From a virus, in IMG/VR virus record IMGVR_UViG_3300035157_000972: a stretch of 64,000 nt of DNA. The stretch is one strand, 5' to 3'. Positions 1 to 64,000 of this stretch are shown here, piece after piece. The translations under genes were made by a program, and so were the position numbers. The notes below the pieces were generated by a model. That model saw nothing but the letters and a program-made list of their open reading frames with translations, did not search any database and had not been told where the DNA came from. The number at the start of each line of letters is the position of its first letter. Within the stretch, counting starts at the first letter, position 1.

Positions 1-2
1 AT

Positions 3-641
3 AGTCAGGTAGAGGAAGATCGACAACCAATGCTTATGGTTCTCGATTCTCTAGGAAACCTTTCTACAGAAAAAGAAACCAAAGATATAGCGGATGGTAA
101 GTCGGTTCGTGACATGTCTAAGGCACAACTTGTAAAAGGTGCATTCAGAGTTCTAACACAGAAACTCAGTATTGCCAAAGTCCCACTTATCGTTCTAAAT
201 CACACCTATGATGTTATCGGTTCTTACGTGCCCACAAAAGAGATGGGCGGTGGTAGCGGTCTCAAGTATGCTGCCACTACTATCATATACCTATCTAAAT
301 CTCAAGAAAAAGAGGGATCAGAAAGAGTCGGAAACATTATCAAGGCAAAGGTTATTAAGTCGCGTATAAGCAAGGAGAACGAACAGATTGCCACACGTCT
401 ATACTATGATAAACGTGGTCTAGACAAGTACTATGGTCTTCTTGAACTTGCTGAGAAAGGCGGTATCTGGAAGAAAGTCTCAACTCGTTATGAAGTTGAT
501 GGCAAAAAAATATATGGTTCTGAGATACTCAAGAACCCTGAGAAATACTTCACCCAAGAAGTATTAGAACAAATTGACACTGTTGCAAAACAAACTTTTA
601 GTTATGGAAACGGAGAGAGTACCACTAACGATTCTGAGTAA
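3..641 (+). CDS. uvsX: RecA-like recombinase UvsX, 5'-truncated at window edge
   Basis: VLDSLGNL Walker B region, NHTY and [11 protein letters not shown] motifs; frame open from position 3; directly upstream of gp41. Confidence 0.95.
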
Positions 642-1983
642 TCTACTTCACGATGAAGTATATGCTCGTAAGGTTCTCCCATTTATTCGTGATGAATACT
701 TTGAAGAGAGAACTGATCGTGTAGTGTTCCAACAAATTGCAGAATATGTCAAGGCATATGATGGACTTCCTACCAAAGAAGTTCTTCATATTGAGGCAGA
801 GAAACGTGATGATCTTACACAAGATGAGTTTTCTCTAGTTGAGAACTTGATTGATGCTTTGCATGAGTCAACATCTGAAAGAGCATGGGCAGAAGATACC
901 ACAGAGTCATGGTGTAAAGAGAGAGCAATATATCTTGCATTGATGAAGAGTATTCAGATTGCTGATGGGCAAGATGAGAAGCACAATAATGATGCTATAC
1001 CAGACATACTCAAGGATGCACTATCAGTAGGATTTGATCAGCATGTAGGTCATGATTATATCGATGATTCAGAAGGAAGATATGAGTACTATCATAGAAA
1101 AGAAAACAAGATAGAGTTTGACCTTGAGATGTTCAATAAGATCACTGCAGGTGGTGTATCCAACAAGACTTTGAACATTGCACTTGCAGGAACAGGTGTT
1201 GGTAAATCTCTATTCATGTGTCACTATGCTGCTAGTGTCTTACTACAGGGTAAGAATGTTTTATATGTTACCTGTGAGATGGCAGAAGAAAAGATTGCAG
1301 AAAGAATTGATGCCAATCTACTGAATACAAATATCAAGGAAGTTGCAGAACTACCTAAGACTGTATTTGAAAAGAAAGTAAACAAACTCAGAGAAAAAAC
1401 TCAGGGTAAATTGATCATCAAAGAATACCCTACTGCATCTGCACATGTAGGACATTTCAGATCATTGTTGAGTGAATTGAAACTCAAGAAAAATTTCACA
1501 CCTGATATAATCTTCATCGATTATCTAAACATCTGTGCATCATCAAGATATAGAAGTGCAGTCAATGTAAACTCATACAATTATGTCAAAGCAATAGCAG
1601 AAGAACTTCGTGGTCTTGCTGTAGAATTTGATGTACCGATCTTCTCTGCAACTCAGACTACAAGGAGTGGTTTTACTAGCACTGACCCTGATCTTACAGA
1701 TACATCAGAGTCATTTGGTCTTCCTGCAACTGCTGACCTCATGATTGCACTTATCAGTAGTGATGAACTAGAACAACTAGGTCAGATCATGGTCAAACAA
1801 CTCAAAAATAGATACAACGATCCGACATATAACAAAAGATTTGTTGTAGGTATTGACAGACCAAAGATGAGATTGTATGATTGTGAACAAGAAGCACAGG
1901 ATGACATCTTAGACACGAATGTGGACACTCATACATCACCTTCTCAAGATTCCAAAGCAAAATTCAATGACTGGAAGTTCTAA
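604..1983 (+). CDS. gp41: T4 gp41-like replicative DNA helicase
   Basis: Walker [45 protein letters not shown]. Confidence 0.97.
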
Positions 1984-2054
1984 ATCTTACGCTGATGTAA
2001 TGAAAACTTACAAAGTCAATTACTGTGCTATAATAAAACAAAATTGGAGTGATT

Positions 2055-2510
2055 ATGTCCGGAGATTTTCAGACACACAAGGATAACCAACCACATAAAA
2101 CCTATGCCAAAGTGGACTTGGATAAGTATGCTGTATTCGTGGATGGTGTCACATCCGATCCCAGTAAAAATTATCAATCGTTTATTGACAGTCTTAGTTC
2201 CCTTGATGGAAAGGGTGCCCATATTGAACGTCTTCTTACTGCTTCCGTTGGTATTAGTGCTGAAGGCGGTGAGTTTATGGAGATCGTCAAAAAGATTATA
2301 TTTCAAGGTAAACCTTGGAACCACGATAATAGAGAACATCTTATTATTGAGTTGGGTGATGTTATGTGGTACGTGATGCAGGCATGTGCTGCCTTGAACG
2401 TGACCCTTGATGAGGTCATAGAAGGCAACGTAGAAAAACTCAAGAAGCGTTACCCCGGTGGGGATTTTGATGTTCACTACTCAGAAAATAGAGCAGCAAA
2501 CGACAGGTAG
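2055..2510 (+). CDS. mazG: MazG-type nucleotide pyrophosphohydrolase
   Basis: AEGGEFMEIVKK...ELGDVMWYV and NVEKLKKRYP motifs; usual cyanophage position after gp41. Confidence 0.93.
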   Translation: MSGDFQTHKDNQPHKTYAKVDLDKYAVFVDGVTSDPSKNYQSFIDSLSSLDGKGAHIERLLTASVGISAEGGEFMEIVKKIIFQGKPWNHDNREHLIIELGDVMWYVMQACAALNVTLDEVIEGNVEKLKKRYPGGDFDVHYSENRAANDR

Positions 2511-2544
2511 TTGACAAGTATGTAAAGTTGTGTTACTATAAATA
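2511..2544 (+). promoter_or_regulatory. psbA promoter: sigma70 -35/-10 overlapping a T4 late promoter
   Basis: TTGACA 2511-2516, 17 bp spacer, TACTAT 2534-2539; TATAAATA 2537-2544. Confidence 0.8.
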
Positions 2545-2607
2545 ACGTTAGTGAGATCTTGATCTCAACACAATACGAAGGACCCGAAAGTATCGTAACC
2601 CTGAGTA

Positions 2608-2708
2608 CAACTGCTCTCAAACCAAGACCTATAGGCAGTATAATACTTCGTCTTTTATCCTGTAGTGAGGGATTACAGGAAATAAGTTTCGCATGTACCC
2701 TTCATGCC
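2608..2708 (+). ncRNA. Structured psbA 5' leader, PhotoRC-II-like RNA motif
   Basis: Hairpins ACTGC..GCAGT, TCCTGTAGT-gaggg-ATTACAGGA and GCATG-taccctt-CATGC in a ~190-nt leader; PhotoRC motifs are known upstream of cyanobacterial and cyanophage psbA. Confidence 0.6.
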
Positions 2709-2730
2709 CTACTTACAAACGTCTTTTTAA

Positions 2731-3819
2731 ATGACAACCTCTAACTTAACACGTAGATCAGGTGGTATTCTCAAGGGATGGCCTGAGTTCTGCGAATGGG
2801 TAACTTCAACTGACAACAGAATCTATGTTGGATGGTTCGGTGTACTCATGATTCCATGCTTACTCACAGCAGCAGCATGTTTTATCGTTGCTTTCATAGC
2901 AGCACCTCCAGTCGATATCGACGGAATCCGTGAACCTGTAGCAGGTTCATTCATGTATGGTAACAACATCATCTCAGGTGCAGTTGTACCATCTTCAAAC
3001 GCAATTGGTCTTCACTTCTATCCTATCTGGGAAGCAGCAACTCTAGATGAGTGGTTGTATAATGGTGGTCCTTATCAGTTAGTAATCTTCCACTTCCTTA
3101 TTGGAATTTCTGCCTACATGGGTAGACAGTGGGAACTATCCTACAGATTAGGAATGAGACCATGGATCTGTGTAGCATACTCTGCTCCAGTGTCAGCAGC
3201 ATTTGCTGTATTCTTAGTGTATCCTTTCGGTCAGGGATCTTTCTCAGACGGAATGCCTTTAGGTATATCAGGTACATTTAACTTCATGTTCGTGTTCCAA
3301 GCAGAACATAACATCCTTATGCATCCTTTCCATATGGCAGGTGTAGCAGGTATGTTTGGGGGTTCACTCTTTAGTGCAATGCACGGTTCTTTAGTTACTT
3401 CATCTCTAATCAGAGAAACTACAGAAGTTGAGTCTCAGAACTATGGTTATAAATTTGGTCAAGAAGAAGAAACATATAATATCGTGGCAGCACACGGATA
3501 TTTCGGAAGACTTATTTTCCAATATGCTTCTTTCAACAACTCAAGAAGTTTACACTTCTTCCTAGCAACATTCCCAGTTGTTTGTGTATGGTTGACCTCT
3601 ATGGGTATCTGTACAATGGCATTCAACCTAAACGGATTCAACTTCAACCAGTCTGTTGTGGACGCTAATGGTAAAGTTGTACCAACATGGGGAGATGTTC
3701 TAAACAGAGCAAACCTTGGAATGGAAGTTATGCATGAAAGAAATGCACACAACTTCCCATTAGACCTAGCATCTGCTGAGTCTTCACAGGTTGCTTTGAC
3801 AGCACCATCAATAGGTTAG
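2731..3819 (+). CDS. psbA: Photosystem II D1 protein
   Basis: Full-length D1 ([36 protein letters not shown]); uninterrupted. Confidence 0.99.
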
Positions 3820-3846
3820 ACCTATCACTGAGGAGCACAAGTGTAA

Positions 3847-3960
3847 ATGACTCACATAAAAGCGAAGATCTTAGGGATCTCGCCTGAGTACCACGGCATT
3901 TTAGAATTTGCTTTCTTTCTTGGAGTTGGTATTACAGCAGGATCTCTAGGTCTCATATAA
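3847..3960 (+). CDS. 37-aa hydrophobic micropeptide (MTHIKAKILGISPEYHGILEFAFFLGVGITAGSLGLI)
   Basis: Hand-translated; AGGAG upstream; lies between psbA and a terminator. Confidence 0.65.
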   Translation: MTHIKAKILGISPEYHGILEFAFFLGVGITAGSLGLI

Positions 3961-3964
3961 AAAT

Positions 3965-3993
3965 AAATACCTCCATAACGGGGGTATTTTTTT
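3965..3993 (+). terminator. Rho-independent terminator after psbA and the micro-ORF
   Basis: AAATACCTCC-ataac-GGGGGTATTT followed by a T run. Confidence 0.75.
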
Positions 3994-5166
3994 ATGGCAA
4001 AAATTTCTGCTAACAGAGGAGACATAGCAGAAGGTATCATGGGTGCTGCTTTGACAGCAAAGTTTATAAAAAGACAATTGGGACAAACTGTAAAAGATCT
4101 ACCTCAAGTAAATGCTACTGATGTAGATGCAGTTCTAGCAAAATTTTTTAGAAGCGGTGGTTTATATAAAAAAACTGTAAGAGATGTTCCTAAACCTATT
4201 GAGATACCATTTCAAGAAGGAATAGATTCTGTTACTGGAGGGGCAGCGTTTGCAACAGAGACAACTGTAAACATTATAAGAGAGTTGATGTTTGAAGATA
4301 AGGTTATATTCAAACTTACTCTACCTCAAGCAGCAATGACCTTTCTGTCTAGACAATCAAATCGAACTCAGGTCAGAGACATATTCGACAGAGCAATAAG
4401 ATATGCTAATACTGATGCTACTTTTATAAGAGAAGCAAATAGGTTAGCAACTAATGCTAAGAATGATAAGATACTTGTAGATGCTGATGGTGTAAGTAAT
4501 CAATTACAAACTAAGGTAGATATAGGATTATTTGCTAATGGTAGAAAGATAGGAAAACAGATCTCACTCAAGACTGAAAGTGGCAGACAGTTTGATCAGG
4601 TTGTTGGATTTGGTATTGCTGAATTTGATAAACTTTTTTCTGATAACTTAGGAATTCTTGTGGATACTGCTGTGAAAACTGCAGTCAATAATTACATAAC
4701 GGAATTCAATGTGACTGATGCATATTCTTTCAGAGCACAGACAAGTAAGGATGTTACCGGAAGTGTCTGGGCAAGTAAACTGAAAAAGGCAGCAACGATA
4801 TATTATAAAGGTGCAGAGAAAGTAATCAAAACTAAGATCGATGCATTAGGTTTTAGAAGAAAACTTGCAAACACAATCAGAGTTGGGGCAACAAGAGGTG
4901 ATGATGACCTACAATTAGTCAAGTTTGCAGGGGCACAGGGTACATATTCTGAGAGAACTTTTGGTCCAGAGTTTGAGGATGCTGTTGAGAATGCTGATCT
5001 ATCATTAGAAACTAATTTTACAGACAACCCGACTATCAAAATTATGAGTAATAATAAACTATTAGTTCAGTTTCGTGCTAGAGTAGATGCAGATAAAAGG
5101 GCAACTGGGTATCGTATCAAACTCAGGCAAGTTCTTGAAGCAGGCACAGGATTATTTTACCTATGA
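3994..5166 (+). CDS. Hypothetical protein, possible PD-(D/E)XK restriction-like nuclease
   Basis: N-terminal GDIAEG helix and KVDI-x10-ISLK motif; function inferred. Confidence 0.45.
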   Translation: MAKISANRGDIAEGIMGAALTAKFIKRQLGQTVKDLPQVNATDVDAVLAKFFRSGGLYKKTVRDVPKPIEIPFQEGIDSVTGGAAFATETTVNIIRELMFEDKVIFKLTLPQAAMTFLSRQSNRTQVRDIFDRAIRYANTDATFIREANRLATNAKNDKILVDADGVSNQLQTKVDIGLFANGRKIGKQISLKTESGRQFDQVVGFGIAEFDKLFSDNLGILVDTAVKTAVNNYITEFNVTDAYSFRAQTSKDVTGSVWASKLKKAATIYYKGAEKVIKTKIDALGFRRKLANTIRVGATRGDDDLQLVKFAGAQGTYSERTFGPEFEDAVENADLSLETNFTDNPTIKIMSNNKLLVQFRARVDADKRATGYRIKLRQVLEAGTGLFYL

Positions 5167-5477
5167 TTGAAGATCTAATGGACGAACTTATCTTTCAATA
5201 CACTAGAGATAAGAAAAAAGTAGCACCTTTGAAAACAGAACTAGAGACCTTCACTCAGTTCTACCTAGACTTTATTGAGGGTCTACAGGATAACAAGCAT
5301 AAATATATTCAATACAAGACGCTAGGTTTAGCGTTGATCGATCAAAACAAAACTCAATTTTATAAACGAATCCGTGAAGGCATACGCACAATTCATCTCA
5401 GAAGCACGAACTACAAAGGCGTCGTCTCAAGCAAAACGTTTGGGTCTCGTCGGAGACGGTCACGGCGATTGGTATGA
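5163..5477 (+). CDS. Hypothetical protein
   Basis: ATGA coupling to the upstream gene; 3' end overlaps the next ORF. Confidence 0.6.
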   Translation: MIEDLMDELIFQYTRDKKKVAPLKTELETFTQFYLDFIEGLQDNKHKYIQYKTLGLALIDQNKTQFYKRIREGIRTIHLRSTNYKGVVSSKTFGSRRRRSRRLV

Positions 5478-6234
5478 TAAAGAAGGTAATCTGAAAGCAA
5501 AAACTGTATCGGGTGAACTCAAGATGTTCTCTGGTAGAACTGGTGCTTCAGATGAGGGTTCAAAAGATACATCTACTGCTGCAAAATCAGGATCTAAGTT
5601 TGCCAGTGGTGGTGTAAATCAGGCAGGATCTCGTGGTGGTGGTTCAACTGCTGATATGGAGAGAATGACATCTCTTGTTCAGAATGCTGCTGCTAGAAAA
5701 GAATTAGATGCTGCTGCAAGAAGTGAACCTCTCACGATTGCTTTTGATAAGTTTGACGATGAAGAGATAGCAACTAATATTGTTGCTGCAACAGAGGAGT
5801 ATGCAGAGGGTGGGCAGTTTTATATCTTCCCAAGTAGAGATGCTGATATAGATGCACTCAAAGAGACTTATGGTGATGCTATTATAGATGACGAAAATGC
5901 TGAAACAATATATGACGTATTACAATCAATATATGAAAGTGGATATGGTGCTGTCAATATTATTGTAAGACAAAGCAGAGCAAGAGAATTGCAGAAACTT
6001 GCTCTTGAACAGAATGGAGAATTATATAACTTCATCAGTCTCAATATAATACCTGTGGATGAGAGAACAATTCGTGAGCAGTATATGGCAGGTGATATTT
6101 TTAAGAGAGGAGCACTTATCGAGTCTCATGATAGGATAGGAGTTATAATAAGAAGAGGATCTAATCATCTTATCTGCTTAGATAAGAACAAACAGATGTT
6201 CAGATCTTGGATTACAGAATCTATAGAAATATAA
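5374..6234 (+). CDS. Cyanophage cytidylyltransferase-like protein with degenerate active site and N-terminal capsid-targeting-like sequence
   Basis: GLVGDGHGDWYD N-terminal block typical of this family; MKAYAQFISEA start; the expected FGRFNPPxxGH loop reads FDKFDDEEIAT. Confidence 0.6.
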   Translation: MKAYAQFISEARTTKASSQAKRLGLVGDGHGDWYDKEGNLKAKTVSGELKMFSGRTGASDEGSKDTSTAAKSGSKFASGGVNQAGSRGGGSTADMERMTSLVQNAAARKELDAAARSEPLTIAFDKFDDEEIATNIVAATEEYAEGGQFYIFPSRDADIDALKETYGDAIIDDENAETIYDVLQSIYESGYGAVNIIVRQSRARELQKLALEQNGELYNFISLNIIPVDERTIREQYMAGDIFKRGALIESHDRIGVIIRRGSNHLICLDKNKQMFRSWITESIEI

Positions 6235-6275
6235 TAACTGACTAAATAATAAATATAAGAAATCAAAATACAGAA

Positions 6276-9200
6276 ATGAGTAATCCTTGGTCACAAGCAT
6301 ACGAAGAACTTCGTAAACCTTACCTTGAAGGTAAGATGGCGAAGAAGGACTACGATGGTGACGGTAAAATAGAATCTGGTACAGATGAATACATGGGTTC
6401 TAGAGACAAAGCAATCAAAAAAGCGATGGCAGAGAAAGGTAAAAAAAAAGTCTCTGAGCACCATCAAAAAGATGCCGACGGAAATGTAATACCTCACGGT
6501 GACGGAACTCCTAGTTCTGTTGAAGAAGAGAATATAGATGAATTAAGTAAGACAACCACCGCAAATTATCTTTATCAAGCAAAGGTAGATAAAGATTATG
6601 TTCACAGTGGAAAGATGGGGAAGTATGCGAAAGCAAGAGATAAAGGATTAAAAAGAGCAGAGAAAAAACTAGGACCTAAAATTTCTAAGACAGTCTCTGA
6701 TCATGCAAGAACTGATTCTCAGACAATGAGACGTGATATTGATAACTCAAAGTTTCCTAGAAAATATAAGGTCAAAGAAGATGTAGAACAAATTGATGAG
6801 TTGAGTAAGAAGACTTTAGGTGGTTATATTAAGAAGGCAAGTAAAGAAACCAGAGGAAACATGGTGGCAACACAGCATGGATCTGGTATACCAAAAAGAG
6901 CAAAGGATATCAAACTCAAGCAGGTCAATAAAAGACTGAAGGGTATGGAGAAGGCAGGCGAGAAGTTGGCAAAGGAAGAAGTCAAGATGTCTCGTAAAGA
7001 ATATGCTAAGATCCATAAGGATTTCAAGTCTGATGATCCTAAGAATCCTAGAACTACAAAGTATGTTAAAGGTAAGGGCACTGTCTCTATGCCTGTAAAG
7101 TTTACTGATGAGTTTCAGCATATAGAATACAATCCTCTTGCAGAAGCAATTTTAGGAACACTTCATGTCGCTGACATGGCAGCAAATACTATTGCATGGC
7201 AGAATAGAATGGATACAAATGAAAAGGGTGAGAGATTGTATGATTTCGGACAGGATCTTATCAATGCAATGGCAGAGTATGTTGATGAAGCAGTAGAACT
7301 AACTGAAGAGTTCATTACTGAGAGAGTAGATTATGCCACTGAGTATTTTTTCAACGAAGGAATCAATGAGGAAGGTTTAGATATTATCATTGAGGAATTA
7401 GGTATTGAAGACTTTACCGAATTTGTTCTTGATGGACCTGAAGAACTATATGAGGATGAAGCTGCCTATCAAAAAGCAAAGAAGAAGGCATTTGCAGGAT
7501 CAGAAAAAAGAAAACGTGAAGGCAAGGGTGAGTATTCTCCAAAAGGATCAAAGAGTCCTTATGCCAAGCAGGGTTTAGGTGCAAAAACTCAGAAGAAACC
7601 TAAGATCAAGAAGATTGGAGACATTGGTACACGAGTAGTTGCTGCTACTAAGAAAGCAAAGAAAGAACAACCAGCAAAACCAATATCTAAAAAGGGTCTT
7701 GGTAGTAAGATTGGTAGTTTTGTTAAGAAAGGAATCGAAAGACATAACAAAGCAAGAGCAGCAGGTAAAGTTCCTGAGAAACGTGCAAGGGAATTTGCTA
7801 AAGGTGTGGGATCTGGTGTAAAAACTGCTGTCAAGTTTGCTAAAGATGTTAAGAAAGTTGTAAGTAAAGAAGAGGTGGACATTGATGAGGCAAAGGTTGA
7901 CAAGTTAGTACCAGATCATAAGAGATCAGGTAAAAGACTAGAACGTTATGGTAATCCTCATGGATCTCTTGCACTTGGCGGTGGTATCCAAAGAGATAGA
8001 AGAGCAGACCATGCAGAAAGAAGAGGTAAGAAGACTAAGGGTATGAAGAAAGAGGACTGGAGATCAGACCTTCAATACATTGAAGAGATATCTCCCTATG
8101 CTGAACCTAGAAAGGCAGGAAAAAAGGATGAGAAGATCAAGGAAGGTAATGTAAAAAATAAAATTACAATCAATCCCACTGTTACTGTTGAGTCTCAACA
8201 GATCGATGAAAATCCTTTAGCGGTAGGTGCTGCACTAGGTATTGCTGCCGGTGGTGGTTATCTTGTCAATAAATTGAGACAGCAGAAAAATAAAATTGAT
8301 AAGGGTCAAACTGTAAGTGGAATAGCAGGTGCATTGCAGAAAAAAAATCAGACTCTACAGCAACTTCAGAATAATTCACATAAACCAGAAGGTGAAATAC
8401 TATCAGATGAAAATGTGATAGACAAACTGAAGAATCTTGTGAAGTCAGGTTTCAAAAATAGACAGAAGCAAATTGAAAAAGGAACACAAACTACTACTGG
8501 TGCTGCAAGTCAAATGCTGCAGATGAATAGTCATGAACCAGAAGGTCAGGTAGTTGAAGATGCTAAGATGGCAAGGCAAAGTGATGATGCTCTATCAGCA
8601 GCACATAAGAAGTTCAGTAGTATGGATCAAACATCCCCTGCTAACAAGTTTATGTTGAAGAGAATCACCAAGGAGATGAATAGGAGAAAAAAAAAAGTTA
8701 ACGAAGATCTAAATCGTAATCAAAAACCCTTCTATCAAAAGAAATATACCACTGGTGGATATAAAACCGTGGGTACTAACAAGAGAATGAACTCTTCTTC
8801 TGATCGTAAGAAGGCAGGGACTGTTGACTCCAAAGCATCTCATAGAAGTCAGATGAAGGACTTTGCTGATGCAGGTATCATCAAGAAAGGTAAATCTGGT
8901 GGTGGTTTGAAAAAAGGACTGGCATCACTGAAGAAAGAGTCTCTTTTAGATCAAGTTGCTAGTGCATACGTGGACGAAGCAACTCGTATGAAGAAGGAGA
9001 TGGGATATGATAAGGGTGGTACAAAGAAACCCAAGGGTCCTAAAACTAAGGATGCTGCACTTGATGCTGTAAAGAAATCAATCACTGCTAAGTATGGTAA
9101 GGGAGCGATCATGAGAAGTGGTAGCAACCAACCTAAGAAAGTCAAAGGTGCAAAACCCAGTGGTGTTGGTAAGTTCAAGATGATGGCAGACAAGAAGAAG

Positions 9201-9317
9201 GAGACTGCTGCAGACGCTAAGAAGCGTGGGTTCAAGAACACTCAGGATTATGTAAACACCATGGCAAGGTATGGTGGTAAAGATAATTACGACAAAGGTA
9301 AAGGACTAGGCACATAG
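6276..9317 (+). CDS. 1013-aa Lys-rich modular protein, probable internal head protein
   Basis: Late promoter CTAAATA 6242-6248; basic modules separated by (I/L/V)xE acidic linkers; internal repeats. Confidence 0.65.
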   Translation: MSNPWSQAYEELRKPYLEGKMAKKDYDGDGKIESGTDEYMGSRDKAIKKAMAEKGKKKVSEHHQKDADGNVIPHGDGTPSSVEEENIDELSKTTTANYLYQAKVDKDYVHSGKMGKYAKARDKGLKRAEKKLGPKISKTVSDHARTDSQTMRRDIDNSKFPRKYKVKEDVEQIDELSKKTLGGYIKKASKETRGNMVATQHGSGIPKRAKDIKLKQVNKRLKGMEKAGEKLAKEEVKMSRKEYAKIHKDFKSDDPKNPRTTKYVKGKGTVSMPVKFTDEFQHIEYNPLAEAILGTLHVADMAANTIAWQNRMDTNEKGERLYDFGQDLINAMAEYVDEAVELTEEFITERVDYATEYFFNEGINEEGLDIIIEELGIEDFTEFVLDGPEELYEDEAAYQKAKKKAFAGSEKRKREGKGEYSPKGSKSPYAKQGLGAKTQKKPKIKKIGDIGTRVVAATKKAKKEQPAKPISKKGLGSKIGSFVKKGIERHNKARAAGKVPEKRAREFAKGVGSGVKTAVKFAKDVKKVVSKEEVDIDEAKVDKLVPDHKRSGKRLERYGNPHGSLALGGGIQRDRRADHAERRGKKTKGMKKEDWRSDLQYIEEISPYAEPRKAGKKDEKIKEGNVKNKITINPTVTVESQQIDENPLAVGAALGIAAGGGYLVNKLRQQKNKIDKGQTVSGIAGALQKKNQTLQQLQNNSHKPEGEILSDENVIDKLKNLVKSGFKNRQKQIEKGTQTTTGAASQMLQMNSHEPEGQVVEDAKMARQSDDALSAAHKKFSSMDQTSPANKFMLKRITKEMNRRKKKVNEDLNRNQKPFYQKKYTTGGYKTVGTNKRMNSSSDRKKAGTVDSKASHRSQMKDFADAGIIKKGKSGGGLKKGLASLKKESLLDQVASAYVDEATRMKKEMGYDKGGTKKPKGPKTKDAALDAVKKSITAKYGKGAIMRSGSNQPKKVKGAKPSGVGKFKMMADKKKETAADAKKRGFKNTQDYVNTMARYGGKDNYDKGKGLGT

Positions 9318-9355
9318 TGCATATATAGGAAGGATCCAACATTATTTTTATTATC

Positions 9356-9550
9356 ATGTTATCATTCCTATTACCTTTAGCATCAAAGATCATCTCTGAT
9401 GCAGTGGATAAAATACCTGATGATGCAGAATTAGGTGAGAAACTCATCGATATCTGCCTCAAAATTATAGGTAAAGCGGTAAAACTTACCAAAACAGATG
9501 CTGACGACAAGTTGTTTGCTCAAGTAGAGAAAGCAATCAAGTCTAGGTAG
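9356..9550 (+). CDS. Small hypothetical protein
   Basis: 64-aa ORF followed by a terminator. Confidence 0.75.
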   Translation: MLSFLLPLASKIISDAVDKIPDDAELGEKLIDICLKIIGKAVKLTKTDADDKLFAQVEKAIKSR

Positions 9551-9562
9551 CACTACTATACT

Positions 9563-9590
9563 AATACCACGGGTCACCCGTGGTATTTTT
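9563..9590 (+). terminator. Rho-independent terminator
   Basis: AATACCACGGG-tca-CCCGTGGTATT followed by TTT. Confidence 0.85.
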
Positions 9591-9597
9591 ATAAATA
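9590..9597 (+). promoter_or_regulatory. T4-type late promoter
   Basis: TATAAATA 31 nt upstream of ATG 9629. Confidence 0.8.
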
Positions 9598-9628
9598 TTC
9601 AAAGACAAAATTATTAGAAGTAAAAAAA

Positions 9629-10195
9629 ATGGCTCTTTGGGGAACAAGCGATTCAGACGAATCAAAACCTAAGAATTTAACAACTGCTGAGAAGAAAGAA
9701 GTATACGCTACCTCTAGTGGTTGGGTTCGTGAAGCAGGATCTGCACTATCTGGTAACGGTAATACAAATGCCGATCCAGAAGTTTTAGTTGCAGTTAGTG
9801 GACTAGCAGTTTCTCTTGGTGCTGCAGATATCACAGAGATAGAATTCATAACACAAGCATTTGACAAGTCAGATGGTGGAACTCTACAGGTAAGAGTAAG
9901 GTTCAACGAGGAAGTTGATGTAACAGGCACACCACAACTTACTGTAGTAAATGACAATAATGCTAACCATACATTGTCATATGCTTCAGGAACCGGAACA
10001 AATGAATTGGTGTTCTCACTCACAATCGCTGCAGGAAATGCTGCAACTGATGCCGGTGACGAACTATCAATTGGAACCAACGCTATGTCATTGAACGGTG
10101 GAACAGTCAAGGATAAGGGAACTAACACAGCATCCACTATCACTAACGTTGCAGCGATCGGTACAGCAGCAGGTGTAATTACTGTAGCAGCATAA
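9629..10195 (+). CDS. Probable virion structural protein (beta-rich, Ig-like/decoration type)
   Basis: Late promoter; Ala/Gly/Thr-rich; VRFNEEVDVTGTPQL..YASGTGTNELVF motif. Confidence 0.65.
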   Translation: MALWGTSDSDESKPKNLTTAEKKEVYATSSGWVREAGSALSGNGNTNADPEVLVAVSGLAVSLGAADITEIEFITQAFDKSDGGTLQVRVRFNEEVDVTGTPQLTVVNDNNANHTLSYASGTGTNELVFSLTIAAGNAATDAGDELSIGTNAMSLNGGTVKDKGTNTASTITNVAAIGTAAGVITVAA

Positions 10196-10201
10196 TATGA
10201 C

Positions 10202-10573
10202 ATGAGATTCGATGAATTGAATGATGAGAATCATCTCCTATTTGCTATTAAATTTTATGATAACCCTCAAGCAGTCACAATAGAAGACTTCGATGAGGAT
10301 CTCAAAAGATTCAAATACATAAAAAGATTATTCAAAAAGTATGTAACACAAGGTGAATTGAAGCATCATTTGATTCTGAATCACTTCATTATCTGTTTCA
10401 ATGTTTTTGGAGATGCCACAGTGCCACTACTCTTTTATAAAATAGAAAAAGAATATTGGTCACTCATCAAAACATTTTTAGTATTCCTTGATAGAATACC
10501 GGAGTTCCCCAAAACTGGTCTGGATGACTTGAAGGTAGATAAAAAATGCCTTGACATTCTCCTAAAAATCTAA
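10202..10573 (+). CDS. Conserved T4-like phage hypothetical protein
   Basis: EDFDEDLKRFKYIKRL..LILNH motif typical of ORFs upstream of gp61. Confidence 0.75.
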   Translation: MRFDELNDENHLLFAIKFYDNPQAVTIEDFDEDLKRFKYIKRLFKKYVTQGELKHHLILNHFIICFNVFGDATVPLLFYKIEKEYWSLIKTFLVFLDRIPEFPKTGLDDLKVDKKCLDILLKI

Positions 10574-10782
10574 TGAACAACGATAGGATAATCAAATTAA
10601 TAAGAGAAATGATGAGCATCGGGGGTACTGCTAGTGCCCCCGGTTTTAGTGGGAAGGCAGATCCGAAAGGACCTGTCTCCGGATTTGATCCTGCCTTAGA
10701 TCTTAGAAAGAAGTATGGTAGGAAATTGAATATGTTCTATCGTAAACGTTTACAGTCTCAACGTAAAAAGAAGAATGGATAA
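10573..10782 (+). CDS. Small basic hypothetical protein
   Basis: TAATG translational coupling. Confidence 0.65.
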   Translation: MNNDRIIKLIREMMSIGGTASAPGFSGKADPKGPVSGFDPALDLRKKYGRKLNMFYRKRLQSQRKKKNG

Positions 10783-11173
10783 TAACAGCGTCAACACTGC
10801 ACTATTGGAAAGACTGGAGAAAATTGTCGAAAGTCTACAGGAAAATAGTGTCAAAATGGGTGAACTCTTGGCAGTTCACAATGAAAAACTAGACAAACAG
10901 GACAGGATTGATGCAGTATTATTTGAGAAGATCGACTCTTTACATAGAGAAGTCAATAGACAGAGTGCAGAGATCAAAGCAGGGTGTGAAAGGGATATAT
11001 CATTGGTTGACAAACGTCTTAGAGCAATGGAAAAGAAGATGTGGTCTATATTTGGTGCTCTTACTATTGTATCTTTCGTCGTTAGTCCACTCGGACAAAG
11101 GTTCATGAGGTCATTGACATCATCACCAGTCACTGCTACACTAACAGAAGCGACGTTCAATGATACTAGATGA
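10775..11173 (+). CDS. Coiled-coil protein with C-terminal transmembrane segment
   Basis: Heptad pattern followed by WSIFGALTIVSFVV. Confidence 0.7.
   Translation: MDNNSVNTALLERLEKIVESLQENSVKMGELLAVHNEKLDKQDRIDAVLFEKIDSLHREVNRQSAEIKAGCERDISLVDKRLRAMEKKMWSIFGALTIVSFVVSPLGQRFMRSLTSSPVTATLTEATFNDTR
11114..11142 (+). promoter_or_regulatory. sigma70-type promoter for primase/nrd, embedded in the upstream ORF
   Basis: TTGACA-N17-TACACT. Confidence 0.6.
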
Positions 11174-12186
11174 TATTCTTAGACTCCAAATATATTGGAC
11201 TCATATCAGCAAGATTAGATAAGATAAAGAAAGTAAAACCTGATTTATATAATTTCAGATGTCCATATTGCGGAGACTCAAAGAAGCATAAGAATAAGAA
11301 GAGAGGATATCTATACAAAAGAAAAACTGATTTCAACTTCAAGTGTCACAACTGTGGCGTTTCCAAGTCCTTTACATACTTCCTCAAAGATCTAGATAGA
11401 CAACTCTATGATCAATATGTTTTAGACAGATATAAGGAAGGACTTACTGGGAAAGCATCCGTCACACCTGAACCAGATTTCAAAAAACTTATCAATAAAC
11501 CAGTCTTCAAGACGAAGATCAGTCTTCCCTTGGCATCTACTAATGATAGAGCAAGGGATTATCTTGTCAGAAGAAAGTTAGATCCTAACAAGTTTTACTA
11601 TGCTGAGAGATTCAAACACTATTGCAATACTCTCAAACCAACATTTGAAACAACGAAGAATGATCATTCTAGAATAATCATACCAATGTATGATAAAGAG
11701 AAGAAGTTGATTGGGTTTCAAGGCAGAGCATTAGATTCCTTTCAGCAACCTAAATATCTCACTATCATGTTGGATGAAGATGCACCAAAACTTTACGGAT
11801 TAGACACAGTAGATGAAACGAAACCCATTTATATTCTTGAAGGACCTTTCGATTCCACCTTCGTGGAAAACTCGGTTGCTATGTGTGGGTCCGATGTTGA
11901 TATTCGGTCGCTTGGTTGGAGCAATTATATTTGGGTTTTTGATAACGAACCACGTAACCGAGAAATCGTCACCAAAATCTCCAAGTGTATTGGAAGAGGT
12001 GAACAGGTAGTTATATTTCCACACACAATACCACAAAAAGATGTCAACGACATGGTGTTGGGTGGACAAAACATACAAAATGTATTAGAATCAAATACAT
12101 ATAAAAACTTACAAGCAGAACTCAAATTTACTAATTGGAAAAGGAATGAGCAACGTACGGGTCAAAAAACGAAACGGTTCTATTGA
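11170..12186 (+). CDS. gp61: T4 gp61-like DNA primase
   Basis: Zn finger CPYCGDS..CHNCG; TOPRIM EGPFDS, FDNEPRN, KDVND. Confidence 0.96.
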   Translation: MIFLDSKYIGLISARLDKIKKVKPDLYNFRCPYCGDSKKHKNKKRGYLYKRKTDFNFKCHNCGVSKSFTYFLKDLDRQLYDQYVLDRYKEGLTGKASVTPEPDFKKLINKPVFKTKISLPLASTNDRARDYLVRRKLDPNKFYYAERFKHYCNTLKPTFETTKNDHSRIIIPMYDKEKKLIGFQGRALDSFQQPKYLTIMLDEDAPKLYGLDTVDETKPIYILEGPFDSTFVENSVAMCGSDVDIRSLGWSNYIWVFDNEPRNREIVTKISKCIGRGEQVVIFPHTIPQKDVNDMVLGGQNIQNVLESNTYKNLQAELKFTNWKRNEQRTGQKTKRFY

Positions 12187-14437
12187 ACCCATGAACCTTG
12201 AGAAGATGCACGTTATGGTAGAACGTGCATGCAAGGACATAGCAGGAGTATCTGCATCACAAGTCGAGATGCAATCAGGTATACAGTTCTATGATGGCAT
12301 CACAACAGATGAAATACAGGAGATACTTATCAAGTCTGCTAGTGATCTTATAAGTTTAGATCAACCCAACTATCAGTTCGTTGCTGCAAGACTCCTATTG
12401 TTCTCTATACGTAAGAGTTTGTATGGTAAGATATTTGAAATTCCAACACTACAGGATCACATTCAAAGATGTGTTGAGAGTGGTGTGTATGACCCTGCAG
12501 TCAACGATAAGTTCTCAGCAGAGGAAATACAGGAGATTGGTAGATTCCTCGATCATGATAGGGATTTACTATTCACCTATGCAGGTCTTCGTCAGGTTGC
12601 TGACAAGTACCTTGTACAGGATAGAAGCAGTGGTCAAGTATATGAAACACCACAGTTTATGTACATGCTTATTGCAATGACCATGTTTGCAGAGTATCCT
12701 GTAGAAACTAGACTCAATTACATCAAACGTTATTACGATGCCATTTCCAGACACAAAATCAACATCCCAACACCGATCATGGGCGGTGTCAGAACACCTA
12801 TTAGGCAGTTCGCGTCTTGTGTTCTGGTTGATATTGACGACACCTTGGATAGTATTTTTACTTCTGATATGGCCGTGGGTCGTTATGTTGCACAGAGGGC
12901 AGGTATTGGTATCAACGCAGGTCGCATCAGGGGCATCAACAGTAAGATCAGGGGTGGAGAAGTTCAACACACAGGCGTTGTCCCTTTCCTCAAAAAGTTT
13001 GAAGCAACTGTCAGATGCTGCACTCAAAATGGCATCCGTGGTGGATCAGCAACTGTCCACTTCCCAATCTGGCACCAAGAAATCGAAGACATCCTCGTCC
13101 TCAAAAACAACAAAGGAACAGAAGACAACAGAGTCCGAAAGTTAGACTACAGTATACAAATTTCAAGACTATTCTATGAAAGATTTATTTCCGGCGATGA
13201 TATCAGTCTCTTTAGTCCTCATGATGTTCCTAATCTTTATGATCTCTTTGGAACCGAGGAGTTCGACGGACTCTATAGAGCGTACGAAGAGAACGACAGA
13301 ATTCCTAAGAAAAGAATTCCTGCTCAAGAATTATTCGGACAACTAATCAAGGAAAGAGCAGAGACAGGTCGTATCTATATCATGAATATAGACCACTGTA
13401 ACTCTCACTCCTCCTTCTTAGACAAGGTTGAAATGAGTAACCTATGTCAAGAGATTACTTTACCTACAAAACCGTTACAGCACATTGACGACCCCAATGG
13501 TGAGATTGCATTGTGTATCCTGTCTGCTATCAATGTAGGTAAGGTAAGATCTGATAATGAACTAGAAGAACTATGTGACCTGACTGTCCGTGCACTAGAT
13601 GAATTGATAGACTATCAGAAGTATCCAGTCATTGCTGCAGAGCAAGGAACAAAGAACCGTCGTAGTCTTGGAGTTGGGTATATAGGTCTCGCTCATTATC
13701 TCGCTAAGTTGGGATTCAACTATGACTCACAGGAAGCATGGGATGCTGTTCATTCATTATCTGAGTCATTCCAATACTTCTTGTTGAAGGCATCAAACAA
13801 TCTTGCAAAAGAGAAAGGTAAGTGTGGATATTTCGATCGTACGAAGTACTCTACTGGAACTCTTCCAATCGATACATATAAGAAGGACGTAGACGAAATT
13901 ACTAATGTAGCATACCAACATGATTGGGATTCTCTTAGGAATGACATACAGGAGTTCGGACTCAGGCACAGCACTCTGTCCGCACAAATGCCTTCGGAGA
14001 GCAGTTCCGTTGTGTCTAATGCAACAAACGGAATCGAACCACCTAGAGGGTTCTTGTCCGTTAAAAAAAGTAAGAAAGGACCCCTTAAACAGGTGGTTCC
14101 TCAATACTCGTCGTTGAAGAACAATTATACTTTACTATGGGATATGCCTAGCAATGATGGATACATCAAAGTAGTATCAGTCATGCAAAAATTCTTTGAT
14201 CAAGGTATATCTGGAAACTGGTCATACAATCCTACTAATTATGAAGACAATCAGATCCCCATGGAAATCATGGCACAGGATTTGTTGTCCACATATAAGT
14301 ACGGATGGAAGACCTCATATTATCAGAACACATTCGATAACAAATCTGATGAGGTTGAGGAGACTCCTCCACCCGTCACAGATCTTATCTCTCAAATAGA
14401 AAACGAAGACGAAACCTGTGAATCCTGTGCAATTTAG
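12146..14437 (+). CDS. nrdA: Ribonucleotide reductase class Ia alpha subunit
   Basis: ATP cone VKKRNG, QFASCVL, SNLCQEI, C-terminal CESCAI. Confidence 0.98.
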   Translation: MSNVRVKKRNGSIEPMNLEKMHVMVERACKDIAGVSASQVEMQSGIQFYDGITTDEIQEILIKSASDLISLDQPNYQFVAARLLLFSIRKSLYGKIFEIPTLQDHIQRCVESGVYDPAVNDKFSAEEIQEIGRFLDHDRDLLFTYAGLRQVADKYLVQDRSSGQVYETPQFMYMLIAMTMFAEYPVETRLNYIKRYYDAISRHKINIPTPIMGGVRTPIRQFASCVLVDIDDTLDSIFTSDMAVGRYVAQRAGIGINAGRIRGINSKIRGGEVQHTGVVPFLKKFEATVRCCTQNGIRGGSATVHFPIWHQEIEDILVLKNNKGTEDNRVRKLDYSIQISRLFYERFISGDDISLFSPHDVPNLYDLFGTEEFDGLYRAYEENDRIPKKRIPAQELFGQLIKERAETGRIYIMNIDHCNSHSSFLDKVEMSNLCQEITLPTKPLQHIDDPNGEIALCILSAINVGKVRSDNELEELCDLTVRALDELIDYQKYPVIAAEQGTKNRRSLGVGYIGLAHYLAKLGFNYDSQEAWDAVHSLSESFQYFLLKASNNLAKEKGKCGYFDRTKYSTGTLPIDTYKKDVDEITNVAYQHDWDSLRNDIQEFGLRHSTLSAQMPSESSSVVSNATNGIEPPRGFLSVKKSKKGPLKQVVPQYSSLKNNYTLLWDMPSNDGYIKVVSVMQKFFDQGISGNWSYNPTNYEDNQIPMEIMAQDLLSTYKYGWKTSYYQNTFDNKSDEVEETPPPVTDLISQIENEDETCESCAI

Positions 14438-15602
14438 AACAACCGAACCAAAGATGTCAAAACCAAGAGGTATGACAGTATTCAACCAGAACAAAGTTGA
14501 TACTAAGTCACAACCTATGTTCTTCGGTGCTCCCCTTGGAGTTCAAAGATATGACTCTTACAAGTATCCTGTGTTTGATAAACTTACTAATCAAATGCTA
14601 GGTTATTTCTGGAGACCAGAAGAAGTATCACTACAGAAAGACCGTGGTGACTATCAAACTCTTCGCCCAGAACAGAAACATATTTTCACTTCTAACTTGA
14701 AGTATCAGATCTTACTTGACTCAGTACAAGGAAGAGGTCCCGGTATGGCATTCGCTCCTTACTGTGCTCTACCTGAGTTAGAAGCAGCGATGAACGTATG
14801 GCAGTTCATGGAGATGATTCATAGTAGATCATACACATATATCATCAAGAATGTATATCCTGATCCTTCAGAAGTCTTTGATACTATACTAGATGATGAA
14901 AAAATCATTGCTCGTGCACAGTCAGTGACCAGAGCATATGATGAGTTCTTAGAGGTGGCACAGGAGTGGGGCAATGGTAATATGTGGCGACCTGATATGA
15001 AGGGAAGCACTACAGCAGAGTGGTCTGAGAAAGAACTCAAGAGAAAACTTTATCTAGCGGTGGCAAATGTCAACATACTTGAAGGTATTCGTTTCTACGT
15101 TTCTTTTGCTTGTAGTTTTGCATTCGGTGAACTCAAGGTTATGGAAGGGTCAGCAAAAATTATCTCCCTCATTGCCAGAGATGAAAATCAGCACACCGTA
15201 TTGACTCAACAAATCTTGAAGAAGTGGATGGATGGTGATGATCCTGTCATGTCACAGATCGTAGAAGAGGAAAGAGATACTGTCATAGGCATGTACAAAA
15301 ATGCTGTCAATGAAGAAAAGGAATGGGCACAATACCTATTCAAAGATGGTAGTATGATTGGACTCAATGACAAACTTCTGGTAAAATATGTTGAATGGAT
15401 TGCTAACAAAAGGATGAGAGCACTTGGTCTCCCACCTGCATATGATGTACCCATCAAAAACAATCCACTACCATGGACTGAGCACTGGATCTCATCTAAG
15501 GGATTACAGGTAGCACCACAAGAGACAGAGGTAGAATCCTATGTTGTTGGTGGTATCAAACAGGACATGAAGAAAAATGCATTCTCTGGATTCAAATTGT
15601 AA
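14418..15602 (+). CDS. nrdB: Ribonucleotide reductase class Ia beta subunit
   Basis: FWRPEEV, EMIHSRSY, LEGIRFYVSF, RDENQH, APQETE. Confidence 0.98.
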   Translation: MNPVQFRTTEPKMSKPRGMTVFNQNKVDTKSQPMFFGAPLGVQRYDSYKYPVFDKLTNQMLGYFWRPEEVSLQKDRGDYQTLRPEQKHIFTSNLKYQILLDSVQGRGPGMAFAPYCALPELEAAMNVWQFMEMIHSRSYTYIIKNVYPDPSEVFDTILDDEKIIARAQSVTRAYDEFLEVAQEWGNGNMWRPDMKGSTTAEWSEKELKRKLYLAVANVNILEGIRFYVSFACSFAFGELKVMEGSAKIISLIARDENQHTVLTQQILKKWMDGDDPVMSQIVEEERDTVIGMYKNAVNEEKEWAQYLFKDGSMIGLNDKLLVKYVEWIANKRMRALGLPPAYDVPIKNNPLPWTEHWISSKGLQVAPQETEVESYVVGGIKQDMKKNAFSGFKL

Positions 15603-16304
15603 ATGTTTTTATTTGATGTTGACGGAACTCTTACACCATCTAGAAAAAAGATAGACAAAGAGTTCTCTAAATTCTTTAGTAATTTTTGTAAAAATAATGA
15701 TGTCTACCTAGTCACAGGCAGTGACAGAGATAAGACTGTTGATCAGATGGGTAAGACATTATATAATAAATGTAAAAGAGTATACAATTGCTCTGGCAAT
15801 AGTGTTTGGGAGAAGACCAAGAACGTTCACACAAGCGAGTGGTCTTGTCCCTTTGTATTATCAACATACTTAGAACTAGAATTGAATGCTAGTAAGTTCC
15901 CATTGAGAACCGGTAAACATATTGAGACAAGACCGGGGTGTATAAATTTTAGTATTGTAGGGAGAAATGCAACCTTTCCGGAGAGAGATCAATATGTTGC
16001 ATGGGATCAGAAGATCGAGGAAAGAGATAACTTAGCACAGAATATCAGAAGATTGTTCCCTGATCTCAGTGTCACAGTTGGTGGTGAGACAGGTCTAGAT
16101 ATTGCACCAAAGGGGCATGACAAGTCTCAGATATTACAAGACTTTGAGACTCATGATACTATAACTTTCTTCGGAGACAAGACCTTCGTAGGGGGAAATG
16201 ATTATAGCATCGCTCATGCTATTATAACTAATGATCGTGGTACAGTTCATCAAGTCAGTGACTACAAGGAAACTTGGAACATTTTGAAGTCACAGTATAC
16301 ATAG
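15603..16304 (+). CDS. HAD-family (eukaryote-type) phosphomannomutase
   Basis: FDVDGTLT, VTGSD, NFSIVGRNA, FFGDKTFVGGNDY. Confidence 0.85.
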   Translation: MFLFDVDGTLTPSRKKIDKEFSKFFSNFCKNNDVYLVTGSDRDKTVDQMGKTLYNKCKRVYNCSGNSVWEKTKNVHTSEWSCPFVLSTYLELELNASKFPLRTGKHIETRPGCINFSIVGRNATFPERDQYVAWDQKIEERDNLAQNIRRLFPDLSVTVGGETGLDIAPKGHDKSQILQDFETHDTITFFGDKTFVGGNDYSIAHAIITNDRGTVHQVSDYKETWNILKSQYT

Positions 16305-16323
16305 TTATAGTGTCATAACTATA

Positions 16324-16482
16324 ATGAAACCAGATGATAAAGAGGGATTGATCCCTAAGATTAAAAACCCGTATAATCTGGGGTCAGATAATGAGTGGTA
16401 TGACTGTGACGGTCTGGACTATGAAATTGATTACTTTGAATTAGTTGACGATGAAAACACAGAGTGCAAAAGCGAAGGGTAG
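16324..16482 (+). CDS. 52-aa acidic hypothetical protein
   Basis: Hand-translated MKPDDKEGLIPKIKNPYNLGSDNEWYDCDGLDYEIDYFELVDDENTECKSEG; fills the gap. Confidence 0.5.
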   Translation: MKPDDKEGLIPKIKNPYNLGSDNEWYDCDGLDYEIDYFELVDDENTECKSEG

Positions 16483-16780
16483 GAGACTACAACAATGGGT
16501 GAGAGATATGCTCATTGAACATAGGAATGTGCACCCTGAAGATATTGAGTCCAGAAGTATGGGTGCAGGTGGGGAAGACCTGATAATGGCACGAGATGCT
16601 AGACAAAAGTTCCCTTTTAGTGTAGAATGTAAGAACCAAGAGAAACTAAATGTTTGGGATGCATATCAGCAAGCAGTTGAAAACTCTGGTGATTATGAAC
16701 CCATTCTTATCATGAAGAAAAATGGAAAGAAACCATTGGTCGTCTTGGACGCGGAAAACTTTATCAGATCCCAACGCTGA
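16451..16780 (+). CDS. Small PD-(D/E)XK nuclease, Holliday-junction-resolvase-like
   Basis: KAKGRRLQ, GEDL, SVECKN motifs. Confidence 0.75.
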   Translation: MKTQSAKAKGRRLQQWVRDMLIEHRNVHPEDIESRSMGAGGEDLIMARDARQKFPFSVECKNQEKLNVWDAYQQAVENSGDYEPILIMKKNGKKPLVVLDAENFIRSQR

Positions 16781-16781
16781 T

Positions 16782-16994
16782 ATGAGTGATTGGCGGTACT
16801 CAGATGAGAGAATGAGACTAAGGCAGGAAGTATTTCTTGCTCTTACACCATACTTAGATCAGCACTGTAGACATGTCTATGAGTTCTGTAATCTCTGGGT
16901 TGAACTAGGAAACCCATCCGATAAATCTATAGAGGATGCTTTCCAAGATTATTTACTATCTAATTTAGAAAACTCTTATGCAAAAAGTAATTAA
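16782..16994 (+). CDS. Hypothetical protein
   Basis: ATG one base after the upstream stop. Confidence 0.65.
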   Translation: MSDWRYSDERMRLRQEVFLALTPYLDQHCRHVYEFCNLWVELGNPSDKSIEDAFQDYLLSNLENSYAKSN

Positions 16995-17211
16995 TGTACT
17001 CGCTGTTACGTCTTTCGTTGTATCTGGTGCCGTTGTTGGTAGTGGTATATACGTATATTTCAACAGAGCGTCCATACTTGATGGAATTAAATCAAAAGTT
17101 ATGGACAGTGTTACGGGAAAACTTCCCGGTGCATTAGGCAGTATCGTTCCTGATATAATGCCTGATGCCACAGGACCAGTTTTACCTACCCCTCCATCTG
17201 CTCCTTTCTAA
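16978..17211 (+). CDS. Small membrane-anchored hypothetical protein
   Basis: N-terminal TM helix, Pro-rich tail. Confidence 0.7.
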   Translation: MQKVINVLAVTSFVVSGAVVGSGIYVYFNRASILDGIKSKVMDSVTGKLPGALGSIVPDIMPDATGPVLPTPPSAPF

Positions 17212-17243
17212 TATACTATATACTAAATAGATTACTATTTGGT

Positions 17244-17660
17244 ATGGAAAAGAAAGAAGTAAAACAAGATGAAACCAAGAAAAAAGGTTTCCTCGGAAAG
17301 ATAAAAGAAGGTGCTGAAGATCACGAGGATCAACTCGCGATACTCAGCACTTTTGTTCGTCTTGGTATTTTGGTTTGGTCCGGAGCGATCTTAACTTTAG
17401 CGTACGTTAAATTGCCACCATCGTTGAATATACCAGAACAGAAACTCGATCCAACCTTCATAGCTTCGGTCTTTACTGGCGTCCTAGCAACATTCGGGGC
17501 ACAGGTTGGGAGTAAAAAGAATGGTGCAAATAGCGGTGCGGGTGCTAACATAAGTAAGAAAGATATGGAATATCTTATCGAAAAAGCATCACAGACTGCT
17601 CCTGCACAAGTGGTTCGTATCGAACAAGGACCAGTCAAGATTGTCCCTGATAACAAGTAA
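17244..17660 (+). CDS. Two-TM membrane protein
   Basis: Late promoter CTAAATA 17223-17229; two hydrophobic helices. Confidence 0.75.
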   Translation: MEKKEVKQDETKKKGFLGKIKEGAEDHEDQLAILSTFVRLGILVWSGAILTLAYVKLPPSLNIPEQKLDPTFIASVFTGVLATFGAQVGSKKNGANSGAGANISKKDMEYLIEKASQTAPAQVVRIEQGPVKIVPDNK

Positions 17661-17662
17661 TT

Positions 17663-18205
17663 ATGAAAGGTAAAATTTTTGCAGGTGCACTCGGAGGAGT
17701 GGTGGGTTTGGCACACATAGGATTCATGGCATCATATCTTAGTAAAGATAAGTTGCCATCATTTGATTTACCTGTTGGTCCATATACATCGTATGTCATA
17801 GAAGCAGATAAAGAAAAGTATAAGATTAGTTACAAAGCAGATGATCCTTCTAAGTTTTATATTACCACTGACATCAAGAAGAAGTCAGGTTTCTTAGGAT
17901 TGGGTAATGATAAGACACAAATTGTGGAAGAGGTTACATCTAGTAGTATTGATAAAGGTTTACGAATGAGTGTAGGGGAAGGAGCAAGTCAATTATCTGC
18001 CGAGGAGATAGCATGTATCAAGGCAGAGGGTAGTGGTGAGAACACAGGTAGACTTGTGGGATCAAGTGTAGGTGCATCAGTAGCACCAACTGTATCTCAG
18101 ATTCCAATCATAGGTTGGGTTGCAGCAGGATGGGTCACTATGTTTGGTGGCAACAAAGGTGCTGAAGTAGGTGGCACAATGTCTAAGTCAATGAACGGGT
18201 GTTGA
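17663..18205 (+). CDS. Membrane/secreted protein with C-terminal glycine zipper
   Basis: N-terminal hydrophobic segment; GxxxG repeats GRLVGSSVGAS..FGGNKGAEVGG. Confidence 0.7.
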   Translation: MKGKIFAGALGGVVGLAHIGFMASYLSKDKLPSFDLPVGPYTSYVIEADKEKYKISYKADDPSKFYITTDIKKKSGFLGLGNDKTQIVEEVTSSSIDKGLRMSVGEGASQLSAEEIACIKAEGSGENTGRLVGSSVGASVAPTVSQIPIIGWVAAGWVTMFGGNKGAEVGGTMSKSMNGC

Positions 18206-18273
18206 GTCCATAACATTCTGGTTTTACAACGATATCGGATTATAATATAGTTTGTAGTACATAATACTCACAA

Positions 18274-18438
18274 ATGCATCACTATTCTGTGGAATACCAT
18301 GACTCTGGTAATGCCCACTTAGAGATAGGAACTTATGCAAACGATGCTTTTGAAGCAGCATCAATAGCAAGGGAGGATGTACCCTTTCTTAGAGAGCATC
18401 CTAACCATGTAGATAAAATTATTATTATGAAACAGTAA
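18274..18438 (+). CDS. 54-aa hypothetical protein
   Basis: Hand-translated MHHYSVEYHDSGNAHLEIGTYANDAFEAASIAREDVPFLREHPNHVDKIIIMKQ; TAATG coupling. Confidence 0.7.
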   Translation: MHHYSVEYHDSGNAHLEIGTYANDAFEAASIAREDVPFLREHPNHVDKIIIMKQ

Positions 18439-18734
18439 TGCCAGTATACCAAGATTACGAAGTTCGTATCAACTTGAACGAACTCATTGAGAAGAGGATA
18501 CCTTGTTGTGATCTTCTTCATCCAGACCACTGTCTCACAGAGAAGCAAGTGGCAGAGATAGCACATGACATACGAATGGATCTGAACCTCCATGATATAT
18601 TCAGACAGGTGGATCAGCACATCATGAGATATGTAAATGCAGCAGGCATTGATAATAAAGATCACTGGGTAGAACCACATCTACCCGACTTAGACAGAGG
18701 TCTTTCCGAAGAGGAAGGCATATCATTTGAATAA
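18438..18734 (+). CDS. Hypothetical protein with CCxxxHxxHC motif
   Basis: TAATG-coupled on both sides. Confidence 0.7.
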
Positions 18735-19024
18735 TGGCAACAATTACACTCAATTCACCAGAAGGTACAACAGAAACATTTGAATGCAGCGAAGATTCTT
18801 ACATCTTAGATGCACTCGAAGAAGCAGGTATTGATCACCCTTCATCTTGTAGAGCAGGTGCATGTTCATCATGTGCTATGAAGATAGTAGAGGGGACAGT
18901 CAATCAAGAAGAACAGTCATTTTTAGATGACGAACAAATGGATGATGGTTTCGTTCTCACATGTGTAGCATTACCAACATCTGATGTAACATTACTAACG
19001 GAGCAGGAAGAGAATTTAGTATAA
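18734..19024 (+). CDS. petF: Plant-type [2Fe-2S] ferredoxin
   Basis: [10 protein letters not shown]...VLTCVA. Confidence 0.96.
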
Positions 19025-19041
19025 TAAGTATAAATACTTAT

Positions 19042-19554
19042 ATGAAACAATTCAATACTTTCGTCCTTGATACAACGATTAGTATCTTGGACTACCTATA
19101 CAAAGGTAGAGACTATCAAAGATTTTGGGTGCTTGAGGTGATTGCTCGTGCACCCTATTTTTCTTTTATATCGGTGTTACATCTCCGCGAGTCACTTGGA
19201 TTACGGGATAAGGAACATATATATTTGATGAAGGAACATTTCTATCAGGCACTCAATGAAACAGAACATTTGGAAGAGATGGAAACTCGTGGAGGCAATG
19301 AGTTTTGGATCGACAGATTCTTCGCTAAACACTTGGTTCTTCTTTATTATTGGATTATGGTTGCTTACTACCTCATTGATCCAATAGATGCTTACGATAT
19401 CAATATGAAGATCGAGAAGCATGCTTACGAAACATATACTAAATACCTTGCATACCATCCTGATGATAAAAGAATCGCCGAGATTGCACAGGATGAATTA
19501 GATCATGCTAAAGAATTGCAAGAGGCGATGACCCTTATCAATGGAAGTACCTGA
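19042..19554 (+). CDS. ptoX: Plastoquinol terminal oxidase (PTOX)
   Basis: RFWVLEVIARAPYF, NETEHL, IEKHAYETY, DELDH di-iron motifs; TATAAATA 19029-19036 upstream. Confidence 0.93.
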   Translation: MKQFNTFVLDTTISILDYLYKGRDYQRFWVLEVIARAPYFSFISVLHLRESLGLRDKEHIYLMKEHFYQALNETEHLEEMETRGGNEFWIDRFFAKHLVLLYYWIMVAYYLIDPIDAYDINMKIEKHAYETYTKYLAYHPDDKRIAEIAQDELDHAKELQEAMTLINGST

Positions 19555-20212
19555 GATTGAAGTACGAGGAATAGAGATACCATATGTGCCACACACATGG
19601 GTCAACTCTCCTTATGTGTCAATCCCAAGAGTACCATCAATAACTGAGACAATATACATTGGTGTGCCCATCATCAACATACCGGGGTGTGTAGAGGCAC
19701 ATAAAGACGGTAAAAAGAATAGGGTTCTAAAGGATGATGACCCCAAAGGAACACAGGTTTTCTGTGATGCTGACACTCCATCATTCAATCCTATTGAATA
19801 TACACCAGAGGATCTAATAATAGTAAAGGAGGCACCACCTCCACCTGTAGCAAACACGGAGCAACCAGACCTTGAAACTCCTCCATTACCTGAGATACCA
19901 ACGACAACTGAAACTACAGAGACTACCACAGTCGAAGAGCAACCTCCATCTTGGGTTGAAACATATCTACCTTCTACCGCCGAGGTAAGTACAACTGCAT
20001 CAATAGCAGTCATAGCAACAACCACTGCTGCAGCAACACCTTTATTATTAAGAGTTGTTAAACCTGCAGTCAAAGCATTAATAAAAAAAATTCAGAAGGC
20101 ACTTGGTAAAGAACCTCCTAAACTATCGATGTCAGAAATACAAACTAATAATTACAGAGAAAAGAAAGGTCTTACTCCTTTGAAGCGTCCGAAGAAGAAG
20201 AAGTCCCAATAG
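19541..20212 (+). CDS. Pro/Thr-rich membrane-anchored hypothetical protein
   Basis: PGCVEAH..FCDA motif, Pro/Thr linker, hydrophobic segment, basic tail. Confidence 0.7.
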   Translation: MEVPEIEVRGIEIPYVPHTWVNSPYVSIPRVPSITETIYIGVPIINIPGCVEAHKDGKKNRVLKDDDPKGTQVFCDADTPSFNPIEYTPEDLIIVKEAPPPPVANTEQPDLETPPLPEIPTTTETTETTTVEEQPPSWVETYLPSTAEVSTTASIAVIATTTAAATPLLLRVVKPAVKALIKKIQKALGKEPPKLSMSEIQTNNYREKKGLTPLKRPKKKKSQ

Positions 20213-21071
20213 AAAATTCACCTAGATCATCTGCAGTACCTGTCGCCGTCGTTTGCGGTATGGAATGTGTATGGTCTTTTATAGTATTCACACCATTTAC
20301 TACTACATCAGCACATATACTAGCATAAGGTGAATTAGGATGGAATGTTATACCAGCACTCATCAATTCTCCACAGTTCTTGAGTCTAGCAAGTTCAAAG
20401 TCTAATCTCTTATTAGCAATCAATTGACCTTGCATATCATTCTGTAGTTGTGCTGCTTCCATACATTTTCTCTGTGCATCTTTGTTCAATGAGAAACTCA
20501 TGGTTGCAGAGAATCCAAGGTTTATATTTTGATTTGATTTCTGTCCAGTTCTTGTTGGTTTATAGAATAAAATTTGACCGGGATGATCGGGTACACCATC
20601 ATCATTGGCATCTAGATTGTTGTACACAGGATCCATCCAATAATCCTCATATGGATCCATCCATGATCCCGTCCTAGTGACGTATGGTGTAATGTTCATG
20701 GTAGGAACTTGACAAGAAATACCATTACCATAGGTGTTAGTCATATAAGGACCTTGTAAAACCTGTATTGCCTGATTGGTCACCGACCCACTGGAGTTGG
20801 CGACTGGGTTTGCAGTGGCAGAAACCCCTCCTATATCAGATGCATAGGATGGGGTTACAGTATAAGGTATTGTTATAGCACTAAGTGTTGCTAGTCTAAT
20901 TATTGACTGAATATACTTGTTGTATCGGTTACGCTTTGGATTGTGGTGGTTCTTTGTATTACAGTATGAGTCGATAGACCGGGGGCTTTGTATGTCTCTG
21001 TGAATTGAAATGCTGCTCCCGGAGTTGTTAGTGTCCAATTGGGTTTTTGTGAAGTGTTCAAGTTTGTCCAT
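20172..21071 (-). CDS. Hypothetical exported protein (start uncertain)
   Basis: Long ORF; signal-peptide-like segment ending SYA; ANSSGSVTNQAIQV and RLDFELARLKNCGEL blocks. Confidence 0.7.
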   Translation of the reverse strand: MDKLEHFTKTQLDTNNSGSSISIHRDIQSPRSIDSYCNTKNHHNPKRNRYNKYIQSIIRLATLSAITIPYTVTPSYASDIGGVSATANPVANSSGSVTNQAIQVLQGPYMTNTYGNGISCQVPTMNITPYVTRTGSWMDPYEDYWMDPVYNNLDANDDGVPDHPGQILFYKPTRTGQKSNQNINLGFSATMSFSLNKDAQRKCMEAAQLQNDMQGQLIANKRLDFELARLKNCGELMSAGITFHPNSPYASICADVVVNGVNTIKDHTHSIPQTTATGTADDLGEFSIGTSSSSDASKE

Positions 21072-21343
21072 GTCGAAGTCACACCATTGTTTGTTACTTG
21101 TTCTGTTCCGGTATCCGGTGTTATACCAGTACCATCGTGCTGTACGTTAACACCCGATACCGAGTATTGGTACCCAGTGTTATAATCCATAGAATTAATG
21201 GTCTCAGACACGGTAGAAGTGGTCTCCGTGTGTGAGGTCATCGATCCCTGAGTGAAATTAGGTACTACAGGGACTGCATTTATGGCAGTCGGTGCAGTCG
21301 CAAGGGCAATTGCACCCACAACTATCGCACGAAGAAGTTTCAT
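20900..21343 (-). CDS. Signal-peptide-bearing Thr-rich protein
   Basis: MKLLRAIVVGAIALATAPTAINA followed by VPVVPNFTQG. Confidence 0.75.
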   Translation of the reverse strand: MKLLRAIVVGAIALATAPTAINAVPVVPNFTQGSMTSHTETTSTVSETINSMDYNTGYQYSVSGVNVQHDGTGITPDTGTEQVTNNGVTSTWTNLNTSQKPNWTLTTPGAAFQFTETYKAPGLSTHTVIQRTTTIQSVTDTTSIFSQ

Positions 21344-21359
21344 ATGTTAACATAACTCC

Positions 21360-21857
21360 TTAGTCGATAGTTAATTCTGTTACGAACTGTCCTACGGTTG
21401 TAGTACCACTTCCACCACCAACTGCTGTTACAGCATGTGCTGAAGTTACAGTACCAGTACCAGTACCAGTACCTACTGCTGTTGATGTTTGGTTTGAGTA
21501 TGCACTTACTGCACCTAAACTTGGTGCTGTAGTCACAATAGCATCACCTTCAATGAATGATTGAGAGAAACTATATGCACCGCCTGCACTTGTCTGGGTC
21601 GCTGTAGAAATTGATCCTTGTCCAACTCCGTCAGTCAATGTGCCTAGTCCACCAACGTTACCGTCAGCAGATCCACCGCCACCTACGTCCATGGTCACAC
21701 CTGATCCAGAAACACTGTATGTCGATCCGATTCTTGAAACCTGTGTTGCTGCAGCGTTAGTGGTTAACTGAACACTAGACTGCATTTTATGTGTAATATC
21801 TGCAAATACAGGAGAACCAAATCCTGCCAATAATATAAGTGGTAAATACTTCTTCAT
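21360..21857 (-). CDS. Signal-peptide-bearing Gly/Ser/Thr-rich protein
   Basis: MKKYLPLILLAGFGSPVFA|DITH; minus-strand late promoter CTAAATA 21883-21889. Confidence 0.8.
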   Translation of the reverse strand: MKKYLPLILLAGFGSPVFADITHKMQSSVQLTTNAAATQVSRIGSTYSVSGSGVTMDVGGGGSADGNVGGLGTLTDGVGQGSISTATQTSAGGAYSFSQSFIEGDAIVTTAPSLGAVSAYSNQTSTAVGTGTGTGTVTSAHAVTAVGGGSGTTTVGQFVTELTID

Positions 21858-21893
21858 GAAATTACCGATTATTTGCTAGCTCTATTTAGACAT

Positions 21894-21917
21894 AAAAAAA
21901 CCCCACTTGCGTGGGGT
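21894..21917 (-). terminator. Rho-independent terminator (minus strand)
   Basis: ACCCCAC-gcaa-GTGGGGT followed by a T run on the minus strand. Confidence 0.8.
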
Positions 21918-21942
21918 AAGTACAGATGTACTGTTGTATTAA

Positions 21943-22230
21943 CTAACCTTTGTTAGCAACTAGATGTTTTCTATAATCTTCCTTTATAGTGTCAGTCCAA
22001 ACTGCATTGCATACACCTTGAATCTCTGTTGAGTATCCAGATATATCTCTATCCACTAAAGTATCATTGCCGTCAGTGGACAATGAACCGGGACTTAGTT
22101 CAGTGTGCTTATATCTGATCGCTTGATCTACTCCATCTTCTTGGAATAGAACTGCTGTTCTCAATTTTACAATATTATATCTTGTTGAGATCACAATCTT
22201 ATCGACTGCTTCTGCTTTTGTTAGTGCCAT
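21943..22230 (-). CDS. Small late hypothetical protein
   Basis: DISGYSTEIQGVCNAVWT motif; minus-strand TATAAATA 22271-22278. Confidence 0.65.
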   Translation of the reverse strand: MALTKAEAVDKIVISTRYNIVKLRTAVLFQEDGVDQAIRYKHTELSPGSLSTDGNDTLVDRDISGYSTEIQGVCNAVWTDTIKEDYRKHLVANKG

Positions 22231-22260
22231 TAGGGTAATTCTCCGAATTAGACATGTTTA

Positions 22261-22289
22261 TTGACAAGTATATTTATATGGGATATACT
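22261..22289. promoter_or_regulatory. Overlapping divergent promoters: sigma70 (+) and T4 late (-)
   Basis: TTGACA-N17-TATACT on +; TATTTATA in the spacer is TATAAATA on -. Confidence 0.75.
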
Positions 22290-22310
22290 ATATGTAGTTT
22301 ATATGGTACT

Positions 22311-22523
22311 ATGGTTCACCTACGAGACAGTCTCGTCAACTCACTCATCAAGCATGCAGAAGGACAGATAGCAAAGCACAAAGCAAATGTAGAAATTTAT
22401 TTCACATATCCGACAGGCATTGGAGAACATCCTGATGTTATGGGTGCTATTGAAACAGAGTTGAACGAAATTTCTAGATATCATGAGCAAATTCAAGTTC
22501 TCAAGGAGTATTTTGAAGCATGA
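22311..22523 (+). CDS. Conserved hypothetical protein
   Basis: KHKANVEIY..GIGEHPD motif; ATGA coupling to talC. Confidence 0.75.
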   Translation: MVHLRDSLVNSLIKHAEGQIAKHKANVEIYFTYPTGIGEHPDVMGAIETELNEISRYHEQIQVLKEYFEA

Positions 22524-23194
22524 AGATCTTTTTAGACACTGCTGACACTAAAATTATTAAGGAGCATTATGGAACTGGTCTTATTGACGGTGTTACTACA
22601 AACCCTACTCTTATTCGTAAGAGTGGAAGAGACCCCGAAGAAGTTTATCAAGAACTAGCAGACTATGGTGTCCGTGACATCAGTATGGAAGTTGTTGGTG
22701 ATGAAGAGACAATGACATCTGAAGGCAGGAGATTGCACAGTAAGTATGCATTCCAAAGTAAAAAACTTAGCATCAATCCTGTCACTATCAAAGTGCCCTT
22801 ATCACCAGAAGGTCTAAGGTCATGTAGATCTCTTGCTCTTGATGGAATCAAAGTAAATGTTACTCTTGTTTTCTCAGCAGCACAAGCAGTTCTAGCATCA
22901 AAGGCAGGAGCAACTTATGTTTCTCCATTTGTAGGGAGACTGGATGATCAATCAGTCAATGGTATTGGTTTGATAAATCAGATAGCAAGTATATTTCGTA
23001 TGCATGGATCTCAAACACAGGTTCTTTCTGCATCAATACGAAGTGTGCAGCATGTGACAGACTCTTTTCTAAACGGAGCAAACATATGCACAATGCCACC
23101 TAGTGTTTTTGAGAAAATGTATAACCATATACTCACTGATAAAGGTCTTGAACTATTTGATCAAGATTGGAAAGCAACAAGGGAAAGGATGTGA
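22520..23194 (+). CDS. talC: Transaldolase (TalC)
   Basis: MKIFLDTAD, GVTTNPTL, TIKVP, NVTLVFS, YVSPFVGRLDD. Confidence 0.97.
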   Translation: MKIFLDTADTKIIKEHYGTGLIDGVTTNPTLIRKSGRDPEEVYQELADYGVRDISMEVVGDEETMTSEGRRLHSKYAFQSKKLSINPVTIKVPLSPEGLRSCRSLALDGIKVNVTLVFSAAQAVLASKAGATYVSPFVGRLDDQSVNGIGLINQIASIFRMHGSQTQVLSASIRSVQHVTDSFLNGANICTMPPSVFEKMYNHILTDKGLELFDQDWKATRERM

Positions 23195-23682
23195 AAATTG
23201 TAGAGAATGCATTACCAGATGATCTAGTAAAACTCTGCAATGAAGATATTGATATAAAATTAGAAAAGAAAGTTTGGGTAGGAAATATAGCGTGGCAAGA
23301 TTGTCTATATGATGGTATTTTAGGTTCTTGCCTCAATGCTGACCTTGATCCAAAATGTAGTTTGAATGTTAGAAATACATTGAGAGTTTTTTTCCCTCAA
23401 TGTAAAAAGATAAGATGGTCTTATCATTACTGGACAAGACTATCCGGCATCAATTGGCATGGTGATGAATCATATGTTTTTGGTGCCACATTATATCTCA
23501 ACGATTGGAAAAAGGAATGGGGTGGTTTATTTTTATGGGAGGATGATGGACTTCATTGCTTGTGTCCAAAGAAAGGTATGCTTGTAATCAACACAAAAAA
23601 ACAACCACATTGTGTCACACCCGTATCAAACAGTGCTCCCTATGCTAGAAGATCAATTCAAATATTTGGTGAACCTGATTGA
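23191..23682 (+). CDS. 2OG-Fe(II) oxygenase
   Basis: WHGD, TLYLNDW..WGG, HCVTPV, RRSIQ. Confidence 0.85.
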   Translation: MKIVENALPDDLVKLCNEDIDIKLEKKVWVGNIAWQDCLYDGILGSCLNADLDPKCSLNVRNTLRVFFPQCKKIRWSYHYWTRLSGINWHGDESYVFGATLYLNDWKKEWGGLFLWEDDGLHCLCPKKGMLVINTKKQPHCVTPVSNSAPYARRSIQIFGEPD

Positions 23683-23707
23683 CAAACCATGATACATAGT
23701 TTACACT
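23679..23707 (+). promoter_or_regulatory. sigma70-type promoter heading the glycan island
   Basis: TTGACA-N17-TACACT. Confidence 0.7.
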
Positions 23708-23715
23708 GAATTATT

Positions 23716-24105
23716 ATGACTAATTTTGTAAGAAGAGAACGTCCTTGGGGGTGGTATGAAACCATTGTCGAGGACAACAACTATAAAGTGAAGAGACTTT
23801 ACATAGCACCTGATCAGAGACTGTCACTTCAGTATCATAATCTGAGGACAGAGGACTGGGTGATTGTAGAGGGTAGTGGTATCATAACTCAGAATAGAAT
23901 GGAGACTGAATGTAAGGTGGGTGACACTTTTCATATTGGCACAGAGATGAAACACCGAGCAAAGGGTGGTGAGAAAGGATTATTGATTATCGAAACACAG
24001 ATTGGTATATGTAAAGAGAATGATATTATAAGACTTGAAGATGACTATGGTCGTATCAAAAAAGAAACTACATACATGTGCATGAACGAATACGGGACTG
24101 AATAA
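23716..24105 (+). CDS. Type II mannose-6-phosphate isomerase (cupin domain)
   Basis: RPWGWY, RLSLQYH, DIIRLEDDYGR. Confidence 0.88.
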   Translation: MTNFVRRERPWGWYETIVEDNNYKVKRLYIAPDQRLSLQYHNLRTEDWVIVEGSGIITQNRMETECKVGDTFHIGTEMKHRAKGGEKGLLIIETQIGICKENDIIRLEDDYGRIKKETTYMCMNEYGTE

Positions 24106-25037
24106 TGATACTGATTACTGGTGGTGCCGGTTTTATAGGAAGTAACTTTGTAAATTATGTTCAGAGAGTTTGTGATGATGAGATTGTCGTCATAGATTCT
24201 TTATCATATGCTTCTGATATAAACTATATAAAGAGAGATACCAAGACAACATTTGTATGGTGTGATATTGCAAATGAGAAACATGTCAATCACATCTTCA
24301 ATAGATACAAACCAAACAAAGTATTTCATTTTGCTGCTGAGAGTCATGTAGATAATTCAATCAAAAATTACAAACCATTTCTAGAATCAAATGTGATAGG
24401 AACTATCAATTTGATGAACGCTGCATTAGAAGTGGGTGTAGAAAAGTTTCATCATGTATCTACTGATGAAGTGTATGGTTCACTAGAATATGATGACGAG
24501 AATATATTTACAGAGACCACACCATACGACCCAAGAAATCCATACTCTGCTAGTAAGGCAGCGTCAGATTATTTTGTAAAGGCATGGCATAATACATACA
24601 AACTTCCTTATCTTATAACAAACTGTTCAAATAACTATGGACCACATCAACATCTAGAGAAACTCATTCCTCTTACTATCATAAACTCTATGAGGGGTAA
24701 GAAAACATATATGCATAGTGAAGGTAAGTTGATACGTGACTGGTTATATGTTGAGGATCATTGTCGTGCTATCTGGATGTTAGAGGAGCAGGGAATTATG
24801 AATGATACTTATAACATTGGTGGTGGGTGTGAACTTGATGTAGAAACTGTAGTCAAAAAAATACTTACTAGACTAGGTAAGTCACATGATCTAATAGGTG
24901 TTTCAAATGCAAGACCGGGAGTTGATAAAAGATATGCTATGAGTTATACTAAGTTGTATAACAAAACTGGGTGGAAACCGATCATGGATTTTGACACTGG
25001 TTTGCAACATACTATTGACTGGTATTTGAATAGATGA
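24105..25037 (+). CDS. rfbB: dTDP-glucose 4,6-dehydratase
   Basis: TGGAGFIGSNF, HFAAESHVDNSI, STDEVYG, YSASKA, NCSNNYGP. Confidence 0.93.
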   Translation: MILITGGAGFIGSNFVNYVQRVCDDEIVVIDSLSYASDINYIKRDTKTTFVWCDIANEKHVNHIFNRYKPNKVFHFAAESHVDNSIKNYKPFLESNVIGTINLMNAALEVGVEKFHHVSTDEVYGSLEYDDENIFTETTPYDPRNPYSASKAASDYFVKAWHNTYKLPYLITNCSNNYGPHQHLEKLIPLTIINSMRGKKTYMHSEGKLIRDWLYVEDHCRAIWMLEEQGIMNDTYNIGGGCELDVETVVKKILTRLGKSHDLIGVSNARPGVDKRYAMSYTKLYNKTGWKPIMDFDTGLQHTIDWYLNR

Positions 25038-25852
25038 TTTCACTATACGGATGTGGTTTCGTTGGAGGAGAATTTCAACGTCTTTTTAATGAAGAAGTAG
25101 AAGTAATTCCTAGAGAGGAACGTAAACCTAAATCAAAAGATATCTTATACATGATATCTACAACACATAATTATCATGTGCATGATAGAATAACACTTGA
25201 TGTTGACACAAACTTGAAGGTTCTATGTGAAGTTCTTGAACATTGCAGGGATGAAGATATTACATTCAACTTTGTGTCATCATGGTTTGTGTATGGAGCA
25301 GGTGGTAATTTACCTGCAAAAGAAAGCGATTCTTTGAACCCGAATGGATTCTATTCTATAACAAAAAGATGTGCAGAAGATCTTATCAAATCTTTCGCTC
25401 AGACATATGGTATGAGGTATAGAATACTTAGATTATGTAATGTCATAGGTCGTGGTGATACTAATGCAACGAAGCAAAAGAATGCAATTACATGGATGGT
25501 CAAAGAAATAAAAAAACATAATGATCTAAAAGTATATGACAACGGAACTCATACACGAGACATCATGCATGTGACTGATGTATGTCGTGCTATCAAATTG
25601 ATTATGGAGAAGGGTGATGTAGATGAGATTTATAATATAGGATCTGGAAAAGAAACAACAATAAAAGAAGTGCTTGACTTAGCAAGTGAACTGTGTGATT
25701 ATAGAGGTAATCTTATCAGTATAGATACACCAGATTTTCATAAAGTGGTACAGGGATTGCAACATTTTTATTTGGATACAAGTAAATTGAATCAACTAGG
25801 ATTCAATTACCTGTATGATACAAAGGATATAGTGAGAGAATTATGTCAGTAA
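25034..25852 (+). CDS. NAD-dependent epimerase/dehydratase
   Basis: GCGFVG, SSWFVYG, YSITK. Confidence 0.85.
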   Translation: MISLYGCGFVGGEFQRLFNEEVEVIPREERKPKSKDILYMISTTHNYHVHDRITLDVDTNLKVLCEVLEHCRDEDITFNFVSSWFVYGAGGNLPAKESDSLNPNGFYSITKRCAEDLIKSFAQTYGMRYRILRLCNVIGRGDTNATKQKNAITWMVKEIKKHNDLKVYDNGTHTRDIMHVTDVCRAIKLIMEKGDVDEIYNIGSGKETTIKEVLDLASELCDYRGNLISIDTPDFHKVVQGLQHFYLDTSKLNQLGFNYLYDTKDIVRELCQ

Positions 25853-27141
25853 AAGATAAGGTATCAGATTTTATATCAGAACTACAGGGTGATGGAGAGA
25901 ATTTATTTCCATATCTTGCTAACAAAGATTGGAAACCCGGTGGTAACATATACTACTCTGGTCCATACTGGGATGAGCAGGAACCTATCGCTGCAATCAC
26001 AACATTACTGAAGGGTAATTGGTTGCCTGCAGGTGAACAGGTAAATAAATTTGAAGCACAGTTTGGTAAAAGATTTGACTTTAGATACAACCTTATGGTC
26101 AACAGTGGTTCATCCGCTAACCTTGTCATGGTTGCTGCACTCAAAAAATATTTTGGATGGGCAGATGGTGATGAGATATTAGTATGTGCATGTGGTTTTC
26201 CTACCACTATCAATCCCATCATACAGAATAATCTGAAACCTGTATTTGTAGATATTGATTACACAGATTTGAATTGGAATCTTGAGATGTTAGAGTCCAA
26301 GATCACCAGTAGAACTAGAGCGTGTTTTTCTTCTCCTGTTCTGGGAAATCCCTACGACTTCGATAAGTTTCTCGAAATTTTGGATGTTTACGGACTCGAA
26401 TATATCGCGGACAACTGTGACTCCCTCGGTAGCAAGTGGAGAGGTCAGTTTCTTACCAAACACTCCGTCGCTGCTTCTTGTTCTTTCTATCCAGCTCATC
26501 ATATCTCTACTATCGAAGGGGGTATGGTCTCCTCTAATGTCGAGGAGATAATCCAGATCGCCAGATCGTATGCTTGGTGGGGAAGAGGATGCTATTGTGT
26601 AGGATCCCAAAACAAATTGTCCAACGGTGTCTGTGGGCAGAGATTTGATCGTTGGTTGGAAGGGTACGACCATGATGTCGATCATAAGTATGTCTTCGGA
26701 GTTCAAGGATATAATCTCAAACCCGCCGATTTGCAGGGGTCTATCGGTCTTGTACAATTGACTAAGCAAGACGAGATACATCGCATCCGTCGTCTCAACA
26801 AAACTCGACTTCATGAGATCTTCTCTAAGATCGATGGTGCGAGGGTTATTGAAGAAAAAGAACATGCTGAGACTTCTTGGTTTGGTGTACCTATAGTATA
26901 CGAAGGGAATAAAGTACAACTTGTCAAATATTTAGAGGAACATAAGATACAAACAAGAAACTATTTTGCAGGTAATATTCTCATGCATCCTGCCTATCGT
27001 GGTCTAGAATCATACTCTAATTATCCTAATTCAAGTAAGGTATTAGACAATGTATTTTTCTTAGGATGTTCCCCTGTAATTACAGATCCTATGATAGACT
27101 ACATAGAAGAAGTAGTTACTAAGTTCAGAAATGAACTTTGA
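25843..27141 (+). CDS. rfbH: RfbH/DdhC-like CDP-4-keto-6-deoxyglucose 3-dehydrase (DegT family)
   Basis: VNSGSSANL; SFYPAHH has His in place of the PLP Lys; DNCD..GRGCYC..CGQRF Fe-S cysteines. Confidence 0.85.
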   Translation: MSVKDKVSDFISELQGDGENLFPYLANKDWKPGGNIYYSGPYWDEQEPIAAITTLLKGNWLPAGEQVNKFEAQFGKRFDFRYNLMVNSGSSANLVMVAALKKYFGWADGDEILVCACGFPTTINPIIQNNLKPVFVDIDYTDLNWNLEMLESKITSRTRACFSSPVLGNPYDFDKFLEILDVYGLEYIADNCDSLGSKWRGQFLTKHSVAASCSFYPAHHISTIEGGMVSSNVEEIIQIARSYAWWGRGCYCVGSQNKLSNGVCGQRFDRWLEGYDHDVDHKYVFGVQGYNLKPADLQGSIGLVQLTKQDEIHRIRRLNKTRLHEIFSKIDGARVIEEKEHAETSWFGVPIVYEGNKVQLVKYLEEHKIQTRNYFAGNILMHPAYRGLESYSNYPNSSKVLDNVFFLGCSPVITDPMIDYIEEVVTKFRNEL

Positions 27142-27194
27142 TTCCCACTTTTGGGAAAAAAATTTTCCGCCAAAAATTCTTCATTAAGGTTTTT
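27129..27194 (+). repeat. Dispersed ~70-bp element, copy A (most diverged)
   Basis: AAATGAACTTTGA..GGGAAAAAAATTTTCCGCCAAAAATT..TTAAGGTTTTT. Confidence 0.55.
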
Positions 27195-28322
27195 ATGAAA
27201 ACAGCATTAGTATTAGGTGCCGGTGGTTTCATTGGAAGTCACATGGTCAAGAGACTCAAGAAAGAAGGTTACTGGGTAAGGGGTGTAGACCTCAAGCATC
27301 CAGAGTTTTCTGATACAGAAGCAGATGAGTTTGTCCTAGGAGACTTACGAGATAAAAGTTTTGTTGAAAGAGTCATACAGTATAAAGGAGAGCAAGGAAA
27401 CTTCTATGACTCTGTTCCTTACAGATATATCTTACCATTCCATGAGATCTACCAGTTTGCTGCTGACATGGGTGGTGCAGGATTTATCTTTACAGGTGAG
27501 AATGATGCTGACATTATGCAGAACTCTGCAAGTATAAATCTAAACTTGTTAGATGCACAGCAAAAGTTGAATGAAACCTTTGATGGTTCAGAAGGGTGGA
27601 GTGAATGTAATAGACCATGCCTAGATTGGATTACTAAGATCTTCTATTCTAGTTCAGCATGTATGTACCCAGAGTACAATCAATTAGATCCTGACAATCC
27701 AGATTGTCGTGAAGAATCAGCATACCCTGCAGCACCGGATTCAGAATATGGATGGGAAAAATTATTTTCGGAAAGACTATATCTTACGTACAGTCGTAAC
27801 TATGGCATGCCTGTTTGTGTTGCTCGTTACCACAACATTTTCGGTCCTGAAGGAACTTGGAACGGTGGACGCGAGAAGGCACCGGCAGCAATTTGTAGAA
27901 AGGTTGCAAATGCAGGTCTCGCCGATACCATTGAAGTATGGGGAGATGGCGAACAAACTCGATCATTCTTATTCATTGATGAATGCATTGAGGCAACTTG
28001 GAGATTGATGCAATCAGACTTCAAGGGACCTGTAAACATAGGTTCAGAAGAAATGGTTACTATCAATGAGTTAGTAAGAATAACTGCAAAAGTAGCAGGG
28101 AAATCCATAGGTAGAGATCACATACTCGATGCACCTCTTGGTGTTCGTGGACGTAATTCAAACAATGATCTTATCAGAAAAGAACTTGGTTGGGATTACA
28201 CACAAACACTTGAAGAAGGAATCAGAAAGACCTATAATTGGATCGAGCAGCAGATATGTAAGGAGACTATATCATCTGCCACTCTTGAAAAAACAGAATA
28301 CGATTTATTAGCATCAGGTTAG
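27195..28322 (+). CDS. GDP-mannose 3,5-epimerase-like SDR
   Basis: GAGGFIGSH, AADMGGAGFI, YSSSACMYP, YGWEK, GGREKAPAAICRK. Confidence 0.88.
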   Translation: MKTALVLGAGGFIGSHMVKRLKKEGYWVRGVDLKHPEFSDTEADEFVLGDLRDKSFVERVIQYKGEQGNFYDSVPYRYILPFHEIYQFAADMGGAGFIFTGENDADIMQNSASINLNLLDAQQKLNETFDGSEGWSECNRPCLDWITKIFYSSSACMYPEYNQLDPDNPDCREESAYPAAPDSEYGWEKLFSERLYLTYSRNYGMPVCVARYHNIFGPEGTWNGGREKAPAAICRKVANAGLADTIEVWGDGEQTRSFLFIDECIEATWRLMQSDFKGPVNIGSEEMVTINELVRITAKVAGKSIGRDHILDAPLGVRGRNSNNDLIRKELGWDYTQTLEEGIRKTYNWIEQQICKETISSATLEKTEYDLLASG

Positions 28323-28323
28323 T

Positions 28324-29244
28324 ATGAGATCACTCGTTACTGGAGGTGCAGGATTCATAGGATCCCACCTTGTTGACAAATTATTAGAGATGGGACATCA
28401 GGTTACTGTTGTGGATAATGAGTCCTCAATATGTAATGAAAAGTTCTATTGGAATGATGAGGCATGGAATGTCAGGGCAGATATTTCTGATCCACAAGTC
28501 ATGGAGCAAGTCTTCAATTGTGTCAATGAAGGAATGCCAAAGATTGATTATGTGTTTCATCTCGCTGCTTATTCTAGAATACAGATTGCATTGAAGAATC
28601 CAGTTGGATGTGTAAAGACAAATGTATTAGGAACAACAACGCTGTTACAGTATGCCCGTGAGCATGGTGTCAAGGCATTCATAAACTCATCCACATCATC
28701 ATCTTATGGTTTGAAAAATGTACCTCCTCTTAGAGAGGACATGACACCTGATTGTTTGAATCCATACTCAGTATCAAAGATAGCAGCAGAGAATATGTGT
28801 AAGATGTATTCAGATCTATTTGATTTGAACACGGTGAATCTAAGATACTTCAATGTATATGGTGAAAGGCAACCACTTAGAGGACAATATGCACCTGTTG
28901 TAGGATTATTTTTAGAGCAATGGAAACGTGGTGAACCACTTACTATCGTAGGTGATGGAGAACAACGTAGAGATTTCACTCATGTAAGGGATGTGGTTAG
29001 AGCAAACATAGCAGCAGCAGAGAGAGCGAGTGATATATCTGGTGAGATCATAAATGTAGGTACAGGGACTAATCATTCTGTAAATCAAGTAGCGAATATG
29101 ATCTCTACTGAATATGAATTTATACCACCTAGACCGGCAGAGGCAAGAGTAACTCTTGCTGATATTTCAAAAGCAAAAAGACTTTTGAATTACATGCCAT
29201 CTATTGAACTTAGTGATTGGATTGATGAACACAAGGTACGATGA
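28324..29244 (+). CDS. NAD-dependent nucleotide-sugar 4-epimerase
   Basis: TGGAGFIGSH, YSVSK, LRYFNVYG, RDFTHV. Confidence 0.9.
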   Translation: MRSLVTGGAGFIGSHLVDKLLEMGHQVTVVDNESSICNEKFYWNDEAWNVRADISDPQVMEQVFNCVNEGMPKIDYVFHLAAYSRIQIALKNPVGCVKTNVLGTTTLLQYAREHGVKAFINSSTSSSYGLKNVPPLREDMTPDCLNPYSVSKIAAENMCKMYSDLFDLNTVNLRYFNVYGERQPLRGQYAPVVGLFLEQWKRGEPLTIVGDGEQRRDFTHVRDVVRANIAAAERASDISGEIINVGTGTNHSVNQVANMISTEYEFIPPRPAEARVTLADISKAKRLLNYMPSIELSDWIDEHKVR

Positions 29245-29869
29245 AAAACTGGATGAACTTATCCATCCAGTCAATGTAAAACAGAATCATTCACAAGCAT
29301 ATCAGGATCTATTTGTCTTGACTATGCTAGGTGATAAAAGGAATGGTAGATACCTTGAAATAGGTGCTAACCATCCTACAGAATTTAATAATACTTGGTT
29401 ACTTGAATCTGAGTTCAACTGGCAGGGTATCTCGGTGGAAATAGATGAACGTTTTCAAGGTGAGTTTGTAATACAAAGAGGAAATGATTGTCACTTAGCA
29501 GATGCCACAACATTTGATTGGAGAGAAGCAATAAAAAATAAGGGATGGAGAAAGAAAAGATTTGATTATGTCTCTATAGATTGTGAACCACCTAACATCA
29601 CACTCAAAGCATTAGAGAATCTACCGTTGGATGAGTATAGATTTTCTGTGATTACATTTGAGTCAGATCTATATGCATATGGGGTAGAGTGTAGAGATAT
29701 ACAAAGAAGAATATTGAATGATCTTGGTTATCAAATTGTAGCAAGAGATGTTGCAAATGGTGGTAATCCATTTGAGGATTGGTGGGTAGACCCAGAAGTT
29801 GTAGATGAAGTAACATGGGGACCATTTATATCACATAATGCTGAAGCGAGAACATTGTTCATCAAATGA
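29225..29869 (+). CDS. FkbM-like methyltransferase
   Basis: HSQAYQD, YLEIGAN, NNTWLLE, DYVSIDCE. Confidence 0.75.
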   Translation: MNTRYDEKLDELIHPVNVKQNHSQAYQDLFVLTMLGDKRNGRYLEIGANHPTEFNNTWLLESEFNWQGISVEIDERFQGEFVIQRGNDCHLADATTFDWREAIKNKGWRKKRFDYVSIDCEPPNITLKALENLPLDEYRFSVITFESDLYAYGVECRDIQRRILNDLGYQIVARDVANGGNPFEDWWVDPEVVDEVTWGPFISHNAEARTLFIK

Positions 29870-30645
29870 TTGCAATTTCTCACTGGTACGGTAGACTAGG
29901 AAACAACATACAGCAGTGTGCAGTCGGTACGATGGCAGCAGCACTGACTCAATCAACATTTGAATCAATCGATCATGAGATTATCAAAAAACACAAGACA
30001 TCGTTTGGACAGAATAGTCAAGAAATACGATCAAAATTCTTCTACTGGGAGGGTCCGTATAAGGAAGTCAACATCGACAAGGAATTCATTTATGACAACA
30101 TGCGTCACATTTGTAAGACGTATATTGAACCCCATATCCAAGCACCGAGAGTGGTACTTCCTGATGATTGGATTGTTATTCATATTAGGAGTGGAGATGT
30201 ATTTGACAGGAGGGTATCTAACCCTAGCAACTATGTGCCTAATCCTCTTTATTTTTATATGCAATTGGTTGAACGATTTCAACAAGCGATTGTAGTAACA
30301 GAAGGAGATGACAACAACCCTATAATAAATGAACTTAGAAAACATCCAAAGGTTACAATACAATCTAAAAGTGTGGCAGAAGATTTCGGCACGTTATTGT
30401 CAGCAAAACATCTTGCCAATTCTGGGGTTGGAACTTTCGGTATTGCTGCTGCTCTATGCAGTCATAATATTGAAACCTTTCATTGTACTGATGTGAGTAT
30501 GAGTGAGCATCTAAATTATGGGATGCTTCTTGGTAAAGATGTAGAGGTACATTTGATGCCACTTGATAACTACATAAACGTAGGCGAATGGTCTAACAGT
30601 GATGAGCAACGAAAATTTATTCTTGAATACTGTCCAATTTCCTAG
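29866..30645 (+). CDS. Fucosyltransferase-like glycosyltransferase (GT11-related)
   Basis: GRLGNNIQQ and IHIRSGD motifs. Confidence 0.7.
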   Translation: MIAISHWYGRLGNNIQQCAVGTMAAALTQSTFESIDHEIIKKHKTSFGQNSQEIRSKFFYWEGPYKEVNIDKEFIYDNMRHICKTYIEPHIQAPRVVLPDDWIVIHIRSGDVFDRRVSNPSNYVPNPLYFYMQLVERFQQAIVVTEGDDNNPIINELRKHPKVTIQSKSVAEDFGTLLSAKHLANSGVGTFGIAAALCSHNIETFHCTDVSMSEHLNYGMLLGKDVEVHLMPLDNYINVGEWSNSDEQRKFILEYCPIS

Positions 30646-31147
30646 GAAAATTGCAGACAAAATTGAACAGGCAGCGACGAATGGACCGTGGTGGTATCTT
30701 CCAGACTGTGCTCATCCAATAGGACACGAGTTGCAGACTGCTGCGAATCCATATTTTTCATGTACTATAGTCAAAGATCGTAATCCTCAACTTGAGATAA
30801 TAAAAAATTATGATTTGTCATTTTTTAGTAAGTATATTAGACTAGAAAAACATACGATTGCAAGAGCACATGTTACCTTTCATTGGCCAAGACCAGAACA
30901 CTTTGGTGTGCCACACAACTTTCATATAGATCAACAGTTCCCACACATCGTGGCATTATATTATATCAATGATGCTGATGGTGACACTATATTCTGTGAC
31001 GAACACGATCATTCTAAGATTATACATAGAGAAACCCCTAAGAAGGGGAAGTGTGTAATCTTTGAGGGACTTCATGCATATCATGCTAGTTCTTCACCGA
31101 CTAAAAACATTAGAATGACATTGAACATTAACTATGACCATCTTTGA
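30599..31147 (+). CDS. 2OG-Fe(II) oxygenase
   Basis: FHID, LYYINDADGDT, YHASSSP, RMTLNIN. Confidence 0.82.
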   Translation: MMSNENLFLNTVQFPRKIADKIEQAATNGPWWYLPDCAHPIGHELQTAANPYFSCTIVKDRNPQLEIIKNYDLSFFSKYIRLEKHTIARAHVTFHWPRPEHFGVPHNFHIDQQFPHIVALYYINDADGDTIFCDEHDHSKIIHRETPKKGKCVIFEGLHAYHASSSPTKNIRMTLNINYDHL

Positions 31148-31973
31148 TACGTTCACCTTTTATAATGAACTTGATTTATTAGAACTCAGACTCAACATTT
31201 TAGGTGATGTTGTAGATTACTTTGTAATCAATGAGGCAAACATAACCTTTACTGGTAAACCTAAACCTTTATACTATCAAGAGAATAAAGAACGTTTCAA
31301 GAAGTGGGAGCATAAGATAATTCATCATGTCACAGTAGATGATAATGAAACATTAGAAAAGTATTGGGAAGGTGTTCCATATCATAGGAGCATGAAAGAG
31401 GAGAACATATATCAATTACCATTACACTATCAGAGAGCATGCTTTCATAAAGACTCTGCAATATATGCACTGCTTGATAAGACAGAGGACGATGACATCA
31501 TACTAACAAGTGATGCTGATGAGATAGCGAATCCAGATGCACTGCTTGCTATGGAAGAGTGGTTCAAACCTGAGAATCATTATGTATTGAGAGGTCCTGT
31601 ATACTATTACTACTTGAATCTATTATGTGAAAAGGAATGGATGGGAACTAGAGTATGCACAATGAAGACACTCAAGACAATGAGTATAGATAAGTTGAGG
31701 CAATCACATCAAGACTCTTGGAAGATTGACAATGCATCATGGCATTGGAGTTTCTTTGGTGATGCTGACACTGTACGTGCCAAGATGGATGCTTATGAAC
31801 ACCAAGAGAACAATCTACCTCAGTTCAGAGATACAATGGAACAACGTATCGAGGCAGGAGTTGACCCATTTGGCAGAGATTATTTGTACCAACCAACTGT
31901 GGTACCTATCGATAGTTCATTCCCGAACTATATTCAGAGGAATAAGGAAAAACTAGCGAGGTTTATCAAGTGA
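31134..31973 (+). CDS. GT17-family glycosyltransferase
   Basis: FYNELDLLELRL, SDADEI, WHWSFFG. Confidence 0.85.
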   Translation: MTIFDTFTFYNELDLLELRLNILGDVVDYFVINEANITFTGKPKPLYYQENKERFKKWEHKIIHHVTVDDNETLEKYWEGVPYHRSMKEENIYQLPLHYQRACFHKDSAIYALLDKTEDDDIILTSDADEIANPDALLAMEEWFKPENHYVLRGPVYYYYLNLLCEKEWMGTRVCTMKTLKTMSIDKLRQSHQDSWKIDNASWHWSFFGDADTVRAKMDAYEHQENNLPQFRDTMEQRIEAGVDPFGRDYLYQPTVVPIDSSFPNYIQRNKEKLARFIK

Positions 31974-32188
31974 AAATTGACACCCAAGGAATGTCCTATG
32001 ACACAGGTAAAGGTAGTAGTAAAAGTTTAGAAGAACAACGTGCTGCTATTCCTCCATTCGATCCACCTAAGATACCTCTCATTACTGATATGTTGAAGAA
32101 GGAATTGAAAGAACTTATCAATGAGGTACTAGATGAGAGAGAACATGAGAAGAAACTTAATGGTCCATATGATTTCCCAGAATTATGA
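31970..32188 (+). CDS. Hypothetical protein
   Basis: 4-nt overlaps with both neighbours. Confidence 0.65.
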   Translation: MKIDTQGMSYDTGKGSSKSLEEQRAAIPPFDPPKIPLITDMLKKELKELINEVLDEREHEKKLNGPYDFPEL

Positions 32189-33120
32189 ATCTAATTGAAG
32201 GTGTAGCAGTATCTAATCACTGTGACTATTCGTTTGGTGATCAATCAGGTTGTATAGGGAATGTTGCAGGTGCCTACATGAAGCAGGCAGATCCATGCAA
32301 CACAGAGTTTGCTGATCTAGTGAAGGACGGTAAACCTTTCATGACAGTTTTTATAGATAATATACGACTTTATAATAGACCACTCAAGGCGAGCACCGAG
32401 AGCGATCAGAAATGGATAGATGGTTTGATGGAGACCAATGACCTCCTTGAAACTTGTAAGACCTATCCCGACACGAAATTTTGTATATTCACTAATTTAG
32501 AAGACACACCTATCACAGAGGATATTCATACCAAGATACCTGATAATGTTGTTGCAATTTATGGAACAAACGCTATCGGTTTTGGAGGTAAGGTACACCC
32601 GTTTCCATATGGACTTCAAAGGATCTTGCATCCAAGTGATAATCGTATAGGTATAATGAAGAAGTATCTTCTGAAGAAGGATCAGAAACCTAAGAAATTA
32701 TTATACATCAATCACTCAGAGCATACTAATATAAGTGAGAGGGGTAATGTAAGAAAGAAGTTCTCAGGTAAAAAGTATGTTACTATTGGTGAAAGAGTTC
32801 ATTACGATCTATACTGTCAGCAGATATTAGATCATAAGTTTATGATATGTCCACAGGGAAATGGTGTAGATTGCCATAGGAACTGGGAGGTGTTATACTT
32901 AGGGAGAGTTCCCGTAATGAAGAAGTCAGAGTATCTCCAAGAGTTATACAAAGACTATCCTATCTTATGGGTAAATGATTATATGGACTGTACTAAAGCA
33001 TTACTGTCCGATAATAATCATCTCTTTGAACAGGCACAGAATATTGACAGCAACCTGCTTGATCTTTATACTGTATTCAATCGTGCTGTGAAGGATGCAA
33101 AATCTCATACTGTATCATAA
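32185..33120 (+). CDS. Exostosin/GT47-like glycosyltransferase
   Basis: HKFMICPQGNGVDCHRNWEVLYLGRVPV. Confidence 0.75.
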   Translation: MNLIEGVAVSNHCDYSFGDQSGCIGNVAGAYMKQADPCNTEFADLVKDGKPFMTVFIDNIRLYNRPLKASTESDQKWIDGLMETNDLLETCKTYPDTKFCIFTNLEDTPITEDIHTKIPDNVVAIYGTNAIGFGGKVHPFPYGLQRILHPSDNRIGIMKKYLLKKDQKPKKLLYINHSEHTNISERGNVRKKFSGKKYVTIGERVHYDLYCQQILDHKFMICPQGNGVDCHRNWEVLYLGRVPVMKKSEYLQELYKDYPILWVNDYMDCTKALLSDNNHLFEQAQNIDSNLLDLYTVFNRAVKDAKSHTVS

Positions 33121-33589
33121 AAACACATCTCTTCCATCTGATCTTTTAGATTTCATAAAATCTGAAGTCAAACAGGAAAAGTATCGTAATGGTATGTACA
33201 CGACATATCCAAACTTTGATATATGTGAACCATTACACGGGTTTTATAATCGACTTATGAAACGTGCGTTGTTTGGATTGACATTATTACATGCTGATTT
33301 CAAACAAAGTATATGGGCACAAATATATGAGAAAGGAAGTGATGGTCATCACAAACATAATCACCACGCTGTAGATAATCAACTATCATGGGTTCATTTT
33401 ATAAAAACTCCTGATAAAAAATGTTTTAGATTCACGAATGGTTTTGTTCCTCCTCAAGATGATGGGGATTTTGTTTTATTTCCTTCATGGGCAATCCATC
33501 AAATTCAACCACATTCTGAAAAAGATGATAGAATAGTGGTAGTAGGAAACGTTTCTCTTACAAACGCTCATTATGCTGATTATTCCTGA
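33095..33589 (+). CDS. Putative 2OG-Fe(II) oxygenase
   Basis: HNH, SWVHF, LFPSWAIH, RIVVVGN. Confidence 0.75.
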   Translation: MQNLILYHKNTSLPSDLLDFIKSEVKQEKYRNGMYTTYPNFDICEPLHGFYNRLMKRALFGLTLLHADFKQSIWAQIYEKGSDGHHKHNHHAVDNQLSWVHFIKTPDKKCFRFTNGFVPPQDDGDFVLFPSWAIHQIQPHSEKDDRIVVVGNVSLTNAHYADYS

Positions 33590-34241
33590 AGTTACATTGG
33601 TCATGCTCGCTGACCTTGACATTGAAGATGCTGTATATGCAGTAAACAAATCATGTGAGGGGATACAATGGGGTGCTGCTAAGTTTCTTAGTAGTAAAGG
33701 AAGACCTAGAGGTTTGAATCCCAATGTAGATTATGAGGAAGTATATCCAATTCAATCTATCAATGACTTTAATTTTTATTGTATTTACAATCTTACTAAT
33801 CACGTCAGGACCTCGCATTGCCTTCTCATACATCCGGACGGCTACGTTATTCGTCCTCATCTATGGGATCCTAAGTTTCTTAACTACGACTATATCGGGG
33901 CACCGTGGAGAGATGATCCAAATGCCTACCTCGACCCATGGGGAAAGAATCATCGTGTCGGGAATGGAGGATTTTCCTTACGCTCCAAAAAATTACTCGA
34001 TGTCCCCAGTAAAGTCACCGTCCCTTGGGAAGTAAATGTAGGAAATTTTTACAAACACATGGATGCAGGACTATATAATGAGGACGGGAACATATGCTGC
34101 CACAATAGACACATCTTTGAGGGACAGGGATGTGTGTATGCTCCCGTCGCGGTGGCGAGTAAATTCTCTAGAGAAGAAACTCTACCTGACAGTGAACAAG
34201 AAACCTTTGGTTTCCATTATCATTTTCAAGAAATACGATGA
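33573..34241 (+). CDS. DUF5672-like glycosyltransferase-related protein
   Basis: YDYIGAPW, VGNGGFSLRSK, NED, FGFH. Confidence 0.8.
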   Translation: MLIIPEVTLVMLADLDIEDAVYAVNKSCEGIQWGAAKFLSSKGRPRGLNPNVDYEEVYPIQSINDFNFYCIYNLTNHVRTSHCLLIHPDGYVIRPHLWDPKFLNYDYIGAPWRDDPNAYLDPWGKNHRVGNGGFSLRSKKLLDVPSKVTVPWEVNVGNFYKHMDAGLYNEDGNICCHNRHIFEGQGCVYAPVAVASKFSREETLPDSEQETFGFHYHFQEIR

Positions 34242-35050
34242 AAGCAACAATCAACCAATTGTGGTGGAACCCATGGGGTGAAGAAGGTTTAGATGTAGGT
34301 AATAGAAAAGTAAGTATATCAATAGACAATCTAACATTTGATAAGAAAGCAGACTATAGAATTTTATTTTTAGCAGAACCATATGCAGTAGCACCATCTG
34401 TGAATGAGGGTGCTCTTAGAAATGCACATAACTTCAATCGAATCTATACATTTACACAATCAATATTAGAGAAATACCCACAGGCACAGTTGTTCGAGTG
34501 GGGTTCTTCATGGTTGGACTTCAAAGATCTCAAGGTAGAAAAGAAACCTCACATCACATTTGTTACCAGTTCTAAATTGCAGACCACTGGACATAAGACT
34601 AGAAATCTTATCATGGATATGTTGGATGACATAGAAGATGTAAATGGTATGGAGGTGTATGCACACAAGTCACCACCTTTTCATCAGAGAAGAAATGATT
34701 TCTTTGAGAATGCACTGTATCATATTACAGTAGAGAACTCAAGACAAAAGAATTATTTTACAGAGAAGATTATAGATTGTTTTGCTAGTAGAACTATACC
34801 AATCTACTGGGGTTGTCCTAACCTTGGTAACTGGTTTGACATGGATGGTGTCATTACATTCAATGATGTCAGCGAACTCAAGAAAATATTTGACAAACTA
34901 ACTGAAGACTTCTACCATAGTAAGAAGGAAGTTATTGAAAAGAACTATGAGATTGCCAAGCAATTTTATGGTGACAATGATGTAGTTCCTCGATTGACCA
35001 AAACTATTATTTCTGATGTTGAGGAAAACGCTATAGTATATGAGAGTTAG
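34238..35050 (+). CDS. GT10-like (alpha-1,3-fucosyltransferase family) glycosyltransferase
   Basis: ITVENS..YFTEKIIDCF..TIPIYWGCPN. Confidence 0.82.
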   Translation: MKATINQLWWNPWGEEGLDVGNRKVSISIDNLTFDKKADYRILFLAEPYAVAPSVNEGALRNAHNFNRIYTFTQSILEKYPQAQLFEWGSSWLDFKDLKVEKKPHITFVTSSKLQTTGHKTRNLIMDMLDDIEDVNGMEVYAHKSPPFHQRRNDFFENALYHITVENSRQKNYFTEKIIDCFASRTIPIYWGCPNLGNWFDMDGVITFNDVSELKKIFDKLTEDFYHSKKEVIEKNYEIAKQFYGDNDVVPRLTKTIISDVEENAIVYES

Positions 35051-35726
35051 TTTTTGTATTCCAACTCATGATGGTAATGCAAGATGTCAAAACTATTTGT
35101 TTGACATTTTTCATGCTCTCTCACAACAAATCAATAAAGATTTCAACGTCTGGATATCAGACCATAGTAAATCTGATAAAGTTCTTACTGCCTGTAAAGA
35201 GTATGCTGATCTATTTGAAATAAACTATGTTAGAAATCCGAATAATCTTGGGAACATTTCTGCTAACACTAATCACTCTCTTCGCAACGCAGATGGTGAG
35301 ATACTAAAAGTTTTATTTTCAGATGATTTTATTCTGACAAATAATCTTGTGACAGAATTAGACAAAGCATTCACTGGTGATGTCAAGTGGGCAGTCACAG
35401 GATATGCTCATACAGTTGACGATGGTCAGACACATTACAATCCAAAGGTCCCCTTTTATAATGATAGATTATTAGAGGGTGTGAACACTTTGAGTTCACC
35501 TTCTATCCTTGCATTGAAGAAAGGAATCGACATGTATTTCGATGAAGATTTGACCATGTTGATGGACTGTGACATGTATTACAGACTCTATAAATATCAT
35601 GGAGATCCAGTGGTACTCAAGGATTATCACATCTCAAACAGAGAACATAAGTCTCAAACACAGAGAACTTATGAACACCTCCTACCAAAGGAGATTGAAT
35701 ATTTGAAACAGAAACATTCATCATGA
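35040..35726 (+). CDS. GT2-family glycosyltransferase
   Basis: VSFCIPT, ISDHS, LFSDDF. Confidence 0.85.
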   Translation: MRVSFCIPTHDGNARCQNYLFDIFHALSQQINKDFNVWISDHSKSDKVLTACKEYADLFEINYVRNPNNLGNISANTNHSLRNADGEILKVLFSDDFILTNNLVTELDKAFTGDVKWAVTGYAHTVDDGQTHYNPKVPFYNDRLLEGVNTLSSPSILALKKGIDMYFDEDLTMLMDCDMYYRLYKYHGDPVVLKDYHISNREHKSQTQRTYEHLLPKEIEYLKQKHSS

Positions 35727-36508
35727 CTATAGGATTCAACCATCTAGGGAGACACGGTAGACTGGGCAATCAAATGTTCCAGTATGCAGGACTACGAGGC
35801 ATCGCAGCACATAAAGGATATGACTTTGCTATCCCTCCTAGTGACTTCAAGGACGAGTGGAATGACCATCAATTATTTGAGGCATTCAAACTCACCGGTC
35901 TCACAAATATAAATGAAATTCCCGGACCATACGTACAGGAAGCACATTTTCATTTTGATCAAAATTTATTTGACAATATGCCTGATGGTCATAATGTATA
36001 TGGATATCTACAGAGTACAAAATGGTTTGAGCATATAGAAGAGGATATAAGAGAGGATTTTGAGTTCAAGAATGATATACATTTACCCTGTAGAGAGATG
36101 ATGAATACACTGAAAGATCCTATTGCATTGCACGTTCGTAGAGGTGACTATATACAGAACTGTGATAACCATCCACCTTGCCCCAAAGAATATTATGACG
36201 CTGCATTGTCAAAGTTTGATAACAATCGTACAGTGGTTGTTTTTTCTGATGATCCTCAATGGTGTAGCACTGAGTTCCCTGACGACAGGTTCCTTGTATC
36301 AGAAGGTGGTGACAATCTTGCAGACTTGTGTATGATGACTATGTGTTCTGATTTTATCATTGCTAATTCATCATTCTCTTGGTGGGGGTCTTACCTATCA
36401 CGTAATCCTGATAAGAGAATCATTGCACCTAAGAAGTGGTTTGGTACAGGTTATACTAAGAACCACAATACATCTGATCTATACTGTGACAACTGGGAGG
36501 TATTATGA
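35723..36508 (+). CDS. GT11 alpha-1,2-fucosyltransferase-like
   Basis: GRLGNQMFQYA, HVRRGDY, FSDD, IANSSFSWWG. Confidence 0.9.
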   Translation: MTIGFNHLGRHGRLGNQMFQYAGLRGIAAHKGYDFAIPPSDFKDEWNDHQLFEAFKLTGLTNINEIPGPYVQEAHFHFDQNLFDNMPDGHNVYGYLQSTKWFEHIEEDIREDFEFKNDIHLPCREMMNTLKDPIALHVRRGDYIQNCDNHPPCPKEYYDAALSKFDNNRTVVVFSDDPQWCSTEFPDDRFLVSEGGDNLADLCMMTMCSDFIIANSSFSWWGSYLSRNPDKRIIAPKKWFGTGYTKNHNTSDLYCDNWEVL

Positions 36509-37458
36509 CAAAGAAAACTGTACAAGATAAACTAAGGGAAAAGGAACCACCTCAACTAGGAGATGATCTTAAACAAATTGAGGATCTTTCTAAGATGGAT
36601 CTCTCTGTGTGTACATATCTGATTCCATTGAGAATTGAGAGTTCTGATAGAATGAGAAATATAATAACGGTACTACTGTACTTTATAAGAAATATAAAGG
36701 CACCTATAATAGTAAAGGAGTTCGATAAAGAATCGATATATGAAAGTGCTGTTCTACCACAGATAAAACAGGTTGCCACAGAGGAAGAGATAAGTCAAAT
36801 CACACATGTATTTGAACAGACTGACGAGTTTACATTCCATAGAACAAGATTGATCAATGACATGATCATGATGGCAGAGACTCCACATGTGTGTAATTAC
36901 GATTGTGATGTTCTTTTACCTTTTCAAACTCATTTTTATGCTAATACATTCTTAGCAAAGGGGTACTTGCCACCAGATTCACCCGAAGGGACGATACCAG
37001 AACCAGTAAAGGTTGTTTATCCATATGGTTATGGTGACTTTCAGCAACAAGTATTTGCTGATGATCAGACAGTCAGTAATTTTATCAATAGTAATTTTAA
37101 TTTTCATGCATTTGATGGTAAGGTGAGAACTTATGATGCAAAGTTTGGTTTCTGTCAGTTCTTCAATAGAGAGGAATATATTAGATTAGGAATGGAGAAT
37201 GAAAAATTTATATCGTATGGATATGAGGACGATGAAAGGTATCATAGATTTAATACGTGCTCTAATGTTTGCAGGATAAATGATCAGATCTTTCATCTAG
37301 AACATAAGAGAAGTCCAAATTCTTGGTTCACTAACCCTCACATAGAAAACAACCGTAAGGAATGGGATAAAATAAGGTTCTATGGTAAGGAAAAAATTGA
37401 ACAGTATTATCAAAACATTGATTATATGAAGAGGCGATTTGGACAAGAACAAAAGTAA
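36505..37458 (+). CDS. GT7/GT2 galactosyltransferase-like
   Basis: YDCDV, NEKFISYGYEDDE, FHLEH. Confidence 0.8.
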   Translation: MTKKTVQDKLREKEPPQLGDDLKQIEDLSKMDLSVCTYLIPLRIESSDRMRNIITVLLYFIRNIKAPIIVKEFDKESIYESAVLPQIKQVATEEEISQITHVFEQTDEFTFHRTRLINDMIMMAETPHVCNYDCDVLLPFQTHFYANTFLAKGYLPPDSPEGTIPEPVKVVYPYGYGDFQQQVFADDQTVSNFINSNFNFHAFDGKVRTYDAKFGFCQFFNREEYIRLGMENEKFISYGYEDDERYHRFNTCSNVCRINDQIFHLEHKRSPNSWFTNPHIENNRKEWDKIRFYGKEKIEQYYQNIDYMKRRFGQEQK

Positions 37459-38260
37459 TTACAAACTCGCAGGACTTCCTCATGTCTATTGGTTGAACTT
37501 AGATAGGTATGCTGATAGAAAAAAGTATATGGAAGAGCATCTTCAGTATTGGGGGATCGATAGTCATACTAGAATATCTGGTCTTGATGGTAAGGAGGAT
37601 GATCCATCTTCATATTTAAAGGGTAGAGTTCCAGATAATATGAATTCCGGTGAGATAGGATGTGTTCTCACACACCTCAGAGCACTCAAACATTTTGTAG
37701 AAGAGACTGACTATGATGAGGTAATCATCATGGAAGATGATATCGATCTATCCCCTGCACAACACTGGACATTTACATGGAGAGATGTAAGAAAAAAGTT
37801 GCCTATCAATTTTGATACCTGTCAGTTTACCATTATAAATCCTAATGGTATTCATTTGAAACTGCATCATAGATTCATAAATGATTTCTCTGCTGCATGT
37901 TATATTATTACTAGACATCACGCTACAAAGGTGCTAAAATGTCATCAACGTGGTAACTTGTGGAAGATAGATCAAAACATCAGACCACGAGCAGTATCAG
38001 AAGATTTGATTCTGGATAGTGGTAAAGGTTATGCTTTACCAATACTAAACTACAGACTCGATATGGGTTCTGCTATTCATGAGGAACATATAGATATATT
38101 CCACAAGGATAGTAAGCAAGGACTTGAAGAGTTCTGGAAACTAAATGGTCAAGACATTTTACTTGATCAGATTATGGAACTAGATGAATACGTTGGACGT
38201 GTTCCACCATCCGTTTACCAACAACAATTAGAAAATGACAGAGCAACAGCAACAACCTGA
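37439..38260 (+). CDS. GT25 glycosyltransferase
   Basis: WLNLDR..DRK, GEIGCVLTH, IMEDD. Confidence 0.87.
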   Translation: MDKNKSNYKLAGLPHVYWLNLDRYADRKKYMEEHLQYWGIDSHTRISGLDGKEDDPSSYLKGRVPDNMNSGEIGCVLTHLRALKHFVEETDYDEVIIMEDDIDLSPAQHWTFTWRDVRKKLPINFDTCQFTIINPNGIHLKLHHRFINDFSAACYIITRHHATKVLKCHQRGNLWKIDQNIRPRAVSEDLILDSGKGYALPILNYRLDMGSAIHEEHIDIFHKDSKQGLEEFWKLNGQDILLDQIMELDEYVGRVPPSVYQQQLENDRATATT

Positions 38261-38978
38261 AAAAATTGAACTTCTAACTCAGGGTGTACAGCATGAGATG
38301 ATTTTCAATGAAGGCATTGGAGTCATCAAAAATTATGCTAGTAAGGAATGGTGTAAATTATTGATTGATGCCTTTGAGATGTATAATGCAACCAAGTTGT
38401 CTAAGAATGTTTTAGATGGGCATTATCAACTTGACACTACTAACGATGGAGAATCACAATTCAGACAAGGTTCAATGGGTAGAAAGGATGAGCAATTATT
38501 TCTTGAAGTAGCAGATGCAGGCATGGCATCAACCACTAATCAGATTGTGGGTGGTGCTTTTGAACATTATGTGAAAGAATACAAGGGTGTGGTTGAGAGT
38601 TCTGATCCCGTATCATCATGGACTTGTAAAATACAGAAGACACAAAAAGGAGGAGGATATCATATATGGCATTGTGAAGATGGTGGTTTTATGTATAGAG
38701 ATAGAGTCCTTACATGGATGTTGTACTTGAATGATATACCAGTAGAAAATGGTGGTGCTACTGACTTTCTACATCAGAAATGTTCTTTCCAACCTACTGT
38801 AGGAACTATGGTAATGTGGCCAGCAACTTATACTCATATGCATAGAGGATCTTTCTTAACAGGAGACACAGCAAAATATATTGCTACAGGTTGGTTCCTT
38901 AGAGAACCCGGAGCAGTTTCAGAAAGAATCATAAGTGAAAAACTTGGCACTCCTCAACAAGCAAACTTGAATCAGTGA
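38235..38978 (+). CDS. 2OG-Fe(II) oxygenase, prolyl-4-hydroxylase-like
   Basis: YHIWHCED, MLYLND, HMHRG, KYIATGW. Confidence 0.88.
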   Translation: MTEQQQQPEKIELLTQGVQHEMIFNEGIGVIKNYASKEWCKLLIDAFEMYNATKLSKNVLDGHYQLDTTNDGESQFRQGSMGRKDEQLFLEVADAGMASTTNQIVGGAFEHYVKEYKGVVESSDPVSSWTCKIQKTQKGGGYHIWHCEDGGFMYRDRVLTWMLYLNDIPVENGGATDFLHQKCSFQPTVGTMVMWPATYTHMHRGSFLTGDTAKYIATGWFLREPGAVSERIISEKLGTPQQANLNQ

Positions 38979-39697
38979 TAATATATTCTTGCATAACCAA
39001 TGGTTATGATAAGATACCTGATGATCATTTTTATGATCCGACTGTGAAATATGTGATGTATTATGATGGGGACATAGAGCAGAAAGGTAGTTGGGAATTT
39101 ATAAAATGTGATAGGCAAGAACCTGATTGGATAAAATCATACTACCCTAGATGTATGTCTCATACATTATTTGACGAACCACATGTGTGGGTAGATGGGT
39201 GCTATACCATGCCACTTGATTTTGTAGAGAAGTCAAAACAATTTCTACAAAATGAACTGACATTGCAAGACCACCCACAGCAGAGAACAATTGTACAAGA
39301 ATTTTATAAACTATACAAAGTAGGATTTGCAACTGAAGATGAACTTGTAAAACTAGCAGAGGATATGTCACATGTTGGATTCAAACCATCACAACATAAA
39401 CAGTCCTTGAATTGTTGTATATGGAGACAGAGCACAGAGAAGGTAAAAGAATGGAATGAATGCTATTGGAACTGGTATAGAAATCATTGTCAGAGGACTG
39501 ATCAGATAGCAAGTTCTATTGCTGAACAACTTATTATGAAAGCAGATAGAGTTCCTATGCAAATTGATTGGAATATAAGCACCAGACAAAAATCATACAA
39601 TGAGACATATACAATGTATGAAAATAAAGAAGATGATCAATTCATAGATAGGATAAGTGTAGCACTCAAAACCAAAAGATCTCTTATGGGTCTATGA
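38975..39697 (+). CDS. DUF616-like glycosyltransferase, paralog 1
   Basis: IIYSCITNGYD, WVDG, HPQQR, DQ. Confidence 0.7.
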   Translation: MIIYSCITNGYDKIPDDHFYDPTVKYVMYYDGDIEQKGSWEFIKCDRQEPDWIKSYYPRCMSHTLFDEPHVWVDGCYTMPLDFVEKSKQFLQNELTLQDHPQQRTIVQEFYKLYKVGFATEDELVKLAEDMSHVGFKPSQHKQSLNCCIWRQSTEKVKEWNECYWNWYRNHCQRTDQIASSIAEQLIMKADRVPMQIDWNISTRQKSYNETYTMYENKEDDQFIDRISVALKTKRSLMGL

Positions 39698-40491
39698 TAA
39701 TCTATACATGTATTACTAATGGTTATGATGTTCCAGAAGGACATTACATAGATCCTGATGTAAGATATGTCTTACTACATGATGGTTCTGTTGAAGTTCC
39801 TGATGGTTGGGAAGGTATTGATGTAAGAAAAACTTTCAAATGTGATGAACCAGTAAGACAATCATACTATCCTAAGATAAATCCACATAAGTTTTTTGAC
39901 AGGGGTGAGGATACTGTATGGTTAGATGGTGGATATCGTATAACAAAACATTATGTAGATTTTTGTAGAGAACAATTCAGACAAGGAGATTTTACAAGGT
40001 TACAGCACCCAGAAAAATGCACCTTCTATGAAGAGATGATGGAAGGTTTTATGTGTCAGTATTTTACCTTTGATGATGTGGTGGCAGCAACAAAAACATA
40101 TGCTGAAGCAGGAATGAACTTCAGAAAGTATGGTAGTATTTTGTGCACATCAATATGGAGAACTATCAATGATAATACAATAGCATTTGATGAGTTGTAC
40201 TGGAAATACTATGATATGCATTGGATAATTACAGATCAAATGGCATTTGATCTATCAATGCAATTGAATAATTATTATGCAAGAGTAATTACAGATCGTG
40301 ATAGTGTAGGAATACTAGGTCATACAGGTAGAGTGAATAGAAGAGGTCCAAGACCTAAGTATGGCATAAAGGGACAACAATCACGAGAGATGGAACTCAT
40401 ACAGGAGATGTATAAGTATACAAAATTACATCCTAAATTGTATTATAAGAGAGACTATACTTATTTGATGAAAAGGCACGGTTTGATATGA
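39694..40491 (+). CDS. DUF616-like glycosyltransferase, paralog 2
   Basis: IIYTCITNGYD, KINPH, WLDG, DQMAF. Confidence 0.72.
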   Translation: MIIYTCITNGYDVPEGHYIDPDVRYVLLHDGSVEVPDGWEGIDVRKTFKCDEPVRQSYYPKINPHKFFDRGEDTVWLDGGYRITKHYVDFCREQFRQGDFTRLQHPEKCTFYEEMMEGFMCQYFTFDDVVAATKTYAEAGMNFRKYGSILCTSIWRTINDNTIAFDELYWKYYDMHWIITDQMAFDLSMQLNNYYARVITDRDSVGILGHTGRVNRRGPRPKYGIKGQQSREMELIQEMYKYTKLHPKLYYKRDYTYLMKRHGLI

Positions 40492-41237
40492 TAATCTATA
40501 CATGTATCACAAATAATTATTGCAAGTTACCAGAGACCATGCCCGAAGGTCATGAGTACTATTGTTTTGGTGAAGCAGAAGCAGTGGGACCATGGAAGGT
40601 GCTGCCCGGAAAAGATTGCGGTGACCCAGTAAGATCGTCAAGGTATTATAAGATCAATTGTCCATTTGACTCAAGTGTATATGTTGATGCATCAAAACTA
40701 CACTTGCTTAGAGAACCTTTTTTTACTATAAGTCATGAGATATTGAATACTTATGATGATAAGATGTTTTGTTTAGAGCACCCACATAGACACTCTTACC
40801 TGAATGAGATGATGGAATATTATTGTATGGGGTGGTGGAGTAAGAGTCAGATCATGCAATACACTGCTGAACTCAAAGACTATGGATTTGATTTCAAGAA
40901 ATTCTTTTCACCCTTATGTACAATACTATGGAGAAAGAATCGTAAAGAGTTTAATGACATGTGGTGGAGATGGTATGAACGAGGAGGTGTGAGAGATCAA
41001 ATGTCATATGCTACAGCATTACAAGCATTGAAAATGAATTTTAGATACGATGATTCGATTAAGTTTTTGAATAACTTTACGAATGCAGGGTATAAAGGTG
41101 AGTGGTGGGAGACCAGACAAGGTGATTACTCATATTTCAAAGCAAAAGAAAAAGATCATGTGTTAGATGTTCTCTGTAAGATGACAGGACTGTCTTCTTT
41201 TAGGTACAAACCATGCTGTAGAAGACGTACTAAATAA
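40488..41237 (+). CDS. DUF616-like glycosyltransferase, paralog 3
   Basis: IIYTCITNNY, YVDA, HPHR, RDQMSY. Confidence 0.72.
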   Translation: MIIYTCITNNYCKLPETMPEGHEYYCFGEAEAVGPWKVLPGKDCGDPVRSSRYYKINCPFDSSVYVDASKLHLLREPFFTISHEILNTYDDKMFCLEHPHRHSYLNEMMEYYCMGWWSKSQIMQYTAELKDYGFDFKKFFSPLCTILWRKNRKEFNDMWWRWYERGGVRDQMSYATALQALKMNFRYDDSIKFLNNFTNAGYKGEWWETRQGDYSYFKAKEKDHVLDVLCKMTGLSSFRYKPCCRRRTK

Positions 41238-41255
41238 AAACAGCAAAGTTTTATT

Positions 41256-42548
41256 ATGTTATCAGTACATCAGCATTGGGATCCACTAAAAGTATGTGCA
41301 GTGGGCAGATGTTATCCACCGGAATATTTCAACTACATTCAAAACTCAAAAGTCAGAGGAGTTTTTCATCGTATAGCAGAGGAGACTGAAGAGGACTATC
41401 AGAAACTTATATCTGTACTTGATAAGTTTGATGTAAAGGTAATAAGAACTGACATAACAGATAATCCAGAGGACTATCGTAGACCCGATGGTACTATGAA
41501 GTCACCACCCATGGTTCCCAGAGACTATACTGCGATGGTTGGGTCTAAGTTTTTCATGCCCGGAAAAAACTTTGGAAAAAATATTGATATTGAGTGGGAA
41601 CTAAAGTGTATTATGAACACAAGTTCATTGCAGATGAATCATATATCAGACTTCCATAAAGATTTACTGAATTATGTTTATGATCTTACATTTCCCGGAA
41701 GACCTGTGTCATCCTCTACTCAATCAATGCTTTTAAAAACTTTGAGAGGTATGAAAGCAGGTGCTGTAGGAAATATATTGCAGGCAATTGATACTGAGGA
41801 TCTCAAGAATGTTATATTCCAAGGACATACAAATACAATAGGTAAGACCTCAAAATATGTACACGATGATAAGACATATCCTTTCAAGACACTAGAGAAA
41901 TTTGTTACTGATAGTGGTAATGAAATTGTATATGATCAATACATCAATTCTGCATCTATGATTAGACTAGGTAAGGATTTATATTTTGCTCTTGGTAATA
42001 TAATCAGTAAAATGAATGAAAATAACTTCATGAAGAAATGGAAAAAATTATTTCCTGATTATAATATTCATCCAATATCTACTCCCGGACATTCTGATGG
42101 TACTATGTGTCCTGTAAAACCCGGATTGATTCTTAGTCTTAGAGAACCTGAATTCTATAAAGAGTCATTCCCCGGTTGGGAAGTTGTGACTTTAGAAGGC
42201 GAGAGTTGGCATAAGGTCAAACCATTTATGGATAGAAAGGGGAAGACAAGGGGAAGATATTGGGTGCCAGATGCAGATGATTCTTTCTATGATTTTGTCA
42301 ACGAGTGGATGGATGATTGGGTGACCTATGTTGAAGAGACAGTATTTGATCTAAACATGCTAGTTATTGATCAGCATAATGTTATTGTCAACGGTGAAAA
42401 TAAAAAGGCATTCGATGCTTTTGAAAGACATGGAATTACACCACACATCGTAAAATTTAGACATAGATATTTTTGGGATGGAGGATTGCATTGTATAACA
42501 TCTGATATTTCAAGGGAGGGAGAGCAAAAAAGTTTATTCAATGTATAG
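41256..42548 (+). CDS. Amidinotransferase (glycine/inosamine-phosphate amidinotransferase family)
   Basis: WDPLKVCAVG, PRD, HSDG, FDLNMLVID, GGLHCIT; CTAAATA 41230-41236 upstream. Confidence 0.88.
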   Translation: MLSVHQHWDPLKVCAVGRCYPPEYFNYIQNSKVRGVFHRIAEETEEDYQKLISVLDKFDVKVIRTDITDNPEDYRRPDGTMKSPPMVPRDYTAMVGSKFFMPGKNFGKNIDIEWELKCIMNTSSLQMNHISDFHKDLLNYVYDLTFPGRPVSSSTQSMLLKTLRGMKAGAVGNILQAIDTEDLKNVIFQGHTNTIGKTSKYVHDDKTYPFKTLEKFVTDSGNEIVYDQYINSASMIRLGKDLYFALGNIISKMNENNFMKKWKKLFPDYNIHPISTPGHSDGTMCPVKPGLILSLREPEFYKESFPGWEVVTLEGESWHKVKPFMDRKGKTRGRYWVPDADDSFYDFVNEWMDDWVTYVEETVFDLNMLVIDQHNVIVNGENKKAFDAFERHGITPHIVKFRHRYFWDGGLHCITSDISREGEQKSLFNV

Positions 42549-42813
42549 AGTTGTATTTGTTGGGAGTATAAAGAACTTGACTCCTGAGTATGAGAAATAT
42601 AATGATGATCTATATGCTAGTGCTAAAACATTAGATGGATTCATTGGTATTGATACTGATGTGATTGAGGGTACTGAGATAACAATAAGTAAATGGAAAA
42701 CTAAGAAAGATGTAATGGGGTGGGCGATGGACCCACTGCACATGGAAGCAAAAAAACAAGTAAATAAGTGGTATAATTGGTACAAATCTTATCATCTTGA
42801 CTGTGACTCCTAA
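42541..42813 (+). CDS. Antibiotic-biosynthesis monooxygenase (ABM)-like protein
   Basis: GFIG..ITISKW..W..DPLHMEAK..WYNWY. Confidence 0.75.
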   Translation: MYRVVFVGSIKNLTPEYEKYNDDLYASAKTLDGFIGIDTDVIEGTEITISKWKTKKDVMGWAMDPLHMEAKKQVNKWYNWYKSYHLDCDS

Positions 42814-43252
42814 AGAAAAAATCGAAGAGTGGGTACTCAATACACTGAGTGAACCTCATAATAAATTTGGTGACTTACCTCCATGTCCTTATGCTAAGAA
42901 GGCATGGTTAGATGGTAATGTAGAGGTCAGGATGTGGAAAGACTTTGGAAGTTTTAGATATGATAAGTGGGAGAAAGAAGTTACCATCTATGTTATGGAT
43001 CCATATACATCACCAGAGTTCTTGTCACAGATGACAAAAAACTTCAATAACTTATATCCTGACTACCTATTCTTAGAGGAGCATCCTGATCTAGTGGAAG
43101 ACGTAGGTGGGTTTGTAGTAAATCAGGGAGAACTTATATTACTAATTGTACAGCAAAGAAAACCTTTAGAAGAAGCAAGAGATAAATTGCAGGGGACTTC
43201 TTACTATGAACACTGGACTCCTGAGATGAAGGAGAGAATCATTGAGCGTTAG
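42797..43252 (+). CDS. Hypothetical protein (PPCPYA motif, DUF1415-like)
   Basis: LPPCPYAKKAW, EEHPD. Confidence 0.6.
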   Translation: MTVTPKEKIEEWVLNTLSEPHNKFGDLPPCPYAKKAWLDGNVEVRMWKDFGSFRYDKWEKEVTIYVMDPYTSPEFLSQMTKNFNNLYPDYLFLEEHPDLVEDVGGFVVNQGELILLIVQQRKPLEEARDKLQGTSYYEHWTPEMKERIIER

Positions 43253-43466
43253 AACAGTCAAGTGGTTTAGTGCTACAATCATATTGACTGCCATGGTCTT
43301 TCACGTATTAGGATTGACACCGTGGAATAGTATGCTACAATTGGTAGGTGCTACCGGTTGGACATACGTAGGTATCAAGTGGAGAGAAAGGGCAATAGTT
43401 TTGAACTTCCTTCCACAATTTTTTATCATAGTCCCCGGTCTCATATACATGTTACTAAAATCATGA
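43242..43466 (+). CDS. Small three-TM membrane protein
   Basis: Hydrophobic helices, W..VG..W.ERA..LN. Confidence 0.7.
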   Translation: MSVRTVKWFSATIILTAMVFHVLGLTPWNSMLQLVGATGWTYVGIKWRERAIVLNFLPQFFIIVPGLIYMLLKS

Positions 43467-43708
43467 CTAAACCTTACGATGATTCCAATTGGAGAGAAGA
43501 GTACAAAGGTTACGTAAGTAACAAAATGAAACTCAAACTATTAGAAGACGGACCTCATAGTTTGGCACAGGCATGGTTACTAGGTGCAATGCATTCTGAT
43601 TGGAAGAGGATCAAGGGTTACGATAAACTCGATCCCAAACCTAATGAAGGTCAGAATCAATCTAGTTTGAAAGAGTTCCTTCAAAGGCACAAGGATCAAG
43701 GTATATGA
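43463..43708 (+). CDS. Conserved cyanophage hypothetical protein
   Basis: DSNWREEY..GPHSLAQAWLLGAM. Confidence 0.72.
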   Translation: MTKPYDDSNWREEYKGYVSNKMKLKLLEDGPHSLAQAWLLGAMHSDWKRIKGYDKLDPKPNEGQNQSSLKEFLQRHKDQGI

Positions 43709-44265
43709 TTTTTCATTCGATTGACTTCGAGTTATCTGATGATGACAAACAATACATCAGGGACACCTATCTAACTGATAGATTTACTCGAAAGACTCTG
43801 AAAAATAAACCTCTGTACTACACAGGTTACCATCATTCACCTACCTCTGAGAACAGAACTGGTAGAGATGTTCAGAAGTTTCTAGACACAAGGTTGTTAC
43901 AAATTTACACACCAATTATAAAAAAAGAACTTACTGAACAGCGATTATTTGAAGCAGATCCATCAGCGATCTATTCATATCAACATATCTGGGCACAGAT
44001 ATATACAAAGAGTCTAGGTAAAGGTATCGGTGCACACCACCATTACCCTGACCAATCGAATCTATTTTCATGGATTCATTTTGTCGATGTACCCGACGAA
44101 GATTGTCTCTACTGGGAGATGAATAGTGGTAAAAAGATTTACCCACAACCACAACGATCAGGTAAAATGATCTTCTTTATTCCTTGGACATGGCATGGTG
44201 TTGACCCAGTTGAGTCACAGGAAGAGAGAATTGTTGTAGCAGGAAACGTAATGAGACTAAAATGA
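43705..44265 (+). CDS. Putative 2OG-Fe(II) oxygenase
   Basis: HHH, SWIHF, WHGVDP, RIVVAGN; paralog of 33095..33589. Confidence 0.75.
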   Translation: MIFHSIDFELSDDDKQYIRDTYLTDRFTRKTLKNKPLYYTGYHHSPTSENRTGRDVQKFLDTRLLQIYTPIIKKELTEQRLFEADPSAIYSYQHIWAQIYTKSLGKGIGAHHHYPDQSNLFSWIHFVDVPDEDCLYWEMNSGKKIYPQPQRSGKMIFFIPWTWHGVDPVESQEERIVVAGNVMRLK

Positions 44266-44498
44266 AAGCAGTCCTCTGGTCAAAAGACAACTGTCAATGG
44301 TGTGAAAGAGTTAGACAACTCTTTGCTGCCACTAAAATTGAATACTTAGAATACAAACTGGACAGAGACTTTACTCGTAACCAGTTTTATGAAGAATTTG
44401 AGAAGGGTGCTACCTTTCCACAGGTTCAACTTGACAACAAACACATAGGTGGATGCAAAGAAACATTGAAGTATCTCCAAGAGAAGAAATTGATCTAG
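44262..44498 (+). CDS. nrdC: Glutaredoxin
   Basis: CQWC, TFPQV, IGGC. Confidence 0.92.
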   Translation: MKAVLWSKDNCQWCERVRQLFAATKIEYLEYKLDRDFTRNQFYEEFEKGATFPQVQLDNKHIGGCKETLKYLQEKKLI

Positions 44499-44581
44499 GA
44501 GAAATAAATAAGGGTGTAGAACTCTTGATGCGGAGAGAAACTAATCATCTTCCAACTGAAAATCTTACTAGGAGAAAACAC

Positions 44582-44800
44582 ATGCAAGCAGCACTCATAA
44601 CAATCGGTGTATTCACAGGCATTCTCACCCTTTCTGTAGGGGTTATCCTAGGGTATATTCTACGCACCTATATACAGGACAACAACCAAAATGCATATAC
44701 TTATCATCCAGAAATGTTTGATGAGAATGGACAATTAGTTCCTGACGAAATCATTTCATTCCGAATCGAAGGGGACGAATCTACTGAACTTGAAGATTAA
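44582..44800 (+). CDS. Single-TM hypothetical protein
   Basis: AGGAG RBS; HPEMFDENG motif. Confidence 0.75.
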   Translation: MQAALITIGVFTGILTLSVGVILGYILRTYIQDNNQNAYTYHPEMFDENGQLVPDEIISFRIEGDESTELED

Positions 44801-44802
44801 TT

Positions 44803-45252
44803 ATGGCAAAACTACCTGACAACCCTTTAGTATCTGAACTGTTCAAAGCAGTTCATGGTAAGAAAGATAAAGGGGGAAAGAGAGATCTCCTATCACAACA
44901 CAAACGTGATGATGTGAAAGCACTATTGATTTGGAACTTTGATAAGCAAATAAAAAGTGCCATACCAGAAGGAGAAGTACCTTACAAAAAGAATGAAGCA
45001 CCCATCAACTCTGGAGGACACACACGTCTCGTTCATGAGTGGAGAACTCTTTACAATTTCATAAGAGGTGGTAACGATCAACTCTCTCAGATGAAAAGAG
45101 AGACCATGTTTATTCAATTACTTGAAAGTTTACATGAGTCTGAAGCAGAATTACTGATGCTAGTAAAAGATAAGAAACTACAAACAAAATACAGAATCAC
45201 CAGAGCACTGGTAGAAGAAGTATTTAATGAGATACAATGGAGAGATAAGTAA
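44803..45252 (+). CDS. Conserved T4-like hypothetical protein
   Basis: IPEGEVPY, KRETMFIQLLESLH. Confidence 0.8.
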   Translation: MAKLPDNPLVSELFKAVHGKKDKGGKRDLLSQHKRDDVKALLIWNFDKQIKSAIPEGEVPYKKNEAPINSGGHTRLVHEWRTLYNFIRGGNDQLSQMKRETMFIQLLESLHESEAELLMLVKDKKLQTKYRITRALVEEVFNEIQWRDK

Positions 45253-45518
45253 TGGTCAGAGTACTTCATGAGAAGTGTGACAAAAAGGTTGCAGATAATC
45301 CGAAACTGCCTTACAATGCATATCTCATAGAGTACAAAGAAGGCGAGGAGCATTTCTTTGATGTCGCTATTGCAGATAGGGCAGTGGATATATTTGATCA
45401 CTACTATGATAAGAGTAGTAAGTTTGTCAACATGACTCAAGCAGGAGGTCTAGTCAACCCTAAACAGTGGACAGATCCATCCTTACCACCCCCAAAGAAA
45501 AACCGTAATAAAAGATAA
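45252..45518 (+). CDS. Conserved hypothetical protein
   Basis: LPYNAYLIEY..DIFDHYYD. Confidence 0.75.
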   Translation: MVRVLHEKCDKKVADNPKLPYNAYLIEYKEGEEHFFDVAIADRAVDIFDHYYDKSSKFVNMTQAGGLVNPKQWTDPSLPPPKKNRNKR

Positions 45519-45545
45519 AGACTTGTTACAAATGTAGTGATATCC

Positions 45546-45576
45546 TTGCATAAATAGAATCGGTATGTTATGATAC
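45546..45576 (+). promoter_or_regulatory. sigma70 promoter with an NtcA-like box over the -10
   Basis: TTGCAT 45546-45551, 17 bp, TGn-TATGAT 45569-45574; GTA-N8-TAC at 45563-45576. Confidence 0.6.
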
Positions 45577-45581
45577 CATTA

Positions 45582-45626
45582 CGTTCATCAGGTAACACTG
45601 ACGCAAGTAAGTCAAGACTCGGAACG
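45582..45626 (+). ncRNA. Glutamine riboswitch aptamer 1 (glnA-type)
   Basis: P1 CGTTC/GAACG, P2 TCAG-gtaaca-CTGA, GACGCAAGTA junction. Confidence 0.8.
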
Positions 45627-45629
45627 GAT

Positions 45630-45669
45630 CGTTCATCCCATTGGGACGCAAAAGTTGACCGAAGGAACG
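45630..45669 (+). ncRNA. Glutamine riboswitch aptamer 2 (glnA/Downstream-peptide type)
   Basis: P1 CGTTC/GAACG, P2 TCCC-att-GGGA, GACGCA..GACCGAAGGAACG. Confidence 0.8.
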
Positions 45670-45702
45670 GGGCAAAAATCCCAACTACTAAGGAGAAAAC
45701 AA

Positions 45703-45828
45703 ATGGCAAAAGTCACTTACAGAGGTGTCGAGTACGACTCAAAAGAGTACAACGCTAAAGTGCTTGCAGAAGCAAAGCAGCGTGAAAGACACGAACTAAT
45801 GTATCGTGGACTAAAGGTTGCAAAATAG
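45703..45828 (+). CDS. 41-aa DUF4278-type peptide
   Basis: Hand-translated MAKVTYRGVEYDSKEYNAKVLAEAKQRERHELMYRGLKVAK; two YRG motifs; AAGGAG RBS. Confidence 0.88.
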   Translation: MAKVTYRGVEYDSKEYNAKVLAEAKQRERHELMYRGLKVAK

Positions 45829-45880
45829 TTGCTAAAAGGTACAAATACCTATATAATAATATAAGTATTATTACCTACAC

Positions 45881-45964
45881 ATGACAAAGTTATTCTATCA
45901 ACTCTGTTTTTTAGCATTCATATTTTCAAGCATTGCATATCTTCCTAGACTTGCATATGCATAA
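45881..45964 (+). CDS. 27-aa hydrophobic micropeptide
   Basis: Hand-translated MTKLFYQLCFLAFIFSSIAYLPRLAYA. Confidence 0.45.
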   Translation: MTKLFYQLCFLAFIFSSIAYLPRLAYA

Positions 45965-45988
45965 TGTCTACAACTAAATACAATCTCA

Positions 45989-46027
45989 GAAGGGGTGCTT
46001 GACACCCCTTTTTCAATCCAATATAAT
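45989..46027 (+). terminator. Terminator hairpin overlapping the -35 of the next sigma70 promoter
   Basis: AAGGGGTG-cttga-CACCCCTT plus T run; TTGACA 45999-46004, N17, TATAAT 46022-46027. Confidence 0.75.
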
Positions 46028-46029
46028 AT

Positions 46030-46215
46030 ATGAATACACTCAAACAAACAGTAAAACTAATCAAGGCAGCACTCAAACACAAGCATCTATACTCCAAGAA
46101 AGAAGTTTTCTACATGAAGAATTCATTGAAGGAGGCAAAGAAAGAACTAAAGATGCAGAAGTCTGTCAAGTCATTGCAAGAAAATGAAAGTACAACTAAT
46201 AACAGTAACGCCTGA
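46030..46215 (+). CDS. Small basic hypothetical protein, possibly leaderless
   Basis: ATG immediately after the -10 element. Confidence 0.6.
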   Translation: MNTLKQTVKLIKAALKHKHLYSKKEVFYMKNSLKEAKKELKMQKSVKSLQENESTTNNSNA

Positions 46216-46813
46216 CGCTGAAAAGAACATGGCATTTGTTGCCAGAGTATCTAATCCAAATAATCAGGACAACGAAAACTTTTCTGGACTGTTAAAGTAT
46301 TGCATCAAGCATCAGCATTGGTCTGTATTTGAGCAAGCACACATGACACTTGAGATTGAAACTACCCGTGCTATTGCAGCACAAATTCTTCGACATCGTA
46401 GTTTCACATTCCAAGAGTTCTCTCAAAGATATGCACAGAGTCACGAACTCGGAGAGATACAACTACCAGAACTTAGAAGACAGGACGTAAAGAATAGACA
46501 GAATAGTATAGATGATCTGGATGCTGATGTTGTTGATAAACTCAACCGTCAGATGATCACTCTATTCAGTTCTGCTGAGAGTCTTTATAAACAGATGATT
46601 GATAAAGGAGTTGCAAAAGAATGTGCAAGAATGGTTCTACCATTATGCACTCCAACTCGGATATATATGACAGGATCAGTGAGATCTTGGATACATTATA
46701 TAAACTTACGTTCAGCACATGGTACTCAGAAGGAGCACATGGAGATTGCTGAGTCGTGTAAGGATGTATTCAAGAAACAATTCCCTGTTGTATCTGAAGC
46801 ACTTGAATGGTAA
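46184..46813 (+). CDS. thyX: FAD-dependent thymidylate synthase ThyX
   Basis: HWSVFEQ, QILRHRSFTFQEFSQRY, KECARMVLP. Confidence 0.97.
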   Translation: MKVQLITVTPDAEKNMAFVARVSNPNNQDNENFSGLLKYCIKHQHWSVFEQAHMTLEIETTRAIAAQILRHRSFTFQEFSQRYAQSHELGEIQLPELRRQDVKNRQNSIDDLDADVVDKLNRQMITLFSSAESLYKQMIDKGVAKECARMVLPLCTPTRIYMTGSVRSWIHYINLRSAHGTQKEHMEIAESCKDVFKKQFPVVSEALEW

Positions 46814-47427
46814 ATCTATTTCTTGGACCAACTCATGACTTGAGTTTTTTATATAATGATGAAGAAGCACAACGAGTGACACCACAGGAGATCGCTACAT
46901 TCATCATGCAAGATGAGATTGTAGCGGTCTATAATGGTAGATCAGAAGCAGGTCCTAGAGCATTAGGAAATAGAAGTATATTATATGACCCAAGAGATAT
47001 CAATACTAAGGAGACAATAAACAAGGTAAAGAGGAGGGAACGTTTCCGACCCTTTGCTGCTGCTGTGTTGAACGAACATGCAAATGAATGGTTTGATATG
47101 TCTGGACTGAATAGATCCCCTACAATGTCATATGCAGTGCAGACACGAGAAGAAAAGAAAGAATTGATACCCGGAGTTGTTCATATAGATGATACATGTA
47201 GAGTTCAAACAGTAGAGAATGATATACCTCATTTGTATGAGGTCATACAAGAGTTCTACAAGTACACTAAAGTTCCTATGGTATTGAATACCTCATTCAA
47301 CCTTGCAGGTCAACCTCTAGTTGAAACACCACAAGATGCTATAGATACATGGAAAGAATCTGATATTCATGTACTCTGGTTTCCAGAAGCAAGACGAATG
47401 TACAAGAGTTCATCGCTAGGAGATTGA
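46807..47427 (+). CDS. Carbamoyltransferase C-terminal (YrdC-like) domain, stand-alone
   Basis: SEAGPRALGNRSIL, KRRERFRPFA, HIDDTCRVQT, LNTSFN. Confidence 0.9.
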   Translation: MVNLFLGPTHDLSFLYNDEEAQRVTPQEIATFIMQDEIVAVYNGRSEAGPRALGNRSILYDPRDINTKETINKVKRRERFRPFAAAVLNEHANEWFDMSGLNRSPTMSYAVQTREEKKELIPGVVHIDDTCRVQTVENDIPHLYEVIQEFYKYTKVPMVLNTSFNLAGQPLVETPQDAIDTWKESDIHVLWFPEARRMYKSSSLGD

Positions 47428-47428
47428 T

Positions 47429-48268
47429 ATGAGAATCTTAGGAGTAAATCTATCAAATAATGGTTCTATATGTGTGCTCAACAATGGTGAGATAGAATTA
47501 TACTTGGAAGCAGAAAGATTATCGAGAAAGAAAAGGGATTATAATTGTACAAAACTGTTTGGGTTAGTAAAAGATGTGGATAAGATTGCTATAAGTGATG
47601 CCTGTTGGAGTCAAGATAAGAAAAAGTCTCTTATATCTTCAAAGAATATAGCAACGATCAAGAAAAAGTTTCCGAATGCTGAGAGATATGATTTCAGAGA
47701 CAGACATCATCTAACTCATGCTGCCTGTGGATTCTATAACTCAGAGTTTGAAGAAGCAGCAGTCATTATAGTTGACTCAAGTGGATCTAACTTCAAGGAA
47801 GGAGATGAGTGTGAAACTATCATGCATGTCAAGCGAGGTAGAAGATTTCATTGGAAGGTTTTGCACAAGAGATATAATACCGATGATGATTATGGTATAG
47901 GTTTACAGTTTGATATGGTATCAGAGAAATGTAAATGGGGAAGAGAAGAAGCAGGAAAGGTCATGGGTCTTGCACCCTATGGACAATATGTTGATGGACC
48001 ATACTTACACTCATCAAATGAGAACGCTGCTGCTACCATTCAATATGATTGGGAGCAAAGAGCAGTGGAGTTGGTCAAGATAGCATCAGAGAAATGTAAT
48101 AATATTGTTCTGACGGGTGGATGTTTTCTCAATGTTGTGGTAAACTATAAACTATTGAAGGAATTTCCTGATTTGAATTTCTATGTTGACCCGATTGCTT
48201 TCGATGGAGGAACTGCTATCGGATCAGCATATATACTTCACCACAATCCCAAAATAAAATCTTACTAA
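47429..48268 (+). CDS. Carbamoyltransferase N-terminal (Kae1-like) domain, stand-alone
   Basis: EAERLSRKK, HHLTHA, GKVMGLAPYG, TGGCFLNV, DGGTAIG. Confidence 0.9.
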   Translation: MRILGVNLSNNGSICVLNNGEIELYLEAERLSRKKRDYNCTKLFGLVKDVDKIAISDACWSQDKKKSLISSKNIATIKKKFPNAERYDFRDRHHLTHAACGFYNSEFEEAAVIIVDSSGSNFKEGDECETIMHVKRGRRFHWKVLHKRYNTDDDYGIGLQFDMVSEKCKWGREEAGKVMGLAPYGQYVDGPYLHSSNENAAATIQYDWEQRAVELVKIASEKCNNIVLTGGCFLNVVVNYKLLKEFPDLNFYVDPIAFDGGTAIGSAYILHHNPKIKSY

Positions 48269-48269
48269 C

Positions 48270-48521
48270 ATGCCAACATACCCTGTAAAAAATTTGAAGA
48301 CTGGCGAAACTAAAGAGATCATTATGTCCATGAAAGAATATGATCAGTGGAGAAAGGACAACCCTGATTGGGATAAGGACTGGTCACAAGGAGCAGCATC
48401 AGCAGTGAGTGCTACTGGGGATGTTTACAGTAGGACAGATGGAGGATGGAATGAAGTTCTATCAAGAGTCGGTAAAACACCCGGTTCAAATGTAAAACCT
48501 CAGAAAACGGTGCACTTCTAA
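48270..48521 (+). CDS. Conserved hypothetical protein (MPTYP, FmdB-like)
   Basis: MPTYPVKNLKTGE..GWNEVLSRV; usual position before phoH. Confidence 0.8.
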   Translation: MPTYPVKNLKTGETKEIIMSMKEYDQWRKDNPDWDKDWSQGAASAVSATGDVYSRTDGGWNEVLSRVGKTPGSNVKPQKTVHF

Positions 48522-49282
48522 TGCCTGCTAGAAAGAAGAAGACTTCCAATCAAGTTGGGGTAGGTATGACTGCCAAACAAATTAGGAGGAAGAAACCTTA
48601 CAATGCTGACATGATGATTCCCATCGAGGCATTGACTGAGAATCAGAAAAAACTATTTGCATCACTCAATGAAGGTAAGAATGTATACACGTACGGAGTG
48701 GCAGGAACTGGTAAAACTTTTGTGGTTTTATATCATGCCCTCAAGGAAGTCCTCGATCCTATTACACCATATAACAGGATTGTAATAGTAAGGTCTCTTG
48801 TATCTACAAGAGAGATAGGTTTCCTACCCGGTGACCATGATGATAAGTCAGCACTATACCAGATACCATACAAAAATATGGTCAAGTATATGTTTGAGTT
48901 ACCTACAGACAGTGAGTTTGAAATGTTGTGGGGTAATCTCAAGACACAGGAGAGTGTCAAGTTTTGGTCAACCAGTTTTGTTAGAGGCACAACACTTGAT
49001 GACTGCATCATGATAGTTGATGAGTGTCAGAACTTGAATTTTCATGAGTTAGATAGTATAATAACAAGAGTAGGAGAGAACTGTAAGATCCACTTCTGTG
49101 GTGACGCTGCACAAACCGACTTAGTAAAAACAAATGAGAAGAATGGTATCCTTGACTTCATGAAAATACTTGCAGCAATGCCTGAGTTTGATTCTATTGA
49201 ATTTGGTATTGAAGATATAGTAAGATCAGGATTAGTCAAGAGTTATATTCTCAACAAACTGGCAATGAGTATTGATGTTTAA
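48521..49282 (+). CDS. phoH: PhoH-family ATPase
   Basis: GVAGTGKT, IGFLPG, RGTTL, DECQN, GDAAQTD. Confidence 0.96.
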   Translation: MPARKKKTSNQVGVGMTAKQIRRKKPYNADMMIPIEALTENQKKLFASLNEGKNVYTYGVAGTGKTFVVLYHALKEVLDPITPYNRIVIVRSLVSTREIGFLPGDHDDKSALYQIPYKNMVKYMFELPTDSEFEMLWGNLKTQESVKFWSTSFVRGTTLDDCIMIVDECQNLNFHELDSIITRVGENCKIHFCGDAAQTDLVKTNEKNGILDFMKILAAMPEFDSIEFGIEDIVRSGLVKSYILNKLAMSIDV

Positions 49283-49940
49283 TCATGTAGAGTGTGATCT
49301 TCCTGCACTATCAAGGAAGACTATCGATGGTGTCAGATATTATTCGGTTGATGATAGACCGATGGTATCCATTACTTCTGTCACATCATATTGGAACCGA
49401 GAGATCTTCAAGAAATGGAGAGCAAGAGTTGGTGAGGAGGAAGCAAACCGAATCACTAAGAAGGCAACCAATCGTGGCACGAAAACTCACGAGTTGATAG
49501 AGCACTTCCTACTCAATGAAGAGGTTGTATTAGACAACCCTAGTACTAAGATGTTATTCACTCAAGCAAAAAAAGAGTTGAAAAACATAAATAACATCTA
49601 TGCGTTAGAGAAATCTCTATACAGCAGAGAATTAGGAGTAGCAGGGACGGTAGATTGCATCGCAGAATACAAGGGAGAACTTGCAATCATCGACTTCAAA
49701 ACTGCAGAGAAACCTAAACCTGTTGATTGGATCGAGAACTATTTTGTACAGGCAGCAGCATATGCTTGTATGTTCTATGAGATTACAGACATCCCCGTCA
49801 AGAAACTTGTCATTCTCATGACATGCACCAACGGAGAGGTGAAAGTTTACGAAGAGTATGATAAAATGAAATATATGAGAAAACTTGTCCAGTACATCCA
49901 ACTATTTGTCGAGGAAAAACTAAATGAAATCCAAAAGTGA
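49275..49940 (+). CDS. PD-(D/E)XK exonuclease
   Basis: RGTKTH, AGTVDC, IIDFKT, YFVQAAAY. Confidence 0.9.
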   Translation: MFNHVECDLPALSRKTIDGVRYYSVDDRPMVSITSVTSYWNREIFKKWRARVGEEEANRITKKATNRGTKTHELIEHFLLNEEVVLDNPSTKMLFTQAKKELKNINNIYALEKSLYSRELGVAGTVDCIAEYKGELAIIDFKTAEKPKPVDWIENYFVQAAAYACMFYEITDIPVKKLVILMTCTNGEVKVYEEYDKMKYMRKLVQYIQLFVEEKLNEIQK

Positions 49941-50187
49941 AGTCAAAGAAATGATCAAAAAGAACTTTCTCTGCTCAGAGAAGTTTGCAATGGAGATCGA
50001 GAAACTGGTCAAAGAAAATGAATCTATGAATTACATAGAGGCAATTTGTCATTACTGTGAGGAGAACAGTATAGAGATTGATAACGTCAACAAACTCATA
50101 TCAAAACCATTGAAAGAAAAGTTGAAGTGTAATGCTATCAACCTAAACTATCTGAAGAGGACATCTAAAGCAAAGTTCACAATGTGA
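49924..50187 (+). CDS. gp33: Late-transcription coactivator gp33
   Basis: FAMEIE..YIEAICHYCE..ISKPLKEKL..LNYLK. Confidence 0.9.
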   Translation: MKSKSEVKEMIKKNFLCSEKFAMEIEKLVKENESMNYIEAICHYCEENSIEIDNVNKLISKPLKEKLKCNAINLNYLKRTSKAKFTM

Positions 50188-51104
50188 AACCGAAGTTATT
50201 ATTATGTCCCGGCACAGGTTACTCTGCCACGACACCCCTATACTATACTCTGGCAGTAAACCATAAGTATTGTCATGGGGGTTTTGATAAAGAATACGAA
50301 CTATTACCTACACTATACTATAAAAAATCGAATAGGTTGAAGGACTACCTATATCATTATAAGTATAGATTCAAAAGACATCAGAACATTCAATCTTTTG
50401 ATAACGGAACATATAAAAAGTATGGTTTCAAAAGAGAAAGGCATCCCGAAGTAGATTATAATAATCCATATACAAAATTAGATCCTGAGTATTACTATAA
50501 TCGTCCTGTAACTCTTGAAAAATACATCAAGTATTATAAAGAACTGTATGATAATATAAAAGATGTCTATCAAAGTGGTTGTGATTTCACCACAGCAAAT
50601 GGTAATCTACCACTATGGTTCTTACAAAAAATTGCACCAGAATTACAGGAACATTTTGATATAAAGGTATTGATTATCAACAGGGATCCTGTAAGAAGAC
50701 TTTTTAGTGAGGTAAACGTAAGGTATCAGAAAGATTCTTATGGATTTTCATCTGCAACACAGATGTTCTTTTACGTTCTTGACAATCCTACAGGCAGACA
50801 CTTTGGACTGCATAGACAGTATGAGAACTTCAATGTGTTATCATATCATACAGATGTAGTATCAAATTATTCTCAAGTATTTTCAGATGTATTAGAGATT
50901 TCAATGGAGAGTTTCTGGGATGGTGAAGATCTAGTATCCGATTTTTTAGGGTATAAAATTGAGCATCTATATAATAATTGCTATCATCCCTTCATGGGTT
51001 CCAACCCACCACACTACAGATACCTAGCAGATCAATGGATGTCTGATAAAGAAGAACTAACGGAGGAGGATTATGACAGAGCAAAATTATATTGGCATAG
51101 GTAA
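50184..51104 (+). CDS. Sulfotransferase-fold (P-loop) protein
   Basis: GTGYSATTPLY 5'-PSB-like loop, KE, RDPVRRLFS 3'-PB motif. Confidence 0.65.
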   Translation: MKPKLLLCPGTGYSATTPLYYTLAVNHKYCHGGFDKEYELLPTLYYKKSNRLKDYLYHYKYRFKRHQNIQSFDNGTYKKYGFKRERHPEVDYNNPYTKLDPEYYYNRPVTLEKYIKYYKELYDNIKDVYQSGCDFTTANGNLPLWFLQKIAPELQEHFDIKVLIINRDPVRRLFSEVNVRYQKDSYGFSSATQMFFYVLDNPTGRHFGLHRQYENFNVLSYHTDVVSNYSQVFSDVLEISMESFWDGEDLVSDFLGYKIEHLYNNCYHPFMGSNPPHYRYLADQWMSDKEELTEEDYDRAKLYWHR

Positions 51105-52482
51105 TGCACTGCACGACACAAGTATCGCTGCACTGATTAATGGCGAGTTCAAATATAGGAAGAGTGAACGTGCATTTGGAATCAAACACCATCAAGCAGA
51201 TGATAAGTGGTTCAAATCTGTACTAGATGAGTGGGGTGTTGATGAAAAGAATTCAAAGATTGTATATACTGACTCAGGTAAAAAAAGATTTGGTAGAAGA
51301 GTAAGAAAACCATACCACGGTGAAGATTATGTAGTAGAGGGTGATAGGATCTGTCTCGATCATCACACAGCACATGTGTATTCTGCACAATCATATGCTT
51401 CACAGCATGCTGTCTTTGATGGTAGAGGATCAGGTGGTTATGGTGGTAGATGGACGGGTCTGACTATATCAGCAGACGGTCAGAAGAGATATAAAAATCT
51501 ATCGATTGGTAAGTTCCTATCTTATGTGGGATATGCTATGGAATTCAAAGGTATGGAGGTAGATTTTCCCGGAAAGATTATGGGTCTACAGGCATACGGA
51601 ACTCCTGACATGGAATTAGCAAGACAGATAAACTCTGATAATATTCTTGACTTATGTGGTGAGTGGATTCATAAAGGTATTGATAGTAAAGATTCAAAGT
51701 TCCAAGACTTCGTGGCAACTGTGCATAAGGCATGTGAACTCATACAGTTAGAATATTTCAAGGTGTTTGACCCAAGTAAAAAGATTTCTTGCTCCGGTGG
51801 TGTGATGTTGAACACAGTTATCAACACCGAACTAAGAAAGACATATGATTTAGACATATTACCGCATGTATATGATGGTGGTCTTAGTATTGGTGCACTC
51901 AGGTATGCTGTTGGTCATAACTTTGACATGGGTAAGTTTCCATACTGTCAAGATGATTATGAACCAGAAGAAGTTACTGATCAGACTATTGAAGAAGCAG
52001 CAGAACTTTTAGCACAGGGTAAAATTATTGGGTGGTATCAAGGACATGGTGAGATAGGACCTAGGGCATTAGGTAACAGAAGTATCCTCATGAATCCAAT
52101 GATCAAAGATGGTAAAGAAATATTGAACTCCCGTGTCAAGAAAAGAGAATGGTGGAGACCATTCGGAGCATCAGTATTGAAAGATAAGGCAGCAGATTAT
52201 TTTGACATCGAGGACTCTCCATACATGTTATACAATGCAAAAGTAAAACAATCTGGACTTGATCCTATCACTCATGTGGATGGCACTTGCAGACATCAGA
52301 CTGTCACATACGAATCGAATCCAAAATACTATGAGTTGATCAGTGCCTTTGAGAAAAAGACTGGTTGTCCTATTCTTCTCAATACATCTTTGAATATAGG
52401 AGGTAAACCAATAGCGGGAACCCCAGAGGATGCAGATGTATCTGGTCTAGATGCTTTGATTATAGGGAATCAGATTATCTGA
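51073..52482 (+). CDS. Full-length NodU/CmcH-type carbamoyltransferase
   Basis: HDTS, HHTAH, GKIMGLQAYG, GPRALGNRSIL, KKREWWRPFG, LNTSLN. Confidence 0.92.
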   Translation: MTEQNYIGIGNALHDTSIAALINGEFKYRKSERAFGIKHHQADDKWFKSVLDEWGVDEKNSKIVYTDSGKKRFGRRVRKPYHGEDYVVEGDRICLDHHTAHVYSAQSYASQHAVFDGRGSGGYGGRWTGLTISADGQKRYKNLSIGKFLSYVGYAMEFKGMEVDFPGKIMGLQAYGTPDMELARQINSDNILDLCGEWIHKGIDSKDSKFQDFVATVHKACELIQLEYFKVFDPSKKISCSGGVMLNTVINTELRKTYDLDILPHVYDGGLSIGALRYAVGHNFDMGKFPYCQDDYEPEEVTDQTIEEAAELLAQGKIIGWYQGHGEIGPRALGNRSILMNPMIKDGKEILNSRVKKREWWRPFGASVLKDKAADYFDIEDSPYMLYNAKVKQSGLDPITHVDGTCRHQTVTYESNPKYYELISAFEKKTGCPILLNTSLNIGGKPIAGTPEDADVSGLDALIIGNQII

Positions 52483-53681
52483 TGGGAGTTTATTGTAAGT
52501 TACCGTTCACTCATATCTTTAGTGATTCATATGGTATTATGATGCCATGTTGTTATGCACATGCAGATCATCCATACAAATCAGATAGACCCGGTGACTT
52601 CCCAACTGCTTCTGTTGAAGATGGGATACTAAACTATTGGAAATCTCCTGAGATGAGTCAACTAAGACTTGACATGATGAAAGGAGAGATGTCTGACACA
52701 ATGAATAGTGTATGTCAACAATGCATATACAATGAGAAAGCAGGACTCCCATCTCATAGGATACCATCTGACACTGTGCCCCTTGGAAGAGTTCTTGATA
52801 TCAAGTTGAGATTGTTTGGTAACTCATGCAATCTTTCATGCTACATGTGTAACATCAAGAACTCTAGTTACAGAATAAGTCAGACTGAAAAGATGATGGA
52901 GCACACACCGGAGGTGAGAGAGTATCTTGCTTACGATGACCTACCAGAATATCTAAAGAAAGATGGTGGGTTTGATTTACTATCACATAGTCCGGAGGTT
53001 TTTGAAAGGTTGATGTTAGATATCAAAAAACTAGCATCAAAAATAAAATCTATTACTATTATTGGTGGTGAACCAATGATATTACCATCACACTATAAAG
53101 TTTTAGATGTATTGGTGGAGTCTGGACACTCTGATAAAATTACATTGAGTTATGATTCTAACCTGACTAGACTTCAATGGAAAGGTTGTAAGATATTAGA
53201 TTATTTTGACAGGTTCAAGTCTGTAGATATCAAGTGGTCGATAGAAGGTGTCGGTAAGTATGATGAGTACATAAGATTCCCAACTAAGTGGGAGATTGTG
53301 GAGGAAAATTTTGATATCATTTCTACTCATCCTAAAGTAAATATTACTGCCAATACCACCATTCAATTACTATCAGTTATAAACTTTGATATACTTGTAG
53401 AATATCTTACGAAGAGAGGAATGCAAATAAAATTCATTCCTGTTGACACCCCACAAGTTGTTTCTCTTGGATATCTACATCCAAATGTACGTAAGCGATT
53501 ATCTAATAAATATCGAGGTACAGAACTTGAATTTATTTGTCAGGAACTTGATAAAAATTATGATGATTGGGAGGAGAGATGGGAGAAAGCAATAAAGTAT
53601 CTCAACTCAATTGATTATGTCAATGGAACAAATTGGAAGGAAACATTCCCAGAACTGTGTGATCTGTCTGAAGATAGGTAA
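52482..53681 (+). CDS. Radical SAM protein with N-terminal twitch/SPASM-like domain
   Basis: CKLPF..PCC..CQQC, then CNLSCYMC and GGEP. Confidence 0.88.
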   Translation: MGVYCKLPFTHIFSDSYGIMMPCCYAHADHPYKSDRPGDFPTASVEDGILNYWKSPEMSQLRLDMMKGEMSDTMNSVCQQCIYNEKAGLPSHRIPSDTVPLGRVLDIKLRLFGNSCNLSCYMCNIKNSSYRISQTEKMMEHTPEVREYLAYDDLPEYLKKDGGFDLLSHSPEVFERLMLDIKKLASKIKSITIIGGEPMILPSHYKVLDVLVESGHSDKITLSYDSNLTRLQWKGCKILDYFDRFKSVDIKWSIEGVGKYDEYIRFPTKWEIVEENFDIISTHPKVNITANTTIQLLSVINFDILVEYLTKRGMQIKFIPVDTPQVVSLGYLHPNVRKRLSNKYRGTELEFICQELDKNYDDWEERWEKAIKYLNSIDYVNGTNWKETFPELCDLSEDR

Positions 53682-54342
53682 GTTATATTCACATGACTAT
53701 GTAAATAACCTATACAAAGCGATCAGAAAACAAACTGATCATGATGTCTTATGTTTTACCGATGATCCCACTGGGATACACCCTGACATTTACACTTATG
53801 ACATGCAACCAAGAGTCAGTGAAGGATGGTGGCCAACGTGGAGTAAGATAGAGATATTTGGTAGAGATGAACTCTTGAGATATGAACGTAAGTTTTATTT
53901 TGATCTAGATCTTATCATACAAGGTGATATATCACCAATCTTTGAGTCGAAGGAGGATTGGGCAGCAATCAGAGCGACATGGAAGGGTATAAAATTTAGA
54001 ATGAATCCAAACGAATCCGTAATCAATACCAGTGTCATGACTTGGTTAGATATTAGATGGATCTATGAGAAATGGGAATCTGATTGGAGAAACATAGTAA
54101 AGACATACAGAGGCACTGATCATTGGTATCATTTGAATGGGTTGACTCCTACGACTCACCCAAAAATATTTTATTCCTATCGTGAGGGATCTAAACCATC
54201 ACATTACTGGGACAATAATAAGAAACCTTATCTACAGTATCAACCAGAGTATTCGGTGTGTCTATTTCACCAGAAACCTGAGATACATGAACTAGATAAA
54301 GATAGTAAACTCTATCGGATTTGGAATGAAACAATTTCATAG
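53659..54342 (+). CDS. GT-A fold glycosyltransferase-like protein
   Basis: ICLKIGKLYSHDYVNNL, CFTDD, WSKIEIF, YFDLD. Confidence 0.75.
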   Translation: MICLKIGKLYSHDYVNNLYKAIRKQTDHDVLCFTDDPTGIHPDIYTYDMQPRVSEGWWPTWSKIEIFGRDELLRYERKFYFDLDLIIQGDISPIFESKEDWAAIRATWKGIKFRMNPNESVINTSVMTWLDIRWIYEKWESDWRNIVKTYRGTDHWYHLNGLTPTTHPKIFYSYREGSKPSHYWDNNKKPYLQYQPEYSVCLFHQKPEIHELDKDSKLYRIWNETIS

Positions 54343-55231
54343 ATTTTATAGAGAAAACTTCGGAAGTTATACTGAATCTGACAAACCTGTATTCAGAACT
54401 GTCAATGTGCATGCACATAATGGATGCAACTTAGCATGCAAAGGATGTAATCATAATAGTAGTGTGCTTGCACCCGGAAGTGGTATCTTGGTTGATCAAA
54501 TGCTTGATGATCTACAAAGTATTCTACCAAGGATTCATATCTATAGTCATATAAGTTTGCTAGGTGGAGAACCACTATTAGAACCAAGATGCGAGGAGAT
54601 TCTTACTAAGATAGAGGAGTTAGTTGAATGTAGAGTAAAGTTATTTTCTAATGCCCTCCTTCTTCATAAGAATCATGATTGGATAATCGATCACATGAAA
54701 CGGGGAACAACTCTAAGGTTGAGTATGCATGTTAGTCCTGTAAGTAAATTAGGGAAACAGAATTATAAAAATGTAAAAGACTTTATTGAATATGCAGAGG
54801 ACAAGGTAGATCTAGATTCAACTCTTGAGATTAGTGAACCATGGGATGAGAAATGGTTTGACATGCTCAAGTGGGAGGACAATAAGTTTCATCCTCACGA
54901 AAACAATGATCTAGAGAGTAGTTGGAGTCACTGCTCATGTCCTCAAATGCAGATATATAATGGGCATCTCTGGAAATGTGCTAGTATAGCTTATCTAAGA
55001 GAAACACTTGGATCTACACAGCAGTTAGATGATCCTGCATGGCAGAAGTATCTAAAGTATAAACCCACTCGTGCAGATGCTCCCATAGAGGACATCTACA
55101 AGATGGCAGACGGTCAAAACTATGCACATTCAATTTGTAATATGTGTCCTGCTAATCCTAAATGGTTCAGAGCATACAGACAATTGGCAGGTGTGAAACA
55201 AGTCGTACCTCAAACCAAAATCGACTTTTAG
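54326..55231 (+). CDS. Radical SAM protein with C-terminal Cys cluster
   Basis: CNLACKGC, LGGEPLL, C..WKC..ICNMC. Confidence 0.88.
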   Translation: MKQFHRFYRENFGSYTESDKPVFRTVNVHAHNGCNLACKGCNHNSSVLAPGSGILVDQMLDDLQSILPRIHIYSHISLLGGEPLLEPRCEEILTKIEELVECRVKLFSNALLLHKNHDWIIDHMKRGTTLRLSMHVSPVSKLGKQNYKNVKDFIEYAEDKVDLDSTLEISEPWDEKWFDMLKWEDNKFHPHENNDLESSWSHCSCPQMQIYNGHLWKCASIAYLRETLGSTQQLDDPAWQKYLKYKPTRADAPIEDIYKMADGQNYAHSICNMCPANPKWFRAYRQLAGVKQVVPQTKIDF

Positions 55232-55285
55232 TTTACCAGATTCCGGAAAAAAAATCCCGGCAAATTTTTACCCCCTAGGTTTTTT
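55218..55285 (+). repeat. Dispersed ~70-bp element, copy B
   Basis: AAATCGACTTTTA..CCGGAAAAAAAATCCCGGCAAATTTTT..TAGGTTTTTT. Confidence 0.75.
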
Positions 55286-56245
55286 ATGAGAGTATTAGTG
55301 ACAGGTGGATGTGGATTCATAGGACACAGAGTTGTGCACCTGCTTGAGAAACAAGGACATGATGTTCTGATTGTAGATAATCATACCACCTATGGGTCAA
55401 TTCAGTCTGACGAGTTAGTAGATCTTGTAAGGGAAAGAAAAAGATTTATAAAATCTAATGTATTGACGACAGATATTTGTGACTTTGTAGCATTATATAA
55501 AGCAATAGAATTTGATCCTGATGTGGTGGTGCATCTAGCATCATTCCCTAGACAGAAAAGTGTTGACATCAATCCTCAAGAGGGTGTCAAGACTATGATG
55601 GAAGGTCTCTTGAATGTCTTAGAAATATCTAAGAACAGAAGATTGATTTATATCTCATCATCTATGGTGTATGGTGATATGGATGGTCCTGCTAGAGAAG
55701 ATGATCCATGTACTCCGAAAGGTCTGTATGCTATCATGAAGTATACTGGTGAGAAGATGGTGAAGGATTATGGTAGAAGATTTGGTATGGAATATAATAT
55801 TATAAGGCCATCAGCAGTTTATGGTCCTCGTGATGTTGGTGATAGAGTGATTGCAAAATTCCTACTCAATGCTAGGATAGGCAAACCACTCATAGTCAAT
55901 GGTGTAGAAGAGAAACTAGATTTTAGTTTTGTAGATGACACCGCCAGTGGTATCTGTAGAGTTGTAAATCTTGGTTTACCAAATGAGACTTATAATATAA
56001 CAAGGGGGCAGGCAAGAACAATTTATGATGCAGCATGCTGTGTGATAGATATGGTTGGTGATGGTGAGGTAATAGTTCAAGAAAAAGATGGCAAGTTTCC
56101 TAGCAGAGATGCCCTATGCATCGATAAAGCAAGGGAACAACTCGATTACAATCCAACAACAAACTTAGAGGAGGGTTTACAAATTTATTATGACTGGTTC
56201 ACAGAGTTCTACGATCACGTTCACTGGTTTACAGCGTCAGTATAA
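55286..56245 (+). CDS. NAD-dependent epimerase/dehydratase
   Basis: TGGCGFIG, SSSMVYG, YAIMK. Confidence 0.9.
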   Translation: MRVLVTGGCGFIGHRVVHLLEKQGHDVLIVDNHTTYGSIQSDELVDLVRERKRFIKSNVLTTDICDFVALYKAIEFDPDVVVHLASFPRQKSVDINPQEGVKTMMEGLLNVLEISKNRRLIYISSSMVYGDMDGPAREDDPCTPKGLYAIMKYTGEKMVKDYGRRFGMEYNIIRPSAVYGPRDVGDRVIAKFLLNARIGKPLIVNGVEEKLDFSFVDDTASGICRVVNLGLPNETYNITRGQARTIYDAACCVIDMVGDGEVIVQEKDGKFPSRDALCIDKAREQLDYNPTTNLEEGLQIYYDWFTEFYDHVHWFTASV

Positions 56246-57167
56246 GTTTCTTCGAGATCAAATACTAGAAGCGACTGATCATGTTTACTCGACTGGTCAG
56301 CATATGTTGGGTCCAAATACAAGATACTTTGAGCAGTGGTTGACAAAGAAGAACAAGCAACCCACACTCACAGTAGATAATGGTACACAGGCACTAGAAA
56401 TTGTAGCAGAGTGGTATAAGAAAACTTATGATGGCACTGTATATCTTCCTGCATTCTCATTCATTGCTACAGACAATGCCTTCAAGAGAGTGGGTTGTAA
56501 GATAAAGTATGTTGAGGTAGATGAATATGGATTGATGCAAGATGCACATGCAGAGGAGTGGACAGATCTTGTTGTATTGGTAGGATTGTATGGAGCAGCA
56601 CTCAAACCACAGAAAGGAATCATATGTGAAGATGGTGCACAGAATTGGACAGGTAATGGATTCAAAAGAATCGGTGACATATGTACAATGTCATTCGACC
56701 CAATGAAAAACCTACCCAATTATGGGAATGGTGGTGCTATTTGCACAACTATACCTGAGTTGTATGAGTTTATAAAAAACTTCCGTCACCATCATCATCC
56801 AAAGTACACAGATGTAGCAACTAATTCAAAGATGAGTGAGTTAGATTGTGCATGCATGATGATCAAGGCAAAGTATTTGGAGGAGTGGGAAAGAAGGAGA
56901 AAGGAGATTGCTAAGTATTGGATGGAGAATTGTAAGTATAAGGTATTGATAAATGATTTGTACTCACATGCTGTACAGAAGTTTGTCATTCAACTTGATG
57001 ATAGGGATGACTTTAGAGAGAAAGTATGTTATCCTACTAGAATCAACTATCCATACACACTAGCACCTACAGAGAATGCAGTGAAGTTATCGAAGACAGT
57101 TGTATCGTTACCAATTTATCCTGAGTTGACAGATGCTGAAGTCGAGATTATCAATGACACCCTTTGA
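56190..57167 (+). CDS. DegT/DnrJ/EryC1/StrS sugar aminotransferase
   Basis: NGTQAL, EDGAQ, SFDPMKNL (PLP Lys), SLPIYPEL. Confidence 0.9.
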   Translation: MTGSQSSTITFTGLQRQYKFLRDQILEATDHVYSTGQHMLGPNTRYFEQWLTKKNKQPTLTVDNGTQALEIVAEWYKKTYDGTVYLPAFSFIATDNAFKRVGCKIKYVEVDEYGLMQDAHAEEWTDLVVLVGLYGAALKPQKGIICEDGAQNWTGNGFKRIGDICTMSFDPMKNLPNYGNGGAICTTIPELYEFIKNFRHHHHPKYTDVATNSKMSELDCACMMIKAKYLEEWERRRKEIAKYWMENCKYKVLINDLYSHAVQKFVIQLDDRDDFREKVCYPTRINYPYTLAPTENAVKLSKTVVSLPIYPELTDAEVEIINDTL

Positions 57168-57738
57168 CACCTATAAAATATATCTTGCAATGAAGAGTCA
57201 CTTCACCAGAGAGAAGTATGATTACTTCCAGTATGGTGGTAAGACTAATGCTAGTGTAGATTCATTTTATAAAAGAAAGGACAGATATTTTTTCGAGAAA
57301 ACATCAAGGAAGTATCCAGATGAGGAGGTCAAACAATTCTTTGTTGCTAATTTTGTAGAGTCAACTGATCCTCAAAGTCTTTGGATAGGGACAATCGCTA
57401 GGACAGGTGATGCAAATTACTCAGCATGGCAGAAGAGACAGCAGAGTTTATACTATAAGTTTACTCAAGAGATAGATGAATTATGTAAAGTTCCTTTTGC
57501 AGAGTGGTTCACAGGTAAAGGTCATCCACACATACTCAAGTGTCATCTAAGAGATGAGTTGAGTATTGAGAATATGATAATTTTAGATAAGGTCTTTGGA
57601 TATAAGAAGAACTTTGATAAGACTTTGACTGACCCTGTATGGGAGAAAATTAGTATGAAAATGCATAAGTATTCACCGTTTCTAAATATTGATATATTTA
57701 AATACAAAACTTATCTAAAGGAACAACTGTATGAGTAA
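57154..57738 (+). CDS. gp59: Helicase loader gp59
   Basis: YKIYLAMKSHF..YDYFQYGGK..KRKDRYFFEK. Confidence 0.92.
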   Translation: MTPFDTYKIYLAMKSHFTREKYDYFQYGGKTNASVDSFYKRKDRYFFEKTSRKYPDEEVKQFFVANFVESTDPQSLWIGTIARTGDANYSAWQKRQQSLYYKFTQEIDELCKVPFAEWFTGKGHPHILKCHLRDELSIENMIILDKVFGYKKNFDKTLTDPVWEKISMKMHKYSPFLNIDIFKYKTYLKEQLYE

Positions 57739-58060
57739 ATTCTTCAGATCACAGATCATTCAAGAAGAAATGCAGGATATATTTGAGACACAGAAAGACC
57801 TTTATGCTGTCATCATGAAGTTTGCAACGATGACTGACGAAGAGAAGAAAGAACATATGCAAAAACTTATATCACTTATTGATAAACAAGAAGTTATGTG
57901 GACAAGGTTATCATTGTCAGATGACCCAGAAGCAAAGCAAATGAAAGAAAAAATCCAAATGACTTCTGCTGCCATGGGATTCAAAGAAGTTAATATGAAC
58001 ACAATCTTCAATAATATGAGACAGACACTAGAGAATTTGTCAAGTAAATTACATACATAA
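57731..58060 (+). CDS. DUF1825-like protein
   Basis: FFRSQIIQEE..RLSLSDDPEA. Confidence 0.8.
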   Translation: MSKFFRSQIIQEEMQDIFETQKDLYAVIMKFATMTDEEKKEHMQKLISLIDKQEVMWTRLSLSDDPEAKQMKEKIQMTSAAMGFKEVNMNTIFNNMRQTLENLSSKLHT

Positions 58061-58081
58061 TATTATATTACTCATTAGTAT

Positions 58082-58381
58082 ATGTTATCAACAGCATACC
58101 GCCTTCGGTTGGAAGGCATTTGCAAGTCAATTGCAGCAGGAACAGAAGTTAGTATGGAAGATATGATATGGGCACAGAAATTGTCAAAAGCAAATACATC
58201 TGCTAGAGGTATGTTGAGTACAGCAAGAAGAATGAGAACAAATCCTAACGATTCTTTTCTGAATAACTTGAATATAGGAGACCCCGATTCAAGTAATCAC
58301 CGTAGGGGTTTCTATAAACCAGAAGATGTGGTAGACTGGTTTCATCAGGACAGACCTGACGATTGGAGGCAACGAGACTAA
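58082..58381 (+). CDS. Conserved hypothetical protein
   Basis: MLSTAYRLRLEGIC..DDWRQRD. Confidence 0.8.
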   Translation: MLSTAYRLRLEGICKSIAAGTEVSMEDMIWAQKLSKANTSARGMLSTARRMRTNPNDSFLNNLNIGDPDSSNHRRGFYKPEDVVDWFHQDRPDDWRQRD

Positions 58382-58668
58382 TGTTAGCATTTTTATTCAC
58401 AGCAGCAGGGTTTCTAAACCTGATGTTTTACATCTTTGCGATAGGATGTGGGATCTCATTTATTCTTGAGCAAATTCTCAAGGTCAGACCTTTGAGTGCT
58501 GACTCATCAATGAACGAGAGGAACATGTACATCGTTCAGAGCAATAGAAGATACTGTTGGAGACAAGCATGGATCACTAATGTTTTTTGGTTCTTGTGTA
58601 ATATTGGTTTGTATATCATCTCAAGAAACATGCAAACACCAACAGACACATTCTGGAATGGGATATAG
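58381..58668 (+). CDS. Two-TM membrane protein
   Basis: TAATG coupling; two hydrophobic helices. Confidence 0.7.
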   Translation: MLAFLFTAAGFLNLMFYIFAIGCGISFILEQILKVRPLSADSSMNERNMYIVQSNRRYCWRQAWITNVFWFLCNIGLYIISRNMQTPTDTFWNGI

Positions 58669-58671
58669 ACC

Positions 58672-58821
58672 ATGCTAGGACTAATTCTATTAATTTTATG
58701 CATTCCCTTTGTTGTGCTGACACTATTTTTCGGTACAAAAGGAGGGTTTTATGACAGTGATGACTATGATGGACATGGCACTGCTCATAAGGTTTTAGTT
58801 GATGATGAAACCGAGATATAA
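58672..58821 (+). CDS. ndhP: NDH-1 small subunit NdhP homologue (49 aa)
   Basis: Hand-translated MLGLILLILCIPFVVLTLFFGTKGGFYDSDDYDGHGTAHKVLVDDETEI; TM helix plus LFFGTxxGFYDxDxYxGxGxAH as in cyanobacterial NdhP. Confidence 0.85.
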   Translation: MLGLILLILCIPFVVLTLFFGTKGGFYDSDDYDGHGTAHKVLVDDETEI

Positions 58822-58921
58822 TACTTGACCTTACCTAAATAGTATGTTATATTAATCTTGTTGTATGCAAGGTGCTAATCCACCGATTTACTCAATCCGA
58901 CGAATCCAATTAATCAAACTA

Positions 58922-59836
58922 ATGTCATTCGCAAATCTAAAAAAACAGTCAAGACTAGGCAGTCTCACTTCTAAACTTACAAGTGAGATCGAAAAGATGA
59001 ACAAAGGCACTACTAATGGTGCTGATGAGCGTCTTTGGAAACTAGAAGTTGACAAAGCAGGTAACGGTTATGCTGTAATCCGTTTTCTTCCTGCACCCGA
59101 CGGGGAAGAACTTCCATGGGCAAAGGTATGGTCACATGCTTTTCAAGGTCCCGGAGGTTGGTACATTGAGAACAGTCTCACCACACTAGGTCAGAAAGAT
59201 CCAGTGTCGGAGTACAATAGACTACTATGGAATAGTGGTAGTGATGACGATAAAGATCAAGCAAGAAAGCAGAAGAGAAAACTTACATATATTTCTAACA
59301 TATATGTTGTAAAGGATCCTGCTAACCCACAGAATGAAGGTAAAGTATTCTTATACAAGTTCGGTAAAAAGATCTTTGATAAGATAACTGCAGCAATGCA
59401 ACCTGAGTTTGAAGATGAGGAAGCAATTGATCCATTTGACTTCTGGCAAGGTGCTAACTTCAAGTTGAAGGCAAAGAACGTTGCCGGTTATAGAAACTAC
59501 GATTCAAGTGAGTTCACAAAGACTGAAGCATTATTGGATGACGATGATGCATTAGAAACCATATGGAAAGGACAATTTTCATTGGAAGAGTTCACAAAGG
59601 CAGATCAATTCAAGTCCTATCAGGATTTGGAGAAGAGAATGAATGCTGTATTGAATCCATCTACTGCAAGAAAGGCACTCGACCCTGAAACTTTTGACGA
59701 GCAAGAGGAAGTTACCCTCAAGTCTCGTGAGCAAGTCAAGGAAGAGGCAAGTGTCGTAAAAGAACCAGTTGCTGTGGCAGCAAGTGAAGACACTGATGAT
59801 GCCCTTTCATATTTCCAACGTCTAGCGGAGGAATAA
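58922..59836 (+). CDS. gp32: Single-stranded DNA-binding protein gp32
   Basis: DERLWK, GYAVIRFLP, WYIENSLTT, YKFGKKIFDKI, acidic tail. Confidence 0.97.
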   Translation: MSFANLKKQSRLGSLTSKLTSEIEKMNKGTTNGADERLWKLEVDKAGNGYAVIRFLPAPDGEELPWAKVWSHAFQGPGGWYIENSLTTLGQKDPVSEYNRLLWNSGSDDDKDQARKQKRKLTYISNIYVVKDPANPQNEGKVFLYKFGKKIFDKITAAMQPEFEDEEAIDPFDFWQGANFKLKAKNVAGYRNYDSSEFTKTEALLDDDDALETIWKGQFSLEEFTKADQFKSYQDLEKRMNAVLNPSTARKALDPETFDEQEEVTLKSREQVKEEASVVKEPVAVAASEDTDDALSYFQRLAEE

Positions 59837-59837
59837 T

Positions 59838-60113
59838 ATGGCAGGATCAGACCTACTTGCAGCAGCAAGTCTCAACCTCAATGAAGCATGGAACATGTCA
59901 TGGGGTGAGGGTATTCAATTCCTAATCGTATTGATTATCCTATACTATGTCAAGAAACGTATTGATTTGCACTTCGCAAGAAAGACTGCAAAGAATACTA
60001 TCTACAAGGTCAAAATTGTAGAAGGTCACATCGACATTGATCATGGACACATAGAGTCCATAGACCACAACCATGTCGAGGGTGATGTCAATACACATGC
60101 GAAGCAATGGTGA
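59838..60113 (+). CDS. Single-TM protein with His-rich C-terminus
   Basis: TM helix; GHIDIDHGHIESIDHNHVEG. Confidence 0.7.
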   Translation: MAGSDLLAAASLNLNEAWNMSWGEGIQFLIVLIILYYVKKRIDLHFARKTAKNTIYKVKIVEGHIDIDHGHIESIDHNHVEGDVNTHAKQW

Positions 60114-60116
60114 GCA

Positions 60117-60184
60117 AATTCGACTTTTAATTCCAAAAATACCGGAAAAAAAATTCCGGTATTTTTTTTGTCTTAAGGTTTTTT
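60117..60184 (+). repeat. Dispersed ~70-bp element, copy C; doubles as a bidirectional terminator-like hairpin
   Basis: AATTCGACTTTTA..AAAAATACCGGAA-aaaaaa-TTCCGGTATTTTT..TTAAGGTTTTTT between convergent genes. Confidence 0.75.
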
Positions 60185-60851
60185 ATCTAGGTGACAGTAT
60201 TCTAAGATTGTCGCCTTTTTTAGTGCGATTATCAATATATTGTGAACTATCTGTATATCTCATTATCTCCCTCATATCCAAAAATACTTGTGTTAGATAA
60301 TTCGTTCTAAGTAAATATATGGTTCTCTTGGCATCATTCTTATTAACTTCATATTCGTAATTAGTAACTTCACCCACCACCTGAGTTCCTGATAGAGTTA
60401 CATTGCCTGTTGTAGAAAGATAATTGAATTGAAATGTAGAATCCACTTCTAAACCCTCACTAAGAAGTAATGAACCATCTACAGGATGAGTTATCTTTTT
60501 GGTTTCATAATGATGTACTCCATCGAGTTGTTCTTGAGTGTATTTGTTATCCAAGTAACGATTTAGATCTGAATCAGACATTGGCCATTCATCACGAATA
60601 TTCAATATATTATTTGATAATAGAACCACCCAATCAAGGTTTGGATCTTTATATGCCTTGAATGCTACATTATCAGGTCTATCATCACCTTGTATTGCAA
60701 ATTCTTCAAATGCCACTGCATCACGAAATATATCATCACGAATTTTTGCACGTTTGAATAAATTTTTAGATTTTACAAAATCAGTACTAGAATTCCTGTT
60801 ATCTGTAAAAGATGGTAGTAAAATATCGGGAAATTCGGTAAAGTATGCCAT
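60183..60851 (-). CDS. gp53: Baseplate wedge subunit gp53
   Basis: YF..FP, DRPDNVA..Y..LDWVVLLSNNI..EWP, HHYET, NYEYE. Confidence 0.9.
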   Translation of the reverse strand: MAYFTEFPDILLPSFTDNRNSSTDFVKSKNLFKRAKIRDDIFRDAVAFEEFAIQGDDRPDNVAFKAYKDPNLDWVVLLSNNILNIRDEWPMSDSDLNRYLDNKYTQEQLDGVHHYETKKITHPVDGSLLLSEGLEVDSTFQFNYLSTTGNVTLSGTQVVGEVTNYEYEVNKNDAKRTIYLLRTNYLTQVFLDMREIMRYTDSSQYIDNRTKKGDNLRILSPR

Positions 60852-62839
60852 TAGAATCCTGTATCCTCCAGTGAAATTGGTTCAAATCCTCCTTCCCCTT
60901 TAGGACTTCCGAATTCATCAGAGAAGTCACTTCCCTCTTTAATTCCCGGTTCAAGTTCATTGAGGTAATCACCACGGAATATTGGAGTAAGTTCAGTAAA
61001 GTTCAAATTCATGATAGTTCTAACCGGTGATGACCCTGCTGAAGCGTCCTCATATGATTGATATACTCCATCAGGGGCATAATTTATCTCGCATGTTGTG
61101 AGTGCACATATTTTATGTAGTGGTAGACCCTTTATTCTTTGTCCTTCATTTGTTCGGTATCTAATTCTAAAGATATTTGGAGATCCTAAAAATATCCTAT
61201 TTTCTAGAGATCTTCCCGGTGCCATACCTTGTTTGAAGAATCTTTGTATTCTTCTCATTACAGAAGCATCCAATTCATCATTTGGTGCAAAATTAAAGGA
61301 AAAGACAAAATTTCTCAATTTAGGACCATTGAACAATAGTTCTAAATTGGGGTTTATGACGGTTCCAACTGTTCTTGCCAACATTTGATTTGCATCAACT
61401 TGTATTCCTACTCTACTTAGAGCAAATTGTGATATTACAGCAGAAATTGCTTCTCCTGTGGGACCACTAACTTTTCCTTTTTTAATATCATTCAAAACTG
61501 CCTTTATATCTCCTCCTATACTACTAAATGCACCTCCAAAGTTTCCATCCATGACTGCTTGCCTTATCGAATTTTGAGTAGACATAAATGCTGCCATTTC
61601 TAGAGGATTTGCTCTTCCATCACCCCATGCAACACCATTTGAAAAACTAAGATTATTTGGAATTGGCATTTTTACCATACCTAAAAAGGTTCTTAGTACA
61701 GAATTTCTTGAGACTCCTGATAGATATGTGGAATCTCGATTTGTCTGATCCACATGGTCTTTCATATTGTCTCTCTGAGGTGGTTTATATGAAAATTGTT
61801 CTAATATTATATGATCTTGACCTCCTTCAGTTCCTTCGCTTCCATATACAGCGTCATGTGGATATTTCAAAGAAACAAAACCAAATTCTTCAGCACCAAA
61901 TGATTTTATAAATTTTTCATCATCTTTTCCATAAATTTGTTCGATAGCAACATCGAGAGGATTGTAATCACGTTCTCCGTCCGTAAACGTTATATTGTTA
62001 TCGCTACCAACGTCATCTGCTAATTCCGTAAATTCACTCACACCAATAGCAACGTTTGCTGCTTCGGTGTTTCCAATTCCAACTGTATTTGATAGGTCTT
62101 TGTTTTCTATGAGTGTATCAAAATTGTATCCATTTTCCAAGAAACCCTCATGAGTAAGATCTTTTTCAGCAATTCTTTCATACACATCTGCAAGTTCTGG
62201 ATTATTTGCTCTCAATTGCTCCACCAATACTTCTTTATCTAAATTATAGGTATCAGCATACTGGTCTAATTGAAATAATTGAGTCAATACGGCAACTTTG
62301 TAATTAGGGTGAGACATAATTGCATCATAAGCATTGATATTATATTCTTTGCCTGCTCCAGTCCAACCATCACCTCTATATCTTCCAACCCCTGACCATT
62401 GAGGGTGCCATATTGCTACATTCTTGAATCCAAATTCGGTATCAAACTTACCAAAAGTCGGACTATTTGGATTAAGATCTATATATGCTATAAATTTTTC
62501 TGCTTCTGCACCGATAGTAGCATCTACTATCGTAGTTTCACCATCTTTTGTAACAAATCTCTTAAAAGTATTCTCTAAGTTTGGTATCTCTGAATCTATA
62601 CCATTTATTTTTTCACCATTAAGATTAGTAATGTGTATTGAATCATTACTCTGTATATAAATTTCTAGTTTACCATCTGGCAATCCTATTACTTCACCAC
62701 CATTAGTTTGATCAACAAATTCTTTTAGAAGATCAAATCCCGTGAACCTTTGGGGCCAACCATTCTCAGTCTCGAATAGATCACCTAGACCTTGGTTTTT
62801 ATCAAGGAGATCATAAGAACTCATTATGTCATCTGACAT
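60851..62839 (-). CDS. gp48: Baseplate tail-tube cap gp48 with long N-terminal extension
   Basis: LKYP, MPIPNNL, INPNLELLFNGPKLRNFVFSF, CALT..INYAPDG, LNFTEL. Confidence 0.85.
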   Translation of the reverse strand: MSDDIMSSYDLLDKNQGLGDLFETENGWPQRFTGFDLLKEFVDQTNGGEVIGLPDGKLEIYIQSNDSIHITNLNGEKINGIDSEIPNLENTFKRFVTKDGETTIVDATIGAEAEKFIAYIDLNPNSPTFGKFDTEFGFKNVAIWHPQWSGVGRYRGDGWTGAGKEYNINAYDAIMSHPNYKVAVLTQLFQLDQYADTYNLDKEVLVEQLRANNPELADVYERIAEKDLTHEGFLENGYNFDTLIENKDLSNTVGIGNTEAANVAIGVSEFTELADDVGSDNNITFTDGERDYNPLDVAIEQIYGKDDEKFIKSFGAEEFGFVSLKYPHDAVYGSEGTEGGQDHIILEQFSYKPPQRDNMKDHVDQTNRDSTYLSGVSRNSVLRTFLGMVKMPIPNNLSFSNGVAWGDGRANPLEMAAFMSTQNSIRQAVMDGNFGGAFSSIGGDIKAVLNDIKKGKVSGPTGEAISAVISQFALSRVGIQVDANQMLARTVGTVINPNLELLFNGPKLRNFVFSFNFAPNDELDASVMRRIQRFFKQGMAPGRSLENRIFLGSPNIFRIRYRTNEGQRIKGLPLHKICALTTCEINYAPDGVYQSYEDASAGSSPVRTIMNLNFTELTPIFRGDYLNELEPGIKEGSDFSDEFGSPKGEGGFEPISLEDTGF

Positions 62840-63231
62840 TACTGATACCTCGCTATATTAACTGGCATTTCAATACCACCTAGAACTCTTACAAATTCTG
62901 ATAGTGATAAACTAAATGCTTTTTCCCAATCGGACATAGGAACTTCTGAAAAATTTGATCTTACGTAACCGTACAGGTATTTATGGTATCCCGTGATGAC
63001 TGTTGGGTCGTTATCTTCATCAAGATATCTCATGATTGCCATTCTGTTTGATGGTTTGGTGTAATGAAGGTTAATACCGTAAAAAGCACCCGATTCTGTT
63101 GCTAAAACATAGCATAAAGGGTGTTTATCGTAGAAAGGGAGTGTGTCTTTATACTTTGCAGAGTATCTGAACAGTAAAAGTTTGCCCGGGCTGACGTTAG
63201 ATGGTTGAGTGTTGAGTAGACTAGATGCCAA
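62839..63231 (-). CDS. gp2: gp2-like DNA end protector (short form)
   Basis: PGKLLLFRYSAKYKDTLPFYDKHPL, GINLHY. Confidence 0.75.
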   Translation of the reverse strand: MASSLLNTQPSNVSPGKLLLFRYSAKYKDTLPFYDKHPLCYVLATESGAFYGINLHYTKPSNRMAIMRYLDEDNDPTVITGYHKYLYGYVRSNFSEVPMSDWEKAFSLSLSEFVRVLGGIEMPVNIARYQ

Positions 63232-63655
63232 GTTCCTTCTCCGTGATTATTTGAAAATTCCATTTACGATCTTTGCAGAATGACTCTGCTGCTTGCCATT
63301 TTGCTTGGTTTTTAGCAAATTCATAGACCTCTGCAACATATTTCTTTGTTCTTCTTTTCTGTATAGTAGGACCTTTGACCTGTTTTTGTGGTTTGACTTC
63401 TATGAGTCTTTCTTCTATTTTACCAGTAGAACTCTTCATTTTGACATAAAAGTCTGGAAAATACCTATGATAGCGGTTGTCAATGGGTGATTTGTATGGT
63501 ATTACTACTTCTTCACTCGACCATTTCAAAATATTCACATTACCATCACACCAACGCATGAATTTCAGTTCCCATAAAGAGCGATATATCACCTTTGTGG
63601 GATCACCTTTATACTTATTAGGGTTGGAAGGACGGAACTTCCCCTTATATGACAT
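63221..63655 (-). CDS. gp4: Head completion nuclease gp4
   Basis: KYKGDP..YRSLWE, WSSEE, RYFPDF, IEVKP, NQAKW. Confidence 0.93.
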   Translation of the reverse strand: MSYKGKFRPSNPNKYKGDPTKVIYRSLWELKFMRWCDGNVNILKWSSEEVVIPYKSPIDNRYHRYFPDFYVKMKSSTGKIEERLIEVKPQKQVKGPTIQKRRTKKYVAEVYEFAKNQAKWQAAESFCKDRKWNFQIITEKELGI

Positions 63656-63683
63656 ACATAGTATATACTGTCCATCTATTTAG

Positions 63684-64000
63684 ATGCCTAAATCAAGAGT
63701 TTTTTCAAAAGATAGATTTTACTTGAGAACAGAAGAGTTGTATAATCTCGGTGGTTTCAATAATGCTGTACCTGCATTTAATAATCTTTATGATGTTTAT
63801 ATCAACTTCAATACTCAGGGTGGAAATCCTAATCTCATGCAATTTATAAAACAGCATGTGATATTACCTGCTAATGATGTAATGAATGAACCGGGAGATA
63901 ACTTAGCACTATTCTGTTCAGAAGCGGTTTTACCGGGTTCACAGATTCAAACTGCCTCTATCAGTGGTTTGAGGCAAGGTGTAACACAAAATTATGCTGT
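63684..64000 (+). CDS. Tail-tube/baseplate initiator-like protein (gp19/gp54 family), 3'-truncated
   Basis: Hand-translated MPKSRVFSKDRFYLRTEE..LFCSEAVLPG; divergent from gp4. Confidence 0.6.
   Translation, partial: MPKSRVFSKDRFYLRTEELYNLGGFNNAVPAFNNLYDVYINFNTQGGNPNLMQFIKQHVILPANDVMNEPGDNLALFCSEAVLPGSQIQTASISGLRQGVTQNYA

Follow-up and report, generated by a model that had tools for sequence, protein, structure and literature searches.

Avoidance of CCWGG, RGCY and other restriction-type words in a clade of T4-like cyanomyoviruses

Lytic phages are known to avoid restriction sites, as shown by Staphylococcus phage K and related phages, which have lost GATC, or by phages T3 and T7, which are refractory owing to their scarce EcoRII sites. 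The stretch of viral DNA analysed here (64,000 bases, hereafter the window) appeared on visual inspection to be nearly devoid of CCWGG, raising the question of which short words have been removed from this genome, by what process and by which agent. The window has a GC content of 37.8%, somewhat above the 36% or so estimated in the first-pass annotation.

Short words missing from the window

Expected counts were obtained from 300 within-gene shuffles of synonymous codons over the 84 called genes, complemented by zero-order, dinucleotide and maximal-order Markov nulls; the maximal-order Markov expectations agree with the codon-shuffled ones and the four nulls concur. CCWGG is absent from the window (0 observed against 42.7±4.8 expected, with a minimum of 31 among the shuffles), and AGCT (5 against 169) and GGCC (8 against 31) are likewise far below the codon-shuffled expectation, so that the near-total avoidance of CCWGG claimed by the first-pass annotation is upheld. 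The same annotation listed AGCT and GGCC as two further rare words, which they are; they are not separate targets, however, but one half of the four-word set RGCY, the other members of which are equally rare (AGCC 0, GGCT 4; 17 observed for the set against 346±13). Near-neighbour words remain abundant (AGCA 436, GGCA 225, TGCT 338, TGCC 123), RGCR and YGCY stand at 1.20 and 1.33 of expectation, and the overall pattern is that of a CviJI-type RGCY specificity. The depletion is also larger than first stated, since GCGC (0 against 19.9), TTAA (69 against 316) and GCTGG/CCAGC (4 against 41) are affected as well, and CGCA/TGCG partially (42 in the window), while no depletion is seen for YGCY, RGCR, CCSGG and AATT. 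Examined in 4-kb bins, the depletion extends over positions 1-64000 (no strand assigned) and is even along the window, the glycan and tailoring islands included, with that of TTAA somewhat weaker at 20-24 kb and 60-64 kb.

GATC and CCGG are common in the window, as had been noted, and for both a protective methylation had been suggested. GATC is simply at expectation (328 observed against 287), and the surplus of CCGG (67 against 52) is a by-product of the coding of Pro-Gly as CCC-GGN or CCG-GGN, with 36 of the 67 sites lying within CCSGG (36 against 17.7); protection by methylation is thus an unneeded assumption.

The four depleted words AGCT, AGCC, GGCT and GGCC are exactly the recognition set of CviJI, a restriction-modification system of the chloroviruses that cuts RG^CY and whose virus-encoded nuclease attacks host DNA. 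Chloroviruses keep their RGCY sites and protect their own DNA by methylation, whereas the phage of the window removes the sites; no CviJI-like gene, RGCY nuclease or RGCY methyltransferase was identified here.

Selection on DNA and its persistence

The manner of the purge is evident from the codon usage. Proline codons preceding glycine are CCC (23) or CCG (6) and never CCA or CCT, against 317 CCA, 327 CCT, 78 CCC and 46 CCG elsewhere, and alanine codons following a purine-ending codon are GCA 433, GCG 41, GCT 4 and GCC 2, against GCT 295, GCA 258, GCC 64 and GCG 15 following a pyrimidine-ending one. The earlier remarks that Pro-Gly is always CCC-GGN or CCG-GGN and that Glu-Ala is nearly always GAA GCA are therefore borne out, as is the remark that GGCC occurs where Trp-Pro forces it (4 of the 8 sites); the Trp-Pro dipeptide itself occurs 4 times against 12 expected. 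Purging proceeds mainly by context-dependent synonymous choice (CCC or CCG before glycine, GCA or GCG after a purine), with TTAA removed by the use of TTG or NNC in place of TTA-A or NNT-AA, and partly by the shunning of site-forcing dipeptides such as Trp-Pro.

The depletion holds for each of the three codon phases as well as for non-coding DNA (RGCY 3 against 40, TTAA 12 against 47) and is symmetrical between the strands, AGCC and its complement GGCT being depleted equally. The products expected from deamination show no surplus (CTWGG, CCWAG and RGTY at 1.02, 1.01 and 1.00 of expectation), the gain falling instead on RGCR/YGCY and TCAA/TTGA. Because all phases and non-coding DNA are affected and deamination products have not accumulated, the depletion reflects selection at the level of DNA and not mutation. 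A decay of sites by conversion of 5-methylcytosine to thymine, in the absence of any selection, is accordingly very improbable. The cytosine-containing depleted words are typical targets of cytosine-5 methylation, as such a decay would have it, but it is largely refuted by the counts of the deamination products and by the loss of sites through flanking wobble changes; moreover, TTAA contains no cytosine, and no C5 methyltransferase was found when the window and five records of related phages were searched. The proposal of a strong selection imposed by a CCWGG-specific system consequently stands as far as the strong selection is concerned, which is of a kind that sequence-specific nucleases exert. 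An EcoRII-type nuclease was not found in 301 picocyanobacterial genomes, a negative that carries no weight because the control genomes gave no match either.

Close relatives show that the selection continues. An independent IMG/VR contig (L163) that matches positions 35768-49058 of the window on the minus strand at 97.65% identity has the same motif avoidance, and direct site comparison combined with re-simulation revealed that the 310 substitutions separating the two created no new RGCY, CCWGG, GCGC or GCTGG site (13.3 expected) and only 3-4 new TTAA sites (9.5 expected). In five loci of relatives that are 85-88% identical in nucleotide sequence, each set against a different sample of origin from that of the window (five samples in all), CCWGG counts are 0 against 37 and RGCY counts 15 against 373. 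The purge of CCWGG and GCTGG/CCAGC is common to relatives that share 85–98% identity with the window and stem from a number of further metagenomes, and GCGC and CCWGG are exactly zero in the window and in all the clade relatives. The avoidance is thus ongoing and clade-deep.

As in other lytic phages that avoid restriction sites, short palindromic targets have been lost nearly totally by synonymous choice while neighbouring words are kept; the present case differs in that no fewer than five words are depleted together, one of them the degenerate four-word set RGCY, in that one layer is family-wide across unrelated hosts, and in that the hosts are regarded as restriction-poor. A general survey of restriction-site avoidance in phages (PMC6286503) makes no mention of cyanophages, Prochlorococcus, Synechococcus, RGCY or CCWGG, and no earlier description of RGCY, restriction-site or palindrome avoidance in cyanophages, or of RGCY in connection with Synechococcus or Prochlorococcus, was found in the open papers.

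Two layers of avoidance and candidate systems in the hosts

The window comes from a clade of T4-like cyanomyoviruses (Kyanoviridae) that probably infects Prochlorococcus. The host is indicated by psbA (2731-3819, plus strand; Pfam Photo_RC), the D1 product of which shares 94% of its amino acids with D1 of Prochlorococcus but 87% with that of marine Synechococcus, and which holds one forced GGCC (Trp-Pro) at 2780. Since every motif is at expectation in the Prochlorococcus and Synechococcus loci, the avoidance does not mirror the base composition of the host.

Comparison across phages separates two layers. RGCY depletion was observed in nearly all the Kyanoviridae checked, including a SAR11 myophage, the exceptions being three family members (L031, L037 and L071); it is absent from host chromosomes and from the podovirus P-SSP7, which infects Prochlorococcus. 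RGCY avoidance is one signature common to the whole phage family and therefore cannot be specific to the host of the window phage. In contrast, CCWGG is avoided in none of 58 other cyanomyovirus loci with a length of 9 kb or more, and only this clade has purged CCWGG and GCTGG/CCAGC totally. The purges of GCGC and TTAA are common to only some other lineages (TTAA in L077, 0 against 119), and further words are missing from particular relatives, such as CCGG (0 in Syn9, P-SSM2, S-RIM8 and Syn19) and TCGA (0 in HTVC008M); such relative-specific sets of purged words are as expected under varied restriction pressure. Carriage of a methyltransferase in place of RGCY avoidance was considered and yields no rule: the undepleted L037 carries an N4/N6 methyltransferase, Syn9 is depleted despite a 54% identical methyltransferase, and in L031 and L071 no methyltransferase was found in the fragments covered.

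A signature that tracks the phage family and not the host could be yielded by an intrinsic family property, and two origins other than nucleases have to be weighed: a constraint set, for instance, by the structure or packaging of the DNA or by signals for replication or transcription, and an artefact of composition or codon usage. Such an origin is improbable: the agreement of the four nulls weakens the artefact, the depleted words, which are palindromic or symmetrical between the strands, correspond to the specificities of known enzymes and their close contexts are spared, and L031, L037 and L071 belong to the family and yet do not show the RGCY depletion.

The analysis shows that the words are depleted, that selection is responsible, that the depletion persists and how it is distributed over the phylogeny; that nucleases are the agent, and which ones, we infer. 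The explanation that we favour, with confidence and doubt about evenly balanced, is purifying selection against sequence-specific endonucleases acting on unmodified DNA, mainly restriction-type systems of the host cell or the host population. Short and mostly palindromic words would be purged by selection against the cutting of unmodified DNA by systems that the phage encounters inside the infected cell or among the population of its hosts, the RGCY layer being inherited and maintained across the phage family and the CCWGG and GCTGG/CCAGC layer belonging to this clade only. Marine picocyanobacteria are usually described as restriction-poor, with their resistance to phages attributed to the cell surface (PMC6708340). 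Five purged restriction-type words, one of them family-wide regardless of the host, imply a strong and lasting nuclease pressure in these populations.

Some features of the distribution sit uneasily with a host origin. The RGCY depletion of the SAR11 myophage and its lack in P-SSP7 are better accounted for by a cause that lies with the phage family than by one that lies with the hosts, and a general host barrier should also affect the 58 cyanomyovirus loci that keep CCWGG.

Bioinformatics searches for host systems were performed in 301 picocyanobacterial genomes. Cytosine-5 methyltransferases were identified in 37 of them, the top-scoring Dcm-like enzyme in only three (G202, G287 and G264), and EcoRII-C gave no match in any, an uninformative result with the control genomes equally silent. 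In two high-light Prochlorococcus genomes (G202 and G287; 91% nucleotide identity to MIT 9302), Vsr and the methyltransferase are followed by MzaB-E-type genes. In the G202 copy, to which the details of the island refer, Vsr lies directly upstream of the methyltransferase, with MzaB-E and then an integrase after it; the methyltransferase shares 50% identity with E. coli Dcm across an alignment of 391 columns, the variable/target-recognition region included, and has 3lx6 and 3me5 as its best PDB matches. PADLOC matches were obtained for MzaB (3.9e-73), MzaC (7.6e-110), MzaD (5.5e-11) and MzaE (2.6e-78), and the Pfam domains of the island are HATPase_c_3 (GHKL ATPase), Z1, DUF4420 and AIPR; 15 of 401 genomes encode a Z1 (MzaC-like) protein. 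The island thus resembles Mza, a candidate defence system in PADLOC with Dcm and Vsr, in having MzaB/C/D/E, a cytosine methyltransferase and Vsr, and differs from it in that a CCWGG specificity and an anti-phage activity are presumed for Prochlorococcus; no earlier description of such an island in Prochlorococcus was found in the literature examined. It may be the agent behind the loss of CCWGG. The island is rare (3 of 301 genomes), and no nuclease with any matching specificity was identified, both of which count against the host reading.

Small methyltransferase-bearing islands inside Prochlorococcus chromosomes were found to be RGCY-free. These are not ascribable to a single RGCY enzyme, because the three island methyltransferases share the catalytic core alone; the names obtained for them by homology search, from NCBIfam and from the phage collection were generic only. 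These rare mobile islands (Dcm/Vsr/Mza and the RGCY-free methyltransferase islands) nevertheless provide testable leads to the source of the pressure, and the motif profile could mark the host range or lineage of uncultured cyanophages.

Methylation in related viruses bears on a further possibility. In marine viral genomes m4C at RGCY is the commonest methylated motif (Hiraoka et al. 2022, PMC8919816), and RGCY, CCWGG and GGWCC recur as m4C motifs in Myoviridae-like ones (PMC8919816). The words and the environment are the same as in the window, and the virus group is probably so, pointing to a common pressure, although those viruses modify the sites that the window clade deletes; motif depletion in cyanophages is not reported there. 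The words might have been lost as targets of host or phage methyltransferases, allowing the phage to escape Type IV nucleases, which depend on methylation, when it enters the next host, given that RGCY, CCWGG and GCGC are classic targets of cytosine methyltransferases, that a Dcm-like enzyme is present in the host lineage and that marine myoviruses methylate RGCY and CCWGG (PMC8919816). The chance of this is slim: TTAA and GCTGG fit it poorly, and the many related marine viruses that keep and methylate their sites (PMC8919816) suggest that methylation protects rather than exposes.

Candidate nuclease genes carried by the phage

The source of the pressure had been left between host and phage, and each side now offers a candidate, neither of them proven: the Vsr/Dcm-like/Mza island and an orphan restriction-endonuclease-like gene just downstream of psbA (3994-5166, plus strand, 390 aa, assigned from its predicted fold). 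The product and 70 relatives have no Pfam match, no PDB match was found for it by sequence or profile searches, and the family comprises 281 representatives. The AlphaFold2 model (pLDDT 92.8) has HinP1I as its best Foldseek match (E 7.8e-3, probability 0.91), and VIA-align, where a Z below 8 is middling, aligned it with MspI (Z 7.1, 205 residues, rmsd 4.5), HinP1I (Z 6.5, 198 residues) and the HhaI endonuclease (Z 5.2). The product is therefore confidently predicted to have the fold common to the solved MspI and HinP1I endonucleases. Its C-terminal half matches an Atlas cluster (TM 0.78) of which 38% of the members carry RE_HaeIII, a similarity to be taken only as a lead. E13, D176 and S191-x-K193, putative catalytic residues, are invariant or nearly so in 70 family sequences. 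The likeness to the monomeric Type IIP enzymes MspI and HinP1I lies in the predicted fold and, putatively, in this arrangement of a conserved N-terminal Glu and Asp...Ser-x-Lys; the differences lie in a sequence identity of 6-15%, in length (390 aa against about 250-260 aa) and in the product being phage-encoded, with neither a Pfam family nor a partner methyltransferase.

This gene opens a rival explanation for the clade-specific layer. The phage's own restriction-type nuclease(s) might shred the DNA of the host and perhaps of co-infecting phages, with the phage genome kept site-free and its leftover sites methylated by the phage. The nearest solved relatives of the orphan product cut 4-bp G+C palindromes (MspI CCGG; HinP1I and HhaI GCGC), and no methyltransferase gene adjoins it or was found anywhere in the window. 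The gene is present in every CCWGG-free clade member covering the position and in none of 80 other nrdA-centred loci; elsewhere, among all the loci fetched, it occurs only in S-RIM8 and Syn19. The zero counts of GCGC and CCWGG throughout the clade are what self-immunity requires, and a family-wide, host-independent RGCY signature fits a phage-borne agent. Set against this, the product could equally be a homing endonuclease, GCGC is also zero in nine relatives that lack the gene at this locus, and the distant homologues in S-RIM8 and Syn19 are accompanied by no purged word that non-carriers lack. In the near-complete relatives G002 and G003, both the N4/N6 and the C5 methyltransferase families are missing although roughly one RGCY site in four is retained, making an own RGCY nuclease an unlikely fit for them because the kept sites would be cut; likewise, for the 17 RGCY and 69 TTAA sites of the window self-immunity fails unless these are methylated. 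Self-immunity is thus possible, though we regard it as doubtful. A link between the nuclease family and the purged words was sought in S-RIM8 and Syn19 and not found, these carriers of distant homologues and non-carriers alike having no CCGG.

A broader and more speculative proposal, which we consider unlikely, is that the RGCY purge of the Kyanoviridae stems from four-base cutters borne by the phages themselves, those of the virus-restricted MspI/HinP1I/HaeIII-like family represented beside psbA in the window, and not from the hosts. Such cutters would shred the DNA of the host and of rival co-infecting phages, and carriers and competitors would both evolve site-free genomes, some adding m4C to leftover sites. 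If true, motif avoidance in marine myoviruses would be a record of phage-against-phage warfare and not of host defence. This uncharacterised, virus-restricted family of restriction-like nucleases is a further lead to the source of the pressure, beside the restriction-type systems of hosts that we favour.

Two other nuclease-like genes, neither of them linked to the motifs by the evidence here, were identified in the window: a small candidate PD-(D/E)XK endonuclease of 111 aa (16445-16780, plus strand; Pfam PDDEXK_15 at 28.4 bits, cut-off 27) and a PD-(D/E)XK superfamily protein downstream of phoH (49272-49940, plus strand; Pfam PDDEXK_1 at 25.3 bits, cut-off 22).

Motif avoidance in a T4-like cyanomyovirus

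The window is a portion of a T4-like cyanomyovirus and carries genes for a gp41-type helicase, MazG, psbA, gp61 primase, nrdA/nrdB, PTOX, transaldolase, thyX, phoH, gp59 and the gp32 region, along with large sugar-modifying islands. At the DNA level it matches only Synechococcus and Prochlorococcus myoviruses in the phage collection, with about 72-76% identity in nrdA/B. The encoded D1 protein is 94% identical to D1 of Prochlorococcus and 87% to that of marine Synechococcus, a resemblance that makes Prochlorococcus the likely host.

Word counts were compared with a null in which synonymous codons were shuffled within each of the 84 called genes, which cover 92.5% of the window, in 300 rounds. 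A first-pass annotation had claimed near-absence of CCWGG and proposed this comparison as the check; the motif was found to be entirely absent, against 42.7±4.8 occurrences in the shuffled sequences (minimum 31). Strong depletion was also observed for GCGC (0 against 19.9), TTAA (69 against 316), GCTGG and CCAGC taken together (4 against 41) and CGCA/TGCG (42 against 161). The four leftover CCAGC sites all lie in one orientation. Zero-order, dinucleotide and maximal-order Markov nulls agree with the codon-shuffle result, and when every 4-, 5- and 6-mer is ranked, the depleted words and the longer words containing them come lowest.

The annotation had also named AGCT and GGCC, and both are indeed depleted (5 against 169 and 8 against 31, respectively); they are, however, not separate targets but half of a single depleted set, RGCY (17 observed against 346 shuffled), since AGCC (0) and GGCT (4) are equally rare when compared with AGCA (436), GGCA (225), TGCT (338), TGCC (123) and TGCA (373). 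Its reading of the codon choices proved exact: Pro before Gly is encoded by CCC (23) or CCG (6) and never by CCA or CCT, which make up 84% of the Pro codons elsewhere, and GCT/GCC account for 6 of 480 Ala codons after a purine-ending codon against 359 of 632 after a pyrimidine-ending one. The statement that GGCC occurs mostly at forced Trp-Pro pairs holds for half of the sites, 4 of the 8 being Trp-Pro and not recodable. The methylation proposed to protect the common words CCGG and GATC is not needed: CCGG (67 against 52) is frequent because avoidance of CCWGG at Pro-Gly yields CCCGG or CCGGG, 36 of the 67 sites falling inside CCSGG (36 against 17.7), and GATC (328 against 287) is at expectation.

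The depletion affects every codon phase as well as 4.8 kb of non-coding DNA (RGCY 3 against 40, TTAA 12 against 47) and is symmetric between the strands. The products expected from deamination of methyl-cytosine show no excess (CTWGG 1.02, CCWAG 1.01 and RGTY 1.00 of expectation), and words one flanking wobble change away from the depleted ones are in excess (RGCR 1.20, YGCY 1.33, TCAA/TTGA 1.36). Among all window genes, the Trp-Pro dipeptide is scarce (4 against 12 expected) and Pro-Gly is under-represented (29 against 50 expected from amino-acid composition), which suggests that the avoidance extends to the protein level. It is even across the window and holds also in the islands that are the likeliest acquisitions; for TTAA it is somewhat weaker in the 20-24 kb and 60-64 kb stretches. 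The window represents a real, strong and well-delimited motif avoidance of the restriction type, a fresh example of a known phenomenon.

Persistence and distribution among relatives

The same motif profile was found in L163, an IMG/VR contig 97.65% identical to window positions 35768-49058. In neither lineage did the 310 substitutions separating the two give rise to a new site for RGCY, CCWGG, GCGC or GCTGG, against 13.3 expected from random substitutions of equal spectrum, and zero was reached in 0 of 500 simulations; new TTAA sites numbered 3-4, with 9.5 expected. In five more loci with 85-88% DNA identity, each from a further sample of its own (three from JGI, one from ENA and one from Logan), CCWGG is again absent (37 expected in sum), as is GCGC, and RGCY occurs 15 times against 373. 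Since the avoidance is repeated across samples, it is a trait of a whole, environmentally common clade, here termed the CCWGG-free clade. In clade relatives, a pair of shorter ORFs of ~315 and 271 aa (loci L184, 2502-4231, and L186, 2747-4485) stands in place of a Lys-rich ORF of 1013 aa (window 6276-9317), and the length of this gene is therefore variable within the clade.

Two layers of avoidance are observed, RGCY depletion being family-wide and the other purges lineage-specific. With expectations from dinucleotide frequencies, the observed/expected ratio of RGCY is about 0.1-0.35 in most of 58 nrdA-centred IMG/VR relatives and about 1 in three loci (L031, L037 and L071). The counts are 44/360 in Syn9, 69/220 in P-SSM2, 42/267 in S-RIM8 and 41/153 in the SAR11 myophage HTVC008M, those of the Prochlorococcus podovirus P-SSP7 are 538/542, and chromosomal loci of Prochlorococcus and Synechococcus stand at about 1. 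In P-SSP7, GGCC is depleted (6/65) and AGCT enriched (308/231). Depletion of CCWGG and GCTGG/CCAGC was found in none of the other lineages compared, the lowest ratios in relatives being 0.40 and 0.47 (maximal-order Markov). Other family members purge words of their own entirely, namely CCGG in many, TCGA in HTVC008M (L181; 0/36), TTAA in locus L077 (0/119) and GCGC in several.

Several smaller features accompany these patterns. CCGG is absent from Syn9 (L164), P-SSM2 (L182), S-RIM8 (L189) and Syn19 (L190), and low counts were recorded for GATC in S-RIM8 (18/107) and CATG in P-SSM2 (25/93). In many relatives (L001-L080), the nrdA-sense strand tends to carry an excess of GCTGG (e.g. 36 against 15 and 30 against 16), a word eliminated in the CCWGG-free clade. 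In a cyanomyovirus contig without RGCY depletion (L162, G004:C1:55310-59041), an N4/N6 methyltransferase gene with a sigma-70-like gene after it lies ~6 kb upstream of nrdA, and at gp61-gp62 of Syn9 (L164 19277-20777) a 220-aa ORF that matches no Pfam family runs into the beginning of a beta-class N4/N6 methyltransferase.

Among the methylated motifs of marine viral genomes, RGCY, as m4C, is the most frequent (Hiraoka et al. 2022, PMC8919816), and methylation of RGCY, CCWGG and GGWCC is common to Myoviridae-like genomes in varying combinations (PMC8919816). RGCY and CCWGG, both depleted in the window, are thus words on which pressure acts in this virus group; whereas those Myoviridae-like marine viruses modify their RGCY/CCWGG sites, the present clade deletes them. 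No earlier description of RGCY or CCWGG avoidance in cyanophages was found in the open literature. Unusual features are the degenerate RGCY signature across the Kyanoviridae and the occurrence of several purges at once in a phage of hosts reputedly without restriction-type defences.

A phage-borne nuclease candidate

Nucleases, whether host-encoded, phage-encoded or methylation-dependent, are very probably the selective agent, although the support is indirect. Searches of the 64-kb window for DNA methyltransferases gave no match. A candidate nuclease of 390 aa is encoded next to psbA (3994-5166); its sequence matches neither a Pfam family nor a PDB entry, its family comprises 281 representative clusters, and the nearest Atlas clusters are nearly all viral. 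Residues E13, D176 and S191-x-K193 are conserved in the family. An AlphaFold2 model (pLDDT 92.8, 70-sequence alignment) has HinP1I as its top PDB match (Foldseek, probability 0.91), and exhaustive structural comparison placed MspI (Z 7.1), HinP1I (Z 6.5) and the HhaI endonuclease (Z 5.2) in the top four, over a background of ~3.5. For the C-terminal half, the match is to an Atlas cluster with RE_HaeIII in 38% of its members. All these structural relatives cut 4-bp G+C palindromes, and the modelled fold points to an uncharacterised, and in itself unusual, family of viral restriction-like nucleases.

Such a nuclease, borne by a phage whose own genome lacks the targets, ranks second as the agent and is considered possible but rather unlikely. 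RGCY depletion tracks the phage family and not the host, CCWGG and GCGC are exactly zero, and a clade-specific nuclease gene coincides with a clade-specific purge; among all loci fetched, the gene occurs only in the CCWGG-free clade, S-RIM8 and Syn19. No motif could be linked to it, CCGG being zero in carriers and non-carriers alike and GCGC zero also where the gene is missing. Two relatives, G002 and G003 (completeness estimated at 100% and 90%), possess neither N4/N6 nor C5 methyltransferases and yet retain about one-fourth of their RGCY sites, which would hardly fit with their encoding an RGCY nuclease. Host restriction and self-immunity may both be acting, on different motifs.

Candidate restriction systems in the host lineage

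Restriction systems of the host or its community, which would select against the depleted words, rank first, at about an even chance, because site avoidance has precedent, the purged words form a mosaic among relatives, the hosts contain RGCY-free mobile islands and a Dcm/Mza island is found in the host lineage. Of the 301 genomes sampled from the picocyanobacterial family, 37 contain C5 methyltransferases. The top-scoring ones include those of G202 and G287, two genomes with 91% DNA identity to Prochlorococcus MIT 9302 over 10 kb, where they occupy a similar chromosomal position. The G202 island (L176, G202:C1:338000-357000, about 8.2-18.3 kb), a putative defence island of high-light Prochlorococcus, encodes, in order, Vsr, a Dcm-like methyltransferase, proteins matching PADLOC MzaB, MzaC, MzaD and MzaE (GHKL ATPase, Z1, DUF4420 PD-(D/E)XK and AIPR) and an integrase. 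The methyltransferase is 50% identical to E. coli Dcm over its full length, variable region included, and by this resemblance is predicted to be specific for CCWGG. DNA similarity to the G287 locus (L177; ~91% identity) is limited to the vsr and methyltransferase genes; the G287 locus also encodes a Z1 protein, 39% identical to that of G202. Of 401 picocyanobacterial genomes, 15 encode a Z1 (MzaC-like) protein, and a C5 methyltransferase of ~690 aa frequently lies close by, at a comparable place in the chromosome.

Three other C5 methyltransferase-bearing islands in Prochlorococcus-type chromosomes (L178 8001-12000, L179 2001-8000 and L180 10001-14000) have 0-1 RGCY per 2 kb across 4-8 kb, against 15-25 per 2 kb in their flanks. 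An EcoO109I-like nuclease is present in one island and an integrase in another; the methyltransferases of the three are unrelated beyond the catalytic core, and no close homologues of these were found in cyanomyoviruses. The pressure on RGCY that acts on the myoviruses thus appears to extend to mobile DNA in Prochlorococcus.
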